Source of the DNA: Desulfatiglandales bacterium | Lineage (GTDB): Bacteria; Desulfobacterota; DSM-4660; Desulfatiglandales; Desulfatiglandaceae | NCBI GenBank assembly: GCA_963662465.1 | Contig: OY759599.1 | Location: forward strand, 1,312,001 to 1,376,000 | Length of the DNA: 64,000 bases | Direction: 5' to 3' | Translations under genes and position numbers: made by a program | In this document: in pieces, positions 1 to 64,000 of the stretch | How the letters are laid out: every line of letters begins with the position of its first letter | Position numbering within the stretch: the stretch's first letter is position 1 | Notes under the pieces: generated by a model | What the model saw: only the letters and a program-made list of their open reading frames with translations | Told to the model about the DNA's origin: nothing | The model's database searches: none

Positions 1-1
1 A

Positions 2-1195
2 CAGACCCGTGAAGAACTGGAACATCGGGTCAAAGACCTGGCAAGGGAGTGTTCTCGTCTGAGAGAGGCGGATCAAAAATTTAGAAGCGTTTTTGACGGT
101 TCCATGGATGGTCTCATGATTGTCGGCAGTAAGAGCCGCCGGATTATTTGCGTCAATAAGCGGATTCAAACGATCCTGGGCTATCCCGATGGTGAACTTG
201 TGGGAAAAATCTTTGATATCCTGCTCCCTTTGGAAACCAAACGACCCAAAGAATGTGTTCTGGAAGAATTACAGGTATGCGGGGGTGTTTTTACTCAGAA
301 CTTCATGCATGCCGACGGGCATATCTGTGTTTTAGACCTGATGGCCACGCTGGTTCCCTGGGATGAAGGGTGGGCGATTCTATGTACGTTGCGGGATGTT
401 TCCGAGCGCATTCGGTTGGAAGAGCAACTTCGCCAGGCCCAGAAAATGGAGGCCATCGGCGCTCTTGCGGGAGGGGTGGCGCACGATCTCAACAATATCC
501 TGGCGGGGCTTGTGAGTTATCCTGAACTTCTGTTGATGGACCTTCCGGAAGAGAGTCCCCTGCGGAAACCAATGATGACCATCAAACGGTCCGGTGAACG
601 CGCGGCCGCCATTGTGAAGGATCTTTTGACCCTTGCCAGGCATGGCGTGAGCGCGGTGGAGTCGGTAAACTTGAACCAGGTTGTTTCGGATTACTTTGTT
701 ACGCCTGAATATCAAAAACTGAAGGATCATTATCCCAATATCCGAGTGGAGAAGCGACTGACGGAAGACCTTTTCCCCATTGTCGGATCCTTTGTTCACC
801 TGTTAAAAGCCCTCGCAAATCTGCTGCTGAATGCCGCTGAAGCCATGCCTGAAGGGGGTAAGGTTGTTGTGACCACGGAAAATCGTCATATAAACGGGTC
901 TCAAATGGGTTATGGTTTCCTGGAAACCGGCGATTACGCGGTACTCATCGTTTCAGATTCCGGGAAGGACATTGCGTCAAAAGATCTGGCAAGAATTTTT
1001 GAGCCTTTCTATACCAACAAACAAATGGGCAGAAGCGGTACGGGACTTGGGATGACCGTGGTGTGGGGAATCGTGAAAGACCATCATGGGCATATTGATG
1101 TGAAGAGTGAAGAGGGCAGGGGATGTACCTTATCGCTCTATTTCCCGGCGACCCGAGAAAAGCCGAAAAAAACCTCATCTCCCTTCTCTTTATAA
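2..1195 (+). CDS. PAS-domain sensor histidine kinase (5'-partial)
   Basis: Frame is open from position 2 (QTREELEHRV...). PAS region, H-box AGGVAHDLNNIL, N-box NAAEAM, F/G2 boxes FEPFYT and GTGLGM. No receiver domain. Confidence 0.85.
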   Translation, partial: QTREELEHRVKDLARECSRLREADQKFRSVFDGSMDGLMIVGSKSRRIICVNKRIQTILGYPDGELVGKIFDILLPLETKRPKECVLEELQVCGGVFTQNFMHADGHICVLDLMATLVPWDEGWAILCTLRDVSERIRLEEQLRQAQKMEAIGALAGGVAHDLNNILAGLVSYPELLLMDLPEESPLRKPMMTIKRSGERAAAIVKDLLTLARHGVSAVESVNLNQVVSDYFVTPEYQKLKDHYPNIRVEKRLTEDLFPIVGSFVHLLKALANLLLNAAEAMPEGGKVVVTTENRHINGSQMGYGFLETGDYAVLIVSDSGKDIASKDLARIFEPFYTNKQMGRSGTGLGMTVVWGIVKDHHGHIDVKSEEGRGCTLSLYFPATREKPKKTSSPFSL

Positions 1196-1382
1196 TGACC
1201 TGTATCTAAAGCCGCAAGCCGCGGTTTTAAGCTTTAATTTAGTTTGTCAATAAGGTGCTAACCCATTCTCAATCTTATATTCTTCTTTTATGTATATTTA
1301 AATTTGGAATTGCATTTTACATAACGGAAGATCCGCGTGGCTTTCTTGCTGGTTTGCCGGACGGACGGCTCTGCTTAAATTA

Positions 1383-1898
1383 TTGCCGTTTTCGCTGGAT
1401 GAACTCGGTTCGCGTCAAAAAGACATCAGTTTTGATGAGCTGATACTCACCGGTTTCTATCCGCGCATCTGGCGGGAAGGTCTTTCTCCGGTTCAGGCCC
1501 TTGCGAACTATATCGAAACCTATGTCGAGCGGGACATCCGTCAGCTCGTAGCAATTAAGGATCTAATTCTTTTTCAGCGTTTTATCACCCTGTGTGCCGG
1601 CCGTGTGGGACAACTGCTCAATCTTAACAGTCTGGGCGCCGATTGTGGTATTTCCCATCAGACGGCGCGGAACTGGCTGACCCTTCTGGAGGCAAGCTAT
1701 ATCATATTTCGACTGCCGCCTTATTTTGCCAATATCTCCAAAAGGCTGGTGAAATCGCCTAAACTCTATTTCTATGATGTGGGGCTTGCCGGCCATCTTC
1801 TGGGACTGGAAAACGAGCGACATGTGAGCCGTGTCCTCTATAAACTGCTTCTATCCCCTAAATTTTCAAAATCAGGGTCTCATCCGCAACTTCTTTAA
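1383..1898 (+). pseudogene. AAA+/DUF4143 ATPase fragment
   Basis: TGFYP, YVERDIRQ and KSPKLYFYDVGL motifs as in the intact paralogues at 35449 and 40698; lacks Walker A and the C-terminal nuclease-like part. Confidence 0.75.
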
Positions 1899-1942
1899 GA
1901 TCATGCTGCGTTGTTCCCGCAAAAAAAAATGATACTTTTTCC

Positions 1943-1971
1943 TTGACGCCGAAAAAACCTAATGGTATTAG
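1943..1971 (+). promoter_or_regulatory. Putative sigma70 promoter upstream of the catabolic cluster
   Basis: TTGACG-17 nt-TATTAG with TG extension, in the AT-rich intergenic region. Confidence 0.4.
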
Positions 1972-2427
1972 GCTTACACGCTATATGTGAAGTTTGGCAT
2001 AACGAAAAATGTTGATAACAAAGATATAATTATCCTAATGACGATATGGAAATGATTCAATATCCCTGAAAAATTGTACTGTTTATTTTCTTAAGCTAGT
2101 CTTTGTCTCTTATTTTTTCGGAAATTATGTGTCTTTATTTTTATAAACGAATATCATTAGGAGGTAAAAATTTTTGGTTTGTTATTGAATTGTAAATGCC
2201 TGATAAAATGGGTTTATTAGCAGTTAAGTGTTTATAGGTATATTGAGGAATCGCCAAAAATATTCAAAAAAGAGCACAGAAAAGCACATGATTGATTCTG
2301 CTCCCGATCTGTGGGGTACGTCAGTTGCTGGAGGACTTAAATGGTGTGTGTGGCAGGTATTCGGTCAACCCAACACGTTGTTTTGAATACCGTATTATTC
2401 ATGAGGATTTTAGAAGGAGGATTGTAA

Positions 2428-4392
2428 ATGGCTAAAGTATTGTTTGAATGGGATTATTCATCGTATCCTGGGGCGAAATTATACCCCAATCTGTTCAAGC
2501 CGATTCAGATTGGGAATCTTATGGTCCCGAACCGCGTGAAATACGCGGCAACGGAAGATAATTTGAATCAGCACGACGGGTTTATTACCGACGCGGATGT
2601 GGCCTACATGCGGTCGCGTGCGGAAGGCGTTGTGGGCGGCCTGTGTTTTATGCAGGGCGTGTACATGGATGAGGCCGCCAAAGGCCAGGGGTATGTGGGT
2701 CAGGCGGGTTGCTGGGATGACAAATATATACCCGGACTCAAGAGAATTGCCGATGCCATCCACGGGGAAAAGGCCATCGCCGGCTTTCAGCTCATGGACT
2801 GCGGGCGCGTCGGCGCCGTAGAGGTTCCTGAGGGGCACGCGCCTTCCACGGTTCCCCAGCGGTTGAGGATTTTCAAACCCATGGCCGAGATGACCAACGC
2901 TGAAGTCAAGGAAATGATTCAGCAGCACGTGGATGCCGCCGGAAGGGGTGTTGAAGCGGGTTTCGATGTGATTGAGATTTCAGGTATCGTGGGTTACCTG
3001 CTCAGTAATTTCATTTCCAGTTACACTAACCGCCGAACCGACGAGTACGGCGGCGACATTCGCGGCCGATGCCAATCCATGGTGGAAATCATTCAAGGGG
3101 TCAAAAAAGTGTGCGGCCCGGATATTCCGGTGGGCATCAGGCTTTGTTCCGAGGAACTCCTGAATGACGTTCGCGGCAATACGCCGGAAGAGTCTATGCA
3201 ATCCTACAAGATTGCCGAAGAAGCGGGCGCCGACTACATCAGCTGTACCCTGGGTTGGCAGGAATCCATTTTCCCCGTAATCAGCCGCGATATTCCCCAG
3301 GGAAACTGGCTGTATCTGGCCAAAAGGGCCAAGGAAAACGTCAACATCCCCATCCAGATGGCCTACAGGCTCTTTACCCCGGATAAACCCAATAAGGCCA
3401 TCGGTGACGGCGAGCTGGATTTCTGGGAAATGTGCCGCTCCATGATTGCTGATCCCTACATGCCCAAGAAGGTACTGGAAGGGCGCGAAGACGAAATCCG
3501 GCATTGTGTGGCCTGCAACCTCTGTCTGGCCAGGTTGTTCCGTGATGCGCCCATGACCTGTTACATCAACCCGGTTTGTGCCCATGAGCATGACGAAAAA
3601 ATCTTCCCCCAAAAGGCGGATGATGAAAAGGAAGTCATGATTGTCGGCGCCGGTCCCGCCGGTCTGGAAGCCGCCTATGTGGCAGCCCAGAGAGGCCATG
3701 ACGTACATGTCTACGATAAACGCAAAGAGCTGGGCGGTACCCTCCTGGAGGCTTCGAAGGCGCCTTATGGCGATGAAGAATTGATGACCTGTACGAGTTT
3801 CCAGAAAACCATGTGTGAAAAGGCGGGCGTCAAGTTCCATCTGGGGACGGAAGTTACGGAAGCACTGATCCAGGATGAAGCGCCGGATACTGTGATCCTG
3901 GCAACCGGTCCCGTGTACCCAGCGCTGGAAAGCTCTGTTAATGTGCTGGATGTGCTGAATGGTACCGCCGATGTGGGCGAGACGGTTGTGGTTTACGGCA
4001 ACCGGAAACCCGGCATCGGCGTCGCGCTGAAGCTGGCCAAAGAAGGGAAAAAGGTCACCCTCGTGGGTAAAGAGAAGTCTGCTGGATTTGATATCAATCC
4101 GTCTTTCAAATGGCGCTATATGATCTATCTGAAGCAGAACGGCGTGATGGCCTATAACGACTGCGACATCGAAGAAGTGGGCAATGGCGAAATTACGGTG
4201 AAAACTTATGATGGATATCGGTTCCCGGTGAAGTGCGATACCGTTATCGTAAGCGAACGCGAAGCAAACGACGCCCTGAAAAAGGTGGTTCAGGCCGAAG
4301 GCATCGAACTGTTTGTCATTGGAGATGCTTTGGTGCCCAGGAACCTGTCCAGTGCCGTCCATGATGGTTATCGGATTGGTCTCAGGATCTAA
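2428..4392 (+). CDS. Old Yellow Enzyme family FMN/FAD/4Fe-4S oxidoreductase (2,4-dienoyl-CoA/enoate reductase-like)
   Basis: LFKPIQIG start, TNRRTDEYGG, Fe-S motif CVACNLC-x11-C, FAD motif VGAGPAGLEAA; strong RBS AGGAGG. Confidence 0.9.
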   Translation: MAKVLFEWDYSSYPGAKLYPNLFKPIQIGNLMVPNRVKYAATEDNLNQHDGFITDADVAYMRSRAEGVVGGLCFMQGVYMDEAAKGQGYVGQAGCWDDKYIPGLKRIADAIHGEKAIAGFQLMDCGRVGAVEVPEGHAPSTVPQRLRIFKPMAEMTNAEVKEMIQQHVDAAGRGVEAGFDVIEISGIVGYLLSNFISSYTNRRTDEYGGDIRGRCQSMVEIIQGVKKVCGPDIPVGIRLCSEELLNDVRGNTPEESMQSYKIAEEAGADYISCTLGWQESIFPVISRDIPQGNWLYLAKRAKENVNIPIQMAYRLFTPDKPNKAIGDGELDFWEMCRSMIADPYMPKKVLEGREDEIRHCVACNLCLARLFRDAPMTCYINPVCAHEHDEKIFPQKADDEKEVMIVGAGPAGLEAAYVAAQRGHDVHVYDKRKELGGTLLEASKAPYGDEELMTCTSFQKTMCEKAGVKFHLGTEVTEALIQDEAPDTVILATGPVYPALESSVNVLDVLNGTADVGETVVVYGNRKPGIGVALKLAKEGKKVTLVGKEKSAGFDINPSFKWRYMIYLKQNGVMAYNDCDIEEVGNGEITVKTYDGYRFPVKCDTVIVSEREANDALKKVVQAEGIELFVIGDALVPRNLSSAVHDGYRIGLRI

Positions 4393-4403
4393 GGAGGAGA
4401 AAA

Positions 4404-4931
4404 ATGCCAGTTAATGCGGAAAAAGAGATAACAAAATTGTGGCGGACGCTTCACGGCGCGCAGAGTGAAATCTGTAAAACCTACTATCGCTGGCGGGCAG
4501 TGGCGATTGAAATCGCCGGCCCCGATGCAAACGCCCAGGATATTGCCCTGAAGGCGGCGGCGATGATGGGTAAGGATATGGGGAAAAACATGCTTCCCCG
4601 ATTGAATTGGTTGAAGGGTGAAGAGGCCTTTTTGTTGAACCTGGGCCGACAGCTGGCCGGTATCTGGAATACCGAAGGTGGGCAGGCCATGGCCGCAAAA
4701 GGGGAAAAGGACGGAGAGGTTTTTATCCGTTGTATTCGCTGTCCCTGGCCCACGGCCGCCAAGGAGTTCGGTGTGCCCATGGAAGAAGTGGCGTTGACCC
4801 GTGAGAAGCTTTTCCAGTCTATTCTTGAAGATGTGAGCGTCTTTTTCAATATTCCATTGGGGATTGAGATGCTGAAGGCCATTCCCCGCGGCGAAGGCGA
4901 ATACCTGTTAAGGCTATACAAGGAAAACTAA
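4404..4931 (+). CDS. Hypothetical protein, V4R/ATC-hydrolase-like small-ligand-binding fold
   Basis: RBS AGGAGG; RCPW motif; co-transcribed with the OYE gene. Confidence 0.5.
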   Translation: MPVNAEKEITKLWRTLHGAQSEICKTYYRWRAVAIEIAGPDANAQDIALKAAAMMGKDMGKNMLPRLNWLKGEEAFLLNLGRQLAGIWNTEGGQAMAAKGEKDGEVFIRCIRCPWPTAAKEFGVPMEEVALTREKLFQSILEDVSVFFNIPLGIEMLKAIPRGEGEYLLRLYKEN

Positions 4932-4957
4932 CCATTAAGAACAGAGGAGTTTTGAAG

Positions 4958-5164
4958 ATGGCTGCTCAGATAGATCTTGAGAAATGTAATATGTGTGGCG
5001 GGGTTGTTCAGCCTTTGTGCGTGGAGGTATGCCCGGATGAAGCCATAAGGGTGCAGGACGGCAGGGTTGTGGTTACGGAGTTCATTTGCGAAGACTGCAA
5101 TGAATGCGGCTGCGTATGCCCGGATGGGGCCATAACCGTGCCCCTGGACAAGGTAACTTTTTAA
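4958..5164 (+). CDS. 2[4Fe-4S] ferredoxin
   Basis: CNMC..CVEVCP and CEDCNECGCVCP; RBS GAGGAG. Confidence 0.9.
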   Translation: MAAQIDLEKCNMCGGVVQPLCVEVCPDEAIRVQDGRVVVTEFICEDCNECGCVCPDGAITVPLDKVTF

Positions 5165-5194
5165 AAAAATAAACGATGTAAAGTGGAGCTGATC

Positions 5195-5629
5195 ATGAAA
5201 GTAAATAAGGTTGATCACATCTGTATCGCGGTGAAGGATCTTGATGCGGCCAAAAAGATCTGGGAGCCTCTTTTGGGGAAATCGGGTCCTGACGACGCAT
5301 ACGTTGACGTACCTGAAAAGATCAATGTGGCCCGTTACTGGGTGGGGGAAGTGGGTTTTGAGCTGATGGAATCCAGCACGCCGGATGGCGATGTGGCTAA
5401 ATATATCGAGAAGAACGGTGAAGGCGTGATGCTTATCAGTTTTAATGTGGACAACACCCGAGAGGCGGTTGACGAGCTGAAGGCAAAAGATTATCCCTTC
5501 ATCCCGGATTCAACGGGAGGGATTGCAAGGCCATTCCGTGATTGTGAGTTTGCGTTTGTCCATCCAAAGAAACTCAATGGCGTTTTGACCGAAATCATCG
5601 ACTATAAGTGGGATGAATTGAAGAAATAA
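5195..5629 (+). CDS. VOC family protein (methylmalonyl-CoA epimerase-like)
   Basis: VDHICIAVKDL, FELME, KNGEG and FVHPKKLNGVLTEI motifs. Confidence 0.85.
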   Translation: MKVNKVDHICIAVKDLDAAKKIWEPLLGKSGPDDAYVDVPEKINVARYWVGEVGFELMESSTPDGDVAKYIEKNGEGVMLISFNVDNTREAVDELKAKDYPFIPDSTGGIARPFRDCEFAFVHPKKLNGVLTEIIDYKWDELKK

Positions 5630-5773
5630 TGGGTCATAAGGGGATCAAACCTGCTTGATGATGGTTGTGCGGTTTGATCCCTGATCCCCATCATTAAAAT
5701 AATCCAAATAGCGCAAGGAATTTGTGTCAAACAATTGAATTTTTTTGGTGTGAAAGGGCTCGGACATCTGATT

Positions 5774-5989
5774 ATGAGAAAGCAATGTAAAAATAAAACA
5801 TTTGAAGTCTATCTGGTTCATGTGGATGCGGACAAATGCGATGGGTGCGAAGAGTGTGTGAACTTCTGTCCCGTGGATGTCTTTGATATGACGCACAAAG
5901 CATATCCGACCCGACCCCAAAACTGTCTGGGTTGTAAAACCTGCGTGGCGGTCTGCAAATCCGGTGCTATTATTATTACCGAGATTTAA
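5774..5989 (+). CDS. 2[4Fe-4S] ferredoxin
   Basis: CDGCEECVNFCP and CLGCKTCVAVC. Confidence 0.85.
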   Translation: MRKQCKNKTFEVYLVHVDADKCDGCEECVNFCPVDVFDMTHKAYPTRPQNCLGCKTCVAVCKSGAIIITEI

Positions 5990-6066
5990 GTGGAAATTCG
6001 AAATTGTGAAAAATATGGCATGACCGTCGAATTTCAAATTTCAAATTTCAAAATTGAGGTGAATTG

Positions 6067-7404
6067 ATGACTTCGATAATCATTATTGGAGGCGGCATTG
6101 CCGGAATCAATGCCGCCTTGAATGCCGCTGATTACGGCGCCAAGGTGTATCTGGTGGATGACACTGAAAGTATTGGTGGAATGATGGCCAGGCTGGACAA
6201 GACTTTTCCCACCAATGACTGTTCTATCTGTATTGAAGCGCCTGAGATGTATGAGGTTGACAATCACCCCAACATCGAGATTCTCACCAATACCGAGGTC
6301 AAAAAAGTCAAGAAAAATAAGGATGGTTTTGAGGTCAAGCTGATTCAGAAGGCCCGATTCATCGATGCCGAAAAATGTACGGGCTGCGGCGCCTGTATCG
6401 AGGCCTGTCCCGTCACCATTCCCGACGAAATGGACGGTAAAATTACCGGCACGAGGAAGCTGGTTCATATGGCTTTTCCCCAGGCGGTGCCCAATATACC
6501 GGTGATCGATCCGGATTGCCGGTTCGGCAATATGCGAGACCAGGGGGCCTGTGTGGGCGGATGCGTGGTGGATTGCAGTCAGTGCCGGGAATGTCCCATC
6601 GCGCTCTGTGTGAAGGCGTGCATCAAGGAAGGAAAAGATGCCGTTCGTCTCTGGCAGTCCAACAAAAACATAAAGCTGCAGGTGAAGAGCATCATCGTGG
6701 CCAGTGGGGTCATGGATGCAAAACCCCCCAAAGGTCTGTATGGGTATGATGTGCTGGACAACGTGATTACCTATCTTCAGTTTGAGCGGTTGATGAATGC
6801 CGGGGGACCCACGGAAGGACAGATCATCAGGCCGTCCGACGGTAAACATGCCCACAAAATCGCATGGTTGCAGTGTGCCGGTCGTGGATTGGACCACGGT
6901 GTCCCCTATTGTTCCAAGGTTTGCTGCATGGTGGCCGCCAAACAGACCATTATTACCAAAGAGCATGACGCATCCGTTGAGACCGCCGTCTTTTATAATG
7001 ACTTGAAGGCCTATGGAAAAGGATTCTGGGGATTCTACCAAAAAGCGGTTGAAAGCGGTGTTCGTTATGTAAGGGCCAGGCCGTTTGACGTGGTTGAAGA
7101 TCCGGATACCCGGAATGTGACCATTCGATATGAGGATTTTAAAACCGGAAAGATTGTAACGGAGGAATTTGATCTTCTGGTGCTTTCCACGGGTCTGGTT
7201 CCGGCTGACAGAAATGATCGGCTGGCAAAAACACTGAAGATCGATTTGGATAAATTCGGCTTCTTCAAGGAAGAAAATCCATTGATGGCCCCTCTGGAAA
7301 CAAAGGCGCCGGGCGTGTTTCTGTGTGGCGGCGCTACGGGTCCCATTGATATTTCAGAGTCGGTGGTTCAGGCCTGTGCCGCCGGTATGAAAGCGGTTCT
7401 TTAG
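6067..7404 (+). CDS. hdrA: Heterodisulfide reductase subunit A-like flavoprotein (short form)
   Basis: GGGIAG, LDKTFPTNDCSIC, CTGCGACIEACP, YCSKVCCM and GPIDISESV are HdrA signatures. Confidence 0.9.
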   Translation: MTSIIIIGGGIAGINAALNAADYGAKVYLVDDTESIGGMMARLDKTFPTNDCSICIEAPEMYEVDNHPNIEILTNTEVKKVKKNKDGFEVKLIQKARFIDAEKCTGCGACIEACPVTIPDEMDGKITGTRKLVHMAFPQAVPNIPVIDPDCRFGNMRDQGACVGGCVVDCSQCRECPIALCVKACIKEGKDAVRLWQSNKNIKLQVKSIIVASGVMDAKPPKGLYGYDVLDNVITYLQFERLMNAGGPTEGQIIRPSDGKHAHKIAWLQCAGRGLDHGVPYCSKVCCMVAAKQTIITKEHDASVETAVFYNDLKAYGKGFWGFYQKAVESGVRYVRARPFDVVEDPDTRNVTIRYEDFKTGKIVTEEFDLLVLSTGLVPADRNDRLAKTLKIDLDKFGFFKEENPLMAPLETKAPGVFLCGGATGPIDISESVVQACAAGMKAVL

Positions 7405-7491
7405 ATTGTTGATTGTTGATTGATGATTGTAGATTGTTGATTGATGAATTCAGTCCTTAAATCATCAATCAACAATCAACAATCATCAATC
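7404..7491. repeat. Inverted heptamer tandem arrays (GATTGTT)n / (AACAATC)n
   Basis: About six GATTG(T/A)(T/A) units at 7404-7447 followed by complementary units at 7461-7491, able to form a long hairpin. Confidence 0.8.
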
Positions 7492-7511
7492 CGAAGGGGG
7501 GGGGGAAGTTA

Positions 7512-9575
7512 ATGGAAGAAGATGTTAGGGTCGGTGTTTTTGTCTGTGATTGCGGTTCCAATATCGCGGGCGTGGTGGATGTGCCCGCTGTTGTGGCGTA
7601 CGCAAAAGGTCTTCCGCATGTTGCCTTTGTCAGTGAAGGGAAATGGTCCTGCTCGGTAGACGCGCTCTCTTCGATGCAGGATGCCATAAGGGAACAGAAT
7701 CTCAACCGGGTTGTGATTGCCTCCTGTACGCCCCGAACCCATGAACCGCTTTTTAAGGCGACGGTCAAGGAAGCGGGGTTGAATCCTTATCTGCTGGAGT
7801 TTGTCAGTATCCGTGAGCAAGTTTCCTGGGTGCATATGGGGGAACCGGAAAAGGCCACGCAAAAGGCAAAAGACCTGGTTAAAATGGGTGTTGCCAAGGC
7901 CGTATTGTTGGAAGAAGGAGAAGAAATCCGTCTTCCCGTGGGTCAGGATTGTCTCATTGTCGGCGGCGGCATGGCCGGTATGAGTGCGGCCTTGAATGTG
8001 GCGGAGCAGGGATTCCGCGCCTATATCGTTGAAAAAGGGCCTGAATTGGGGGGGCTGTTGAACCGGATTTCCACTGTTTCCCATGACCACATTGAAATGT
8101 CGGGCGCCGAAATCATTGCCGCAAAGAAGGCGTTGATCGACGCCAATCCCAATATCACCGCGTATACCAATGCGGAAATCGAGGCCGTTGACGGGTATAT
8201 CGGCAACTACAAGGTGGTGGTCAATTCAGGCGGGGAAAAAACAAACCTGGATATTTCCACTGTTGTCGTGGCCACGGGCATGCGGGAGATCGATCTGGAA
8301 CCGGGCGCCTTTCAGTACGGCGAACACCCCCGGGTGGTGACGCAGCTTCAGCTGGAAGAGATGCTGAAAGAGGGAACTTTAGGCGATGTGAAAAACGTGG
8401 TCATGATCAACTGTGTGGGGTCCAAGAATGAGGAACGGGGCTGCTGTGCCATCGGTTGCCACACGGCCATCAAAAATGCCGTCGCGCTTAAGGACATTAA
8501 CGCCGACATGGATATTTGGATTCTTTACCGGGATATGAGCATGGTAAAGGACGAACAGGTTCATATTCAAAAAGCCAAAGGTTCCGGCGTCAAATTTATT
8601 CGCTTCCCTGATGAACAATACCCCGATGTTCAGAAGCAGGGCGAAGGGTTGTCGGTAAACGTCCATGATTTTCTGTTGGACCGGGATTTTTCCTACGCAG
8701 CTGATCTCGTGGTGCTGACCGTGGGCTTTACCGGGGATGAAAGCGTCGACAATGTCAGAGGGTTGCTTAAGGTGTCCGCCAACAAGGAGGGATTTTTTCA
8801 GGAGCGGCATATCAAGCTGGGTCCCCTGGAGTTTCCCACTGACGGCGTGGCCCTTTGTGGATGCGCGAAGAACCCGAAAACCCTGAAGGAAACCTGTGAA
8901 GAGGGAATCGGCGCCGCCATGCGGGTTTCTATCCCCATGAAAAACGGCTTCATTGAAGCAGAAGGGATTGTGGCGGATATTGATCTTACCCACTGCAACA
9001 ATTGCGGTCTGTGCGCCAAGCGGTGTCCCTATGGCGCCATCAAGCTCGACGAGGAAAAAGTGCCCACCGTCCTCAAGGCCTTGTGCAAGGGATGTGGTTT
9101 GTGTGCGGCGGATTGTCCCAGGGAATGCATCACCATCGTCCATTATTCCGATGAGCAGTTACTGGCCCAGGTGGAAGCGGCTCTGGAAGAAAATCCAGAG
9201 GAGAAAATTCTGGGGTTCGTGTGTCATTGGTGCGCCCTGGGAGGGGTGGATATGGCGGGCGTCAGCCGTCTGCAATATCCCCCCAACGGTCGGTTGATCC
9301 GTGTCATGTGTTCTGCCCGCGTGCCTATCAAACTCATCGAGAGGGCCTACGAACTGGGCGCCGCCGGCGTTCTGGTTGCGGGATGCGAATTCCCCACCTG
9401 TCATTACATCACGGGTAATTATGCCTGCGAAACCCGAATTAAACGGGCGAGAAAGAAACTGACCAAAAAGGGGTATGATGCGGACAAGCTGGAGCTTACC
9501 TGGTGTTCGGCCGCGGACGGGCCAAAATTTGCCAATGTCATGAGAAACATGGCCAAAAGGCTGGGGCTGGCATAG
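7512..9575 (+). CDS. hdrA: HdrA-like protein fused to ferredoxin and MvhD domains
   Basis: VGVFVCDCGSNIA, ASCTPRTHE, GGGMAG, two CxxCxxCxxxCP motifs; C-terminal MvhD motifs FVCHWC, RVMCSARV, GCEFPTCHY. Confidence 0.9.
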   Translation: MEEDVRVGVFVCDCGSNIAGVVDVPAVVAYAKGLPHVAFVSEGKWSCSVDALSSMQDAIREQNLNRVVIASCTPRTHEPLFKATVKEAGLNPYLLEFVSIREQVSWVHMGEPEKATQKAKDLVKMGVAKAVLLEEGEEIRLPVGQDCLIVGGGMAGMSAALNVAEQGFRAYIVEKGPELGGLLNRISTVSHDHIEMSGAEIIAAKKALIDANPNITAYTNAEIEAVDGYIGNYKVVVNSGGEKTNLDISTVVVATGMREIDLEPGAFQYGEHPRVVTQLQLEEMLKEGTLGDVKNVVMINCVGSKNEERGCCAIGCHTAIKNAVALKDINADMDIWILYRDMSMVKDEQVHIQKAKGSGVKFIRFPDEQYPDVQKQGEGLSVNVHDFLLDRDFSYAADLVVLTVGFTGDESVDNVRGLLKVSANKEGFFQERHIKLGPLEFPTDGVALCGCAKNPKTLKETCEEGIGAAMRVSIPMKNGFIEAEGIVADIDLTHCNNCGLCAKRCPYGAIKLDEEKVPTVLKALCKGCGLCAADCPRECITIVHYSDEQLLAQVEAALEENPEEKILGFVCHWCALGGVDMAGVSRLQYPPNGRLIRVMCSARVPIKLIERAYELGAAGVLVAGCEFPTCHYITGNYACETRIKRARKKLTKKGYDADKLELTWCSAADGPKFANVMRNMAKRLGLA

Positions 9576-9591
9576 GATTGGGGGATAACAG

Positions 9592-11346
9592 ATGGATAAG
9601 AAGAAAATGGTATTGGCTGAAAATTTTAAAGACGCGAGTCTGCTGAGTGCCTGCGAACAGTGTGGGTGCTGCAGTTCGGCATGTCCCGTTACCGGCATCA
9701 GGGACTTCAATGTCAGGCGGATCATCCGTCATGTGGAACTCGATTTAATCGATGAAATCGCAAATACCCCGTTTCCCTGGTATTGCACCACCTGTGGTCG
9801 TTGTGAAACCGTATGTCCCAACGGCATCGGCATTCTGGATATCATGCGGCCCCTGCGGGCTATGACGCCTCTGGAATTCGGTCCGCCGGCCGATGCGCCG
9901 CCCCCATGTGTTGGGGCCTGTCCGGCCGGCGCCGACGTGCCGGGATACTTGCGGCTCATTGCCGAGGGAAAACCCGAGGAAGCCTGCGCCCTGATATTGG
10001 AAAAGGTTCCCTTTCCCGGAATTCTGGGAAGGGTGTGCATGCATCCCTGTGAGCAGAAATGTCGGCGGGGGGAAGTCAATCAGCCGGTTTCAATCTGTGC
10101 TTTGAAGCGGTATGCCGCGGATAAGTCGGGCGATGTGTTTGAAAGAGCGACAAAGGTGAAACCCGATACGGGTCGCAGGGTGGCGGTGGTGGGTTCTGGA
10201 CCCGCCGGTTTGACGGCCGCGTTCTATCTTCGAAAACAGGGGCATGAGGTGACGGTTTTCGAGGGGAAGGCCAAACCCGGCGGTATGATGCGTTATGGCA
10301 TTCCCTTTTACAGATTGCCTGAGGACGTTGTTGACAAGGAGATCAACCAGGTTTTAAGCACGGGGATTCATCTTGAAATCGGTCAGCTTCTGGGCAGGGA
10401 TTTCAGCCTGGAAGACTTGAAAGAAAAGGGGTTTGACGTCGTTTTTGTGGCACTGGGCCTTCAGCAGAGTCGAAAAATAGAATTGGAAGGCGCGGATCTT
10501 CAGGGCGTTTTGTGGGGGGTTGATTTCCTTTCAGAGGTGAGTGAAGGCAAGGAGATTCCCATGAAAGACCGGGTGCTGGTGGTGGGGGGCGGGAATGTGG
10601 CTGTAGACGTGGCCCTGACCGCCATGCGCATGGGCGCCGGCGCCGTAACCATGGCGTGCCTGGAAAGTCGGAACGAGATGCCCGCCAACGAATGGGAAAT
10701 TGAAATGGCCCGGGAAGAAGGGGTGAAATTGATGCCCTCATGGGGCCCCGGAAAGATTATTGGCGAAAATGGCAGCGTATCCGGAATGGAGCTGGTGCAA
10801 TGCGCATCGGTTTTTGATGAGAGCGGCAATTTCTGTCCCGCCTTTGATGACGTGACGCAGTCCCTGGATGTGGATCAGGTGATCCTGGCCATTGGACAGG
10901 CAGCGGATCTCTCCTTTGTGGGAGCGCAAAACCCCCTGAAAGTAGACCGGGGACTTATTGTGGTGGATGAAGAGACCCTTGAGACCCAGATGGCGGGCGT
11001 CTATGCCGGAGGGGAAGTCGGCAAGGGACCGGGGGCGCTCATAGATGCCGTCGCATCCGGAAGAAAAGCCGCCATGTCCATTGATAAGGCCCTTGGGGGC
11101 GACGGTGTTATTGATGAGATTCTGGCGGAAAGGACCAATACCGGAGATTACGATGGAAAGCGGGAACGGGGTTTTGCGGACCAGGTGAGGGCAATGGTTC
11201 CCACGTTGCCGCTTGGCCTGCGACACGAGGATTTCTCCGAAGTGGACCTGTGCTTTGATGACGACCAGGCGGTTTTTGAGGCCAAAAGGTGTCTTCAGTG
11301 CGATTTGGAATGCGGCTTGGTGTCTGAAATTCGCAATAACCATTAA
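9592..11346 (+). CDS. HdrC-like 4Fe-4S domain fused to GltD/NfnB-like FAD/NAD(P) oxidoreductase
   Basis: N-terminal CEQCGCCSSACP and CTTCGRCETVCP; then PPCVGACP, GRVCMHPCEQKC, GSGPAG, GGGNVA and EAKRCLQC. Confidence 0.85.
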   Translation: MDKKKMVLAENFKDASLLSACEQCGCCSSACPVTGIRDFNVRRIIRHVELDLIDEIANTPFPWYCTTCGRCETVCPNGIGILDIMRPLRAMTPLEFGPPADAPPPCVGACPAGADVPGYLRLIAEGKPEEACALILEKVPFPGILGRVCMHPCEQKCRRGEVNQPVSICALKRYAADKSGDVFERATKVKPDTGRRVAVVGSGPAGLTAAFYLRKQGHEVTVFEGKAKPGGMMRYGIPFYRLPEDVVDKEINQVLSTGIHLEIGQLLGRDFSLEDLKEKGFDVVFVALGLQQSRKIELEGADLQGVLWGVDFLSEVSEGKEIPMKDRVLVVGGGNVAVDVALTAMRMGAGAVTMACLESRNEMPANEWEIEMAREEGVKLMPSWGPGKIIGENGSVSGMELVQCASVFDESGNFCPAFDDVTQSLDVDQVILAIGQAADLSFVGAQNPLKVDRGLIVVDEETLETQMAGVYAGGEVGKGPGALIDAVASGRKAAMSIDKALGGDGVIDEILAERTNTGDYDGKRERGFADQVRAMVPTLPLGLRHEDFSEVDLCFDDDQAVFEAKRCLQCDLECGLVSEIRNNH

Positions 11347-11647
11347 CCTTTTTTAATTTCGATCCAAACCATTCAGGCGCCGGAGTAAAAAACAATCGTT
11401 TTTTTATTCCGGTTCATGAATTGGTGCTTTCCGTATTTTTTTCAAGGCTTTTCTCCGACCTGTTTTAACCCTGAAATCCCTGTTTTTTAGACTGTTTCCA
11501 GCCATAAGGCGCCAATGGTGAATAGTTCAATTGAAATTGTTCCCAATAGGTGCTAGATTCCGCATTTTATGTGATGGTCACGGGTTGGCCGTCAAATCCT
11601 GGATGATAAGATGTAACCATTAGAACGTGATGAGAAAGGAGAACCAC

Positions 11648-13669
11648 ATGAGTAAGGAAGTTGGACTTTATACCAAATATAATCCGCTGTTGATTAAGCC
11701 TGCATTCTCCCTTCCAAAGGAAGTGGCGGTGATTGGGGCCGGCACCATTGGACCCGACATCGGATATTATTTGAAAACCGCTTTGCCGGGAATTAAACTC
11801 TACCTGGTAGACGTGGCGGAGGAACCGCTGAAGGGCGCTGAAAAACGGCTGAACGGTTATATGCAAAAAGCCGTGGATAAAAAGAAGATGAAAGCGGAGA
11901 AGGCGAAAGCCGTTGGCGAAAACATTATTTATACCACGGACTACCATCAGATCAAGAACTGCGATCTAGTGATTGAAGCGGCCACGGAAAATATTTCCCT
12001 TAAACAGAAAATTTTTAAAACGGTGGAGAGCCTGGTGGGGGAGAATACCATTATTACCTCCAACACCAGTTCCATTCCCGCGGATCGCATTTTCAACGAG
12101 ATGAAAAAGCCTGATCGGGCCACCGTCACCCATTTTTTTGCACCGGCCTGGAGAAGTCTGCCCGTGGAGGTCATTCGGTGGGAGAAAGCCAGTGCTGAAG
12201 TGGTGGATTACCTGTTCTGGTTTTTTTGTCAAACCGGAAAAGCACCGATGATTACGGACAATGCCATCTGTTTCATGCTGGACCGGATCTTTGACAACTG
12301 GTGCAACGAGGCAGCCTATCTGTTGCAGGACGCCGGCGCCGGCCAGATTGATAAGGTGGCGGAAGAATTCGTCTTTGCCGGGCCGTTTTTTGTGCTGAAC
12401 ATGGCCAACGGCAATCCCATCATCGTTGAAACCAACACCCTTCAGATGGAAGAGGGCGACCATTACCTGCCTGCTCGAATCCTAGGGTCCGTCAACCGGT
12501 GGTTGACCCATCGGCCCGGCAGCCCGGTAGAGGTTCCGGAAGAAACGGCCAAGGCCATCAGGGACCGATTGCTGGGGATTTTCTTTTCCCAGTCCTTTGA
12601 TGTGATCGATCGCGGCATCGGCGCCAAGGAAGATCTCAACTTCGGATGCCAGATTGCCCTGGGGTTCAGGAAAGGTCCCCTGGATGTCATGCGGGATTTG
12701 GGAGAGGCCGAAGTCAACCGCATCATGAAACGGTTTGAGGCGGAGAGGCCCGGATTTCCCCAGCCCAAAGCCTCTTTTTCAGCGTATCAGGATTTTAACC
12801 GGTTCGTGCTGGTGGATGACCTGGATGGGGCTAAAATTATTACCATTCGCAGGCCCCAGGCCATGAATGCGCTCACCTATGAAATTACCGATGAAATTCT
12901 TGATGTGGTGAAAAAATTTCATGAGGATCCCGCGGTAAAGGGATTCGTCATCACCGGTTACGGCAATAGCGCTTTTTCCGCTGGGGCCGATATCGGTCGG
13001 TTCCCCGAGGTGCTTGGGGATCTTGAGGGAGCGGCTGATTATTGCCGCGAGTATGCCAAGCTTCAGTTGTTTATGGACCGAATGGAAAAGCCGGTGGTGG
13101 CTGCCATTAACGGCATGGCCCTGGGGGGCGGACTGGAAGTGGCGCTCAGGTGCCACGGCATGGTGGCTTCAAAAAATGCCTTTTTCCAGTTTCCCGAGAT
13201 ATCTCTTGGGATTTCTCCGGGGATTGGCGGTTGCGTGGTGCCCTACCGGAAATGGCCCTCGGGCGCGGCCCTTTTTAATGAAATGCTGTGTTTTGGAAGA
13301 CCCATCAAGGTCGAGGAAGCCAGGGAGTTGGGAATGGTATCCGAGATTGTGGATGAACATGCGGATCTGATTCCCGCGGCCCTGGCCTTGGTGGACAAGC
13401 TTCAGGGGAATCTTCCAAGGGGAGCGGATGGATGTGTGGATATTCCGTCCATTGATATCCCGGATCAACCCATGTTTGGAAAACAGCCCTTGAGCCGGGA
13501 AGCGGTCGGCATCATTGCCAGAACGGTCAAGAACGGGGCGGCCGCCAAAACTTTTGCGGATTCTCTGGAGATTTGTTATCAGGGGTTTGGCGAAATCGCC
13601 TGCTCCGATGCCGCAAAGGAAGGCATCTCGGCGTTTCTGGAAAAAAGGCGGCCTGAATTTAAAAAATAA
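11648..13669 (+). CDS. 3-hydroxyacyl-CoA dehydrogenase / enoyl-CoA hydratase fusion
   Basis: GAGTIG, EAATE, SNTSS and HFF in the N-terminal half; FSAGADI, GGGLE and FPEISLG crotonase motifs in the C-terminal half; RBS AAGGAG. Confidence 0.9.
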   Translation: MSKEVGLYTKYNPLLIKPAFSLPKEVAVIGAGTIGPDIGYYLKTALPGIKLYLVDVAEEPLKGAEKRLNGYMQKAVDKKKMKAEKAKAVGENIIYTTDYHQIKNCDLVIEAATENISLKQKIFKTVESLVGENTIITSNTSSIPADRIFNEMKKPDRATVTHFFAPAWRSLPVEVIRWEKASAEVVDYLFWFFCQTGKAPMITDNAICFMLDRIFDNWCNEAAYLLQDAGAGQIDKVAEEFVFAGPFFVLNMANGNPIIVETNTLQMEEGDHYLPARILGSVNRWLTHRPGSPVEVPEETAKAIRDRLLGIFFSQSFDVIDRGIGAKEDLNFGCQIALGFRKGPLDVMRDLGEAEVNRIMKRFEAERPGFPQPKASFSAYQDFNRFVLVDDLDGAKIITIRRPQAMNALTYEITDEILDVVKKFHEDPAVKGFVITGYGNSAFSAGADIGRFPEVLGDLEGAADYCREYAKLQLFMDRMEKPVVAAINGMALGGGLEVALRCHGMVASKNAFFQFPEISLGISPGIGGCVVPYRKWPSGAALFNEMLCFGRPIKVEEARELGMVSEIVDEHADLIPAALALVDKLQGNLPRGADGCVDIPSIDIPDQPMFGKQPLSREAVGIIARTVKNGAAAKTFADSLEICYQGFGEIACSDAAKEGISAFLEKRRPEFKK

Positions 13670-13688
13670 AAAGTATTAGCTTAACAAC

Positions 13689-13724
13689 TGGGTGTTACGC
13701 GAAAAGCGTAGCGCCCATTTTTTT
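13689..13724 (+). terminator. Rho-independent terminator
   Basis: TGGGTGTTACGC-GAAAA-GCGTAGCGCCCA stem (with G-U pairs) followed by T7, 20 nt after the stop codon. Confidence 0.8.
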
Positions 13725-13794
13725 GGCGGACCGGTTGAAGAGAAGTAAATTACCAACCGTTCGGTGGATATTTTTAACGTTCTGAATGGGAACA

Positions 13795-14172
13795 TCAATA
13801 ACCATAGCCTCCAGTTTTGATGTCAATGAGTTTTCCATTTCTAAAAGTAAGATAGCGGACAAATTGCGTAGAACCTAAATTGTAAGTCCAGATTTCAATT
13901 TGATTTTCGCTGATAACATAATTGTACCCCTCATGATTTTCAGGATATCTACTGCTGAAGTTTGTCCCAACCTTTTCCGCTCTTTCATCAATATTGCTTG
14001 GCTGCCCACATTTATGCAAAACAAAATCCCGTGATTGTCCAAGATCAATAATCCTTCCACCACATCGGAAAGACGCACCGCCATCGGCAGAAAAGGGCTC
14101 AACGAACATCACCGAAAACATGATTAAAAAAATAATGAAGAAATTCATATTATTCAAAGCCTCATTTTTCAA
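13795..14172 (-). CDS. DUF2845-like exported protein
   Basis: Signal peptide; FRCGGRIIDLG..VLHKCGQP and WTYNLGSTQFVRYLTF pattern. Confidence 0.7.
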   Translation of the reverse strand: MKNEALNNMNFFIIFLIMFSVMFVEPFSADGGASFRCGGRIIDLGQSRDFVLHKCGQPSNIDERAEKVGTNFSSRYPENHEGYNYVISENQIEIWTYNLGSTQFVRYLTFRNGKLIDIKTGGYGY

Positions 14173-14351
14173 CTCAGCGATACGCTGTTATTTCCAATGG
14201 ATAAATATTCGGAACTCTCCATCACCGACAAAAGACTCACCATCAACGGCGCTAACCAAGCCGGGAGCGGGACGCCGCTGACGAAGAAGGTGCTAACTCC
14301 GGGCGAAAGTGGGTGGCGTGTGTTCAACATCAACGCAGCCGGTAAGACGAT

Positions 14352-16118
14352 TTACGGTCCGCCATCTAAAGAAGGGTTGTTGATATCCGAATCGCCCCTG
14401 TTGTTCCCAGGCGGGCCGGATGGACCGGAAAAAATGCTGTCTTTCCAAACAGTCAAGGCCCGTTTTACATTTTCAAACACCTGTCCGGCCGGCGCCGGTT
14501 TGGTGTTGGGTGCGGTAGCTGTTTCAGATTGCTGTTTTGGACCCGGAGAGAATGTTTTTGTCGTTTTTTGAGGGGCCAATTCAATGTTCACATGTTTTTC
14601 TTCACCTTTTGACAGCTTAATCCATTGACCTTGGGTTACATATCCTTGAGCGGATATATTCAAGTGATAACTACCTGGTGAAAGGGGCATGCCTTGACTG
14701 TATTTGGGACGAATATTCATAATTTTCACTTGAGCATTTGAGGGATATACGTCCACATAAAGTCTTCCATGCTGAGCATCGATTTTGAGGTTCTCCGAAT
14801 CAATGTCCGCATGAATTACAAGCAGTTTCCCACTGACCATATTTATCATTTCAGTCCACTTATAATGTCCCTTTGCCTTGATGGTGATGCGGTGTGTCCC
14901 CGGTGGCACATTCTTCATTTCATCAGGTGTCCTTCCTGCATAAATTCCGTCCAGATACCAGGAAGCCTGGGGGATATTGCTTTGGATCTGGAGGATCCCG
15001 CCGGAAGATTTTTTCTCAAGAACAGCATCCATTATCATGGGATGGTCCTCCCGAAGCAGAACCTGCTCTTTCCAGATTCCATACCCGTCCTTTTTGGCCT
15101 CAACCATCACGCGACCCGGTGTAAGGCCGGCTACTTCCACCGGGGAAGTTCCCTCTAAGCGGCCGTCGATCCAGACTTTGGCCCCCGGTGGAGAAGATTT
15201 CACTTGCAGAGTACAGCTTCCAGATGTTGATTTGATGTTAAAGATATAGTCCCCCCTGGATAATTTATAATCTTTTATTTTGCCATATTGGGGCGTTTGG
15301 CTGGTGTGTTGAGGTACTTTCTCCTGAAGGTAGATCCCCAGTTCCGTTCCGCTGACGTAATTATCACCGTTCAAGTCGGCCCAGCCGTATTTTAAGGCAT
15401 CAATAAACGCCGGAGTAAAAACGCTACTGGCGGGAACCGGGTCCCCGGCGTCCCCCGCCGTAATATATTGTCGAACGGGAAGCGAAGTTGAACGGGTAAT
15501 ATGAGGCGGCCTTTTGGGCAGCGACTTGACTTTGAATACCGTTCCGGAGAAACAACTGTCAAAAAGGAACAGGGCGTGTTTGGCCTCCATTTGGCGTGAC
15601 CATGAAAGAATCTGTGTCATGGGAAGGGCCTTGCGCAAAAAACTGCGTTCATCACGTCTAGGATCAGGAGCGTCGACGGGGACCAGGTAGCCTTTCTCTC
15701 CCCCCTTACGAGTGTGGCCGTGTCCTGAGAAAAAAAAGAGCAGACGATTGTTGGGATCAAATCCGTATTGGTCAATGAATTCTTCAAAGGCTACATTGAG
15801 TGCTTTGCTGTCCGGGTTCATGATTTTGACGACATGAAAACCCTGTTTCTTAAGTATGTTTTCAACCTGATCCAGCTCACTTGAAATGCTCTTCAAATCC
15901 GGCCAACCTGCCGTGTAATTGCTGACGCCGATGAGAAGGGCGTAGCTACCTTCGTACATCGGAAGTTCTTTTTCTGAAATGTCTTTTACACAAACCTTGA
16001 TGCCCCGGTCTGGACCTGCGAACGCTTTCTCAAAAGGGGTGAGCATCAGGATACAAAAAGTGCAAAGGGCTGCCATGAGAATCATAATTTTTAAAGCTTT
16101 TTTAGATAATTTTCCCAT
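14352..16118 (-). CDS. Exported caspase-like peptidase (C14) with PEGA repeats
   Basis: N-terminal hydrophobic segment; YALLIG, FSGHG (His) and FDSCFSG (Cys) dyad; about three PEGA repeats (SSPPGAKVWIDG...GTSP). Confidence 0.85.
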   Translation of the reverse strand: MGKLSKKALKIMILMAALCTFCILMLTPFEKAFAGPDRGIKVCVKDISEKELPMYEGSYALLIGVSNYTAGWPDLKSISSELDQVENILKKQGFHVVKIMNPDSKALNVAFEEFIDQYGFDPNNRLLFFFSGHGHTRKGGEKGYLVPVDAPDPRRDERSFLRKALPMTQILSWSRQMEAKHALFLFDSCFSGTVFKVKSLPKRPPHITRSTSLPVRQYITAGDAGDPVPASSVFTPAFIDALKYGWADLNGDNYVSGTELGIYLQEKVPQHTSQTPQYGKIKDYKLSRGDYIFNIKSTSGSCTLQVKSSPPGAKVWIDGRLEGTSPVEVAGLTPGRVMVEAKKDGYGIWKEQVLLREDHPMIMDAVLEKKSSGGILQIQSNIPQASWYLDGIYAGRTPDEMKNVPPGTHRITIKAKGHYKWTEMINMVSGKLLVIHADIDSENLKIDAQHGRLYVDVYPSNAQVKIMNIRPKYSQGMPLSPGSYHLNISAQGYVTQGQWIKLSKGEEKHVNIELAPQKTTKTFSPGPKQQSETATAPNTKPAPAGQVFENVKRALTVWKDSIFSGPSGPPGNNRGDSDINNPSLDGGP

Positions 16119-16789
16119 AACGCCTCCTTAAAAATTGGGCTTTATTCGATTTTTTATCATTAAAGAATTTTTTCACCTATCATATCTAACTAAAATACAG
16201 TAACAGTTTTTATGGATCAATGCAAGCTTGGGTAGTGAGTGACAGAAAAACTTTTCGATGGTAACAAAAGCCTAAAACTCACAGAGGCCAAAATGCCATT
16301 TTTATGCGAACCCATCGTTTAGACGCAGTTTGCGAGTCTGAAGGATGTGGACCACTGGCTGTCAAACAGTGAGGACCGTGTTGAAAATGATTGACTAAGG
16401 GAACTTCCAGTTCCCTAAGACGTCGTTGGTGTACAAACCATCACAAGAAGAAAACCATGGGTGTAGTTTAAATGGTGAGATCCGTTTGGCCAACCCGGAA
16501 TTTGAACAAGGTGGAACCGGTTGTTCCGTTCTTTGCCCGGGAAAGAAGCCAAAGTTCTTCTTTCTGATATTTTCCCACCACATTAGCAAGGGGTTTCCAG
16601 AAGGCTTTGGGTTTGTTTTTCCTGGCGCCTGTCTGAATTTTTCGGGTTTTCCACGGTGGGTGTGTGAAAAATATATTTTTGGCATATCTATTGCTAGTCG
16701 TCGCAACTTGATGAATGCGAACCTTTTTCGACACTTCTTTTTTCAGGCGCACGAAAGCCGTCGCCTGATTTGCAGAAAGGCATATTGAA

Positions 16790-17731
16790 ATGAACGTTAG
16801 ATTCTCCGCAGGGAAAAGTATGTCAACAGCGATTCCACTTTCATTTAAAAAAAATCTCTTTTCGGATCGCACAGAACCGTTATGGGTTTGTATTAAAAAG
16901 ATTGCCGTTAATTTGCTGCTCATTTGCAGCGGAAGTATTCTGTGTGCCGTTTCCATCAATGGTATTCTGGTGCCCCAGGGATTTTACGGGGCCGGACTTA
17001 CGGGCGTTGCCATTATTGTCCATTACCTCATTCCCACAGTCCCCGTTGCGTTGGCTTATTTGATTCTCAACGTACCCGTTTTTTTGATGGGCTGGAAATT
17101 TGTTGGAAAAAGGTTTTTTTTGTACAGCATTGTCGGCACGGGGGTCTTTACAATGGCCGTGGAATGGGTGCGTTACCCGGTCCCGATTCAGGACCCCGTG
17201 CTATGTGCGGTCTTTGCGGGTATACTCATGGGCGCGGGTGCGGGGATCATTCTCAAATCCTATGGATCCGCGGGGGGCCTGGATATCCTTTCCGTTATTT
17301 TGATGAAACGCTTTTCCGTTCGTCTGGGGTCGACGGTTCTGGCATTTAATGTGGCCATTCTAGCGGCAGGCGCTATTTTATTCACTCTGGAAATGGCCCT
17401 TTACACCCTGATCTATCTGTATGTAAATGCTCATGTGGTGAATCTGATGGTGAGCGGTTTGAGTCAGCGCAAAGCGGTCCACGTCATCACGCCAAAATGG
17501 CGCCAAATTTCACAGCATATCATGGGTGATTTGCACCGGGGCGTCACAATTCTTGAAGGCCGGGGCGCATATTCCGGAAAAGCCGAAAAGATTCTGTACA
17601 CGGTGATTACATTCCGGGAACTGGCGGCCTTGAAACGAATGATCGGGACCTATGATCCCAACGCTTTTGTTGTGGTGAGCGATACACTTGAAGTGATGGG
17701 TCAGCGGATTGGAAACCAGCCGCACTGGTAG
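16790..17731 (+). CDS. YitT/DUF2179 family membrane protein
   Basis: GLTGVAI, LNVPVF, GSAGGLDI, HRGVT..GRGAYSG and DPNAFV motifs; start uncertain. Confidence 0.85.
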   Translation: MNVRFSAGKSMSTAIPLSFKKNLFSDRTEPLWVCIKKIAVNLLLICSGSILCAVSINGILVPQGFYGAGLTGVAIIVHYLIPTVPVALAYLILNVPVFLMGWKFVGKRFFLYSIVGTGVFTMAVEWVRYPVPIQDPVLCAVFAGILMGAGAGIILKSYGSAGGLDILSVILMKRFSVRLGSTVLAFNVAILAAGAILFTLEMALYTLIYLYVNAHVVNLMVSGLSQRKAVHVITPKWRQISQHIMGDLHRGVTILEGRGAYSGKAEKILYTVITFRELAALKRMIGTYDPNAFVVVSDTLEVMGQRIGNQPHW

Positions 17732-17836
17732 GAACGTTGACAGGGTCGCGGAAAGTCTTGATTCGCATCTGTGCGACGTCTAGTGATTATCCACGTATCC
17801 GACGTTGACATGAAATCAGAGGCATGTCATGGCTTT

Positions 17837-17918
17837 CAAGCAGATTAAGTGAGAATCCTCACATTATTTGCGCGTAAAGAGCGTTATGGCCCACAAAAAT
17901 TGCTTGTTATAAATGCTC
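17837..17918. repeat. 82-bp dispersed repeat, second copy at 25070-25151
   Basis: CAAGCAGATTAAGTGAGAAT...AAATGCTC nearly identical at both sites. Confidence 0.8.
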
Positions 17919-17959
17919 CGAAAAGCGTCCATTCTATACAGTTTTTTGCGGAAAAGACT

Positions 17960-18680
17960 TCCTGACAGAGCGGAAATCATGTACAGGCTGACGGGGATCA
18001 TCATGGAAGCGGCGCCCATCGGCGTGTTTGCGTTGATGGCCGCTGTGGTGGGTCAGTACGGCCTGAAATTTCTGCTGCCACTGAATCAAGGTGGCGCTGG
18101 CCATGTATTTCATCTGTCTTATCCATATTGTCGTTGTTTTTGGCGGTGCCCTGGTTCTGGTGGCAAGACTCAATCCCATGCGGTTTTTAAAAGGGTTTTT
18201 GGATGCCGTTGTGCTGGCTTATTCCACGTCGAGCAGTTCAGCGGCCCTGCCGGTATCCATGCGCTGCTGTCAGGAAAATCTCGGAGTTCCCGAAGACGCG
18301 GTCAGCCTGGTGCTTCCGCTGGGAGCAACCATCAATATGAACGGAACCGCCATTTACCAGGGAATCTGGCTGTATTTCTGGCCCAGGCCTATGGCATTGA
18401 ACTCTCCTTTGCCAATTACGCGACCATGATCATGACTGCCATTCCGGCTTCCATTGGTACGGCGGGTATTTCCGGAGCGGGACTGATTATGCTTTCAATG
18501 GTCCTACCCTCGGTGGGCATCCCTTTGGAAGGTATCGCCCTGGTGGCGGGAATTGACCGTATGCTGGACATGGTTCGCAGTACGGTAAATGTGATGGGCG
18601 ACGCGTTGGCCGCAGTACTGGTTTCGGCCAGTGAAAATGAACTTGATCTGGATTGTTATAATCGGAACATCAAAGAATAG
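17960..18680 (+). pseudogene. Dicarboxylate/amino acid:cation symporter (DAACS), 5'-truncated and frameshifted
   Basis: APIGVFAL, STSSSSAALP, GATINMNGTA and DRMLDMVRSTVNVMGD are split over two frames. Confidence 0.85.
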
Positions 18681-18804
18681 GGTGGTGATCATATGAAAAA
18701 AAATGTCTTGATGACCTCTTCCCTGGGACTGACCGTTATACTCATTGATTTTTTTCGCCATAAATGGTAAGAATTATAAAAGTAAGAAAACGTCAGGAGG
18801 TGTT

Positions 18805-19350
18805 CAACATATTAGAATTACGACTAAAGGTCAAGTAACGATCCCAGTGGCCTTTAGAGAAAGACTGGGCTTTTTCCCTAACACGGAAGTTGAATTTGAT
18901 CCAGGACATCCAGGATCTCCTTGGCGGAGGCCAGATGGCGTTTATTCCCAAAGACGTCCTCGGCCGGTTTCGCTATGTGTCCGGCTTTTCCGTCAACACG
19001 CAACTGTTTTTGAGATTCATACTCCGGGTCGAAAGCGGCCGCGTGACCGGACCTGGAGGAGAGGGCGAAGATGTAACGGAGATCGGCATCCAATTCAAGA
19101 ACAGCCTGGTGGGGGATGCCGCGGTCAGCATCCAGTATTTTGTCAACCGCCTCCTTTGCGCCAATGGCCTCATTGTGCCGGCCGGTGCATCCAATACCCG
19201 CATATTTCATTCCGGCAAACGCAAAAGTTTCATGCAAAGACTGGAGAGATCGTTTCGCGAAGTGGAACGAAAGATCGGTTCCACCGCAACGGCCGTCAAA
19301 TCTCTCATGGCCATCACTTTTGATCCCGAAGCCCTGGCGGATCAGATTGT
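18805..19350 (+). pseudogene. Chimeric remnant: AbrB/MazE antitoxin fragment joined to a DUF932-like fragment
   Basis: ITTKGQVTIP..RERLG..TEVEF (AbrB fold), then in another frame FKNS..G...RLLCANGLI. Confidence 0.5.
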
Positions 19351-19716
19351 CAAAAACAGACGAAAATTTGGTTCTGCCGGAAATATGAACAGTTCATATT
19401 CAGGAATTTTTTGAGTCCCTGGCTGCCATTGTGCCGGCCTATTCCACTTCGAGCAGTTCATTTGAGGCGCCTGGTTGAATCCCTCCCGGCACAAACTCAA
19501 TGCCGTTGTCCATGATTTGCATCTGGAATTCTGGAACGCTGCCCCGCCCCTAATCGAACAGCAATTCTCATTTTGGACCTTGCGATGGGAAAACTCTCCA
19601 CTTTTGACATTAAAACGGACCAATTATGACACTTTTGGGTCAAAAATGCCCGAAAAAATGACATGTCTTCCCAAAATATGGCCATAATGAGAATTGCTGC
19701 TAATCGAACCTGCCCC

Positions 19717-19755
19717 TTGACTTTTGGCCTCTAAGTCTGTATGATGTTGTCATAC
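19717..19755 (+). promoter_or_regulatory. sigma70 promoter with operator palindrome of the RHH-PIN TA operon
   Basis: TTGACT-17-TATGAT; inverted repeat GTATGA-N5-TCATAC over the -10 box. Confidence 0.65.
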
Positions 19756-19773
19756 TATTCAGGGGGTATCTCC

Positions 19774-20025
19774 ATGAAAACTAAAAATACGCGTGCGGCC
19801 GTGACAATTTCCATGCCGCGGGACATGGCCGAGGAATATGACAGGCTGGCAAAAAGGCTGGCAAAGAACAGGAGCGTGCTTTTCAGAGAAATGTTTCTCG
19901 CTTTCAAGAAACAGCAGCTCAAGGAGGAGTTTCGAGAACTTCAAACATACGGCGCCGGGCTTGCTCAACAGAAAGGGGTCTTTACGGAATCTGATGTTGA
20001 AAGACTCGTTTTCGAAGGACGCTGA
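19774..20025 (+). CDS. Ribbon-helix-helix antitoxin
   Basis: VTISMP..NRSVLFRE RHH pattern, directly upstream of a PIN toxin. Confidence 0.8.
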   Translation: MKTKNTRAAVTISMPRDMAEEYDRLAKRLAKNRSVLFREMFLAFKKQQLKEEFRELQTYGAGLAQQKGVFTESDVERLVFEGR

Positions 20026-20027
20026 AG

Positions 20028-20441
20028 GTGAAGGTCGTTTTTGACACCAACATCTATATTTCCGCCTTTGTCATACCTGGCGGGAATGCTGAAAAAGTGT
20101 ACCTACATGCCGTGGATGGCAATTTCGCGCTTTGTACCTCCATTGCCATCTTGACGGAATTGGCGTGCAAACTGGACGAAAAGTTCGGATGGGAAAAGGA
20201 GAAGATCGAGCAGTTGATTACGTCCATCAGCAATCTTGCAAACACTTTCAAAACCTCTCCTCGTTTGAAGGTATTATCGGATGACCCGGACAATCGCATT
20301 TTGGAATGCGCGTTGGATGCCACCGCTGAATTCATCGTAACGGGGGACAAGCATCTGCTCAATTTGACGAGGTATCAAGATATCGAAATCATCAAGCTGT
20401 CAACCTTTCTCTCAATGCTCCATCAGGCATCTGCCGAATAA
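20028..20441 (+). CDS. PIN-domain toxin (VapC-like)
   Basis: VFDTNIYISA, DPDNRILECA and IVTGDKHLL. Confidence 0.9.
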   Translation: MKVVFDTNIYISAFVIPGGNAEKVYLHAVDGNFALCTSIAILTELACKLDEKFGWEKEKIEQLITSISNLANTFKTSPRLKVLSDDPDNRILECALDATAEFIVTGDKHLLNLTRYQDIEIIKLSTFLSMLHQASAE

Positions 20442-20473
20442 TCCCAGACATCTGATCACTCCCAAAGACGAGC
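20420..20473. repeat. About 54-bp dispersed repeat, second copy at 25849-25903
   Basis: CCATCAGGCATCTGCCGAAT.ATCCCAGACATCTGATCACTCCCAAAGA.GAGC at both sites. Confidence 0.75.
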
Positions 20474-20521
20474 TGAGAAGGCTTCGACAAAGAATCCGGT
20501 GATGGCGCCCGCCAGGACCCT

Positions 20522-22424
20522 ATAGGGGTAGGAAAGAGCCTCTTGGCTCTCCCCTCCCTCCGAACCGTGCATGCGGTTCTCCCGCACACGGCTCTCCGGT
20601 CGATAGTTTCCTCATCGGGATCGGCACGCTGCTAACCGGGCCTCATGCATAGTGAAAAGCCCGATTTTCGCGAAGTAGGCATTCGGCCAGCGGCGGTGGG
20701 CTTCAAGGCTTTTGCCCCAGCCCTTGCGTTTGTTACGACGCAATAATACGGCGCGTAAGCGTCGGCGGACAAACTTATCCACCGCCGCAAACTCAGTGCG
20801 GTAGGCGTGTTTGAAGTAACCAAACCAGCCTTCGAGCATGGGGTTCAGATCATCAATGATGCTTTCCATACTTCCGCTACGTTTGCGCCGGGTCTCTTCC
20901 CGGATTTTATCACGAAGGGCTTTACGGCTTTTACTGCGTATCCAGCGCTTTCCTGCCTCAAACCGGTATCCCAGGAATTCAAATCCCTGACCCTTTTGTC
21001 GACAGTCGCCAAGATGCGTCTTGTCCGGGTGTAAGCTCAGGTCATTAGCCTGTACCCACTCCCGTACCTTTTGCAAAGCATTCTCCGCTTCCGTTTGACT
21101 GCGGCTGAGGATAACAAAGTCGTCCGCGTAACGCACCATCCGCATACCTGATTCCGCGATCAGGCTGTCAAGAGGATGCAGGTAAATATTCGCAAGCAAG
21201 GGGCTGACTACCGCCCCTTGTGGCGAACCACCCGTCGGTGTCCATCTTTCCAAGCCGTCCATCACGTCCTGTTTCAGGAACATTTGAATCAGATTGAGCA
21301 ATTTGCCGTCGCTGATGCGCATTTCGACTTGTTGCATCAGCTTATCGTGCGGAATCGTATCAAAGTAACTTTTCAGGTCGGCGTCCAGTATGAAGGTGTA
21401 GCCTTCCTTAATAAGCGCGTCTACTTCTCGCAACGCGTCCTTGCAACCTCTTTGCGGCCTGAAGCCGTAACTCATCGGCAGAAATTCATGCTCGAATATG
21501 GGCTCCATAACCATTTTAACCGCTGCCTGCACTACCCGGTCTTTGACCGTGGGTATCCCCAGCGGGCGTTGTTTGCCGTCGCTTTTCGGAATGTATACCC
21601 GTTTTACCGCTTCCGGTCGGTACGTTCCCGCTTTCAAGGTTTCATGCAGTTCGGCAAGGTATTTCTCCGCCTGCTCCTTAAAGCGCTTTATGCTGATACG
21701 GTCTATCCCTGCCGCTCCTTTATTGGCTTTGACACGTCCCCAAGCCGCTTCCAGCGTCGACAAGGCGAACACCTTATCCATCAAACTGTACCATTTACCA
21801 CCTTTCACCCCGTTACCCAGGGCTGCCAACATACGTTCCGTCCACACCGATGCTTCCACCCAATCCCATCGGGTTTCTGCCTCGCGTTTAGTTGTTTCCA
21901 ACACTGCCGAGACTGCTTGATTTAGCTGCATCTATATGACCTTTCCGTATCTATCTTCCTATCCTCCTTCCCTCGGCACGGTTTTGCTATCCGCGCTTTT
22001 CACAACCCGGTATCCGACGCAGGCGGCGGGTACTGGTCTCACGCCGTAAGCCTTGTTAGCAGGACCGTTCTGTCGCTACGGTACTATGAGGACTCTGACT
22101 CCTGCCTCCTGTCACCCCAAGAGACAGGTCTCCCTGCTTATCTCGCTTTACCTTCCAGTCATTCCGACCCCAAACATACCATGCCGTCAAACCATCGCTT
22201 TAACCGCCATTACAGCGTGGTCTGTGAGTTTCAGGCTTCACCATGGAACGGTAGGCTCGCCACCACATGACACCGAATCGGGTTCGTCATCCTACGGACT
22301 GACTTTTCGCCTCCGGTTGCTCTCCACCCCGCCTCGCGGCGACGCAGTTACCTTCGGCTACGGAGCTATGGCATACTCCGGTACGGATTTTCACCGCACT
22401 GATAAAGCGCCTTCACAGGCGCAC
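20522..22424 (-). mobile_element. Complete group II intron (1903 nt)
   Basis: Minus-strand 5' end GTGCGCC; domain V GAGCCGTGTGCGGGAGAACCGCATGCACGGTTC; domain VI ending ACCCCTAT. Excision restores an intact REP. Confidence 0.9.
20612..21931 (-). CDS. ltrA: Group II intron reverse transcriptase/maturase (no endonuclease domain)
   Basis: RPLGIPTVKDR, SYGFRP, GSPQG..SPLLANIYL, RYADD, FLGY and the maturase X domain. Confidence 0.95.
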   Translation of the reverse strand: MQLNQAVSAVLETTKREAETRWDWVEASVWTERMLAALGNGVKGGKWYSLMDKVFALSTLEAAWGRVKANKGAAGIDRISIKRFKEQAEKYLAELHETLKAGTYRPEAVKRVYIPKSDGKQRPLGIPTVKDRVVQAAVKMVMEPIFEHEFLPMSYGFRPQRGCKDALREVDALIKEGYTFILDADLKSYFDTIPHDKLMQQVEMRISDGKLLNLIQMFLKQDVMDGLERWTPTGGSPQGAVVSPLLANIYLHPLDSLIAESGMRMVRYADDFVILSRSQTEAENALQKVREWVQANDLSLHPDKTHLGDCRQKGQGFEFLGYRFEAGKRWIRSKSRKALRDKIREETRRKRSGSMESIIDDLNPMLEGWFGYFKHAYRTEFAAVDKFVRRRLRAVLLRRNKRKGWGKSLEAHRRWPNAYFAKIGLFTMHEARLAACRSR

Positions 22425-22470
22425 CGTTCCCACGCTCTGCGTGGGAACCTGCTACGGACGCTCTGCGTCC
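22425..22470. repeat. REP family A (CCTCGTTCCCACGCTCTGCGTGGGAAC); other copies at 28570, 45896, 49874, 52870, 53418, 54938, 55989
   Basis: GTTCCCA...TGGGAAC palindromes, eight copies. The 45896 and 49874 copies are identical over about 49 bp. Confidence 0.85.
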
Positions 22471-22596
22471 ATCGTTTTTCAGGTTTACCCGGTCCTGGAT
22501 CGATGTTACCTGTTTTAGTTGCTGTGAATTCACGGCAATAAAGTGGGGACTCTCCCGTTCCAATGCGCCATATGAGAATTGAAGAGGATACTGATA

Positions 22597-23694
22597 ATGA
22601 ACATATCTTGCACAAAATGCTTTACGACAATTCTGCTTGAAGGTCCCATTGCTCCGACCGGTTCAAAAGTGACATGTGCGGGGTGCGGGTCAGCGTTTAC
22701 GATCTATCCTTCAAAAACTGTTATCGGCGACTTCGTAAAATATGTCATGAACAATTCTGATATTTCGGCAAGGGCTTGTTCAATGATCCGGGGTCATGTT
22801 CGTGATGTGGATATTTTCTTACGATCATCGCGAAAGGATTTCCTCGGATTCCGGAATTGTGGTCAAAAAATAACCAGTGAATTGATCAAATTTCAGCGTG
22901 AACTGAGAAAAAAACTGGATTACGGCGCAGGGCAAAATGAATCTGAAGATGAAATCGTCGAAAGCCATCATAAGGCCGTCATCGCGTTCCTTTCAAGAGA
23001 CGTATTTTTCAAAGAGGTCCTTGACTCCAAATTATCGCAGGCTTATTTCAAAGCGCTGCGGCACCACGGAATCGATACCCTGGAAAAAGTTTTGGCCCTG
23101 AGCTATCAAGATGTGCTTCGAATTAAGCACGTTGGGCGTAAGACCCTGCGCCTGTTTCGTGGGTTTCAAGAGATCTGCTCTGAAATTGTAAAGACCATTG
23201 TCGATTCGGAAGTGCTTCGTTTCAAAGATTTCAAATGGGTGGTGAGACAGGATCAAACGATTCGAAATATCCTCTCCCACGGAAAAAATATGGATGTGGA
23301 TGCTCCTTTTTTTTCCCTGTCTCAATGGATACTGGAAAACAGCCGGCATTCTGAACGAAACAGGGATGTATTTATGTGCCGAATGGGGATGTTGGGTGAG
23401 CCCGGGATGACGTATGATAATATCGGTATAAGGTATAATATTTCAAAAGGACGCGTCCAGCAGATCATCCTGAAAGTACAATCCAATGGACGTCGTCCCC
23501 TCCAGAGAATAAGGCTTGATCCTTTGATCGCAAAGGCAGCCGAAATTGTAAAAACCGGCGGAGGAAAAACAGGGCTCTCGGAATTAACCGAATCCTTGTT
23601 GAATTGCGGGCCTCAAGGCGAGCTCCTGAAACATGCGGAACCCTTTGTTGACTATTTGAAATCCTTCCCTGAATGGGAAGAAGTCATGAGATGA
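22597..23694 (+). CDS. Zn-ribbon / 2x RNAP alpha-CTD-like / sigma70 region 4 protein, copy 1
   Basis: CTKC-x18-CAGC; SARACSM..RNCGQK and GIDTLEKVL..KHVGRKT HhH repeats; SERNRDVF..MTYDNIG..ISKGRVQQI HTH; RBS GAGGA. Confidence 0.75.
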   Translation: MNISCTKCFTTILLEGPIAPTGSKVTCAGCGSAFTIYPSKTVIGDFVKYVMNNSDISARACSMIRGHVRDVDIFLRSSRKDFLGFRNCGQKITSELIKFQRELRKKLDYGAGQNESEDEIVESHHKAVIAFLSRDVFFKEVLDSKLSQAYFKALRHHGIDTLEKVLALSYQDVLRIKHVGRKTLRLFRGFQEICSEIVKTIVDSEVLRFKDFKWVVRQDQTIRNILSHGKNMDVDAPFFSLSQWILENSRHSERNRDVFMCRMGMLGEPGMTYDNIGIRYNISKGRVQQIILKVQSNGRRPLQRIRLDPLIAKAAEIVKTGGGKTGLSELTESLLNCGPQGELLKHAEPFVDYLKSFPEWEEVMR

Positions 23695-23700
23695 TTGAGG

Positions 23701-23718
23701 GTCAAGACTTTGATTGAC
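23701..23718. repeat. Junction hairpin GTCAAGWCTTTGATTGAC; copies at 26552, 35079, 48423, partial at 27746 and 47266
   Basis: GTCAA/TTGAC inverted arms preceded by G-runs, located at module boundaries. Confidence 0.75.
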
Positions 23719-23871
23719 TTGTTTTGCAGCCCTAACACGAATGAGGCGGGGGAAGTCAAAGTGCCGGCCGATATCGCCAACAGGCAATACGCGATCGAGG
23801 TTCAGAGGCTTGTGAACATCCAGGTTCCTAATCCAAGTACAGGAGATGCGTGAATGGTCGGAAGAAAAACA

Positions 23872-24026
23872 GGCTCATCGTGGATTCGCGTGAGATTTGG
23901 CTTCTGAGCCGATTGTAGGTGCGACTTCAGTCGCACATTAAGCCGACCCTGTGCGACTGAAGTCGCACCTACAGCCCGAACCGAAACAATTTCAAAGCGC
24001 GATTTCACGTTAATCCGCGATGAACC
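23872..24026. mobile_element. 155-bp MITE with 8-bp TSD carrying a REP doublet
   Basis: GAAAAACA duplicated at 23864-71 and 24027-34, single in the paralogues at 26705 and 48576; imperfect 25-bp TIRs; internal perfect inverted 24-mers at 23914-37 and 23950-73. Confidence 0.85.
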
Positions 24027-24395
24027 GAAAAACAAAACCATCGACTGAAATCGAAACGATTGAATTCGCCATTGAGGACGCATTGAGACCCGGTGACTTT
24101 ATTGAGTATGATTTTAGCTGGTCTTTCACATCCGGTCTTGAAGAGGTCAGAAGTATCATCGAAAACTTCACCATCAGGGAACCCGTTCGCGGCATTGGTC
24201 TAATCGAGACATTTATCGCTGCCTGTTATGAGAAAGCGGATGAGATCGATGACTCCAGCGGATCATTCGGCGATTTTGTTGAAGCGCTGTTTTGTTCCTG
24301 GGTCAATGCCAGACAACGCGCGGACTGTACGGCGAAGGAAACCGTTGATCGCCTTCTTGCGTGGATCGATAACGACGACTACGGTTTTACTTACT
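24020..24395 (+). pseudogene. DUF6880-like protein, copy 1 (3'-truncated)
   Basis: Matches the 26705 and 48576 copies up to YGFTY, then unrelated sequence. Confidence 0.7.
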
Positions 24396-24561
24396 TGAGT
24401 TTTCGAAAAAAAGTAACGGACACGGTAGGAACACTGTTTTATTCGATCATGCGCTCAAAACAAACCTCAAAGCGACCTGTATCGTAGTCCTTTATTACAG
24501 CGATGGTGGAATAATCAAATTTCCCATTGCTCATCGAATCTATTACCAGGATAGCAATAAG

Positions 24562-24770
24562 ATGCTTTGGCAGAAAGGGAAAAAGCATATTTGCAAACCG
24601 AAATACGAATTGGCAATTGATATGTTTCAATGGGCTATCGACAGGGGTTTTCCCAGAGGCATCGTCCTTGCGGACTCCTGGTTCGGGAGCGGTCCATTTG
24701 TAAAAGGACTTAAAGGGTTAAAGTTGAGTTATGTTATTGAAATAAAGTCAACTTTAACCGTAAGAGAGAG
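24562..24770 (+). pseudogene. IS701-like DDE transposase fragment
   Basis: KPKYELAIDM..RGIVLADSWFG..LSYVIEIKS resembles the second-Asp region of IS701-type transposases. Confidence 0.55.
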
Positions 24771-25196
24771 GTTTGCGCTGTACCGTTTTTGTGCCGGACC
24801 GGGGGTGTTCTGGGCCCCAAAAAAACGCGGGCGCGAGGTCTGAGAGGGCGACATGGCAGCAGAATATTATGGTTTCCAAAGACATACCCCAAAAACCCGA
24901 TAATTGGACATCCTAATCCCTTTAACTTTAAATTAAATGCTTTATTTGTAACTATTTTAAGCAAATTGGATTAGGCGGCTCTGGCTATTGGCCGTACAAG
25001 GGAGCGCATTTGCTCAATATGGCCAGCCCTTACATGACCAAGGGCCATTGCCATCATTACGGCTGTGGCCAAGCAGATTAAGTGAGAATTTTCACATTAT
25101 TTGCGCGTAAAAAGTGTTATGGTCCACGAAAATTGCTTGTAATAAATGCTCTGGATCAATTTCCTGAGCCACGTCATTTTCAATAATCTGAAAACG

Positions 25197-25493
25197 CTAT
25201 ACGCCGTCCACGAAGAGATTCAAGCGTTTTTTTTCTTCATACACCTTTTCTGATAACAGTTCTCTGAGCAACGCCTGATAGGAAACCATCCCCTTTATCC
25301 TTGCCAGCCTGCGCAAATCATCTATGATGAACTCCGGAAGAGAAACCGAGGTCCTGAACATTTTCAGCTTCCCTCCATATTTGGGAACGACATTCATGGA
25401 TTTCCTGAAGGTTTCGGGCCTTTCAAGGTCAAAATCACTGAGTTCGTACTGCTCAGCATCATTTTCTCTCTTATTGTCTCGAGTATTTTTCAT
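25197..25493 (-). CDS. BrnA/CopG-like antitoxin
   Basis: TSVSLP..LARIKG..YQALLR C-terminal RHH; overlaps the toxin gene. Confidence 0.7.
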   Translation of the reverse strand: MKNTRDNKRENDAEQYELSDFDLERPETFRKSMNVVPKYGGKLKMFRTSVSLPEFIIDDLRRLARIKGMVSYQALLRELLSEKVYEEKKRLNLFVDGV

Positions 25494-25782
25494 AATTTTG
25501 CCTCTCATTTATTTTCATATCCCTCGCATGAATTGGTCGGGCAACTTCGCCGGACTTATGCTGAAATACGACGAAAAGATAGCGCCCACCAAAGGTCCGG
25601 CCTAATAACACACGGCGATCTGAGATTTTCTTATGAGGGAAAATAGTAAAAGGAGGATTATTAAAACACTGTTCAATTTCTTCCGCGGTTACCCCATGTT
25701 TTATTTCGTTTTTCCAGAGATTCCCCTCATCCCATTCTATGTATCGGTATCGCATATCCATGGCATAAAATGTACTTTCCAT
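25471..25782 (-). CDS. brnT: BrnT family toxin
   Basis: EWDEGN..KHGVT.EE, LGRTFGGRYLFVVF and RPIHARDM; start may be a downstream Met. Confidence 0.85.
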   Translation of the reverse strand: MESTFYAMDMRYRYIEWDEGNLWKNEIKHGVTAEEIEQCFNNPPFTIFPHKKISDRRVLLGRTFGGRYLFVVFQHKSGEVARPIHARDMKINERQNYEKYSRQ

Positions 25783-26126
25783 GGGGTATCAAGTCAAGGC
25801 TGATTTTGCAAACGGGAAGCCCTTGAAATTCTATAAATGAAAGATGCGCCATCAGGCATCTGCCGAATGATCCCAGACATCTGATCACTCCCAAAGATGA
25901 GCATGGATCAGTAACGATAGACAAGTATCACCTCCAGGCCCAAAATACTGCCAATTATTTCTATTGAACCGCAAGCCCATTTTGGCTATGCTCACCGCCG
26001 AAAAAAATGTCTTATCATTTCACCAAAGGAAAAGAAGGAGGAAAGGTGATGGCACGTGGGGTTTACTGGGGAAATTCGGCCTGCGGGATTGTGTCACTCT
26101 TGACTTTTCAAGAAAGAGGCGTTTGT

Positions 26127-26516
26127 ATGACAAAAAGATTTATGGCAGTGGCTTGTTGGTCTTTGATCTTTCCCGCTTTTCTTATGCTAATGGGTTGTAG
26201 CAGCGATTCCGGCGCCGAACCGGACAGAATATTCATCCATTTTTTTGTGGCGCCGCAATACATGCCGGACGGGACCTCCTCGGAGGAACAGATCCAGGCC
26301 CTTCGGCTTTGGCTGGCACGGGAAGCGGGGGGCTACACGGAATTTAAGGAAGCCCCGGGAGGCTGGATCGATGGGGCGGGAAATCTGCAGACCGAGGAGC
26401 AAGTGGCTTTTCTGGTATCGGCTCCCGCGAATCTCAAGGAAGCGATCCGCCAATATATGAGCCGGAACTTCGGACAAAGTCTCCCATACGTGGTGGTGTG
26501 GGAAAGCCTCCCGTGA
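26127..26516 (+). CDS. Putative lipoprotein (DUF3574-like)
   Basis: Lipobox LMGC; GGYT...GGWID pattern; RBS GAGG. Confidence 0.55.
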   Translation: MTKRFMAVACWSLIFPAFLMLMGCSSDSGAEPDRIFIHFFVAPQYMPDGTSSEEQIQALRLWLAREAGGYTEFKEAPGGWIDGAGNLQTEEQVAFLVSAPANLKEAIRQYMSRNFGQSLPYVVVWESLP

Positions 26517-26704
26517 ACGGAGTTCCGGGGACACCATACTTATGCTTGACGGTCAAGTCTTTGATTGACTTGTTTTGCCGCCCTGACACGAATGAGGCGG
26601 GCGAAGTCAAAGCGCCGGCCGATATCGCCAACAGGCAATACGCGATCGAGGTTCAGAGGCTTGTGAACATCCAGGTTCCTAATCCAAGTGCAGGAGATGC
26701 GTGA

Positions 26705-27732
26705 ATGGTCGGAAGAAAAACAAAACCATCGACTGAAATCGAAACGATTGAATTCGCCATTGAGGACGCATTGAGACCCGGTGACTTTATTGAGTATGAT
26801 TTTAGCTGGTCTTTCACATCCGGTCTTGAAGAGGTCCGAAGTATCATCGAAAACTTCACCATCAGGGAACCCGTTCGCGGCATTGATCTAATCGAGACAT
26901 TTATCGCTGCTTGTTATGAGAAAGCGGATGAGATCGATGACTCCAGCGGATCATTCGGCGATTTTGTTGAAGCGCTGTTTTGTTCCTGGGTCAATGCCAG
27001 ACAACGCGCGGACTGTGCGGCGAAGGAAACCGTTGATCGCCTTCTTGCGTGGATCGATAACAACGACTACGGTTTTACTTACAACCTGGAAAAAGAGGTT
27101 CCCCGGTTTCTCAACGAAGCGGGTTTGGAAGAATTTACGGCGGCCATCCGTGCGCGCTATGAAGCTGAAATGAAGAAAGAGCATCATCGAAGTCTCTGGG
27201 GCGGAACCCTCAAAAGTATTTATGCCGCCGGCGGTGACTTCGATGCATATCTCTCAATCTGCAATGAGACGGAACTTCTGCCTGTGGATTGCGAAACCCT
27301 GGCGGAAATGCGCCTTTCACATGGAAACCCGGCAGAAGCGCTGAAATGGGTGGAAAAGGGTCTTGAAATCGAGAGCAATACTCAGGTGTACCGGGGGTCA
27401 AGCTATAAACTGGTCACGCGGAAATACTCGTCGAAGCCCACCCGGACGTGGCGGGGACGCTTTATCAGGCCATGGGACTGCGGATCGTCAATGCCAAAAA
27501 GAGCCGGTATTACAGCGCTGCCCTGTCTAATTTTAAACACGCGAAGCATTGCTACGAAAAGGCCGGTCTCAAAACAGCCTGGCTTGAACTGGTTGAAGAC
27601 GTTAAAGCCAGGCATTCCAGAAAATACAGTTTCATGCCGGGATTTGAACAGGTGGTTGAGGGGAAAGGTCCGGATACCAAACCATCGTTTATGGATTTGG
27701 CAAAAAAACGGGCAGGGAAAAACAGGCTCTGA
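26705..27732 (+). pseudogene. DUF6880-like protein, copy 2 (internal deletion/frameshift near 27418)
   Basis: N-terminal part matches copy 3 up to YKLVT; C-terminal part (YQAMGLRIVNAKKSRYY..HSRKYSFM) lies in another frame. Confidence 0.75.
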
Positions 27733-27906
27733 ATTCGGCCCGGGGGTCTTTGATTGACTTGTTCCTGCCGCCTTGATGGCAATGAACCAGGGGGGGGAAT
27801 ACCTGTTTTTTTGTCTTGGCCCGGACTGGCCGGACTGCGACTGTTTACTCCCGAACAGATGGAGAGCGGGGTTTTGTATACAAGATGGTTACCCCCGGTA
27901 TGAATT

Positions 27907-28323
27907 TCAAACGGAAGCCCCAGAGGGGTTGGCTTGAATCACATTATGTGCAGCATGTACAAGAAATGAGGACCGTGACATACCCCTCTTTTTTGCGGCA
28001 GCATCGATTTGCCTGAGCGTCATTTCGGGCAGGGTGATATTGACACGGACAGTTCGGGGTTTTGACTCGGGACCCGTAACAACAAGGAAAGCGGTGGCAT
28101 CCGCATAGTCGGGATCGTTCATAATTTCTTCAAGTTTAGAAGAAAATGGCAATTTGTCACCGTCTTCGAACATTCCCTGAATATGAAAGGTGAGGGCCTC
28201 CTCGGCCATATCCTTTGCTTCATCGATGTTTTTCCCAGCGGTAATGCAACCGGGAAAATCAGGAAATGAAACGCTGAAATCGCTTTTGGAATCTTTGTGA
28301 ACGACGGCGATATAATTTGACAT
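27907..28323 (-). CDS. hicB: HicB antitoxin, copy 1
   Basis: VSFPDFPGCITAG and RVNITLP..MSRSSFL. Confidence 0.9.
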   Translation of the reverse strand: MSNYIAVVHKDSKSDFSVSFPDFPGCITAGKNIDEAKDMAEEALTFHIQGMFEDGDKLPFSSKLEEIMNDPDYADATAFLVVTGPESKPRTVRVNITLPEMTLRQIDAAAKKRGMSRSSFLVHAAHNVIQANPSGASV

Positions 28324-28332
28324 GGGAAAACC

Positions 28333-28496
28333 TCAATTGAACTTGATACCCGATTGGCGTTCGATACTCTTTAATGTGCCAATGTGTATGTCCCTTTTTG
28401 GATGTGGAACCGTTACGCGCCCCTTTATATCAGGATGTCGAAATTGGGTGTGAGAACCGGATGTTGCGACTCTAATCCATCCGTTTTTCGTTGAGA
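28333..28496 (-). pseudogene. hicA: HicA toxin, 5'-truncated
   Basis: Matches 38275-38437 but lacks the start codon and promoter; 1-nt indel at the junction. Confidence 0.75.
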
Positions 28497-28528
28497 TTTA
28501 CAACTAGATGATATGGTTTCGTTTTTTC

Positions 28529-28566
28529 ACTTAAAACTTAAAACTTAAAACCTAAAACTTAAAACC
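28529..28566. repeat. (ACTTAAA)n heptamer tandem repeat
   Basis: About 5.5 units directly before a REP-A copy. Confidence 0.8.
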
Positions 28567-28668
28567 TTTCCTCGTTCCCACGCAGAGCATGGGAACGGGT
28601 GCAATACAAAAAAGTTTCATAGAACAAAACGTGATCATTTCCGTAGAACAATCACCAGGCCGCCAACT

Positions 28669-28750
28669 GGGCAGACACACAGGTCTGCCCCGACCCACCC
28701 CCATCTTTTGATTCACGATATGCCCGTAGGGGCGGACCTATGTGTCCGCC
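28669..28750. repeat. GTAG-type REP doublet (GTAGGGGCGGACCTATGTGTCCGCC); related pair at 52444-52548, partial at 38512
   Basis: Two inverted GGGCRGAC..GTCYGCCC palindromes. Confidence 0.75.
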
Positions 28751-28767
28751 TTTTATGCCTGCCTGCA

Positions 28768-29088
28768 TCACTTTTTTTGCACCCCATGGGAACGAGCCCA
28801 CAAAACAATCAAAGTGTAAATTACAAAATGAAAGATGCCAAATTTTTCTATTTTCAACAACTGCCTGGTTAGCGTTTTTTCATTAATAGCGCCTTCTTCG
28901 AGATCATAAATGAATTCAGGCTGATTGAGCCACTCTTCCAGGTGGGCCTGAAGCAGCATAAGATTTCCTGTCTTCTCCTTGTATGACTCCGCGGCTTTAA
29001 AATAGCGCCACTTCTCCGCCATGAGCTTCTCAATCTGCTTAAGCTCCTTGTTTACCCTCGGTTTTCTTGGATCTTTCCAGACATGCAT
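28768..29088 (-). CDS. Hypothetical protein
   Basis: 106-aa ORF with a C-terminal hydrophobic stretch; no family recognised. Confidence 0.4.
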   Translation of the reverse strand: MHVWKDPRKPRVNKELKQIEKLMAEKWRYFKAAESYKEKTGNLMLLQAHLEEWLNQPEFIYDLEEGAINEKTLTRQLLKIEKFGIFHFVIYTLIVLWARSHGVQKK

Positions 29089-29307
29089 TCATTCTAATGC
29101 AATCGATTTATTAATTAATGCAAGATTTTCCACTTTGTGGGGGTATGGGGACATAGGGGTTGATGCTGAAGTCATGGTCGTCCGGCGCCCCCACAAAGGC
29201 GGCTGGTTAACAAGCGTATCTTTAAGCAATCCACAGGCGTTATCCGATGGTATCTCCCAGGCGGACTACGGATTGACGCTTCCTGTGTCTTTTGGTATGT
29301 TGCCGGC

Positions 29308-29480
29308 ATGCCTAGACAAGCCCGAATTGATGTGTCAGGTGTTCTCCACCACATCATTGTCAGGCTGATTGAGCGAAACAGGACCTTTCAGGATGATCTG
29401 GACAGGGATGATTTCCTGAACGTACTGGGCCATATATTGCCTGAATTCAGGACCGGATGCTACGTGTGGGCATTGCTTGA
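29308..29480 (+). pseudogene. Y1/RAYT transposase 5' fragment
   Basis: MPRQARIDVSGVLHHIIVR..CYVWAL is homologous to the 44868 gene; it stops just before the HUH motif. Confidence 0.8.
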
Positions 29481-29588
29481 GGATTTTACGAGCCATTCTG
29501 CTTGTGATTTGACGTTAACTATAAATAGAATATCTTAGCGTAACCCAACGGTCGGCAGAGGCGTTGGTGAGCTTAACGGTGACAACAT

Positions 29589-30650
29589 ATGATGAAATTG
29601 AGTGATATGGGTTTCGACCAAGGGTTTCAATTGCATGTCGGTGACTTGTGTCAAGAGGACCGGGATATTGCGCGTATATCGGCAGTTGACCGCGGCGCAT
29701 ACCGCATCAGAAATCAAACCAGGGAAGTCCCGGCTGAACTCGCCGGGAAGTTCTATTTCCAGGTAGACGCTTCGATTGACCTGCCGTGTGTCGGCGATTG
29801 GGTGACAGTGCAATATCACAACAACGACGCCGCGGCAATTATTCATGAGGTGTTTCCGAGAAAGACGTTTTTACGCCGCAAATCCGCCGGTGAAAAGGTG
29901 GATTTCCAGATGATTGCGGCCAACATTGACGTCGCTTTCATTGTCCAGTCGTGCCACTTTGACTTCAACGTGCGGAGAATGGATCGGTACCTGGTGATGG
30001 CGGCAGACGGGGGTGTTGAACCGATTATTGTTCTTACCAAGACGGACTTGATTGCCCCTGAAGAACTGGAACGGAAGCTTGCCGCCATTACGTCGAGGAC
30101 CATTACAGCCGGAGTCCTTCCCCTCAGCAATGTCACGGGCATCGGATTTGACGAATTCCAGCAGGTGTTAGTCTCGGGAAAAACATATTGTCTGCTCGGT
30201 TCATCGGGGGTTGGCAAAACAACACTCCTCAACCGTCTGATCGGGCAAGACGCTTTTGACACAAAGGCCGTTAGTGGAACGGGAGAAGGCATACATACCA
30301 CTACGCGCCGCCAGCTTATCGTTCTTAATCAAGGTTCCATGCTGATTGATACGCCTGGAATGCGAGAACTGGGTCTTCTCGGTGTAAGCGAAGGGGTCAA
30401 CCAGGGTTTTGATGACATTGTTCAGCTTTCCCTGAATTGTCGCTATCCGAATTGTGGCCACACGCGGGAACCCGGCTGTGCGGTCCGAGCCGCGTTAACG
30501 AGCGGTGCATTGGCCGAAGATCGCTATTCAAGCTATAAAAAGCTCAAGAATGAGTCGGAGTACCATGAGCTGTCGTACCTGGAAAAACGGAAGAAGGATA
30601 GAGCATTCGGACGCTTCATCAAATCTGCAAAGAAGCAAATGAAGGTCTGA
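29589..30650 (+). CDS. rsgA: Ribosome small subunit-dependent GTPase A
   Basis: VGDWV, AANID, TKTD, GSSGVGKTT, HTTT, DTPG and C-terminal CRYPNCGH..EPGC zinc site. Confidence 0.92.
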   Translation: MMKLSDMGFDQGFQLHVGDLCQEDRDIARISAVDRGAYRIRNQTREVPAELAGKFYFQVDASIDLPCVGDWVTVQYHNNDAAAIIHEVFPRKTFLRRKSAGEKVDFQMIAANIDVAFIVQSCHFDFNVRRMDRYLVMAADGGVEPIIVLTKTDLIAPEELERKLAAITSRTITAGVLPLSNVTGIGFDEFQQVLVSGKTYCLLGSSGVGKTTLLNRLIGQDAFDTKAVSGTGEGIHTTTRRQLIVLNQGSMLIDTPGMRELGLLGVSEGVNQGFDDIVQLSLNCRYPNCGHTREPGCAVRAALTSGALAEDRYSSYKKLKNESEYHELSYLEKRKKDRAFGRFIKSAKKQMKV

Positions 30651-30766
30651 AATGGGCACGGAACTACTTGATGTATCCGACTTCCCGCAGTCGCGGTTCA
30701 TCACGGCGTTGGATTGATAGACAAGCAGGATGAAGTCCCTGCCCATAGCTCATCGCTCATCGCCTG

Positions 30767-30882
30767 TTTTCATGGTAAACCCTCATGACAAGGGTTTTGC
30801 CACTCCCGTGCATGAAAATAACATCTACCGCTTTTAAGCTAACGGCTAACGGCTAACGGCTAACCGCTAATAGCTAACGGCT
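30767..30882. repeat. TTTTCATG...CATGAAAA element plus (GCTAACG)n heptamer array
   Basis: 54-bp inverted-end element at 30767-30820 (related sequence at 36601-36641) and six GCTAAC/TN units at 30838-30882. Confidence 0.65.
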
Positions 30883-31096
30883 GTATTTTCATGGTAAGAA
30901 GCGTGTTGGAGATTAAACGTGAGAAATGGGCAACACGGAGAGCATATACCGATGGCACATGCATTATATAGGCTAACGATCAAACCAAACAAAAAACATG
31001 ACACGAACTCACCGGGAACGTCTTGTCAAAAACGGCTTCATCATAGCCCGCTATTGTTTATGTCACTCCTCGCTATTCAAGATAATGACCCCATAT

Positions 31097-32272
31097 TCAC
31101 TTCCCGCGGGGCAGCATAAAAACGAACGGAACACCCAGGAAACCAAGCAGGCAGCTGATCAGGTATGTGTTGCGCAGTCCGATGATATCCCCCACGAAAC
31201 CCACCAGCACCACAATGGCGGAACGTGCCATAAAGGATATCATCATAAAAATACCGTTGGCGGCAGCCGGGTTTTCGCCGGCATGTTCCTGCACCATGGC
31301 CAGCATTACCGGTGTCGTTGAAAGCAGGGTGAGCCCGGTCAGAAGAAGAGCCGCAAACCGGAGCGGGCTGCCAAGCAGGATAAACAGGAGCAGACTGACC
31401 GGTGCGGCAAAAAGCGTGAAAAAAAGGACCCGGCGCCGGCCAAAATAATCGCTCACGGATCCTGAAAAGAAGACCCCAAGAACCCCGGCGCTCTGGAAAA
31501 GGGTCAGGGCCAGGCCTCCAAACCAGAGGCTGCCTGTTTCCGACGTCATGAAAGTGGGAAGGAAGGTACTCATGGCGGCATGCATAAACCCTCTTGCAAA
31601 GAGAATGGCGGTTAAAGGGCCCAGCACCGAACGGGTTTCACGCCAGGTCTTTCCGATGGAACCCTGATGCTTTTTCCGGGTATTTTCCATGGGGACGTCT
31701 CTAAAATTGAAAAAGAGCCATATTGAAGCGAGTACGCCGAAAAGCATCACAGGATAAAAATTTTCCAGTCCGACCAGTGAAACGGCGCCGACGGCAGACA
31801 GCGGCCCGATGGTTCTGGCCATTTCGCCCCCTGTCATGTAGAAACTCATGCCTTTGCCAACCTTGTTTCCGGAGACCTGTGATATCAGGACCGGCGCCGG
31901 CACATGAAAAATGGCCACGCTGATCCCCGTAAGAAACAGCAAAATCAGCAGAACGGTATAGGTGGGCGCCAGGCCGATGAGACTCATGGGTATGGCGGTC
32001 AGCGCAGGTGCGGCAATAATGAAATATCGGACGCTGATTCTGTCGGCCAGAATTCCGATGTAGGGGTTCAGAAGAGAGGGAATCTGAAGGATGGTTGAAA
32101 GAAAGCCCGCCTGAGCAAGAGACATGGAGAGTTTCTGTATCAGAAGGGGAAGAAGGGGAGACAGAAAGCTGGTGTAAATATCGTTGATAAAATGCGAGAG
32201 GGAAAGACCGACAACCCTTCCCGTCTGAAATGATCCATCTCTTTTTTGCGCCACGCCGCCATACCTCCTCAA
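31097..32272 (-). CDS. MFS transporter (Fsr-like)
   Basis: HFINDIY..PLLP, AIFHVPA and GSVSDYFGRR; about 12 hydrophobic segments. Confidence 0.88.
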   Translation of the reverse strand: MRRYGGVAQKRDGSFQTGRVVGLSLSHFINDIYTSFLSPLLPLLIQKLSMSLAQAGFLSTILQIPSLLNPYIGILADRISVRYFIIAAPALTAIPMSLIGLAPTYTVLLILLFLTGISVAIFHVPAPVLISQVSGNKVGKGMSFYMTGGEMARTIGPLSAVGAVSLVGLENFYPVMLFGVLASIWLFFNFRDVPMENTRKKHQGSIGKTWRETRSVLGPLTAILFARGFMHAAMSTFLPTFMTSETGSLWFGGLALTLFQSAGVLGVFFSGSVSDYFGRRRVLFFTLFAAPVSLLLFILLGSPLRFAALLLTGLTLLSTTPVMLAMVQEHAGENPAAANGIFMMISFMARSAIVVLVGFVGDIIGLRNTYLISCLLGFLGVPFVFMLPRGK

Positions 32273-32601
32273 TGAAGCTTCGCGGGCATAGTAGTACCGG
32301 CATAAACCTCCGTCAAGGGTCAGAAAAGCAAAATGAATTTAATTGTCTAAAGCGGCAAGCCGCAGTTTTAAGTTTTACGTTTTAAGCTCAGATGATCGAA
32401 AGTTTCTTGTTTTTTATGACAGAAAACCTGAGAATAAGGGCCTAAAATGTCATTCAAAGTACTTTGAATTCAAACGCAACCCGGATATAATCAAATCCGC
32501 GTTTTTGAGCATGGCAACCCGGGCATATCGTTTGGATCCCTGGTGTTTTTTTAAAGATAAGCGAGTGTGTTGATGAAAGATATTCAAAGACGGTATTTGC
32601 A

Positions 32602-33132
32602 ATGAGAGGTCATCCCGAAGAACCTCCCTGGAAGGATGCCTCTTCCTGGAGTGAGGCAAACCAAACACTTTCTTTTCTCATTGATCGATACGGCAATCAT
32701 CTCCACGAGACCGTAAATTTTGCGGGGAATGTGAAGCGGAAGATGGTTTCCCTGTTCCCCCTGCTGGATGACCTGTGCAGGGCAACCTGCACTTATTGTC
32801 CGGATCCGTGTTGTTTTTCAGCGTATGCCTGGTTTGATTTCAAAGATCTTCTCTTTGCGCGCTTAAATGGTTTGGCGATTCCACCGGCCCAACTCATGAC
32901 GGATCGGAAAATGATTTGCCGCTATCTTGGCGCCAGGGGATGCACCCTTGAAAGAATCTCCCGCCCCTGGATTTGTACCTGGTACCTTTGTCCCACGCAG
33001 ACAAGCGTGTTACGGGGGGATGTCAGCAGTGGGAAAAAGAGGCTTTTCATTGAAACAACAACAGAAATCAGGCGTGATCGCAAAGAAATGGAAACGGCAT
33101 TTATTAACGAAACACGGACGGCCCAGCGGTAA
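32602..33132 (+). CDS. Cys-rich hypothetical protein (YkgJ-like metal cluster)
   Basis: CTYCPDPCC, CRYLGARGCTL and RPWICTWYLC. Confidence 0.65.
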   Translation: MRGHPEEPPWKDASSWSEANQTLSFLIDRYGNHLHETVNFAGNVKRKMVSLFPLLDDLCRATCTYCPDPCCFSAYAWFDFKDLLFARLNGLAIPPAQLMTDRKMICRYLGARGCTLERISRPWICTWYLCPTQTSVLRGDVSSGKKRLFIETTTEIRRDRKEMETAFINETRTAQR

Positions 33133-33140
33133 CAGGGCAA

Positions 33141-33798
33141 AATGGTGAGACCTGTTTGGTCAACCCGGAATTTGAACAAGGCGAACCGCTTGTTCCGTTC
33201 TTTGCCCGGGAAAGAAGCCAAAGTTCTTCTTTCTGATATTTTTCCGCCACGTTAGCAAGGGGTTTCCAGAAGGCTTTGGGTTTGTTTTTCCTGGCGCCTG
33301 CCTGAATTATTTGGGTTTTCCACTGTGGGTGTGTAAAAAAATACATCTTTGGCATATCTATTGCTGGTCGTCGCAACTTGATGAATGCGAACCTTTTTCG
33401 ACACTTCTTTTTTCAGGCGCACGAAAGCCGTCGCCTGATTTGATTCTCAACATACCCGTTTTTTTAATGGGCTGGAAATTTGTTGGAAAAAGGTTTTTTT
33501 TACAGCATTGTCGGCACGGGGGCCTTTACAATGGCCGTGGAATGGGTGCATTACCCGGTCCCGATTCAGGACCCCGTGCTATGTGCGGTCTTTATACGGT
33601 GATTACATTCCGGGAACTGGCGACCCTGAAACGAATGATTGGGACCTATGATCCCAATGCTTTTATTGTGGTGAGCGATACCCTTGAGGTGATGGGTCAG
33701 CGGATTGGAAACCAGCCGCACTGGTAGGAACGTTGACAGGGTCGCGGAAAGTCTTGATTCGCATCTGTGCGACGTCTAGTGATTATCCATGTATCCGA
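33141..33798 (+). pseudogene. Deleted duplicate of the yitT module (16471-17802)
   Basis: High identity to copy 1 with two internal deletions (junctions near 33440 and 33593). Confidence 0.85.
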
Positions 33799-34015
33799 TG
33801 GCTTTTGTTGCCATGGACCTGATGTTGTATTTCTTATTACTAATGAATGCAAAATTTTCCACTGCTGCCGCGACGAGGGCGCAACTTTCCTTTGCCGGAG
33901 AATACGTTTTTATATGCATGCAAAATACTTGCGCATTGATGATTCTTGCTTTAAGATGAAGAGAATAAACCACACATTCCTTTGCGTGGAACGGATTAAT
34001 TTCCCTGAGATTTAC

Positions 34016-35065
34016 ATGACTGTCAGAACCCGATACATGATTGCCGCGGCCCTGCTGCTGTTGCTGATGGCGGGGCCGTTCGCGGCCGGCGCCATTGTCG
34101 CGTGGACCGAAGCCACGCTGGATCACCGTGCCATATTTACCCATTATTTTCACCGGATCATGCCGCTTGGGGCAGGGCTGACGGTGCTGGCCCTTCTGTT
34201 CGGTTTTTTGATTCTCAACCGCCTTTTCAGGCAATATGTAACCGGGATGGCGGCAACGGTTGAACGTCTGACGGTGATGCTGGTGAGCAACCGGGACCTT
34301 CGTCTTGAAGAACAGGGGCCACCGGAGCTGCGTCAAGTGATTTCAGCAATGAACCGCCTGGCCGACCAGCGTGATCATAAAATTGACGAGATCGAGAAAC
34401 AGATTGCCGAACAGCAGTCCATGTATGCGGCCATATGCGAGCGTTCCAGGTCGGGGATCGATCTTGACCGGCCCTTGAGCACGCTGGTCTATACCGCGTT
34501 TGACACCGAGACCACCGGTCTTCAGCCGAGCGGGGGGGATGAAATCATCCAGATTGGTGCACTCAGGGTTGCAAATGGCGCCCTTTGTTCGGAGAAAAAA
34601 TTTGAAAAGCTGATCGATCCCGGACGTCCCATTCATCCTGAAAGTCTGGCGGTTCACGGTATCTCAGATGCCATGGTCAGGGGGAAGCCCGAGATCGGGA
34701 CCGTATTGCCGGATTTCCACCGTTTCTGCGAACAATCCGTCCTGCTGGGGCATAATATCGCCTTTGATATGCGTTTCCTCCAAATCAAAGAGCGGACAAC
34801 CGGCGTTGTTTTCTCACAGCCGGTACTGGATACACTGCTGTTGTCGGCTGTCGCTTACCCGAACCAGGAACATCACAGCCTGGAATCGAGCATGGCCCTG
34901 CTGGGAGTCAGTATCGAGCAACGGCACAACGCGTTTTCAGATGCCGCGGCAACGGCACAAGTTTTTCTGAAACTGCTTCCCCTGCTGGCCGAGCGGGGCA
35001 TCATCACGCTGGGTCAGGCCATTGAAGCTTCAAAAAAAACGCCCTATGCCCGCTTGAAGTATTAG
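34016..35065 (+). CDS. Membrane-anchored DnaQ/DEDDh 3'-5' exonuclease-domain protein
   Basis: Two TM segments, HAMP-like linker, FDTETTG, GHNIAFD and RHNAFSDA. Confidence 0.85.
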   Translation: MTVRTRYMIAAALLLLLMAGPFAAGAIVAWTEATLDHRAIFTHYFHRIMPLGAGLTVLALLFGFLILNRLFRQYVTGMAATVERLTVMLVSNRDLRLEEQGPPELRQVISAMNRLADQRDHKIDEIEKQIAEQQSMYAAICERSRSGIDLDRPLSTLVYTAFDTETTGLQPSGGDEIIQIGALRVANGALCSEKKFEKLIDPGRPIHPESLAVHGISDAMVRGKPEIGTVLPDFHRFCEQSVLLGHNIAFDMRFLQIKERTTGVVFSQPVLDTLLLSAVAYPNQEHHSLESSMALLGVSIEQRHNAFSDAAATAQVFLKLLPLLAERGIITLGQAIEASKKTPYARLKY

Positions 35066-35448
35066 CTGGTGATTGGAGGTCAAGTCTTTGATTGACCTCT
35101 CTTTTGGAATTTCAGAAGTTCAGGGGAAAAATGATAGAACTCATACAAAATGTTAAAGGGAAAAATAAATTCAAAGATTCGGAATGCCATGATAGGCTAT
35201 CACTACTTGATGCGATTGGGACACTTTCTCAATAAACAACCCATATCATGATGTTATCAAAATAGTCCTGTACCGGTTCAGCTATCTGGATGGAAAAGTT
35301 GCCTGCTGCACACAGCAGAACAAATTTCGCGCTATTCATGCTTCGGCACTGGTTCTTTTCACATATCATTTGACATTTGAAAATTTCATGATATTTTCAA
35401 GTATAACTTCAAAAAAACGCCAACACCCCCCTATGAATAAGGCTTCCC

Positions 35449-36597
35449 ATGTTCGAACGCAAATTAATGCTTCCACCACCATCCACCGAAACTTTCTTTT
35501 TATGGGGGCCCCGACAAACGGGAAAGTCCACACTGTTGCACCGCTATTACCCCGAGGCCATCTGGCTTGACCTGCTTAAAGCGGAAGAGTTTCGGCGTTA
35601 CATGTCACATCCGGAATCTTTACGCGGTGAGCTTCCCGATTCAGGAAAAAACCCCTTTGTGGTTATCGACGAAATCCAGAAGGTCCCTCAACTTTTAGAT
35701 GAGGTTCACTGGCTTCATGAAAACCGAAAATTTCATTTCGCCCTTTGTGGATCCAGTGCCAGGAAAGTGAGACGAGGACATGCCAATCTTTTGGGTGGGC
35801 GGGCATTGCGCTACGAACTTTGTGGGTTAAGCGCGGCTGAACTGGGGGATAAAACGGATCTGGTCAGATTGCTCAACCACGGCTATCTTCCCCGTATTTA
35901 CACATCAACAAAGCCTCAGAGACTTCTGCACGCCTACGTGGCCGACTACCTTAAAGAAGAAATCGCAGCCGAAGGGCTGGTACGGAATCTACCGGTTTTC
36001 TCCGACTTCCTCAACATGGCCGCCCTCTCCGACAGTGAGCCGGTCAATTATTCCACCATCGCCAGAGATTGTGGTGTTTCCAGCCAAACCATAAAACAAT
36101 ACTTTCAAATCCTTGAAGACACGCTTCTGGGCCGCTGGTTGCCGAGCTACCGCAAAAGACCCAAACGAAGGGTCAGCGTGGCGCCAAAATTCTATTTTGC
36201 GGATGTGGGAGTCGTGAATATTTTAGCGCGCCGGGGGGAGTTGCAACCCGGCTCTGAACTATTCGGCAAGGCTTTCGAAAACTGGTGTTACCATGAATTG
36301 CACACCTATAATCAATACGAAGAAAGGTTTGCACAACTCAGTTACTGGCGTTTGGCGGGCGGGACTGAAGTTGATTTCATTGTCAACGATATGGAAATCG
36401 CCATTGAGGTCAAAGCGGTAAGCCGGATCTCGGGACATCACCTCAAGGGATTGCGCTCAATTATCAACGATCATCCGCTGATTAAAAGAAGGATCATGGT
36501 CTGTATTGAAGATAAAACCAGAAAAACCAATGACGGCATTCAAATCATGCCCGCAACCGTCTTCGTAAAAAACCTGTGGCAGGGGGATCTTTTCTAA
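35449..36597 (+). CDS. AAA+ ATPase with DUF4143 domain
   Basis: GPRQTGKST, IDEIQ, GSS, PKFYFADVG and EVDF..IEVK. Confidence 0.9.
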   Translation: MFERKLMLPPPSTETFFLWGPRQTGKSTLLHRYYPEAIWLDLLKAEEFRRYMSHPESLRGELPDSGKNPFVVIDEIQKVPQLLDEVHWLHENRKFHFALCGSSARKVRRGHANLLGGRALRYELCGLSAAELGDKTDLVRLLNHGYLPRIYTSTKPQRLLHAYVADYLKEEIAAEGLVRNLPVFSDFLNMAALSDSEPVNYSTIARDCGVSSQTIKQYFQILEDTLLGRWLPSYRKRPKRRVSVAPKFYFADVGVVNILARRGELQPGSELFGKAFENWCYHELHTYNQYEERFAQLSYWRLAGGTEVDFIVNDMEIAIEVKAVSRISGHHLKGLRSIINDHPLIKRRIMVCIEDKTRKTNDGIQIMPATVFVKNLWQGDLF

Positions 36598-36731
36598 ACG
36601 CTCATGAATTATGCGGGCATTCACCCCCGCACATGAAAATGATTACATAAAAAAGCACCCGGACCCCCGCAAACAGCGCGGGTCCGGTGAGCCGGAGCGT
36701 TCGCTTTTTCCTGTCTGCTCAAACAGTTTCA

Positions 36732-36760
36732 TTGACTTTCAGCGCATTGGACCCTATTAT
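36732..36760 (+). promoter_or_regulatory. sigma70 promoter of the MazF-type TA operon
   Basis: TTGACT-17-TATTAT. Confidence 0.6.
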
Positions 36761-36806
36761 AGGCCTATAAATAAAGGCCCAATATAAGGACTTAAAGGGA
36801 GGCTGC

Positions 36807-37040
36807 ATGTTACAGGCAAAATTCAGCGTTGAAGAATCGCAAGTCCAGTTTTTGAATAATTTTACAGTTTATGGATTTAAGGATAAAAGCGCTATGCTTC
36901 GTGAGGCTATAGAGCATTTCAAGAAAGAAATGGAACTTGAAAGTCTAAGAAAATCCGCTGAGCTATATTCTGAAATTTATTCTGAAGATGATGATTTAAA
37001 AGAATTGACCGAAACTGCATTAAACGGATGGCCGAAATGA
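36807..37040 (+). CDS. Antitoxin (RHH-like)
   Basis: 77 aa, KSAMLREAI, acidic C-terminus; stop overlaps the toxin start. Confidence 0.75.
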   Translation: MLQAKFSVEESQVQFLNNFTVYGFKDKSAMLREAIEHFKKEMELESLRKSAELYSEIYSEDDDLKELTETALNGWPK

Positions 37041-37396
37041 TAGTGCTCAAAAGAGGTATGGTTATTGACGTCAATCTTGATCCGACAAAAGGTTCAGAAA
37101 CTGGAAAAATTAGACCCTGTGTGGTTGTGACTAACGATATTTATAATGAAAGAGTTCCTGTTATCCAGGTTGTTCCAATTACTGAATGGCGTGCAAAAAA
37201 AGCGCGAATAAAAACCAATGTTGAAATTTATCCGTCATCCGATAATGGTCTATCGAAAAAATCCGTAGCAGACTGTTTGCAGACACGTCCAATAGATCAT
37301 CGTCATAGGCTGGTTAAAATTCGAGGAAGATTGTCAATAAACACCGTACAGGAAATTAACCAGTCTTTAAGGGTTGTATTTGAACTTAATTCATAG
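37037..37396 (+). CDS. mazF: PemK/MazF family toxin
   Basis: LDPTKGSETGKIRPCVVVTND and VVPIT; ATGA overlap (alternative start 37028). Confidence 0.9.
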   Translation: MIVLKRGMVIDVNLDPTKGSETGKIRPCVVVTNDIYNERVPVIQVVPITEWRAKKARIKTNVEIYPSSDNGLSKKSVADCLQTRPIDHRHRLVKIRGRLSINTVQEINQSLRVVFELNS

Positions 37397-37848
37397 CCCA
37401 AAATACCCAGAGGCTAACCCATAAGTGAATGCCATTTCATCATCTGGGCCCCGTCAGCCAAAGTAGTATTCATGCAGGTTTATAAAGGTCCAAAACATCG
37501 ATTCAGATCTTCCACCCTTAAATACGACCATAAACGACATAAGGGATGTTCGGCAGTTCAACAAAATGCGCGAGATATTCCCCATCGCCGTCCAAAAACA
37601 CATTGATGGTGTACCCCATCGAATGGATCAAACCTTTTCATTTTTAGTCTCCTCATATTGCACCGGAAATTGCTTTACCTGGTAGCCCTTTGCCTTTCCA
37701 CTCCTGCCTTCCCGGATGGGAAGCCGGCTCCGTTTTGGGGAATACCTGTTTTTTTGTCTTGGCCCGGACTGGCCGGACTGCGACTGCTTACTCCCGAACA
37801 GATGGAGAGCGGGTTTTGTATATATGATGTTTACCCCCGGTATGAATT

Positions 37849-38265
37849 TCAAACGGAAGTCTCAGAGGGATTGGCTTGAATCACATTATGTGCAGCATGT
37901 ACAAGAAATGCGGATCGTGACATACCCCTTTTTTTTGCGGCGGCATCGATCTGCCTGAGCGTCATTTCGGGCAGGGTAATATTGACACGGACGGTTCGGG
38001 GGTTCGACTCTGGACCCGTAACAACAAGGAAAGCGGTGGCATCCGCATAGTCGGGATCGTTCATAATTTCTTCAAGTTTAGAAGAAAATGGCAATTTATC
38101 ACCGTCTTCGAACATTCCCTGAATATGAAAGGTGAGGGCCTCCTCGGCCATATCCTTTGCTTCATCGATGTTTTTCCCAGCGGTAATGCAACCGGGAAAA
38201 TCAGGAAATGAAACGCTGAAATCGCTTTTGGCATCTTTGTGAACGACGGCGATATAATTTGACAT
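37849..38265 (-). CDS. hicB: HicB antitoxin, copy 2
   Basis: Near-identical to 27907-28323. Confidence 0.9.
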   Translation of the reverse strand: MSNYIAVVHKDAKSDFSVSFPDFPGCITAGKNIDEAKDMAEEALTFHIQGMFEDGDKLPFSSKLEEIMNDPDYADATAFLVVTGPESNPRTVRVNITLPEMTLRQIDAAAKKRGMSRSAFLVHAAHNVIQANPSETSV

Positions 38266-38274
38266 GGGAAAACC

Positions 38275-38463
38275 TCAATTGAACTTGATACCCGATTGGC
38301 GTTCGATACTCTTCAATGTGCCAATGTGTATGTCCTTTTTTGGATGTGGAACCGTTACGCGCCCCTTCATATCAGGATGTCGAAATTGGGTGTGAGAACC
38401 GGATGTCGCGACTTTAATCCATCCGTTTTGTTTGAGAATTTTGATTATTGTTCGACTATCCAT
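38275..38463 (-). CDS. hicA: HicA toxin
   Basis: GSHTQFRHP..VTVPHPKKD..GTLKSI. Confidence 0.92.
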   Translation of the reverse strand: MDSRTIIKILKQNGWIKVATSGSHTQFRHPDMKGRVTVPHPKKDIHIGTLKSIERQSGIKFN

Positions 38464-38465
38464 GA

Positions 38466-38500
38466 TGTGTAATAATACACACTTTAGAATGATCTGTCAA
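38466..38500 (-). promoter_or_regulatory. hicAB promoter/operator, probably leaderless transcript
   Basis: TTGACA-17-TATTAT, 8 nt before the ATG; palindrome TGTGTA-N4-TACACA over the -10 box. Confidence 0.7.
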
Positions 38501-38954
38501 TTCTGAGGAACAGGGGCAGACCTGTGTGTCGACATGCCTGGACAAGCTTGAATCGATGCGCCGGCGGTTCTCCACCATCCCTCTTTCCGCCCTCCCTTTT
38601 TCCTTCCTTCCGCCGAACAGCGAAAAAAATCGCATGAAATAAAAAATCCTGACCGGTAAAAAAAAATAAATCACTGAAATTTCGAAACAAATTTCAAAAC
38701 AATAGATATAAATTATATGGTTTTCTATGATGTTTACTCATGGTTTAAAGATTTGACATCCGCAATGATTTCGGGTTAGTTTATCCAACTGTTCCGTCCC
38801 CTTGTTATTACCTGGCCGCTCTGCGTCCATCTTTCTTCAGGTTTACCCGGTCCTGGATTTGCGTTACCTGTTTCAGTTGCTGTGAATTCACGGGAGTAAA
38901 GTGGGGATTCTCCCGTTCCAATGCGCCGTATGGGAATTGAAAAGTAGGCCGATC

Positions 38955-40052
38955 ATGGACATATATTGCATAAAATGCTTTACGATCATTCGGTTTGAAG
39001 GTGCGATTGCCCCGACCGGTTCAAAAGTGAAATGCTCCGGGTGCGGGTCAACGTTTACGATCTATCCTTCAAAAACCGTTATAAGCGACTTTTGGGCCTA
39101 TGTGATTGTCAATTCTGATATTTCGGTAAGGGCTTGTTCAATGATTCGGAGTCATGTCCGTGATGTGGATGTTTTCTTGCGATCATCTCGGGAGGATTTC
39201 CTTGGATTACGGAACTGTGGTCTCAAAACAGCCAATGAATTGATCCGATTTCAGCGTGAACTGCGGAAAAAACTGGGTTACGGCACGGAGAAAAATGATT
39301 CTGAAGACGAAATCAGTGAAACCCATAAAAAGGCCGTTATCGCGTTTCTTTCAAGAGACAAATTCTTCAAGGAGGTTTTTGATTCCCAATTATCACATCC
39401 TTTTTTCGAACCGCTGCGACGCCGCGGAATTGATACCCTCGAAAAAATTCTGGTTTTGAGATATGAAGATGCGCTTCGAATTAAGCACGTTGGGGGTAAT
39501 ACCTTGCGGTTGTTTCGGGGGCTTCAAGAGATCTGCTCTGAAATTGTAACGATCCTTGCCGATTCGGAAGCGCTTTGTTTCAAAGATTTCAAATGGGTGG
39601 TGAGTCAGGATCAAACGATTCGGGATGTTCTTTCCTGTGGAAAAAACATTGATGTGGATGCCCCTTTTTCTTCCCTGTCTAAATGGGTGTTGGAAAACAG
39701 CTGGGGTTCTGAACGAAACAGGGATGTATTCATGTGCCGAATGGGGATGTTGGGTGGGCCGGGGATGACGTATGATAATATCGGTATACGGTATGATATT
39801 ACACTGGAGCGCGTCCGGCATATTGTCATAAAAATACAACTAAACGGACGACATCCTCTCCAGAGAATAAGGCTTGATCCATTGATCGCCAAAGCCGTCG
39901 ACATTGTGAAAGCCGGCGGAGGAAAAACCGGGCTTTCTGAATTAACCGAAAGATTGCTGAATTGTGGACCTCAAGGCGAGCTCCTGAAACATGCGGAACG
40001 ATTTGTTGAATATCTGAAATCCTTCCCTGAATGGGAAGAAGCCATGGGATGA
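38955..40052 (+). CDS. Zn-ribbon / 2x alpha-CTD-like / sigma4 protein, copy 2
   Basis: Colinear but more diverged paralogue of 22597; LERVRHI HTH. Confidence 0.75.
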   Translation: MDIYCIKCFTIIRFEGAIAPTGSKVKCSGCGSTFTIYPSKTVISDFWAYVIVNSDISVRACSMIRSHVRDVDVFLRSSREDFLGLRNCGLKTANELIRFQRELRKKLGYGTEKNDSEDEISETHKKAVIAFLSRDKFFKEVFDSQLSHPFFEPLRRRGIDTLEKILVLRYEDALRIKHVGGNTLRLFRGLQEICSEIVTILADSEALCFKDFKWVVSQDQTIRDVLSCGKNIDVDAPFSSLSKWVLENSWGSERNRDVFMCRMGMLGGPGMTYDNIGIRYDITLERVRHIVIKIQLNGRHPLQRIRLDPLIAKAVDIVKAGGGKTGLSELTERLLNCGPQGELLKHAERFVEYLKSFPEWEEAMG

Positions 40053-40136
40053 TAAAGACCCGTGACGTCTGGAGGTTCTGAGGGTGTTTTTTTTGCGTCA
40101 ACATTGGCTTATTTTCACAATGACAGGAGGGGCGAA

Positions 40137-40288
40137 TGGGACGTACGTCAGATTATAAGTTAATCATTCATTGCATGATATTAAGCAAACATACCGCACA
40201 AAACTCGCATGGAGTAGCACAGAAGGCTGCCAATTGTGGGGAAAGAACCAAAGGCCTTTCGGAAACTTATAATCTGACGAACGTCCCC
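40137..40288. mobile_element. 152-bp non-autonomous derivative of the RAYT element
   Basis: Ends TGGGACGTACGTCAGATTATAAGTT and AACTTATAATCTGACGAACGTCCCC (23/25 inverted match), the same as the ends of 44810-45888. Confidence 0.8.
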
Positions 40289-40646
40289 AAGGTTCCCCAC
40301 GGCATCACCGTGTCCCTGCTGGCCTTTGGGGTCTTCTACATTCGACGCTTTGGCCTCCTTTACGTGGGGCTTGGACTGTACACCCTGTTCATTTACATGT
40401 TCGGGACCATTGTGGCAAATGGCCGATCCCTTTAATGGCTTTAACCACCAATTCAAAAGAAAAGAAGTATGTGATTGACAGAATTCAGCCTTTGAATAAC
40501 TCTGATTCTTCTACGGGACCGAAAAAAGGCCGGTGCAAGGGGCATTGCCCAAGTCCTGGGGCTGACGTCGCGTGCCGTTGAAAAACATAATATAGGTATG
40601 CAATTCAAGGATGACGCTTTGGTATTGCATTGACAATATTACGATC

Positions 40647-40690
40647 TAACCCAATATTGTCTTGACAATATTGGGTTACGCTTTTATATT
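40647..40690 (+). promoter_or_regulatory. Perfect 15-bp inverted repeat overlapping a sigma70 promoter
   Basis: TAACCCAATATTGTC-TT-GACAATATTGGGTTA; TTGACA(40662)-17-TATATT, 7 nt before ATG 40698. Confidence 0.65.
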
Positions 40691-40697
40691 GTCGAAT

Positions 40698-41918
40698 ATG
40701 GAAATTGAAAGAGCATTATACCAAAATATCTGGGACAAGCTTTCCGCACATAAACAAATGGTTTTTATTGCCGGGCCGCGGCAGGCCGGCAAAACCACTT
40801 TTACGCGGATTCTGGCCGAAGATTTCATGAATTCGCTCTATTTCAACTGGGATATCATTGAGGATAAACGAAACCTGATTGAAAACCCCTCCTTTTATGA
40901 AGAAGTTCATCGTAGCGATAATACCGTTCCACTCATTATATTTGATGAGTTGCACAAATATTCAAACTGGAAAAATTATCTAAAAAGTGTCTACGATCGC
41001 GATAAAAGCAACTATACATTCGTCGTATCCGGCAGCGGCAGGCTTGATATGTACCAAAAAGGAGGAGATTCCCTGGCCGGTCGGTATTTTCTTTTTTACC
41101 TGTGGCCGTTTACCCTTGCAGAACTTGCGGGAAATAATCTTACCTTTGAACAATTTCTGGCCAATCCCATTGAAGTTCGCGCTGCGCCTAATGAAACAAT
41201 AACCATCTGGAATAAACTGACTCGTTTTTCCGGATTCCCCGATCCGTACCTTGATGGAACAAATGAGTTCTACCGGATCTGGTCAAACACTTATAAGAAG
41301 CAGCTCTTGCGGGAAGATATTCGTGATCTCGCATCACTTCGCAACATTGAGGCTGTGGAAATTCTTTTTTCTTTGCTCCCTTCCAAAATCGGCAGTCCAC
41401 TTTCAATGGCAAGCCTTTCCAGAGATATTAATGTGTCATTTGACAGTGTTCGGAGCTGGATCGAGATTTTTGAGAACTTTTTCCTGGTATTCAGAATAGC
41501 GCCATGGAGCGGGAAAATATCGAGGGCCATAACCAAGGAGAAAAAACTGTATCTCTTCGATTACGCGGGGATTGATTCCCCGGGGGCAAAATTTGAAAAT
41601 ATGGTTGCTCTGGAATTGTTCCGGGCGGTTTCGAACTGGAATGATCTCGGGCTTGGGAATTTTGCATTGCATTATATCCGAAATCGGGAGAAGGAAGAGG
41701 TTGATTTCCTGATTTCCAACAACCACACGCCTCTCATTCTCATCGAAACCAAACGATCCGATGATCATGTATCCAAAAGCCTAAGGAAATTTCAAAAGGT
41801 ACTCAATATCCCGGCGGTCCAGCTGGTCAACAGAAACAATGTCTGTAAAATAGTCTCTAACAATAACCTGCGAATCATGATCATCAGCGCGGATCACTGG
41901 CTGTCATTGCTGCCGTAA
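40698..41918 (+). CDS. AAA+ ATPase with DUF4143 domain
   Basis: GPRQAGKTT, FDELH, SLAGR, KKLYLFD and EVDF..IETK. Confidence 0.9.
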   Translation: MEIERALYQNIWDKLSAHKQMVFIAGPRQAGKTTFTRILAEDFMNSLYFNWDIIEDKRNLIENPSFYEEVHRSDNTVPLIIFDELHKYSNWKNYLKSVYDRDKSNYTFVVSGSGRLDMYQKGGDSLAGRYFLFYLWPFTLAELAGNNLTFEQFLANPIEVRAAPNETITIWNKLTRFSGFPDPYLDGTNEFYRIWSNTYKKQLLREDIRDLASLRNIEAVEILFSLLPSKIGSPLSMASLSRDINVSFDSVRSWIEIFENFFLVFRIAPWSGKISRAITKEKKLYLFDYAGIDSPGAKFENMVALELFRAVSNWNDLGLGNFALHYIRNREKEEVDFLISNNHTPLILIETKRSDDHVSKSLRKFQKVLNIPAVQLVNRNNVCKIVSNNNLRIMIISADHWLSLLP

Positions 41919-42145
41919 TCGGTTTCTGATGTGTTGTCAAAACGATGAAATTGCAGTATCGACTTTTTCAAAACCGTGCAGAACAAAATACACTTTTTAT
42001 CCGGACTTAGAAGACCATGAAGACCCAACGGAGATCGATGCCACCTTAAATACCATGCTTGATGAACTCGTTGTCGAACCCGAGACGATTGCCTGTGATA
42101 AATTTAGCTGATTCGAACAACTGATATCCGGAAAGGAATATCCTT

Positions 42146-43648
42146 ATGAAAAGACATATCAATATTATCGGTGCGGGGATCGCTGGTTTGTCTGCCGGGT
42201 GCTATTTGCAGATGAACGGCTATGAAACCCAGATCTTTGAGTTGCACAATTTGCCAGGTGGGCTTTGTACCGCCTGGAAGCGCAAAGACTATACCTTTGA
42301 CGGATGTCTTCACTGGCTGGTCGGGTCGAGTCCCAGGGATAAGTTTTATCAGCTCTGGAACGAATTGATCGATATGGAAAAATTGAAATTTGTCGATCAT
42401 GAATATTACATCAAAGTGGAAGACAAAACCGGCAAGTCAATGACTGTTTTTTGTGATGTGGACCGGATGGAAACCGAAATGCTTGAAAAAGCGCCGGAAG
42501 ATCGGGTTGTTATTGAAGAATTTGTAACCGGAGTGCGAAAGTTGATGAATTTTCGGTTGCCGATTGAAAAGGCGCCTGAAATATACAATTTGCTTGATTT
42601 TATAAAGATGATGGTGAGCATGCTCCCTTATATGGGTGAAATGAAAAAATGGGTCGGTATCAGTGCCACGGAGTTCGCCGGGCGATGTCGCAATGAATTG
42701 CTTCGTAAAACATTTTTATACATGTTCTGGCCGACCATGAATGTCTTGTTTTTGGTGCTGACCCTGGTTTGGATGAATAAGAAAAGCGCTGGGTATCCTA
42801 TTGGCGGATCACTGAATTTTGCCAAACTGATCGAAAAAAAATACCTGGCATTGGGTGGTAAAATCAACTATAAATCCAGGGTGATGCGCGTGATCGTTGA
42901 AAATGGAACCGCCAAAGGGCTTGTTTTGCAAAACCGGCAAACCTATCCCGCTGATATTGTCATTTCCGCTGCAGATGGTCATGATACGATTTTTAATATG
43001 CTCGACGGAAAATATCTAAACGGTAAGATTGAATCATATTACCAGGATTACGAAGTTTTTCCCTCTTATATCCAAGTATCGTTGGGCATTGCCAAAGCAC
43101 TGGAAGACCTGCCGCATATGGTCGTGTTTCCCTTGCAAACGCCATTGTATATCGATGACACTATTACTTATGATGATATCAATATTCGTGTGTTTAACTT
43201 TGATCCAACCATGGCCCCGGAAGGCAAAACTGTGGTCACAAGTATGCTGTCCACGGCAAACTACAAACATTGGAGACATTTAAAAAAGCAGCAGCCAGAA
43301 ATCTATAAGGCCGAAAAAAAGCGCATTGCAGACGCTATTGTCGAAGCTTTAGACAAAAAATACGGTGGTATTAAAGACCACGTGGAAGCAGTCGATGTGT
43401 CGACCCCATCGACGGTTATCCGGTATACCAATAACTGGCAGGGCAGTTTTGAGGGATGGGTCTGGACACCTAAAATCGGATTTTCGAAAATGAAAAAAGA
43501 ACTGCCCGGTTTAAATAATTTTTACATGATCGGCCAGTGGGTTGAACCGGGTGGGGGAGTGCCGCCGGCATTGATGTCCGGCCGGGGAGTGGCTCAGATC
43601 ATTTGTAAACGTGACCACAAACGGTTTAAAGTTTTGTCAGCGGTTTGA
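42146..43648 (+). CDS. Phytoene dehydrogenase-like FAD-dependent oxidoreductase
   Basis: IIGAGIAGL, PGGLC.AW.R..Y.FDG and GQWVEPGGGVP. Confidence 0.85.
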   Translation: MKRHINIIGAGIAGLSAGCYLQMNGYETQIFELHNLPGGLCTAWKRKDYTFDGCLHWLVGSSPRDKFYQLWNELIDMEKLKFVDHEYYIKVEDKTGKSMTVFCDVDRMETEMLEKAPEDRVVIEEFVTGVRKLMNFRLPIEKAPEIYNLLDFIKMMVSMLPYMGEMKKWVGISATEFAGRCRNELLRKTFLYMFWPTMNVLFLVLTLVWMNKKSAGYPIGGSLNFAKLIEKKYLALGGKINYKSRVMRVIVENGTAKGLVLQNRQTYPADIVISAADGHDTIFNMLDGKYLNGKIESYYQDYEVFPSYIQVSLGIAKALEDLPHMVVFPLQTPLYIDDTITYDDINIRVFNFDPTMAPEGKTVVTSMLSTANYKHWRHLKKQQPEIYKAEKKRIADAIVEALDKKYGGIKDHVEAVDVSTPSTVIRYTNNWQGSFEGWVWTPKIGFSKMKKELPGLNNFYMIGQWVEPGGGVPPALMSGRGVAQIICKRDHKRFKVLSAV

Positions 43649-43960
43649 TAAGGTGATGTGTTGCAATATTTGTAACCGTTCACGGTTGCCGGTTCACGGT
43701 TTTTCAATGAATTATGGGTTTCCTTCATACAGATTTACACTTTCCTGATGAATCGTTTTTTCAATTTTAATGAAGGATGCGGAATTATGTTGGGATTGAT
43801 AACCGCAATTTTTTAAATCTTCACAAGAGGACCCCATAGTCTTCCGTTATCCTCTGTTTTTCAACCGTAAACCGGCATAACGGGTATGATCGCCGATTGT
43901 AAGAAAGCGATTCAATGCCGGGAGCATACCGAATGTCGTTGAAGAAGCGCAGCAGTGCGT

Positions 43961-44473
43961 TTACAAAAAATCAATGTTGATTAAGGTGGAAAGATGATTG
44001 AATTCTTCCCGTATGATTTCTTTCAATAATTTGTTCATTTCATTGTCCTCAATGATGTTTGCCAGTCCCGCATAAAAAACGATACTGTCTTTTTCAAATC
44101 CTATGGCCATGCGAATCACGTCGCCTGTTTCCTCACTTCCGGTGACGACGTGATTGAGGATGAAATCAAAATCAAAAATCCGGGAATCCTGAACGGCACT
44201 CGCATACTTGGAGATAGACTGCCAGGTGGTCGCCTGGATCGGGGTCTTGATACGGTTTTCGTATGTTAACCGCAGATCTGAAAAAAAATCCTCATGTTTA
44301 AGCTCGTTGGTTGCCATTTTTTGAAGCACCAGAAATGCTTCTTCATCCGTAACGTTTTTGGAGATCTGGAAATAGAATCCTGCTGTGGCATGTTCAACCT
44401 TTGCGGCCATGTTCAGCAAACTCGATACGATCTCATTGGCATCTATCATGTTACTCTTCTTAAATAGCGCCAT
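43961..44473 (-). CDS. Ferritin-like/rubrerythrin family protein
   Basis: E..FY, ELKH, EKDSIVFY and EEFNH di-iron motifs. Confidence 0.8.
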   Translation of the reverse strand: MALFKKSNMIDANEIVSSLLNMAAKVEHATAGFYFQISKNVTDEEAFLVLQKMATNELKHEDFFSDLRLTYENRIKTPIQATTWQSISKYASAVQDSRIFDFDFILNHVVTGSEETGDVIRMAIGFEKDSIVFYAGLANIIEDNEMNKLLKEIIREEFNHLSTLINIDFL

Positions 44474-44809
44474 TGCAGCCTCCGCGATTTTTTTTACCTA
44501 AAAGCAGCAATCAGCTTTTGAGCTATTAGCCGTTAGGTTAATGACATAACTGATAACTGCGACTCCGACGCCTTAGCCTATTTTCATCGTTCGCAAAATG
44601 CAATAGGATTTATAAGCGTAATTCTCATTTTGGGAGCATTGGAAGAAGGTTGGTCGCTGACCGGGAACGCTGCTTGATGATTTGAGGATGTTTTTCTATA
44701 AACGCCATACTCAAAAAAACTTGACTCTCAAGTGAGTTCATGTAAAAGAAAATTTTCCCATGCGCATCTTATTTGAACTGCTGTATCGCCAAACGGGGTA
44801 ACGAGAAAA

Positions 44810-45888
44810 GGAAACGTTCGTCAGATTATAAGTTGCGGTTTAATTTTTCATTTGATAGCGTGTTTGCATGCCGAGAAAAGCCCGCATAGATGCCCCAGGA
44901 GCGCTTCACCATGTTATTGCCAGGGGGATCGGCCGTCGAAAAGTGTTTGATGATGATGACGACCGAGATTTTTTTGTTGAACGGCTGGGGCAAATTGTTT
45001 CTGATACGGAAACACACTGTTTTGCGTGGGCGCTGATGCCCAATCATTTCCATTTGCTTTTGAAAACCGGCATTATCCCTGTCTCTACGGTCATGAAACG
45101 CCTCTTAACCGGTTACGCCATGCACTATAACCGGAGACACAAGCGGTATGGCCATCTGTTTCAAAACCGATACAAGTCAATCCTCTGCCAGGAAGATTCA
45201 TATCTATTGGAACTGACTCGCTATGTGCATTTGAACCCGCTTCGGGCAAAATTGGTATCTGATCTAAAGGAGTTGTGCAACCATCCTTACAGCGGGCATA
45301 GCGTACTTATGGGGAGGGTAACCGCGGAGTGGCAGAACACGACAATCCTCGGGTTGTTTGGCGACAAGGTGTCCGTTGCGCGGCGGCGATACCTGGAATT
45401 TGTAAAAAAGGGGATAGCTGCCGGTAAGCGGCAAGATCTCACGGGTGGGGGACTGGTTCGGAGCGTTGGGGGGTGGTCCGCCGTGAAGTCATTGCGGAAG
45501 GCCGGCGTATTTCAGAAGGGGGATGAGCGTATCCTTGGCGATGGTGAATTTGTGGAGAAGGCGCTCTCTCAAGCCGAGGAGGCATTCGCGAGGAAATATC
45601 GCTTGAAGGCCAAGGGGGTTGATGTCGGCAGGATTGCCGAGAGAGTTGCCGACATTATGGGCATGGCCCCCGAAGTGGTTTGGGCCTCGGGAAAACAGCC
45701 TAAGATTGTGCAGGCCCGCAGCCTTCTTTGCTACTGGGCGACCGGTGAATTGGGCGTTAGCCAGGCGTGGTTAAGCCGGAAACTGGGGATTTCCCAGGCA
45801 GCGGTAAGCCTTTCGGTAAGCAGAGGACGTCGGATTGCATTAGAAAATCACTATGAGATTGGGAACTTATAAACTGACGAACGTCCCC
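44810..45888 (+). mobile_element. TIR-flanked Y1/RAYT HUH transposase element
   Basis: 25-bp inverted ends (22/25) at 44810-34 and 45864-88; the transposase stop codon lies inside the right end. Confidence 0.8.
44868..45872 (+). CDS. REP-associated tyrosine transposase (Y1_Tnp) with C-terminal HTH
   Basis: HHVIARG, LMPNHFHLL (HUH), FQNRYKS, YVHLNP (catalytic Tyr) and a DnaA_C-like HTH. Confidence 0.9.
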   Translation: MPRKARIDAPGALHHVIARGIGRRKVFDDDDDRDFFVERLGQIVSDTETHCFAWALMPNHFHLLLKTGIIPVSTVMKRLLTGYAMHYNRRHKRYGHLFQNRYKSILCQEDSYLLELTRYVHLNPLRAKLVSDLKELCNHPYSGHSVLMGRVTAEWQNTTILGLFGDKVSVARRRYLEFVKKGIAAGKRQDLTGGGLVRSVGGWSAVKSLRKAGVFQKGDERILGDGEFVEKALSQAEEAFARKYRLKAKGVDVGRIAERVADIMGMAPEVVWASGKQPKIVQARSLLCYWATGELGVSQAWLSRKLGISQAAVSLSVSRGRRIALENHYEIGNL

Positions 45889-46134
45889 TAGTCCTCCTCG
45901 TTCCCATGCTCCGCGTGGGAACGGACAACGGAGGCTCCGCGTCCGTTCAGGGGGCGGCGGTCGAGGCCAGGGCAAAGGCGGAGGTTCCGGCGCCAAAGAC
46001 GGTACAAGCACCCCGGAACGCCCCCAGGACGGCACAGGCTACGGCGCCTGTTTCAACTGCTGTGAATTCACTGCAATAAAATGGAGACTTTCCCGTTCCA
46101 ATGCGCCATATGGGAATTGAAAAGTATACCGATC

Positions 46135-47232
46135 ATGAACCTATGTTGCACAAAATGCTTTACGACAATTCTGCTTGAAGGTCCCATTGCTCCGACCGGT
46201 TCAAAAGTGACATGTGCGGGGTGCGGGTCAGCGTTTACGATCTATCCTTCAAAAACCGTTATCGGCGACTTCGTAAAATATGTCATGAACAATTCTTATA
46301 TTTCGGCAAGGGCTTGTTCAATGATTCGAAATTATGTTCGTGATGTGGATGTTTTTTTGCGATTATCGCGAAAGGATTTCCTCGGATTTCGGAACTGTGG
46401 TCAAAAAATAACCAGTGAATTGATGAAATTTCAGCGTGAACTGAGAAAAGAACTGGATTACGACGCAGGGCAAAATGAATCTGAAGATGAAATCGTCCAA
46501 AGCAATCATAAGGCCGTCATCGCGTTCCTTTCAAGAGACGTATTTTTCAAAGAGGTCCTTGACTCCGAATTATCGCAGGCTTATTTCAAAGCGCTGCGGC
46601 ACTGCGGAATCGATACCCTGGAAAAAGTTTTGGCCCTGAGCGATCAAGATGCGCTTCGAATTAATCACGTTGGGCGTAAGACCCTGCGCCTGTTCCGTGG
46701 GCTTCAAGAGATCTGCTCTGAAATTGTAAAGGCCATTGTCCATTCGGAAGCGCTTCGTTTCAAAGATTTCAAATGGGTGGTGAGACAGGATCAAACGATT
46801 CGAAATATCCTCTCCCGCGGAAAAAATATGGATGTGGATGCTCCTTTTTCTTCCCTGTCTCAATGGATACTGGAAAACAGCTGGTATTCTGAACGAAACA
46901 GGGATGTATTCATGTGCCGAATGAGGATGTTGGGTGAGCCCGGGATGACGTATGATAATATCGGTATAAGGTATAATATTTCAAGAGGACGCGTACAGCA
47001 GATCATCCTGAAAGTACAATCCAATGGACGTCGTCCCCTCCAGAGAATAAGGCTTGATCCTTTGATCGCAAAGGCAGCCGAAATTGTAAAAACCGGCGGA
47101 GGAAAAACAGGGCTCTCGGAATTAACCGAATCCTTATTGAATTGTGGGCCTCAAGGCGAGCGCCTGAAAAATGCGGAACCCTTTGTTGAATATCTGAAAT
47201 CCTTCCCAGAATGGGAAGAAGCCATGAGGTGA
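46135..47232 (+). CDS. Zn-ribbon / 2x alpha-CTD-like / sigma4 protein, copy 3
   Basis: Close paralogue of copy 1; reading frame intact. Confidence 0.75.
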   Translation: MNLCCTKCFTTILLEGPIAPTGSKVTCAGCGSAFTIYPSKTVIGDFVKYVMNNSYISARACSMIRNYVRDVDVFLRLSRKDFLGFRNCGQKITSELMKFQRELRKELDYDAGQNESEDEIVQSNHKAVIAFLSRDVFFKEVLDSELSQAYFKALRHCGIDTLEKVLALSDQDALRINHVGRKTLRLFRGLQEICSEIVKAIVHSEALRFKDFKWVVRQDQTIRNILSRGKNMDVDAPFSSLSQWILENSWYSERNRDVFMCRMRMLGEPGMTYDNIGIRYNISRGRVQQIILKVQSNGRRPLQRIRLDPLIAKAAEIVKTGGGKTGLSELTESLLNCGPQGERLKNAEPFVEYLKSFPEWEEAMR

Positions 47233-47443
47233 TAAAGACCCGTGACGTCTGGAGGTTCTGATTGAGGGTCAAACCTTGATTTGTGATTAAGGATTTTAAC
47301 CCGTTCAGTAAGGTAAACTTCGCTGTCATTGTTATAAATTCAACGGAGCAGGCACGGATTACGCCCCAGTTGAACACCCAGAGTGGGTGGAATGGGGGTC
47401 CGTTGCTATTTAACTGAGTTTCTCATGGACTGGGGTAGTTTTG

Positions 47444-47959
47444 TTAGCTTTTTTTGCTGAACGTAAGAAGCAGGCGACGTGCATCTTTTAACAAAAGAAG
47501 AAGTTGTCGATCATAAAGCGGTGAGGCAACAAAACCAAAACGAAGATAGAATTGAGTTGCATCCTCATCGATCGGATGCGTAAGTAAGGCTCGTATGCCG
47601 GCATGTTCAGCCATCATGAGAGTGCGGCGAATGGCGTCCTGAAGGAGACCTCTTCCAATACCACGCCCCTGATGTCGTAGAGAAACGGCAAGCCGAGCGA
47701 GTAAAACCACAGGGATAGGGTACTGCCCCATACCCTTACGGATGCGCTCTGGAGCTTCCAGCGTATCCACCTGTCCGACGGTCAGACTGAAGTATCCAAC
47801 AATTCGGTCACTATCAACCACTACAAATGTTTTGGCTGAGCCGCTGGCCTGTGCCTGACGCGCATGACGAGCCAACCAGTCATTTAGAACCGGCTTGCCA
47901 CAGTCGAAGGGTGAAACGGGATGCTCAGTATTCAGCGGTTCGGGGGGAATCAGGGACAT
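47444..47959 (-). CDS. GNAT acetyltransferase toxin (TacT/AtaT-like)
   Basis: FDCGKPVLNDWL, PVVLLARLAV..QGRGIG and FY.RFGF. Confidence 0.9.
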   Translation of the reverse strand: MSLIPPEPLNTEHPVSPFDCGKPVLNDWLARHARQAQASGSAKTFVVVDSDRIVGYFSLTVGQVDTLEAPERIRKGMGQYPIPVVLLARLAVSLRHQGRGIGRGLLQDAIRRTLMMAEHAGIRALLTHPIDEDATQFYLRFGFVASPLYDRQLLLLLKDARRLLLTFSKKS

Positions 47960-48255
47960 TGCTCATCCCAAGGCGCAGGCTTGGAGAACAAATCCTGCAA
48001 CCCGATGTTTTCCTCAGCGGGACGATCCAGTAGATCCAGCAGGTTCTGATATCGGTTGCCGGAGACCATGAACATCCGCTGATCCAGCAACGCGTTTTCA
48101 GCGGCATGATATGCACTGTCCATGATAAATTCTGTCAGTGACTTGTGGCACACCTCTGCCGCACGGCGCAGGACGACCTCCTGTTCCGGGGTTGTACGAA
48201 GTCCAAGTCGAGACGATTTAACGGGTCTTTTTCCAATCGGTTGAGTCGCTGTCAT
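47950..48255 (-). CDS. DUF1778 antitoxin (TacA-like)
   Basis: RLGLR..RRAAE..SLTEFI..LLD.P..N..L..L. Confidence 0.88.
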   Translation of the reverse strand: MTATQPIGKRPVKSSRLGLRTTPEQEVVLRRAAEVCHKSLTEFIMDSAYHAAENALLDQRMFMVSGNRYQNLLDLLDRPAEENIGLQDLFSKPAPWDEQCP

Positions 48256-48575
48256 GATTGATCTCCTTTTTCAGAATCAATATGTAATGTTAGTACATTT
48301 GACGCGCGGTGTCAACTCAGATCAGTATCATGGGGGTCAGGCTTGGTTTATTTTTAGACAGGATTAACAGGATTAACAGGATTTTCAGGATTCTTTTTGT
48401 TTTCATTTCCAATATCATAGGGGTCAAGTCTTTGATTGACTTGTTTTGCCGCCCTGACACGAATGAGGCGGGTGAAGTCAAAGCGCCGGCCGATATCGCC
48501 AACAGGCAATACGCGATTGAGGTTCAGAGGCTTGTGAACATCCAGGTTCCTAATCCAAGTACAGGAGATGCATGA

Positions 48576-49526
48576 ATGGCCGGAAGAAAAACAAAACCAT
48601 CGACTGAAATCGAAACGATTGAATTCGCCATTGAGGACGCATTGAGACCCGGTGACTTTATTGAGTATGATTTTAGCTGGTCTTTCACATCCGGTCTTGA
48701 AGAGGTCAGAAGTATCATCGAAAACTTCACCATCAGGGAACCCGTTCGCGGCATTGATCTAATCGAGACATTTATCGCTGCCTGTTATGAGAAAGCGGAT
48801 GAGATCGATGACTCCCGCGGATCATTCGGCGATTTTGTTGAAGCGCTGTTTTGTTCCTGGGTCAATGCCAGACAACGCGCGGACTGTGCGGCGAAGGAAA
48901 CCGTTCATCGCCTTCTTGCGTGGATCGATAACGACGACTACGGTTTTACTTACAACCTGGCAAAAGAGGTTCCCCGGTTTCTCAACGAAGAGGGTTTGGA
49001 AGAATTTACGGCGGCCATCCGTGCGCGCTATGAAGCTGAAATAAAGAAAGAGCATCATCGAAGTCTGTGGGGTGGAACCCTCAAAAGTATTTATGCCGCC
49101 GGCGGTGACTTCGATGCATATCTCTCAATCTGCAATGAGACGGAACTTCTGCCTGTGGATTGCGAAACCCTGGCGGAAATGCGCATTTCAAATGGAAGCC
49201 CGGCAGAAGCGCTGAAATGGGTGGAAAAGGGTCTTGAAATCGAGAGCAATACTCAGGTGTACCGGGGGTCAAGCTATAAACTGGTCACCATGAAACGCGA
49301 CATTCTCACCAGGCTTGGCAGACCCGAAGAAGCACTTTCCGATGCGTGGCGGGATTTTTCCAAACACCCGGATGAATTCACGTACGATGAACTGATAAAC
49401 CGTATTCCAAAAGAACAGCATGCCGAATATCATAACCGTATCCTTGAGGTCAGCAGCAGCGCGGAACTGGAACCGGCTATCCGTATTCAACATTCCTTGT
49501 TCGACATTCGATATTCAAAAAAATAA
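48576..49526 (+). pseudogene. DUF6880-like protein, copy 3 (3'-truncated)
   Basis: Longest N-terminal copy; ends in ATTCGA-type repeat sequence and lacks the C-terminus kept by copy 2. Confidence 0.7.
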
Positions 49527-49602
49527 TGGTGGGCGACTGCCAATTCAGTCGAGAGGTCCGAGTGAGCGAAGCCCGAGAATTTCAGAAGTTCAGGAAAAAA
49601 AA

Positions 49603-49860
49603 ATGATAGAACTTATACAAAATGTTAAAGGGAAAAATGAATTCAAAGACAATGATCTTGTATGTTGCTGCTTTGAATACACAAAAAAAGATATCGAAAA
49701 TGATTACGATAAAAATGGAAAGTCCGTCATCTATGAAAATATAGTTTCCGAAAAAAAGCGAGGTGGATGCCATTGCACCTCCAGGAATCCCAAAGGCAAA
49801 TGATGCTTATCTGACGTCTACCAGGTGGTGGAATCGTTCAAAAAGAAAAAGAACATATAG
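49603..49860 (+). CDS. BFD-like/CopZ-type [2Fe-2S] metallochaperone, probable selenoprotein (UGA at 49801)
   Basis: LVCCCFEYT..CHC..RNPKGK-UGA-CLSDV matches the family NPxGxCC motif; SECIS-like hairpin directly downstream. Confidence 0.75.
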
Positions 49861-49976
49861 CAAAATTTTTCCTCCCTCGTTCCCATGCTCCGCGTGGGAA
49901 CGGACAACGGAGGCTCCGCGTCCCGTGAGAGCGTCTTCCAGCCGCGAAAAAGCACTCACTGGGGGTTCGCGCGGGC

Positions 49977-50000
49977 TGTAGGTGCAGCTTCAGCCGCACA
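49977..50000. repeat. GTAG-type REP family B (TGTAGGTGCGGCTTCAGCCGCACA); copies at 23914, 23950, 53675, 56039
   Basis: GTAG tag followed by a GTGCGRCT-N-AGYCGCAC palindrome. Confidence 0.85.
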
Positions 50001-50213
50001 TTTCAAAATCTTTTTAAGGCAAGGTTGCAGGCAAGATGCATTGTTTTTGAAAAATGTATTGGGGTAAGGTGGACCCCCATTTCGTTCAGGCACTGAGCTT
50101 CTTTTCCTTCCCTTTATGCGCTATGCTCAGTAAACTGTCGTAAAAAAAGCAGACTTGCCGGTTTAATCCGGCAAATTTTGTCTTCACTCACTCTATATAA
50201 AGGAGGTTGCCGC

Positions 50214-50402
50214 ATGCCTACTGCCAAACAACAAGTTATGGCGCTACTGAAAGATCTTCCGGACAGCAGCACTCTGGAGGAAATTCAATATTGCCTGTAT
50301 GTACAACAAAAAATTCAGCACGGAATGGATGACATCGAAGCGGGAAGATCATCAAATCAGGAAGAAGTCGAAAAACGGATGGAAAAATGGCTCGCGAAGT
50401 GA
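50214..50402 (+). CDS. Putative antitoxin
   Basis: LPDSSTLEEIQY.LYV.QKI..G..DIEAGR; RBS AGGAGG; overlaps the toxin gene. Confidence 0.8.
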   Translation: MPTAKQQVMALLKDLPDSSTLEEIQYCLYVQQKIQHGMDDIEAGRSSNQEEVEKRMEKWLAK

Positions 50403-50716
50403 TCTGGGCCCATGCTGCCCAAGAAGACTTGGAAGCGGCAGCGGCTTACATTCACCGTGACTCGCCGTTTTATGCAGCCGCTTTTGTAAAGAAGACGCTG
50501 ACAGCAGCTCGCTCTCTCGCCGATTTCCCTCTGCGTGGCGCTATGGTTCGTGAATTCGGAACCGCGGATATACGAGAGATCATTGTTTATAGCTATCGCC
50601 TGATTTATCGCGTTGAGAGTAATCAGATTTCAATTCTATCGTTGATACACGGCAGCCGGGAATTTACAAGAGCTTGGAATGAAAGAGATCGAGAAGATTC
50701 TCTTAGCGAAAATTAG
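50387..50716 (+). CDS. RelE/ParE family toxin
   Basis: WAHAAQEDL..YIHRDSP, FP.RG..V.E and YRLIY...HGSR. Confidence 0.88.
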   Translation: MAREVIWAHAAQEDLEAAAAYIHRDSPFYAAAFVKKTLTAARSLADFPLRGAMVREFGTADIREIIVYSYRLIYRVESNQISILSLIHGSREFTRAWNERDREDSLSEN

Positions 50717-50978
50717 AATCTTTAGTTTAGGCTCCGCAAGGATTTGTGATTATGACTGTTTACAATCGTTTTTTTAACATTCCTCTATGGTTCTGGTCAG
50801 GGTTCGGGATCCGGTAACGGGACTGGGGACGGTTCGGGCAGTGGCGCCGGAACAGGCAATCAATAGGATCGTCTCCTCCAATGCAGAGTTGGTCGGAAAT
50901 CACGCGGCTGGCAGGGGAGGAAGAAAAACCTCCGGCATCGGTGGATGGCGACCGGCAAACGGGGAGTGGCATACCAAA

Positions 50979-52127
50979 ATGAAATTCGAAGAATTCGAAT
51001 CAGGGTCGTATCGTCAGCAATATCAGTACAAGAGTTTTCTGCCGGAAAAGATCAACCATGAATGGACCTGGGATGATCCAAGGATCAACGTCCTGCTGGA
51101 GAAGGCAACAAGGGCACTGGGTGAACTGAACACCTTTACCCTGATCGTGCCTGACGTGGATCTCTTTATCCGCATGCATGTGATCAAGGAGGCGAATACA
51201 TCCAGCCGCATTGAAGGCACGCGAACCAGAATGGATGAGGTTTTGTTGGATGAAGCGGAGGTGATCCCCGAGCGTCGTGACGACTGGGGGGAAGTCCAAA
51301 ATTACATCCAGGCCATGAATGATGCCATTCAGGATCTGAAACAACTGCCCCTGTCCCTGCGCCTGCTTCGGAATGCCCATGCCGTTCTCATGTCCGGCGT
51401 GCGCGGTGAAAAGAAAACGCCGGGTGAATTCCGTCGAAGCCAGAACTGGATCGGGGGTGCATCTCTGTCCGACGCTGCCTACATTCCGCCCCATCATCAG
51501 GATATGCCGGAACTGCTTTCAGACATGGAAGCATTTTGGCACAACGAAAAGATTCAGGTGCCTCATCTCATCCGCATTGCCATCAGTCATTACCAGTTCG
51601 AAACCATCCACCCTTTCCTGGACGGCAACGGCCGGATCGGTCGTCTTCTCATCACCCTGTACCTGGTCAGTCACGGACTGTTGTCCAAACCATCATTGTA
51701 TCTCTCTGCACACCTGGAAAAGCAGCGGGGAGCCTATTACGATGCCCTCACCCGGGTTCGGGAATCAAAGGACATGGGCCACTGGTGCCGCTTTTTCCTG
51801 CAAGGGGTATCTGAAACCGCCGAGAATGGGAAACGAACATTTAAAAGTATTCTGAACCTTAGGGAGGATCTTGAAAGCCGGATTGTCACATTGGGGAGGC
51901 GCGCGGAAAACGGGCGCAGATTGATCTTACACCTTTATGAGCACCCCGCGGTGTCTGTTCATCAGGTGATGGCGCTTTTGGGTATTCAGTTCAATCCGGC
52001 CCGCAATCTGATTGCCGTGCTGGCGGATATGGGTATTCTGAAGGAAAATACCGGACAGCAGCGAAACAGAATATTCATCTTTGAACCGTACTTCAATATT
52101 TTTTCAGATAGCGAAAGTGAAATATAA
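50979..52127 (+). CDS. Fic family protein
   Basis: SSRIEG, canonical HPFLDGNGRIGR and C-terminal HTH. Confidence 0.92.
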   Translation: MKFEEFESGSYRQQYQYKSFLPEKINHEWTWDDPRINVLLEKATRALGELNTFTLIVPDVDLFIRMHVIKEANTSSRIEGTRTRMDEVLLDEAEVIPERRDDWGEVQNYIQAMNDAIQDLKQLPLSLRLLRNAHAVLMSGVRGEKKTPGEFRRSQNWIGGASLSDAAYIPPHHQDMPELLSDMEAFWHNEKIQVPHLIRIAISHYQFETIHPFLDGNGRIGRLLITLYLVSHGLLSKPSLYLSAHLEKQRGAYYDALTRVRESKDMGHWCRFFLQGVSETAENGKRTFKSILNLREDLESRIVTLGRRAENGRRLILHLYEHPAVSVHQVMALLGIQFNPARNLIAVLADMGILKENTGQQRNRIFIFEPYFNIFSDSESEI

Positions 52128-52659
52128 CAACTCTTATTTCACATTTAACCTTCTAAAGTGAAATAAGAAAATATCTAGGTCACTTTTTTCGCTTGAAAAT
52201 GAAATTATGGGCGCCAAACGGTCGAGCAACGCAAAGAAAAATGAGTCCAATCATGAAGCACGTATTGACCCTGATCGTGTGGGCGGCCGTCATAGAGACC
52301 TACTCCTCAGCCGGTTCATATCCCATGTGTTCCTGTTCGAAGATGTCCCTGCCAAAGACCGTAAGCCTAGGGCGTCTAAAAACGCCATTTTTGGGCCAAA
52401 TTCTTTGCCCGGTTTTTGGACCCAGGGAATATCGCTCATGACCGGGCAGGCACAGGGGCCTGCCCCTACGAGGACATCGTGGTCAAGGCCATTCCCGGTT
52501 TTACCGGTTATCGCGGTCTCCCGTAGGGGCAACCCCCTGTGGTTGCCCTGTTCGCTGTTATTCCCATTTTTACTATATCCTTCGAAAAGGAAACGGACAT
52601 TTATCGGACATATCGGACATATCGGACATTTTTCAGGCAAACGCCTGAAAGGCCCCTTA

Positions 52660-52803
52660 AAAACATCCCCACCGCCGAATACCAGTCGGTCATGCGGGAC
52701 GATGAAAAAGATCCCATTCGGGTGTCCTATGAACGCCGCAACCGGGACTTGGACCCGCAGCTCGTCTGGCGGGGTAAAGATGAACAGGACTGGTCAGATC
52801 TGG
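52660..52803 (+). pseudogene. Fragment resembling the N-terminus of a type III R-M Mod methyltransferase
   Basis: NIPTAEYQSVM..RNRDLDPQLVWRGKDEQDWSDL. Confidence 0.55.
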
Positions 52804-53869
52804 GTCGATCAGGGTGTAAATCACGACCGTTTGAGAATAGAAAGTATCCTCGTTCTTACGAACTTCACTCCCTCGTTCCCACGTTCTGCGTGGGAACGAG
52901 AGGAAGATCCGAATGTTTCGTACCTTCTCTAAATTTGCCATTTTTTCCAACAGCCCTGATTTACACCCGGTCGATCATGAGAGAGTGGACTTCAGACTGG
53001 AGTTCAGGAAAGTAATCGGGTTTTCCCTGGTCCTGGGTGAACAGGTTATCCATATATACATTTTTGCACGAGAAGATGGCCCGGGCTGAAATGCAGTGGA
53101 TTCGAGTATCGAGAGGTTTTCAAAAAGAAGACGAAATCGAAAGGTCTGGGAAAAATATCACCCAATAACCGCGGCCTGATAGCGCATAAATTCAGAATCA
53201 ATGGGGAAATAGCCAAAAAAAAGAACCCGAAAATCGGTCTTTGTTTTCGGTTTTTCTTGACTTAAAAAGTAGCTAGGTGTAGGCAACACTATAAGTATAT
53301 AAGAGACAGATTCCTTTTTTATTCAATGAAAAAAAGAGGAGCATGAATGGCATTCATTAACCAGAAACCCCGTTACTCCCGAACAGATGGAGATCGGGGT
53401 TTTGTATTTTGTACAATCCCCGCGTTCCCACGCTCCTGAGTGGGAGCGCCCTGGGGCGCTCCGCATCCGTATCGTTAGTAGCTTATTTTCTGACTTTCTA
53501 TATGGGTCGGGCTACGGCGCGGGAGCTGGTCAGGGCAACGAGGATGGTTCGGGGAAAGGAACCGGTGGTGGGTCCGGAAATAATAATGGTTCGAGCGGCT
53601 GGGGAAACCGGGGGGGGACAAGGGAACCGGTAGTGATATGCGGGTAAGGGACACTTCCCCGTTGTAACCCCGATTGTAGGTGTGCGGCTTCAGCCGCACA
53701 TTCAGCACCGTTTGCGGGGAGATACGGAATCAGAATACATTTTTTTAAGAAAGTTCAGGCGTTGTGACCGAATATGACAAAGCCGTATGGTAAATACTCT
53801 GAAAAACCAAATACCCGGTTTTAAACTGGTGGCATGGATGAATGTGAGAAATTCAGACGAGGAACCCGC

Positions 53870-54801
53870 ATGAAGAAGACAGGTAGCCATCGTTACAGCA
53901 TTTTCATCAGCAGCGTTCAGAAGGAGCTCACCCTGGAACGTCGGTCACTGAAAAACTATGTTTTCAACGACCCTTTGTTGAAAGTGTTCGTTTCAGAAGT
54001 GTTCCTGTTTGAAGAGCTGCCTGCCAGGGATCAAAAAGCGGACCAGGCCTATTTGGAGCAGGTCGATCAGTGTGATTTGTATGTGGGGCTTTTCGCTAAT
54101 GAATATGGACATGAAGATTCTGACGGTCTTTCACCGACAGAAAGGGAATTTGACCGCACCACTGAAATGGGCAAGACTCGAATGATCTTTGTAAAAGGTG
54201 GCAATGACGGAATCCGGCATCCCAAAATGGAACAGTTGATTCGTAAGGCCGCGTCCCAGCTCATTCGACGCAAGTTTAACACCGTCGCTGATCTGAACGC
54301 AGCGTTTTATGCCGCCATGGTCGACCATCTGAAACAAGCGGGCGATCTGCGAACCTTACCCTTTGACGCCAGTTCCTGCCCACGTGCAACCCTGTCGGAC
54401 CTCTCCCAGGAAAACATCAGAGGATTTCTCGCTACTGCATTGAACGCTGCATGGAAGTCGGTCTTCCCTCACCGGATTTCGAGGAAAGGGCCGGTATCTT
54501 TGTGTCCACGCTCTGGAGGGATTGGCTAACCGAGAAGTTTTTTGGAACACTCAATCTTAATGATCGACAGAGGAAAATCCTCAGCCTTTTGTTGCAGCAA
54601 CGTTATGTCACCAACGCCCAATACCAGGATCTCACAGGCGCCAGCCGGGCCACTGCGAAGCGAGACCTTGAGGGGTTGGTGAAGAAGGGGTTAATCATAC
54701 TGGAAGGTGCAGGCCGCGGAGCACGTTATCGAGTACCAAAGAAACGGCCCATAAATGGCTCAAACGGCTCAAACGCGAATGAAAAGGGAAATGGCTCATA
54801 A
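53870..54801 (+). pseudogene. DUF4062 protein with RecG-C/HTH tail, internally deleted
   Basis: IFISSVQKEL..ER and CDLYVG...YG....SPTEREF, then in another frame GLPSPDF..TAKRDLEGLV..G.GRGARY. Confidence 0.7.
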
Positions 54802-54982
54802 ATGGCTCAAACGGCTCAAACAACCTACATAAAAGGCATCTGGTTATCAGTCTACGAGTGACCCGCTAAAGGGGCCAAATACGGGCCAATCGTGCCATAA
54901 GAGGTGACAAAATGGAGACACAAGGGGACACACTCACCCCTGGTTCCCATGCTCTGCGTGGGAACCCCAGACGTGTGGAAAT

Positions 54983-55037
54983 GGGGACATCTATTAAAGG
55001 GTGGCATTTGATTCTGGATGCACTTATGGATGTCCCC
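54983..55037. repeat. 55-bp GGGGAC-ended inverted-repeat mini element
   Basis: GGGGACATCTATTA ... TTATGGATGTCCCC. Confidence 0.55.
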
Positions 55038-55140
55038 TGCTGCGCAAATTCACTGTCCCATGGGGACACCCGAAAATAGCCCGGCAATTCATTTCCGGGA
55101 TAATAACAGCCGGATGCCTGAGTCCCATCGGGACGGCAGA

Positions 55141-55248
55141 ATGCACCGGATGGGGATGTTGGGTGAACGCAACCTGAAACATGCACAACCGTTTAGGGAA
55201 TATGTCGGGTCTTTCCCTGAATGGCGGGAGGTTATGGGTGAGAACTGA
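55141..55248 (+). pseudogene. Remnant (fourth copy) of the Zn-ribbon/alpha-CTD/sigma4 gene
   Basis: RMGMLGE joined directly to LKHAQPF.EY..SFPEW.EVM. Confidence 0.7.
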
Positions 55249-55577
55249 CCTAACGCATTTGGCGGTTCCGGGGAGCATCCTTAGTAGCTTATCCCCTGAC
55301 TTTCTATAATGAAAAACAAGAAAATAACAAAAAAAATACAATGACCAAAATTCAAAAATCCAAACAAAAAATGCACACCCAGGGATCTCTGGAGCATTGG
55401 ATATTGGGATTTGGAATTTGGGATTTATTTGTAATTTGGTGCTTGGAATTTGGAATTTTAAAATAGTTTATTGGGTTGCGAGTATGGCCCGCGTTAGTAT
55501 TGTGCCGCACTTTTTCAGTGCCCGTGAACCAAGCGGGATTGAAAGACAACCACAACCCCAAAAAAAGGAGTCTAATC

Positions 55578-55973
55578 ATGAAGCACGTATTGACCCTGAT
55601 CGTATGCGCGACCGTTCTTGCCTGGGCGAACCCCTTAAGTGCCTGTCCGGGACCGGATATTGACGCTGGGTATTTTGCATCGGGTGCGGGAAGTCAGATG
55701 GCCGCTGATCTCCAGGATGCGGGCATCCATGACCTCCTGGCTCGCGGCGGCGGCGGGAGAGGTCAGGGAAAGGGAGGAGGAAGCGGTTCCGGGCAGTGTG
55801 ACGGGAGTGGTTCCGGCCAGGGAAAGGGCAAAGGGTATGGTGCCAAAGACGGGACCGGCACCGGGGAACGTCCCCAGGATGGCTCGGGTTACGGCGCGGG
55901 AGGGGGCAGAGGTTCCGGAAAACAAGACGGTTCGGGCGGTAAAGGGAAACGAGGCGGACAGTGGAATCAGTAA
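55578..55973 (+). CDS. Exported glycine-rich low-complexity protein
   Basis: RBS AAGGAG, signal peptide, G/S/K-rich tail with DGTG..RPQDGSGYG. Confidence 0.7.
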   Translation: MKHVLTLIVCATVLAWANPLSACPGPDIDAGYFASGAGSQMAADLQDAGIHDLLARGGGGRGQGKGGGSGSGQCDGSGSGQGKGKGYGAKDGTGTGERPQDGSGYGAGGGRGSGKQDGSGGKGKRGGQWNQ

Positions 55974-56424
55974 CCGTACCATCCCACTCCCCGGTTCCCA
56001 TACTCTGCCTGGGAACCGACGACAGGCGCTTCGCGGGTTGTAGGTGCGGCTTCAGCCGCACAGTTGAAGGTCTTTATAATTTGGGGAGTTGGGAGTGGGG
56101 AGTGGGGTCGGGCAAGTCAAATTATTGAAATCGAGGCTATATTGACATTTTTTTGGGGGGAAAACGCGCATTATAGGATTGGGCAAAGCATGAACTTTTT
56201 CTTATACAGCTCTTTTGGGGGTCAAAAAGAGCTGTATGCGGCCTGAAAAAGGTTGTTTTTGGTGATCTATTCGATAGAAAACAATATTTTGTCTTGACCC
56301 ACCCGGACTGCGACAGGAATGTACAGGGGGCATTCTGGGCAGACGGGAGCACAGAAAACGGCGCTTGGTGGCTTAGGGCCAGACCGACAAGGCAATTTTT
56401 CAGCCAAAACACAAAGGAAACCAG

Positions 56425-57009
56425 ATGAAAAACAATAAAAGACGTAAACCCATAGATGCCAACAAAATTGTGAATGGTGATCCACTATACAAGGTTCCTG
56501 GTGTTTCCGATCGTATCAGAGATGTAATGATAGATCTTGTCGATGATTCGTATTCACTGCTCCCGGGTGACGAAATAAACGTTCCATCGGCATCCGGAAG
56601 ACCAATACGTTGCATGAGCTTGCACTTGCATACGCCGCATCATATGTGCTTCGGGAAATTGTTCCAGAACCACAGATCGTTATGAAGATACGCGGCGACG
56701 CGGTTACTAATGAACGGATAACATGCATGGTACGCGGCGTGGATGCGAAAGACGGACAGGATAAGGAATTTTGGATCACGTGCGTGCCAACCAGACCAGT
56801 ATTTTGAAGAGGATGACACGACTCTCGCCTTCATCGCCCTTAAGGATATTCGACAGTTTTTCATCAACAGCGGCTACATACAGGTGTTGCGTGAAGCGAT
56901 TGAATTGGTAGAGGATACGATCTGGGCGAACATTGCGGCGGAAAGGAAGTCGAAAATCAAACTGCGAAAAAAAAGCACTAATACTCTTTATCGGTGCCAT
57001 CTGCTATAA
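56425..57009 (+). pseudogene. Hypothetical gene apparently split by two frameshifts
   Basis: Three overlapping + strand ORFs with protein-like segments in succession. Confidence 0.4.
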
Positions 57010-57098
57010 CACTGGATTCTCGGGGTTCTCTGGGCCATCGAAACCCACAGAATTCATTTAGAAAACGGTAATACGCAGTGAAATGACAATCATGGAGT

Positions 57099-59954
57099 TT
57101 GAAATTGGGAAGCCGGTCAAAAATAGATGAATTGCTTGCGGAGCTTATTAGCAGGTGGAGTTGTTGGGATATTTACGAAAATGTCTATTTGGATGAGGTG
57201 GCCCCGAAAATCGTTGAAGATCCCCGCTATGGCGATGAAAGGGAGATAGAACTGCATTTAGCCATCAGGAATGAACTTACTGATGCGGAATGGCGGGACC
57301 TACCGGGCCTCATCAGGGAGAAAAGAGCAGGATGCCTCAGGGAAACAGAGAAAGAACGTCTGATTCGGGAAGCAGAGGAGAAGGCCCGCGAAGAAAAGAA
57401 ACGCCGGTTGGCAGAGGAAGAAAAGGTTCGAAGAGAAAAGGCGCTTGCTGAAGCTGAACGAAAACGTCTGTTCAAAGCGTTGAAAAAGAAAATGGAGGAG
57501 GACTATCTCAGGGCAGATGTCTTTTTCACCTCCTGTTGCCGGCCGCTCATTTCAGTAGAAGAATACGAAAAGGAAAAAATTTCTTTTGTTCGCAATTGGG
57601 CAGAGGTCTATTCTGGAACACAGGTGGACTCTGAGCAGGCCTTGGCGATTGGAGCCGTAGATCGACATGTTCAGGTGGTGGCTCGCGCCGGCAGTGGCAA
57701 AACCACTACCATCGCCGTTAGAGCGGCGTTTATGATAAAGCATTGTGGCATCAATCCCAATGAAATGCTTTTATTGGCGTTTAACCGAAAAGCCGCCGAG
57801 GAAATGGCGGATCGGTTGTCAGGCATTTTGACTGGCATCTTACCTCATGTGATGACGTTTCATGCGTTGGCCTACGCCATTGTACATCCCGAGGAAAGTC
57901 TGCTGTATGATGAGCCGGAGGGTGCCCAGTCCAAAAGCCGAGCATTACAAACCCTGATCAACGATCATATGCGGGATCCGGATTATCGAGAACGCATCCG
58001 TAATGTTATGATGACCCATTTTCGATCAGATTGGGAACGTATCGTGGCAGGAGGCTTTGAACGAAGCAAGGAGGAATTCCTGTTGTATCGCCGCTCTCTT
58101 CCAAGAGAAACGCTGCAAGGACAATATGTCAAATCATTTGGAGAAAAGATCATTGCCGATTTCCTTTTTGAGCATGACGTTCCCTACAAGTATGAAAGGA
58201 ATTTCTGGTGGAGCGGCATCAATTATCGCCCCGATTTCACCCTTTTTAAAAGTTCAAATTCCGGTACTGTAATTGAATACTTCGGACTTTCAGGCGATCC
58301 GGACTATGATGAAATGTCTCAGGAAAAGGAAGGGTTTTGGAGTAGCAAGACCGGTTGGACGCTCTTGTCTTTCACTTCCCACAACATTAGGCAAAATGGG
58401 GAGGAAGCATTTCGAAAAACCCTAAAGGATTCTTTGGAAAAACTGGGTTTTGAGTGTGACCGACTCTCAGAAGATGAGATCTGGCACAGGGTCCGGGACC
58501 GTGCCATTGACCGCTTTACCACTGCCGTGGTCGGTTTTGTTCAGAGGTGCCGGAAGCTGTCTCTTGGGGGGCGGCAGTTGACCGATCTTGTGAGGAACTA
58601 CGTCACCACATCAGTTGTTGAGGCTGGGTTTCTGGATGTGGCGCTACCTTTATATGAGGCCTACCTGAATCGTATCGCTTCAACTGGTGAAGATGATTTC
58701 GATGGCCTCATGCAGCGAGCTTCCCAGGCTGTGTCCGGAGGGCACACCCGGTTTGAACGTCTTTCGGGTTCTGGGAATCTCAGGGAAATCAGGCATATCT
58801 GCATCGACGAGTATCAGGATTTTTCCGAACTGTTCCATCTATTGGTGGAAGCCATTCGAAAGCAAAATCCATCGGTTCTTTTTTTCTGTGTGGGTGATGA
58901 CTGGCAGGCAATCAATGGTTTTGCAGGCTCGGATTTACGCTTCTATGAAAATTTTCAGAAACAATTTAAGCCGTCGGACCGATTTCATATTTCAACCAAT
59001 TACCGCTCCTGTGCCGGTATTGTTGAAATTGGAAATGCATTGATGGATGGTAAGGGGACACCGGCAAGGGCCGCAAAACGTGAGCTGGGGGAAGTCCTTT
59101 TTGCCGATCTGAAAAATTTCAAGCCAACCAAAAGAGAAATAGAACGCCACTTCGGAGATAAGGTAACACCCGCCGTTCTCCGGTTGATCGGAAGCCTCCT
59201 GGAGGAAGGGCAAAAAGCCGTATTGCTGAGTCGAAAAAACAGTCTGCCTTACGATGTGAACTACAGGGAACAAACCGGTAAGCCCTCAAACCGGTTAGAG
59301 CGTTTTCTAGATGGCGTAAGGTCTTTCTTGCCGAAAGATTGGCGTGCCCAAATCAATGTTTCGACCGCCCACAAATTCAAAGGGCTACAAGAATCAACTG
59401 TGATCATCTTAGATGCCGTAGATCGAAGCTACCCATTGATCCATCCGGACTGGGTATTTACGCGTGTACTGGGAGATTGTGTGGAAGACATTATCGATGA
59501 AGAAAAACGACTTTTTTATGTGTCCCTCACCCGTGCGGTGAATAGACTTATCATCTTGTCTGAAGCGGGAAATTTTTCTCCATTTTTAGAAACGTTGTTT
59601 GAAAAAATGAAGATCCCTGTCGTGAAATGGGAACAGTACCCTCCCTTAAAAGAACAACAATTACGGGTTACCGTAAAGGTTGGAAACCAGGAAGGCACCG
59701 GGGTCGGACCGACCTTAAAGATCAAAGACCAACTCAAAGCAGAAGGTTATCAGTGGACTTCAACGGAATGGAAATCGTGGTGCAGAACCTGTCAGACCGA
59801 AGGCTTTTCCATCAAAAACTTATGCGAATCATCCGTTTGGATTCAAGAAGCAGATGGTGTAGAAGTCCGTGTATATGATGATTACAATTGCCTAATGGAA
59901 CGCTGTTTTGTTGATAGGGGCAAATTCCGTTCCGGCATGGACAAACCTAAATAA
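57099..59954 (+). CDS. UvrD/helicase IV-like SF1 helicase with internal PD-(D/E)xK-like domain
   Basis: ARAGSGKT, TFHALA, IDEYQD, VGDDWQAI, NYRS, KGLQ and YVSLTRA; insert KSFGEKIIADFL..YKYE..RPDF..IEYFG. Confidence 0.88.
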   Translation: MKLGSRSKIDELLAELISRWSCWDIYENVYLDEVAPKIVEDPRYGDEREIELHLAIRNELTDAEWRDLPGLIREKRAGCLRETEKERLIREAEEKAREEKKRRLAEEEKVRREKALAEAERKRLFKALKKKMEEDYLRADVFFTSCCRPLISVEEYEKEKISFVRNWAEVYSGTQVDSEQALAIGAVDRHVQVVARAGSGKTTTIAVRAAFMIKHCGINPNEMLLLAFNRKAAEEMADRLSGILTGILPHVMTFHALAYAIVHPEESLLYDEPEGAQSKSRALQTLINDHMRDPDYRERIRNVMMTHFRSDWERIVAGGFERSKEEFLLYRRSLPRETLQGQYVKSFGEKIIADFLFEHDVPYKYERNFWWSGINYRPDFTLFKSSNSGTVIEYFGLSGDPDYDEMSQEKEGFWSSKTGWTLLSFTSHNIRQNGEEAFRKTLKDSLEKLGFECDRLSEDEIWHRVRDRAIDRFTTAVVGFVQRCRKLSLGGRQLTDLVRNYVTTSVVEAGFLDVALPLYEAYLNRIASTGEDDFDGLMQRASQAVSGGHTRFERLSGSGNLREIRHICIDEYQDFSELFHLLVEAIRKQNPSVLFFCVGDDWQAINGFAGSDLRFYENFQKQFKPSDRFHISTNYRSCAGIVEIGNALMDGKGTPARAAKRELGEVLFADLKNFKPTKREIERHFGDKVTPAVLRLIGSLLEEGQKAVLLSRKNSLPYDVNYREQTGKPSNRLERFLDGVRSFLPKDWRAQINVSTAHKFKGLQESTVIILDAVDRSYPLIHPDWVFTRVLGDCVEDIIDEEKRLFYVSLTRAVNRLIILSEAGNFSPFLETLFEKMKIPVVKWEQYPPLKEQQLRVTVKVGNQEGTGVGPTLKIKDQLKAEGYQWTSTEWKSWCRTCQTEGFSIKNLCESSVWIQEADGVEVRVYDDYNCLMERCFVDRGKFRSGMDKPK

Positions 59955-60028
59955 GATAAGCTATAACCAATCATATGAATTTTTGACCCTATTAAATCAT
60001 ACTCGTTTATTTTTTGGGAGTAACCATC

Positions 60029-63000
60029 ATGAACTCAATTTTAAATTCCTGTGAACCCCGCCCTGACATTATTTCAGGTACGTTTAATCCCGAAATTTTC
60101 ACCGCGTCTCTGAGCGAGGTGTTCCGGTTTTATTCCGGACGTGGAACGGGTATCAACGCCATCTATACTGATGCGGAGCAGTTTTTCAGGGAAGGCACCT
60201 ATGCCACGGACGGCATGCGGATGGTTATTTCCGAGGTTTTCAGCCGTCTTTCCGGTGATAATACGGCCCCGGCGATCCACCGTCTCGAAACCGCATTTGG
60301 CGGAGGGAAAACCCACACCCTGATTGCGTGTACCCACCTGGCATACAAGGGAAAAGAAGCGGCGGGTTTCGCGGGTGACATAATCGACGCGAGCCAACTG
60401 CCCGTTCCCGGAGAAATCCTGGTAGCAGGGATAGCAGGGGATGAACTTCCCGTTCAAAAACCCAAAGGTACAAGGCTCATCCCCTACACGCTATGGGGGG
60501 AAATCGCCTACCAGTTGGGGGGAGAAGACCTCTATGGTCAGGTGGAAGATGAAGCCGCCTCTCCTGCTGCCCCCGGAAAAAATTATTTCGAGACCGTATT
60601 TGAAGACAGGAAAGTCCTTCTCATGATCGATGAGCTGGCTCAGTATGCGGCCCGGCTATCAGCCGCCATGCCGGATGGGGGAAATCAATTGGCGGCATTT
60701 TTGATGTCCCTTCACGGGTATGCCAGGACCCGGTCCGGTATGGCCATATTGCTCACGTTGGCCAGCGCCACAGATGCCTTTGCCAATCAGACCGCGCAAT
60801 TGGTCAAACTCTTGTCGGATGTCATGGGAAAGGAGATCTCCAAAGACGCCGCAATGGGTATCGGTCAGCAAGCCATCAGCGGCGTGAGCAGCGTTGTGGG
60901 GCGGGATGCGACTGCCGTTGTTCCGGTTCAGGCGGCTGAGATTTCCCGGGTCTTGGCCAAGCGGCTGTTTAACCGCATTGAACCCTCTGATGCAGACGCC
61001 ACAGCCAGGGCTTATGAAGCGCTCTATGTGAAAAACGCATCCCTTCTCCCGGATGATGCCATCCGGTCCGAATTTCTCGAACGGATGAAGGCCAATTACC
61101 CGTTTCACCCAACTCTGATCGATTTTCTCAACAACAAACTGGCCGCTTCCGAGGATTTTCAAGGGACGAGAGGTGTATTGCGGGTTCTCGCTTTGACCGT
61201 GCGAAATATCTGGAGAAGGGAAGTTGAAATACCCATGATTCATACCTGCCATATTGATCTCCGGGATGCACGGACAGTGAACGAAATGCTGGCACGGACC
61301 GGGGGCGGCGATCTCCTGCCGGTCTTGAATGCGGATGTGGGCGGCGCGGACACGGAGCGGATTGAAGGGGGCGTCAGCAACGCGGAACTGGCTGACCGCC
61401 GGAATCCCCACCCCGAAAAATGGCCCATGTATGAGTACACCTGGAAGACCATTTTCCTTCACAGCCTCGTGGGTCGGGAGCAGGGGCTGGAATCCAATAT
61501 TTTCGGACTCACCGAACAGGAAGCCCTGTTTCACACCGCGTTTCCCGGGCTCACTCCGCCGCAGATCAGTGAGGCCCTCAAGGAGATCAAGAGCAGCGCT
61601 TTTTATCTGCGACTCAACCAGGGTCGCTATTACGCCAGCCTGGACCCGTCGGTGAACATTGCGCTGGCCAAAATCAGCCGGTCCCTGGTAATAGAGGAGA
61701 TTGATGACCTCCTTAACGTGAAGGCCCGCAAGGTGGTTACCGCCAATGTCAAAACCTTTCATGTGGTACACGATGTGGCCATCCCCGAACACATTCCCGA
61801 CAACAAGGGGATTCCGGTTCTCGCCCTGGTTGCACTGGGGGCGGAGGAGGTGAACATGGAAGATTTTATCACCACCGCCGGGCTCAACCGGCCGCGCATC
61901 GAACAGAACCTGGTCCTGGTCCTGGCGCCTGAAACCGTCGTTTCAAGGATCGGTGGCAGCGATCAGGCATCTCTTTTTGGCAGGGTTGCCTCTCCCGCGG
62001 AAGAGGCCAAAAAGCGTCTTCATGATCTGGGCAGGACTGTCCTCGCAATGGCCAGGTTGAAAGACAAACCCCAAAATTACGGTATCAGCCCCAAGAAACT
62101 GGAGGACGAAGGATTCAGGCAGCGATTCAGCGAGCGGGACAAAGCCCTGGAAACAGCCGTTACTGAAACGTACAAAAAACTCTGGTATCCATCCTCCGAC
62201 GGAAAGATCACGGCCAAAGAAATCCGTACGGCCGGCGGTGAGGGGGGAGTCCCTGTCCTCGAACAGATTCGGAAAACCCTCCTGAATGAAGGCGAGCTTG
62301 TAACGGCTGAGCACTGCACCCAGTCCGGATTAACCAATCTCAAAGAATTGTTTTTCGATCGCGCCGATACCATACTGGTTAAGAAACTTCGGGAAAATTT
62401 TGCCCGCATTCGCACCTGGCCCATATTGGATGCCCCTTCACTGATTGAGCAGATTGTGCGAGAAGGGGTCCGCAAGGGTTTGTGGTGCCTTTTCCGCATG
62501 GGAAGCGATGAGAGTACGAAAACGGCGGAGTTTTATGATCGAGACAAAGGCGATCTCCCCTTTGAAATTGATCTCACAAAAGACTATTCCATTGTCACCC
62601 CGGATGGCTCCCGCAAACGCGGCTGGAGTACGGACAAAGGACCGGATGTGGCCAAGGTTGAGCTGTATGTGAGTCAGGTGGCAGGCGATCAGCAGATTGC
62701 TACCGTACGCTATATTGCTGAATCCATCAATAACCAATGGGGCGATATGCCGGCGCAGACTGTCAACAAAGCTATCACCAAATTGGTCCAGAGCGAACGT
62801 TTGATGACCTACAAAGGTACTGTGGATCAGGAGGAAAAGCCCGACCTGATCAGCGGAACCAAAGCCTCCTTTTACAGCGTGGAAGATGAAGATGTTATTG
62901 TGACCCCGAAAAAGGCAGCGGAAAAGGGATGGGTTGAGGCGAAAAAATCCGGATTTGATCTGGTAGGAAGGCAGGCCGCCCATATCCTGCTGCCCATGCT

Positions 63001-63286
63001 GCGAAAGATCGGCTCCTTTTATGAACGGGGTGCAAAGACAACCATAGACAGTTTGGATTTGAGCGATATGGAACTCCCCGGTGGCGGAACCCTGCGGATC
63101 AGTCTTTCGGAGGTGCCGCCCCAATCCATGAAGGATCTGGGGGAATTTCTTGAGACAGTGGCGGGTCTCGTGAAAATGGGAGACAACACCGAAGGTTATC
63201 TCACCGTGAAGGAGCGGGTAAAAGATTGTCCGTTCATGGAAGAGCTCAGTAAAGAGAAAAACAAGAAAGATCAGGACAAACCATGA
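60029..63286 (+). CDS. DUF499 family AAA+ ATPase
   Basis: LETAFGGGKTH, LMIDEL, VLAKRLF, YPFHP and FQGTRGVLR; RBS GGGAG. Confidence 0.85.
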   Translation: MNSILNSCEPRPDIISGTFNPEIFTASLSEVFRFYSGRGTGINAIYTDAEQFFREGTYATDGMRMVISEVFSRLSGDNTAPAIHRLETAFGGGKTHTLIACTHLAYKGKEAAGFAGDIIDASQLPVPGEILVAGIAGDELPVQKPKGTRLIPYTLWGEIAYQLGGEDLYGQVEDEAASPAAPGKNYFETVFEDRKVLLMIDELAQYAARLSAAMPDGGNQLAAFLMSLHGYARTRSGMAILLTLASATDAFANQTAQLVKLLSDVMGKEISKDAAMGIGQQAISGVSSVVGRDATAVVPVQAAEISRVLAKRLFNRIEPSDADATARAYEALYVKNASLLPDDAIRSEFLERMKANYPFHPTLIDFLNNKLAASEDFQGTRGVLRVLALTVRNIWRREVEIPMIHTCHIDLRDARTVNEMLARTGGGDLLPVLNADVGGADTERIEGGVSNAELADRRNPHPEKWPMYEYTWKTIFLHSLVGREQGLESNIFGLTEQEALFHTAFPGLTPPQISEALKEIKSSAFYLRLNQGRYYASLDPSVNIALAKISRSLVIEEIDDLLNVKARKVVTANVKTFHVVHDVAIPEHIPDNKGIPVLALVALGAEEVNMEDFITTAGLNRPRIEQNLVLVLAPETVVSRIGGSDQASLFGRVASPAEEAKKRLHDLGRTVLAMARLKDKPQNYGISPKKLEDEGFRQRFSERDKALETAVTETYKKLWYPSSDGKITAKEIRTAGGEGGVPVLEQIRKTLLNEGELVTAEHCTQSGLTNLKELFFDRADTILVKKLRENFARIRTWPILDAPSLIEQIVREGVRKGLWCLFRMGSDESTKTAEFYDRDKGDLPFEIDLTKDYSIVTPDGSRKRGWSTDKGPDVAKVELYVSQVAGDQQIATVRYIAESINNQWGDMPAQTVNKAITKLVQSERLMTYKGTVDQEEKPDLISGTKASFYSVEDEDVIVTPKKAAEKGWVEAKKSGFDLVGRQAAHILLPMLRKIGSFYERGAKTTIDSLDLSDMELPGGGTLRISLSEVPPQSMKDLGEFLETVAGLVKMGDNTEGYLTVKERVKDCPFMEELSKEKNKKDQDKP

Positions 63287-63897
63287 CAGGAAAACAAAAA
63301 CCATCCAAAATAGATGAAGCCCGTCATCTTCAACACATCAAGAAGTCGCTTACGAAGGCCCCCTGGGCTCTCAGGATCACCGATCACAGTGACAAGCCTG
63401 CCCCGGTGATGATTGTGAAGGAGCGCATTCTTCCACAGCAAAGGGTGGATACGGATGACCTTGTGGCGCCGAGATCTATTCTTAGGGAACGGGGTTTGCT
63501 GTACGGCCCCCCCCAGTTGCGGTGCCTGCCGGTGATCCGAACCATCCTGACGCGCGTCTGCGACAAGGCAGGTATCCCCCTTGAACTGCAGCAATTCCTC
63601 CAGGGGAAAAGAATTTCTTTCCGTGGCAACCTTCCCCTGGATGAAGAAGCCGGATGCAAGCTGGCCCTCCTGTTCAAGCTCCAGGAAAGGATCAAGGAAA
63701 TGGATCGGGTGGAACTGATTGCCCGTCGGGTAGACCGGTTTACCCGGGAAGAAGCGGCGTACTGGCATTCCCGGGTCACCAGCTTCGGAGATGCGGCCAA
63801 CCGGTGGGCCGCAGCCGGCATGAAGGTGATGCTGGCTGGTCAGTCCCGGGATCCCAACGTCGCAGTCATGCTGGAGGAACTAAGGCAAAAATACTGA
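63283..63897 (+). CDS. DUF499-associated hypothetical protein
   Basis: ATGA overlap with DUF499; LDEEAG.KLALLF..REEAAYW..RWA. Confidence 0.7.
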   Translation: MTGKQKPSKIDEARHLQHIKKSLTKAPWALRITDHSDKPAPVMIVKERILPQQRVDTDDLVAPRSILRERGLLYGPPQLRCLPVIRTILTRVCDKAGIPLELQQFLQGKRISFRGNLPLDEEAGCKLALLFKLQERIKEMDRVELIARRVDRFTREEAAYWHSRVTSFGDAANRWAAAGMKVMLAGQSRDPNVAVMLEELRQKY

Positions 63898-64000
63898 AAG
63901 ATGCTAAGATATTAATCTTTTATGTCTGTCTGGCAGCCCCGCCTCCACACCGGTGCAAAAAAAACATTGCAAAACGGAACCAGAAGGGTTATTTTGTATG

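Follow-up and report, generated by a model that had tools for sequence, protein, structure and literature searches.

Bacterial proteins that join RNA polymerase alpha-CTDs, sigma region 4 and HARE-HTH or other winged helices were reportedly described by Aravind and Iyer in 2012. The gene considered here, carried in three copies by a Desulfatiglandales bacterium, is of this already described type, and its short solitary form is a variant of it. Like those proteins, it encodes tandem alpha-CTDs, a sigma4 domain and a first winged helix, is enzyme-free and occurs in a defence or restriction-modification setting; unlike them, it lacks the HARE-HTH, the other winged helices and the wing of the first one, has an N-terminal Zn ribbon, and is solitary and multicopy. 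Such alpha-CTD/sigma4/HARE-HTH proteins are cited in passages of PMC10853773, PMC3417536 and PMC11037411; the first of these also describes the PbeABCD/CxC ABC-ATPase-DndE systems, and its passages on them do not mention an alpha-CTD/sigma4 subunit. The PbeABCD/CxC operon brings together an HKD-SF2 helicase (PbeA), a CxC ABC ATPase (PbeC) and a DndE-like gene, and the closest long relatives with context open such operons, whereas our gene lies outside any. According to a passage of PMC12839542, PglW of type 2 BREX carries, ahead of its winged-helix modules, a helical domain like alpha-CTD, this part being interpreted there as DNA-binding or sensory. PglW is a protein of 1400-1600 aa (NERD, tandem kinases, alpha-CTD-like, wHTH and iSTAND); ours has 365 aa and no NERD nuclease, kinases or iSTAND, none of the three copies has a BREX gene next to it, and the PglW-related profile matches are weak (PDLC02512, E 9e-4; NF033442, E 1e-3 to 4e-3, 15 bits against a cut-off of 990). 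The sigma70-family protein MzaA of the Mza defence system (NF041931) shares a sigma4-like HTH and a defence setting, but sigma4 alone matches (E 1e-4 to 2e-2, 14-21 bits against a cut-off of 800) and no Mza genes occur near the copies. Finally, the folds resemble those of group 1 sigma70 region 4 and the RpoA C-terminal domain, but the chain has neither sigma regions 2 and 3 nor an alpha N-terminal domain.

The window analysed comprises 64,000 nt of contig OY759599.1 (GCA_963662465.1; G000 denotes this host genome in the comparisons), and its features are collected in Table 1. The ORF coordinates bear out the three intact paralogues of about 365 aa that the original prediction had placed at 22597, 38955 and 46135, as well as its remnant at 55141, which is internally deleted in frame, MHRMGMLGE being joined directly to LKHAQPF; the 3' portion of this remnant is a 90% match to the gene end at locus L006, and another remnant lies outside the window in the same genome (G000:C1:5116185). 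Among the three ORFs the DNA diverges by 5-16% with zero indels, and an intact copy in genome G099 is 99% identical to copy C. Our preferred reading, to which we give roughly even odds (about 0.5), is that the gene encodes a stand-alone, shortened offshoot of the (alpha-CTD)n-sigma4-winged-helix-array proteins, most likely a non-catalytic reader of UP-like and -35-like DNA that modulates sigma70-type promoters, and that it was duplicated in a REP-rich zone.

Table 1. Coordinates of the focal gene copies and associated features within the window.
Feature	Position	Strand	Remarks
Copy A, 365 aa	22597..23694	+	Zn ribbon, 2 alpha-CTDs, sigma region 4, wingless winged helix
Copy B, 365 aa	38955..40052	+	74-76% aa identity to A and C
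Copy C, 365 aa	46135..47232	+	91.5% aa identity to A
Remnant D of a fourth paralogue	55141..55248	+	Starts with ATG at 55141; in-frame internal deletion
Spacer and broken DUF6880 gene	23695..24487	+	Co-duplicated with the focal gene
Spacer and truncated DUF6880 gene of the copy C module	48421..49526	+	
GNAT/TacA toxin-antitoxin insertion	47444-48255	-	Separates copy C from its DUF6880 gene
Leader of A	22456..22596	+	Shared stretch: 140 bp (B), 88 bp (C)
Terminator-like hairpin at start of leader A	22456-22470		
20-bp imperfect palindrome in leader A	22519..22538	.	Candidate operator
Decayed REP hairpin of A	22557..22579	.	16/23 match to the genome's REP family; ends 17 nt before ATG
Leader of B	38814..38954	+	Decayed REP hairpin 38915-38937 (18/23)
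Leader of C	46047..46134	+	Decayed REP hairpin 46095-46117 (17/23)
Intact REP hairpin upstream of A	22426..22448	.	Group II intron landing site
Other intact REP hairpins	28574, 45900, 49879, 52875, 53424, 54943, 55994		
REP-associated tyrosine transposase-like gene upstream of C	44868..45872	+	NF047646, 67 bits (cut-off 80)

The protein had been described as a fusion of a Zn ribbon, two alpha-CTDs and sigma4; these domains model as called, but a fifth module, a winged helix without its wing, had been overlooked. In copy A the modules are the Zn ribbon (1-37), alpha-CTD1 (40-107), alpha-CTD2 (136-203), sigma region 4 (233-300) and the winged helix (301-365). The Pfam profile Sigma70_r4 (PF04545) matches above its cut-off in all three copies (252-291), and RNA_pol_A_CTD (PF03118) at 145-184 does so in A (25.5 bits, cut-off 23.8), with B and C below it; the first alpha-CTD is backed by NCBIfam (B 55-113) and by the fold model, and a second NCBIfam alpha match falls at 141-185. 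The model, of high confidence over the entire chain (pLDDT 93.7), matches the alpha-CTD of 1z3e_B at residues 40-105 (Z 7.3, rmsd 2.6, 63 aligned) and sigma70 region 4 of 7vpd_F (Z 7.8, rmsd 1.9, 76 aligned); a Foldseek search of the PDB gave zero matches at E <= 0.001. Profile matches of the sigma4 domain to SigA/RpoD region 4 span the R-H-P motif, there is no sigma70-family match outside region 4 (region 2, which in sigma factors binds core and melts the -10 element, is without one), and no effector domain is seen in the 365 residues. The N-terminal ribbon, CxxC-x(17-18)-CxxC, forms four strands in the model and keeps its four cysteines in all full-length short forms; its profile matches are weak, Zn_ribbon_4 failing its cut-off in A and B and being absent from the matches of C, and the MJ0042-type zinc finger profiles (TIGR02098/PF13717) giving 16-28 bits, below their cut-offs of 20.9 and 30.3.

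The short form is collinear with the N-terminal third of proteins of about 1000 aa (690-1040 aa) that have the (alpha-CTD)n-sigma4-winged-helix-array architecture, at 25-33% identity. Residues 43-362 align to the N-terminal parts of 952-1036-aa proteins, and the collinear alignment with the 688-aa P0023 begins at the Zn ribbon and extends up to residue 362 (30%, E 2e-45). In the model of the 952-aa P0021 about nine helix-plus-hairpin units follow sigma4; this part matches winged helices (Z 9.0, rmsd 1.6, 62 aligned), with no enzyme among the 50 matches listed, and HARE-HTH is weakly matched by P0018 and by a relative in G093. The focal ORF ends at the residue equivalent to P0021 W353 plus five, ahead of the wing of the first winged helix, and the HARE-HTH and further winged helices are absent from its C-terminus; we have therefore filed it as a truncated derivative and not as a full member. 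The assumption that it is not a truncation of a longer protein is thus largely refuted, albeit the truncation is an old, fixed one and no recent event. The alternative of a newly frameshifted or split gene was rejected, since close homologues stop at the same position and the C-terminal array was not found elsewhere in G000. Moreover, all eight short rows with a Zn ribbon group in a single clade (100/99) placed among the long forms, and relatives of 378-383 aa share the terminal domain boundary, so that the short architecture persists at 31-40% identity with the four Zn cysteines and a common end point.

By homology and neighbourhood these long relatives are enzyme-free components of operons for DNA-targeting defence, although the sample of neighbourhoods is small (two close and four distant). 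Both close long forms with context (in G254 and G446) are the first gene, followed by PbeA, PbeC, a small gene and a radical-SAM gene; three of the four distant ones adjoin BrxP/SspC/BrxL-like, HATPase/MORC-like or Dcm and Vsr genes, and the fourth is on a 4.3-kb contig with no informative neighbour. When the long-form profile was run at order, class and phylum level, close long forms came up in G254 and G446 only, and genomes with any match numbered 5/174, 4/401, 5/194 and 1/24 (G000 included where searched). A word-indexed search for relatives of 640-2000 aa found none, a weak null because HMMER did find distant long relatives. In one search 68 of 105 family matches were mostly RpoD region 4 and not the focal protein, and the ESM Atlas matches, all below 0.9 and to be taken as leads only, were alpha-CTD plus sigma4 clusters of 314-975 aa. 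Contigs from two metatranscriptome runs of one study match copy C (46326-46590, one difference; 46532-46765, none), but contigs cannot show transcription, and these matches are given no weight here. An origin from phages or plasmids was rejected: tblastn against 50,697 phage and 72,556 plasmid records gave zero matches, the IMG/VR scans at least eight short sigma4-type matches and, among the matches listed, nothing else, the IMG/VR scan with the long form no match, and BFVD a best match of E 0.018.

The predicted nature of the gene product as a promoter-type DNA-binding regulator is still the best reading. According to the tree, a Zn-ribbon ancestor would have shed about eight winged helices from its C-terminus and departed from its operon. 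The remaining part would correspond to the upstream-promoter-reading head of the holoenzyme with the promoter order kept (alpha-CTD, alpha-CTD, sigma4), alpha-CTD1 most likely binding A/T-rich, UP-like minor grooves and sigma4 a -35-like hexamer. As such a head offers no DNA melting and no catalysis, it would act by occlusion or modulation of sigma70-type promoters: its own, those of the surrounding toxin-antitoxin and defence island, or those of incoming mobile DNA. Family conservation concentrates on DNA-contacting motifs; alpha-CTD1 keeps the R265-equivalent arginine in 39 of 40 ungapped rows and retains the NCG-x-K hairpin, and the sigma70-like R/K-E-x-x-R-Q set is kept in 33 of 43 aligned rows. 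The recognition-helix strings are as claimed, SKGRVQQI in A, TLERVRHI in B and SRGRVQQI in C. Measured against T-R-E-R-I-R-Q, which we take to be the intact -35 pattern and to which the TRERVRQI-type helix of the L002 protein may be compared, none of the three copies keeps the full set and each lacks at least one conserved residue: A and C the E and the last R, B the first R and the Q. These are departures from the family consensus, and relaxation would fit them at least as well as a switch of specificity.

The gene could instead be a decaying orphan, with little or no function after the loss of its winged-helix array and Pbe partners and passively copied in a REP-rich hot spot, a reading that we regard as the most serious of the alternatives, though unlikely. 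The stepwise loss of the wing, of recognition residues and of the alpha-CTD2 arginine (the R265 equivalent is lost in 7/7 close-clade rows) speaks for it, as does the breakage of six of the 13 close copies with DNA context (D, E, the second G099 copy, L006 and two G097 fragments), and intact copies are patchy, in 2 of the 194 genomes of the class sample. Single-protein queries found neither PbeC nor a full PbeA in G000 and G099, with none in the window; the PbeA match in G000 is partial, to the HKD domain. The short form has nevertheless been kept across its clade, the model is confident throughout, and the rates, as pairwise and whole-tree values, are mixed: the predicted dN/dS below 1 is upheld for the family (omega 0.44-0.47, significantly below 1; 2dlnL 71 with GY and 64 with MGK), whereas A against C (pN/pS 0.81, p 0.52) is indistinguishable from neutral and A against the G099 copy gives 1.18 (p 0.74). 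C against its G099 orthologue gives 0.31 (11 changes, p 0.08), and the control genes HicB, YitT and MFS 0.18-0.33. Judged from these sequences, the gene is under weak purifying selection; B and the A/C lineage would have been retained by it, with C still constrained and A neutral-looking.

The protein may also bind RNA polymerase, its sigma4 docking on the beta flap and either competing with sigma or tethering the core to UP-like DNA, so that transcription would be reduced or redirected, but this we consider improbable. The homology with sigma4 of group 1 factors extends across the R-H-P motif, and a complex of residues 228-365 with RpoB 872-1000, the host beta flap, was weakly predicted, with >=96% contact agreement between runs and a partner pLDDT of at least 88, at a score of 0.45 (best of three controls 0.01) that may reflect likeness only, since sigma4-beta-flap complexes have been solved many times. 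The mark for a complex was reached by 116/157 solved and 2/215 mismatched pairs, at <=0.60 by 18/157 and by both mismatches. Sigma regions 2 and 3 are missing, however, and a core competitor made constitutively from three genes would be expected to burden the cell, but there is no conserved antitoxin-like partner.

Phage attackers of RNA polymerase parts include anti-sigma factors and ADP-ribosyltransferases that modify alpha R265. The idea of a decoy or sensor, a sink for phage proteins attacking alpha-CTD or sigma4 whose extra copies raise dosage and widen the bait surfaces, draws on the defence-island setting, the three maintained copies, an evolution fast relative to neighbours and the R265 equivalent of alpha-CTD1, but finds little support and is hardly probable: identities of 13/47 and 14/58 to the host's own alpha-CTD and sigma4 (about a quarter) are poor for a mimic, neither an effector domain nor a conserved effector neighbour is present, conservation is centred on DNA contacts, and the long winged-helix array of the parent proteins points to DNA reading.

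The triplication is of lower interest because the zone holds many duplicated, broken genes, and it looks like local duplication under weak selection. The window has eight intact REP hairpins where 0.6 are expected. As for the supposedly conserved leader of about 90-140 bp, A and B do share 140 bp of upstream DNA and A and C 88 bp, but it is not family-wide: homology ends 17-23 bp before the ATG in L004, L005 and the second G099 copy, and its 3' part is a decayed REP hairpin (16-18/23; among 2000 random windows 16 occurred six times, 22 once and 17-21 never), so that a conserved regulatory element is largely ruled out. The 20-bp palindrome precedes the G000 copies and the intact G099 copy and no others, L004, L005 and the second G099 copy lacking it; leader C is joined at its 5' end to part of a Gly-rich gene with GQGKG repeats, and a promoter scan of leader A found no sigma70 consensus. 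The claim that neighbouring repeated genes are broken holds for the three DUF6880 copies, all broken although about 2% apart while the more divergent focal ORFs are free of indels, and for one of two YitT and one of two HicA copies, whereas HicB is intact in both of its copies. A 155-bp repeat that occurs genome-wide (23872-24026) and an IS fragment disrupt the DUF6880 gene after copy A; in G099 an intact 441-aa DUF6880 gene follows the focal gene. A toxin-antitoxin and defence neighbourhood had rightly been proposed: neighbours differ among G000, G099, L002, L004 and L005 and are of defence type throughout (Mrr and two HNH at L002/L003, DUF4062 at L004, a type IV-like helicase and toxin-antitoxin genes at L005), and among those compared there is no conserved partner or effector gene and no conserved restriction-modification or defence operon, only the island setting. 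As for an integron cassette array, whose genes would be bounded by an integron integrase and attC sites, no such integrase lies near the window, the five above-cut-off matches being at least 1.9 Mb away. The gene would move as solo cargo in defence hot spots, its three copies arising by segmental duplication in the REP-rich zone with birth-and-death turnover.

A bolder and doubtful extension is an autonomous mimic of the promoter head, a UP/-35 footprint in one chain that would silence the strong sigma70 promoters of phages or plasmids entering the cell or dock on the beta flap, the switched helix residues of the paralogues covering different -35 classes. Were this true, the gene would represent a widespread defence module in its smallest form, devoid of an effector, and promoter occlusion would be a new mode of defence. 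The head of alpha-CTD plus sigma4 is found repeatedly, in proteins linked to Pbe, BREX/Ssp, MORC and methylases, and in the literature searched we found no functional test of it. What this head binds, with promoter DNA, RNA polymerase and phage proteins as the candidates, can most simply be approached through a natural form of 365-380 aa that lacks the array and varies naturally at the residues that read DNA.

With respect to its architecture, the repeated gene encodes what the original prediction described: a Zn ribbon, two alpha-CTD-like domains and a sigma70 region 4. Pfam places an alpha-CTD at residues 145-184 and sigma70 region 4 at 252-291, NCBIfam adds the first alpha-CTD, and the Pfam match to the Zn ribbon scores below the cut-off. 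An AlphaFold2 model built from a 47-row alignment has a mean pLDDT of 93.7, and fold searches match the alpha-CTD (1z3e_B, Z 7.3, rmsd 2.6, 63 aligned residues) and sigma4 (7vpd_F, Z 7.8, rmsd 1.9, 76 aligned). These Z values are middling, with SAM domains tying at similar Z; the domain assignment is carried by the sequence profiles. According to model and alignment, the last module (301-365) corresponds to the first winged helix of much longer relatives, without the wing: five residues follow a tryptophan aligned to W353 of the 952-aa relative P0021, and the chain stops just before strands 358-360 and 365-368.

A word-indexed search recovered 11 proteins of 222-405 aa, and HMMER against 1.84 billion representatives recovered 122, many of them 860-1090 aa long, in which the match is limited to the N-terminal third. 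The long proteins have one to four alpha-CTD matches and, in most cases, sigma4; P0018 matches HARE-HTH weakly. In the model of P0021, which is above the recommended size, about nine helix-plus-hairpin units lie beyond sigma4; its fold search matched alpha-CTD, sigma4 and winged helices. Enzymes also appear among the matches listed, but only over single stretches of winged-helix size. The Zn ribbon is present in P0023 (688 aa, possibly partial), which matches the entire window protein collinearly. Other homologues fuse the alpha-CTD/sigma4 head to a class I methyltransferase (P0041) or sigma region 1.1 (P0092), or its sigma4 part only to Sel1 repeats (P0031), and a 1308-aa long form from genome G446 has some 300 extra N-terminal residues that match no Pfam family.

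Our tree of 47 rows spans alpha-CTD2 to the end (rows with <170 residues there excluded, five genome loci added); its root is not fixed and its distant rows are long branches. All eight short Zn-ribbon rows fall into a single clade (100/99) that nests within the long forms, with P0023 as its sister at unstarred support (89/77). More distant short forms occur in the P0012 cluster (378-383 aa, 40% identity, several assemblies) and as P0161 (382 aa, 31% identity, not included in the tree), which has a cluster mate labelled Candidatus Magnetomorum; both kinds stop just past the wing. Given the nested clade and these distant endings, the short form is, judged from sequence, an old and fixed truncation. 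The concern that these proteins might be truncations of a longer one is therefore justified as far as their collinearity with the N-terminal part of the long proteins goes, but not in the sense of recent breakage.

The ancestry leads to defence operons. Both close long forms, the two found in 400 genomes of the phylum (G254 and G446), are followed by PbeA, PbeC, a small gene and a radical-SAM gene. PbeA/PbeC-type operons are CxC ABC-ATPase-DndE systems with an HKD-SF2 helicase (PMC10853773); the radical-SAM-like gene that ends both long-form operons is not among the components given in the available part of that paper. Distant long forms adjoin BrxP/SspC/BrxL-like genes (G093), an HATPase (G023) or Dcm and Vsr (G293), and the one in G103 has no informative neighbour. 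PglW has a similar alpha-CTD and winged-helix part (PMC12839542). The short gene is solo, without a fixed partner: it lies beside DUF6880 in the host genome and in G099, a genome of the same genus, Mrr and two HNH nucleases at L002/L003, a helicase and TA genes at L005, and DUF4062 at L004. Neither the host genome nor G099 yielded a match to PbeC or a full match to PbeA.

The predicted TA/defence neighbourhood is there: the window is a hot spot of such genes, carrying BrnT, HicB, MazF, GNAT, ParE, PIN, SoFic and DUF499. A DUF499/Hma-like cluster (UvrD helicase, DUF499 ATPase, DUF7680) goes on in the next 20 kb (L063) with AbiD, a DUF1156-type methylase, a PLD-helicase, a HamB-like helicase and a type IV-like enzyme. 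A small Gly-rich protein with GQGKG / GSGQCDGSG repeats, a signal-peptide-like start and no Pfam match is encoded repeatedly beside the focal gene, whole and as fragments.

All three paralogues (A, B and C) are intact ORFs of 365 aa; for B and C longer starts are also listed, which the copies do not have in common, A and L002 having a stop in the same frame. Amino-acid identity is 91.5% for A/C and 74-76% for B against either. The remnant, D, is indeed a fourth paralogue, with an in-frame internal deletion and 90% identity to the 3' end of the L006 gene, and a fifth copy is a fragment elsewhere on the single 8.16-Mb contig of the host genome (G000), on which the window takes up positions 1312001-1376000. 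The gene turns over: close copies number seven intact and six broken (L002/L003 counted once). Neighbouring repeated genes had been called broken, which applies to all three DUF6880, one YitT and one HicA, but not to either HicB.

Self-comparison shows that the duplicated blocks overlap (gene, spacer and DUF6880; HicAB; YitT). In G099 the same blocks are arranged differently; it holds one C-type copy, which is intact, and one B-type copy, which is cut after codon 177. The window holds eight copies of the genome's 23-bp REP hairpin where 0.6 would be expected, among them those upstream of A, C and D, and a RAYT-like gene lies upstream of C. REP-assisted duplication is known in enteric bacteria, and we infer that it acted at this locus. 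The conserved leader is common to A, B and C as predicted, but its 3' part is a decayed REP hairpin (16-18/23 match, 17 nt upstream of the ATG); L005 has an intact one at nearly the same position. A 20-bp leader palindrome is specific to these genes, yet missing upstream of three other copies; it could be an operator. The triplication is real, yet mostly a reflection of its neighbourhood.

Several other mobile or repeated elements were encountered. Elsewhere in the genome, the RAYT-like gene has three copies of nearly full length (94-97%), along with several derivatives that carry internal deletions. A group II intron with 12 further near-identical genomic copies sits at the edge of a REP hairpin. 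A repeat of 155 bp, non-coding and containing an inverted repeat (>30 copies genome-wide, 92-99% identity), is inserted at a DUF6880 gene start and resembles an active MITE; DUF6880 is interrupted by IS fragments (DDE_5) and by a 310-bp repeat (~10 genomic copies). A ~92-bp palindromic element adjoins the focal family at four unrelated loci and coincides with the 5' truncation points of D and the L006 gene.

Coordinates of the focal copies and associated features (window positions unless a locus or contig is named)
Feature	Location
Copy A ORF, 365 aa	22597-23694
Copy B ORF, 365 aa	38955-40052
Copy C ORF, 365 aa	46135-47232
Remnant D	55141
Fifth copy, fragment	G000:C1:5116185
Group II intron	20520-22450
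Intron RT (-)	20612-21931
REP hairpin at intron edge	22426-22448
155-bp repeat	23872-24026
IS fragments and 310-bp repeat	24435-25075
RAYT-like gene	44797-45895
~92-bp palindromic element	55053-55143; L002 1232-1322; L006 478-570; L001 17740-17825
Gly-rich gene/fragments	55576-55982; 45930-46047; 52227-52290; L001 14657-15301; L006 1434-1841
DUF499/Hma-like cluster	57099-63897
G446 long form	L057 253-4179
Radical-SAM-like genes	L056 8909-10309; L057 8940-10382

The family's recognition helix is sigma70-like: R/K-E-x-x-R-Q is kept in 9/10 other close homologues (the exception being B's cluster), in 33/43 rows of the wider alignment and in the host RpoD. The residue differences noted in this helix are present, G and Q replacing E and the last R in A and C, L the first R and H the Q in B. 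With numbering and contact roles following E. coli, alpha-CTD1 retains the R265 equivalent; in alpha-CTD2 it is lost in 7/7 close-clade rows and kept in 32/42 ungapped rows. The order alpha-CTD, alpha-CTD, sigma4 would mirror the upstream footprint of the holoenzyme (distal UP, proximal UP, -35). Since the protein is without sigma regions 2-3 or a catalytic part, its simplest activity would be to bind promoter-like DNA and thereby occlude or tune transcription, to which we assign a probability of about 0.5.

Alternatively, the gene could be a decaying orphan. Codon models of seven sequences show weak purifying selection, with omega 0.44 (GY) or 0.47 (MGK); in both, omega = 1 fits far worse. 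Uncorrected pairwise pN/pS (kappa 2.5) is 0.52 for A/B and 0.55 for B/C (p < 0.001), 0.31 for C/G099 (p 0.08) and 1.18 for A/G099 (p 0.74); controls give 0.18 (HicB), 0.29 (YitT), 0.33 (MFS) and 0.56-0.90 (broken DUF6880). The suspicion of a ratio near 1 fails for the family, but A/C (0.81, p 0.52) is indistinguishable from neutral. We consider decay unlikely. Competition for the beta flap seems improbable: the complex score is weak (0.45 vs 0.01 for the best control) and perhaps due to likeness to solved complexes. The originally proposed decoy for phage proteins is marginally less plausible again, identity to the host's own domains being low.

Proteins fusing alpha-CTD and sigma4 to HARE-HTH were reportedly described computationally in 2012. 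Our literature search, which covered mainly papers outside subscription journals, found no short Zn-ribbon form and no functional test of the module. The short Zn-ribbon form is a useful minimal object for such testing.
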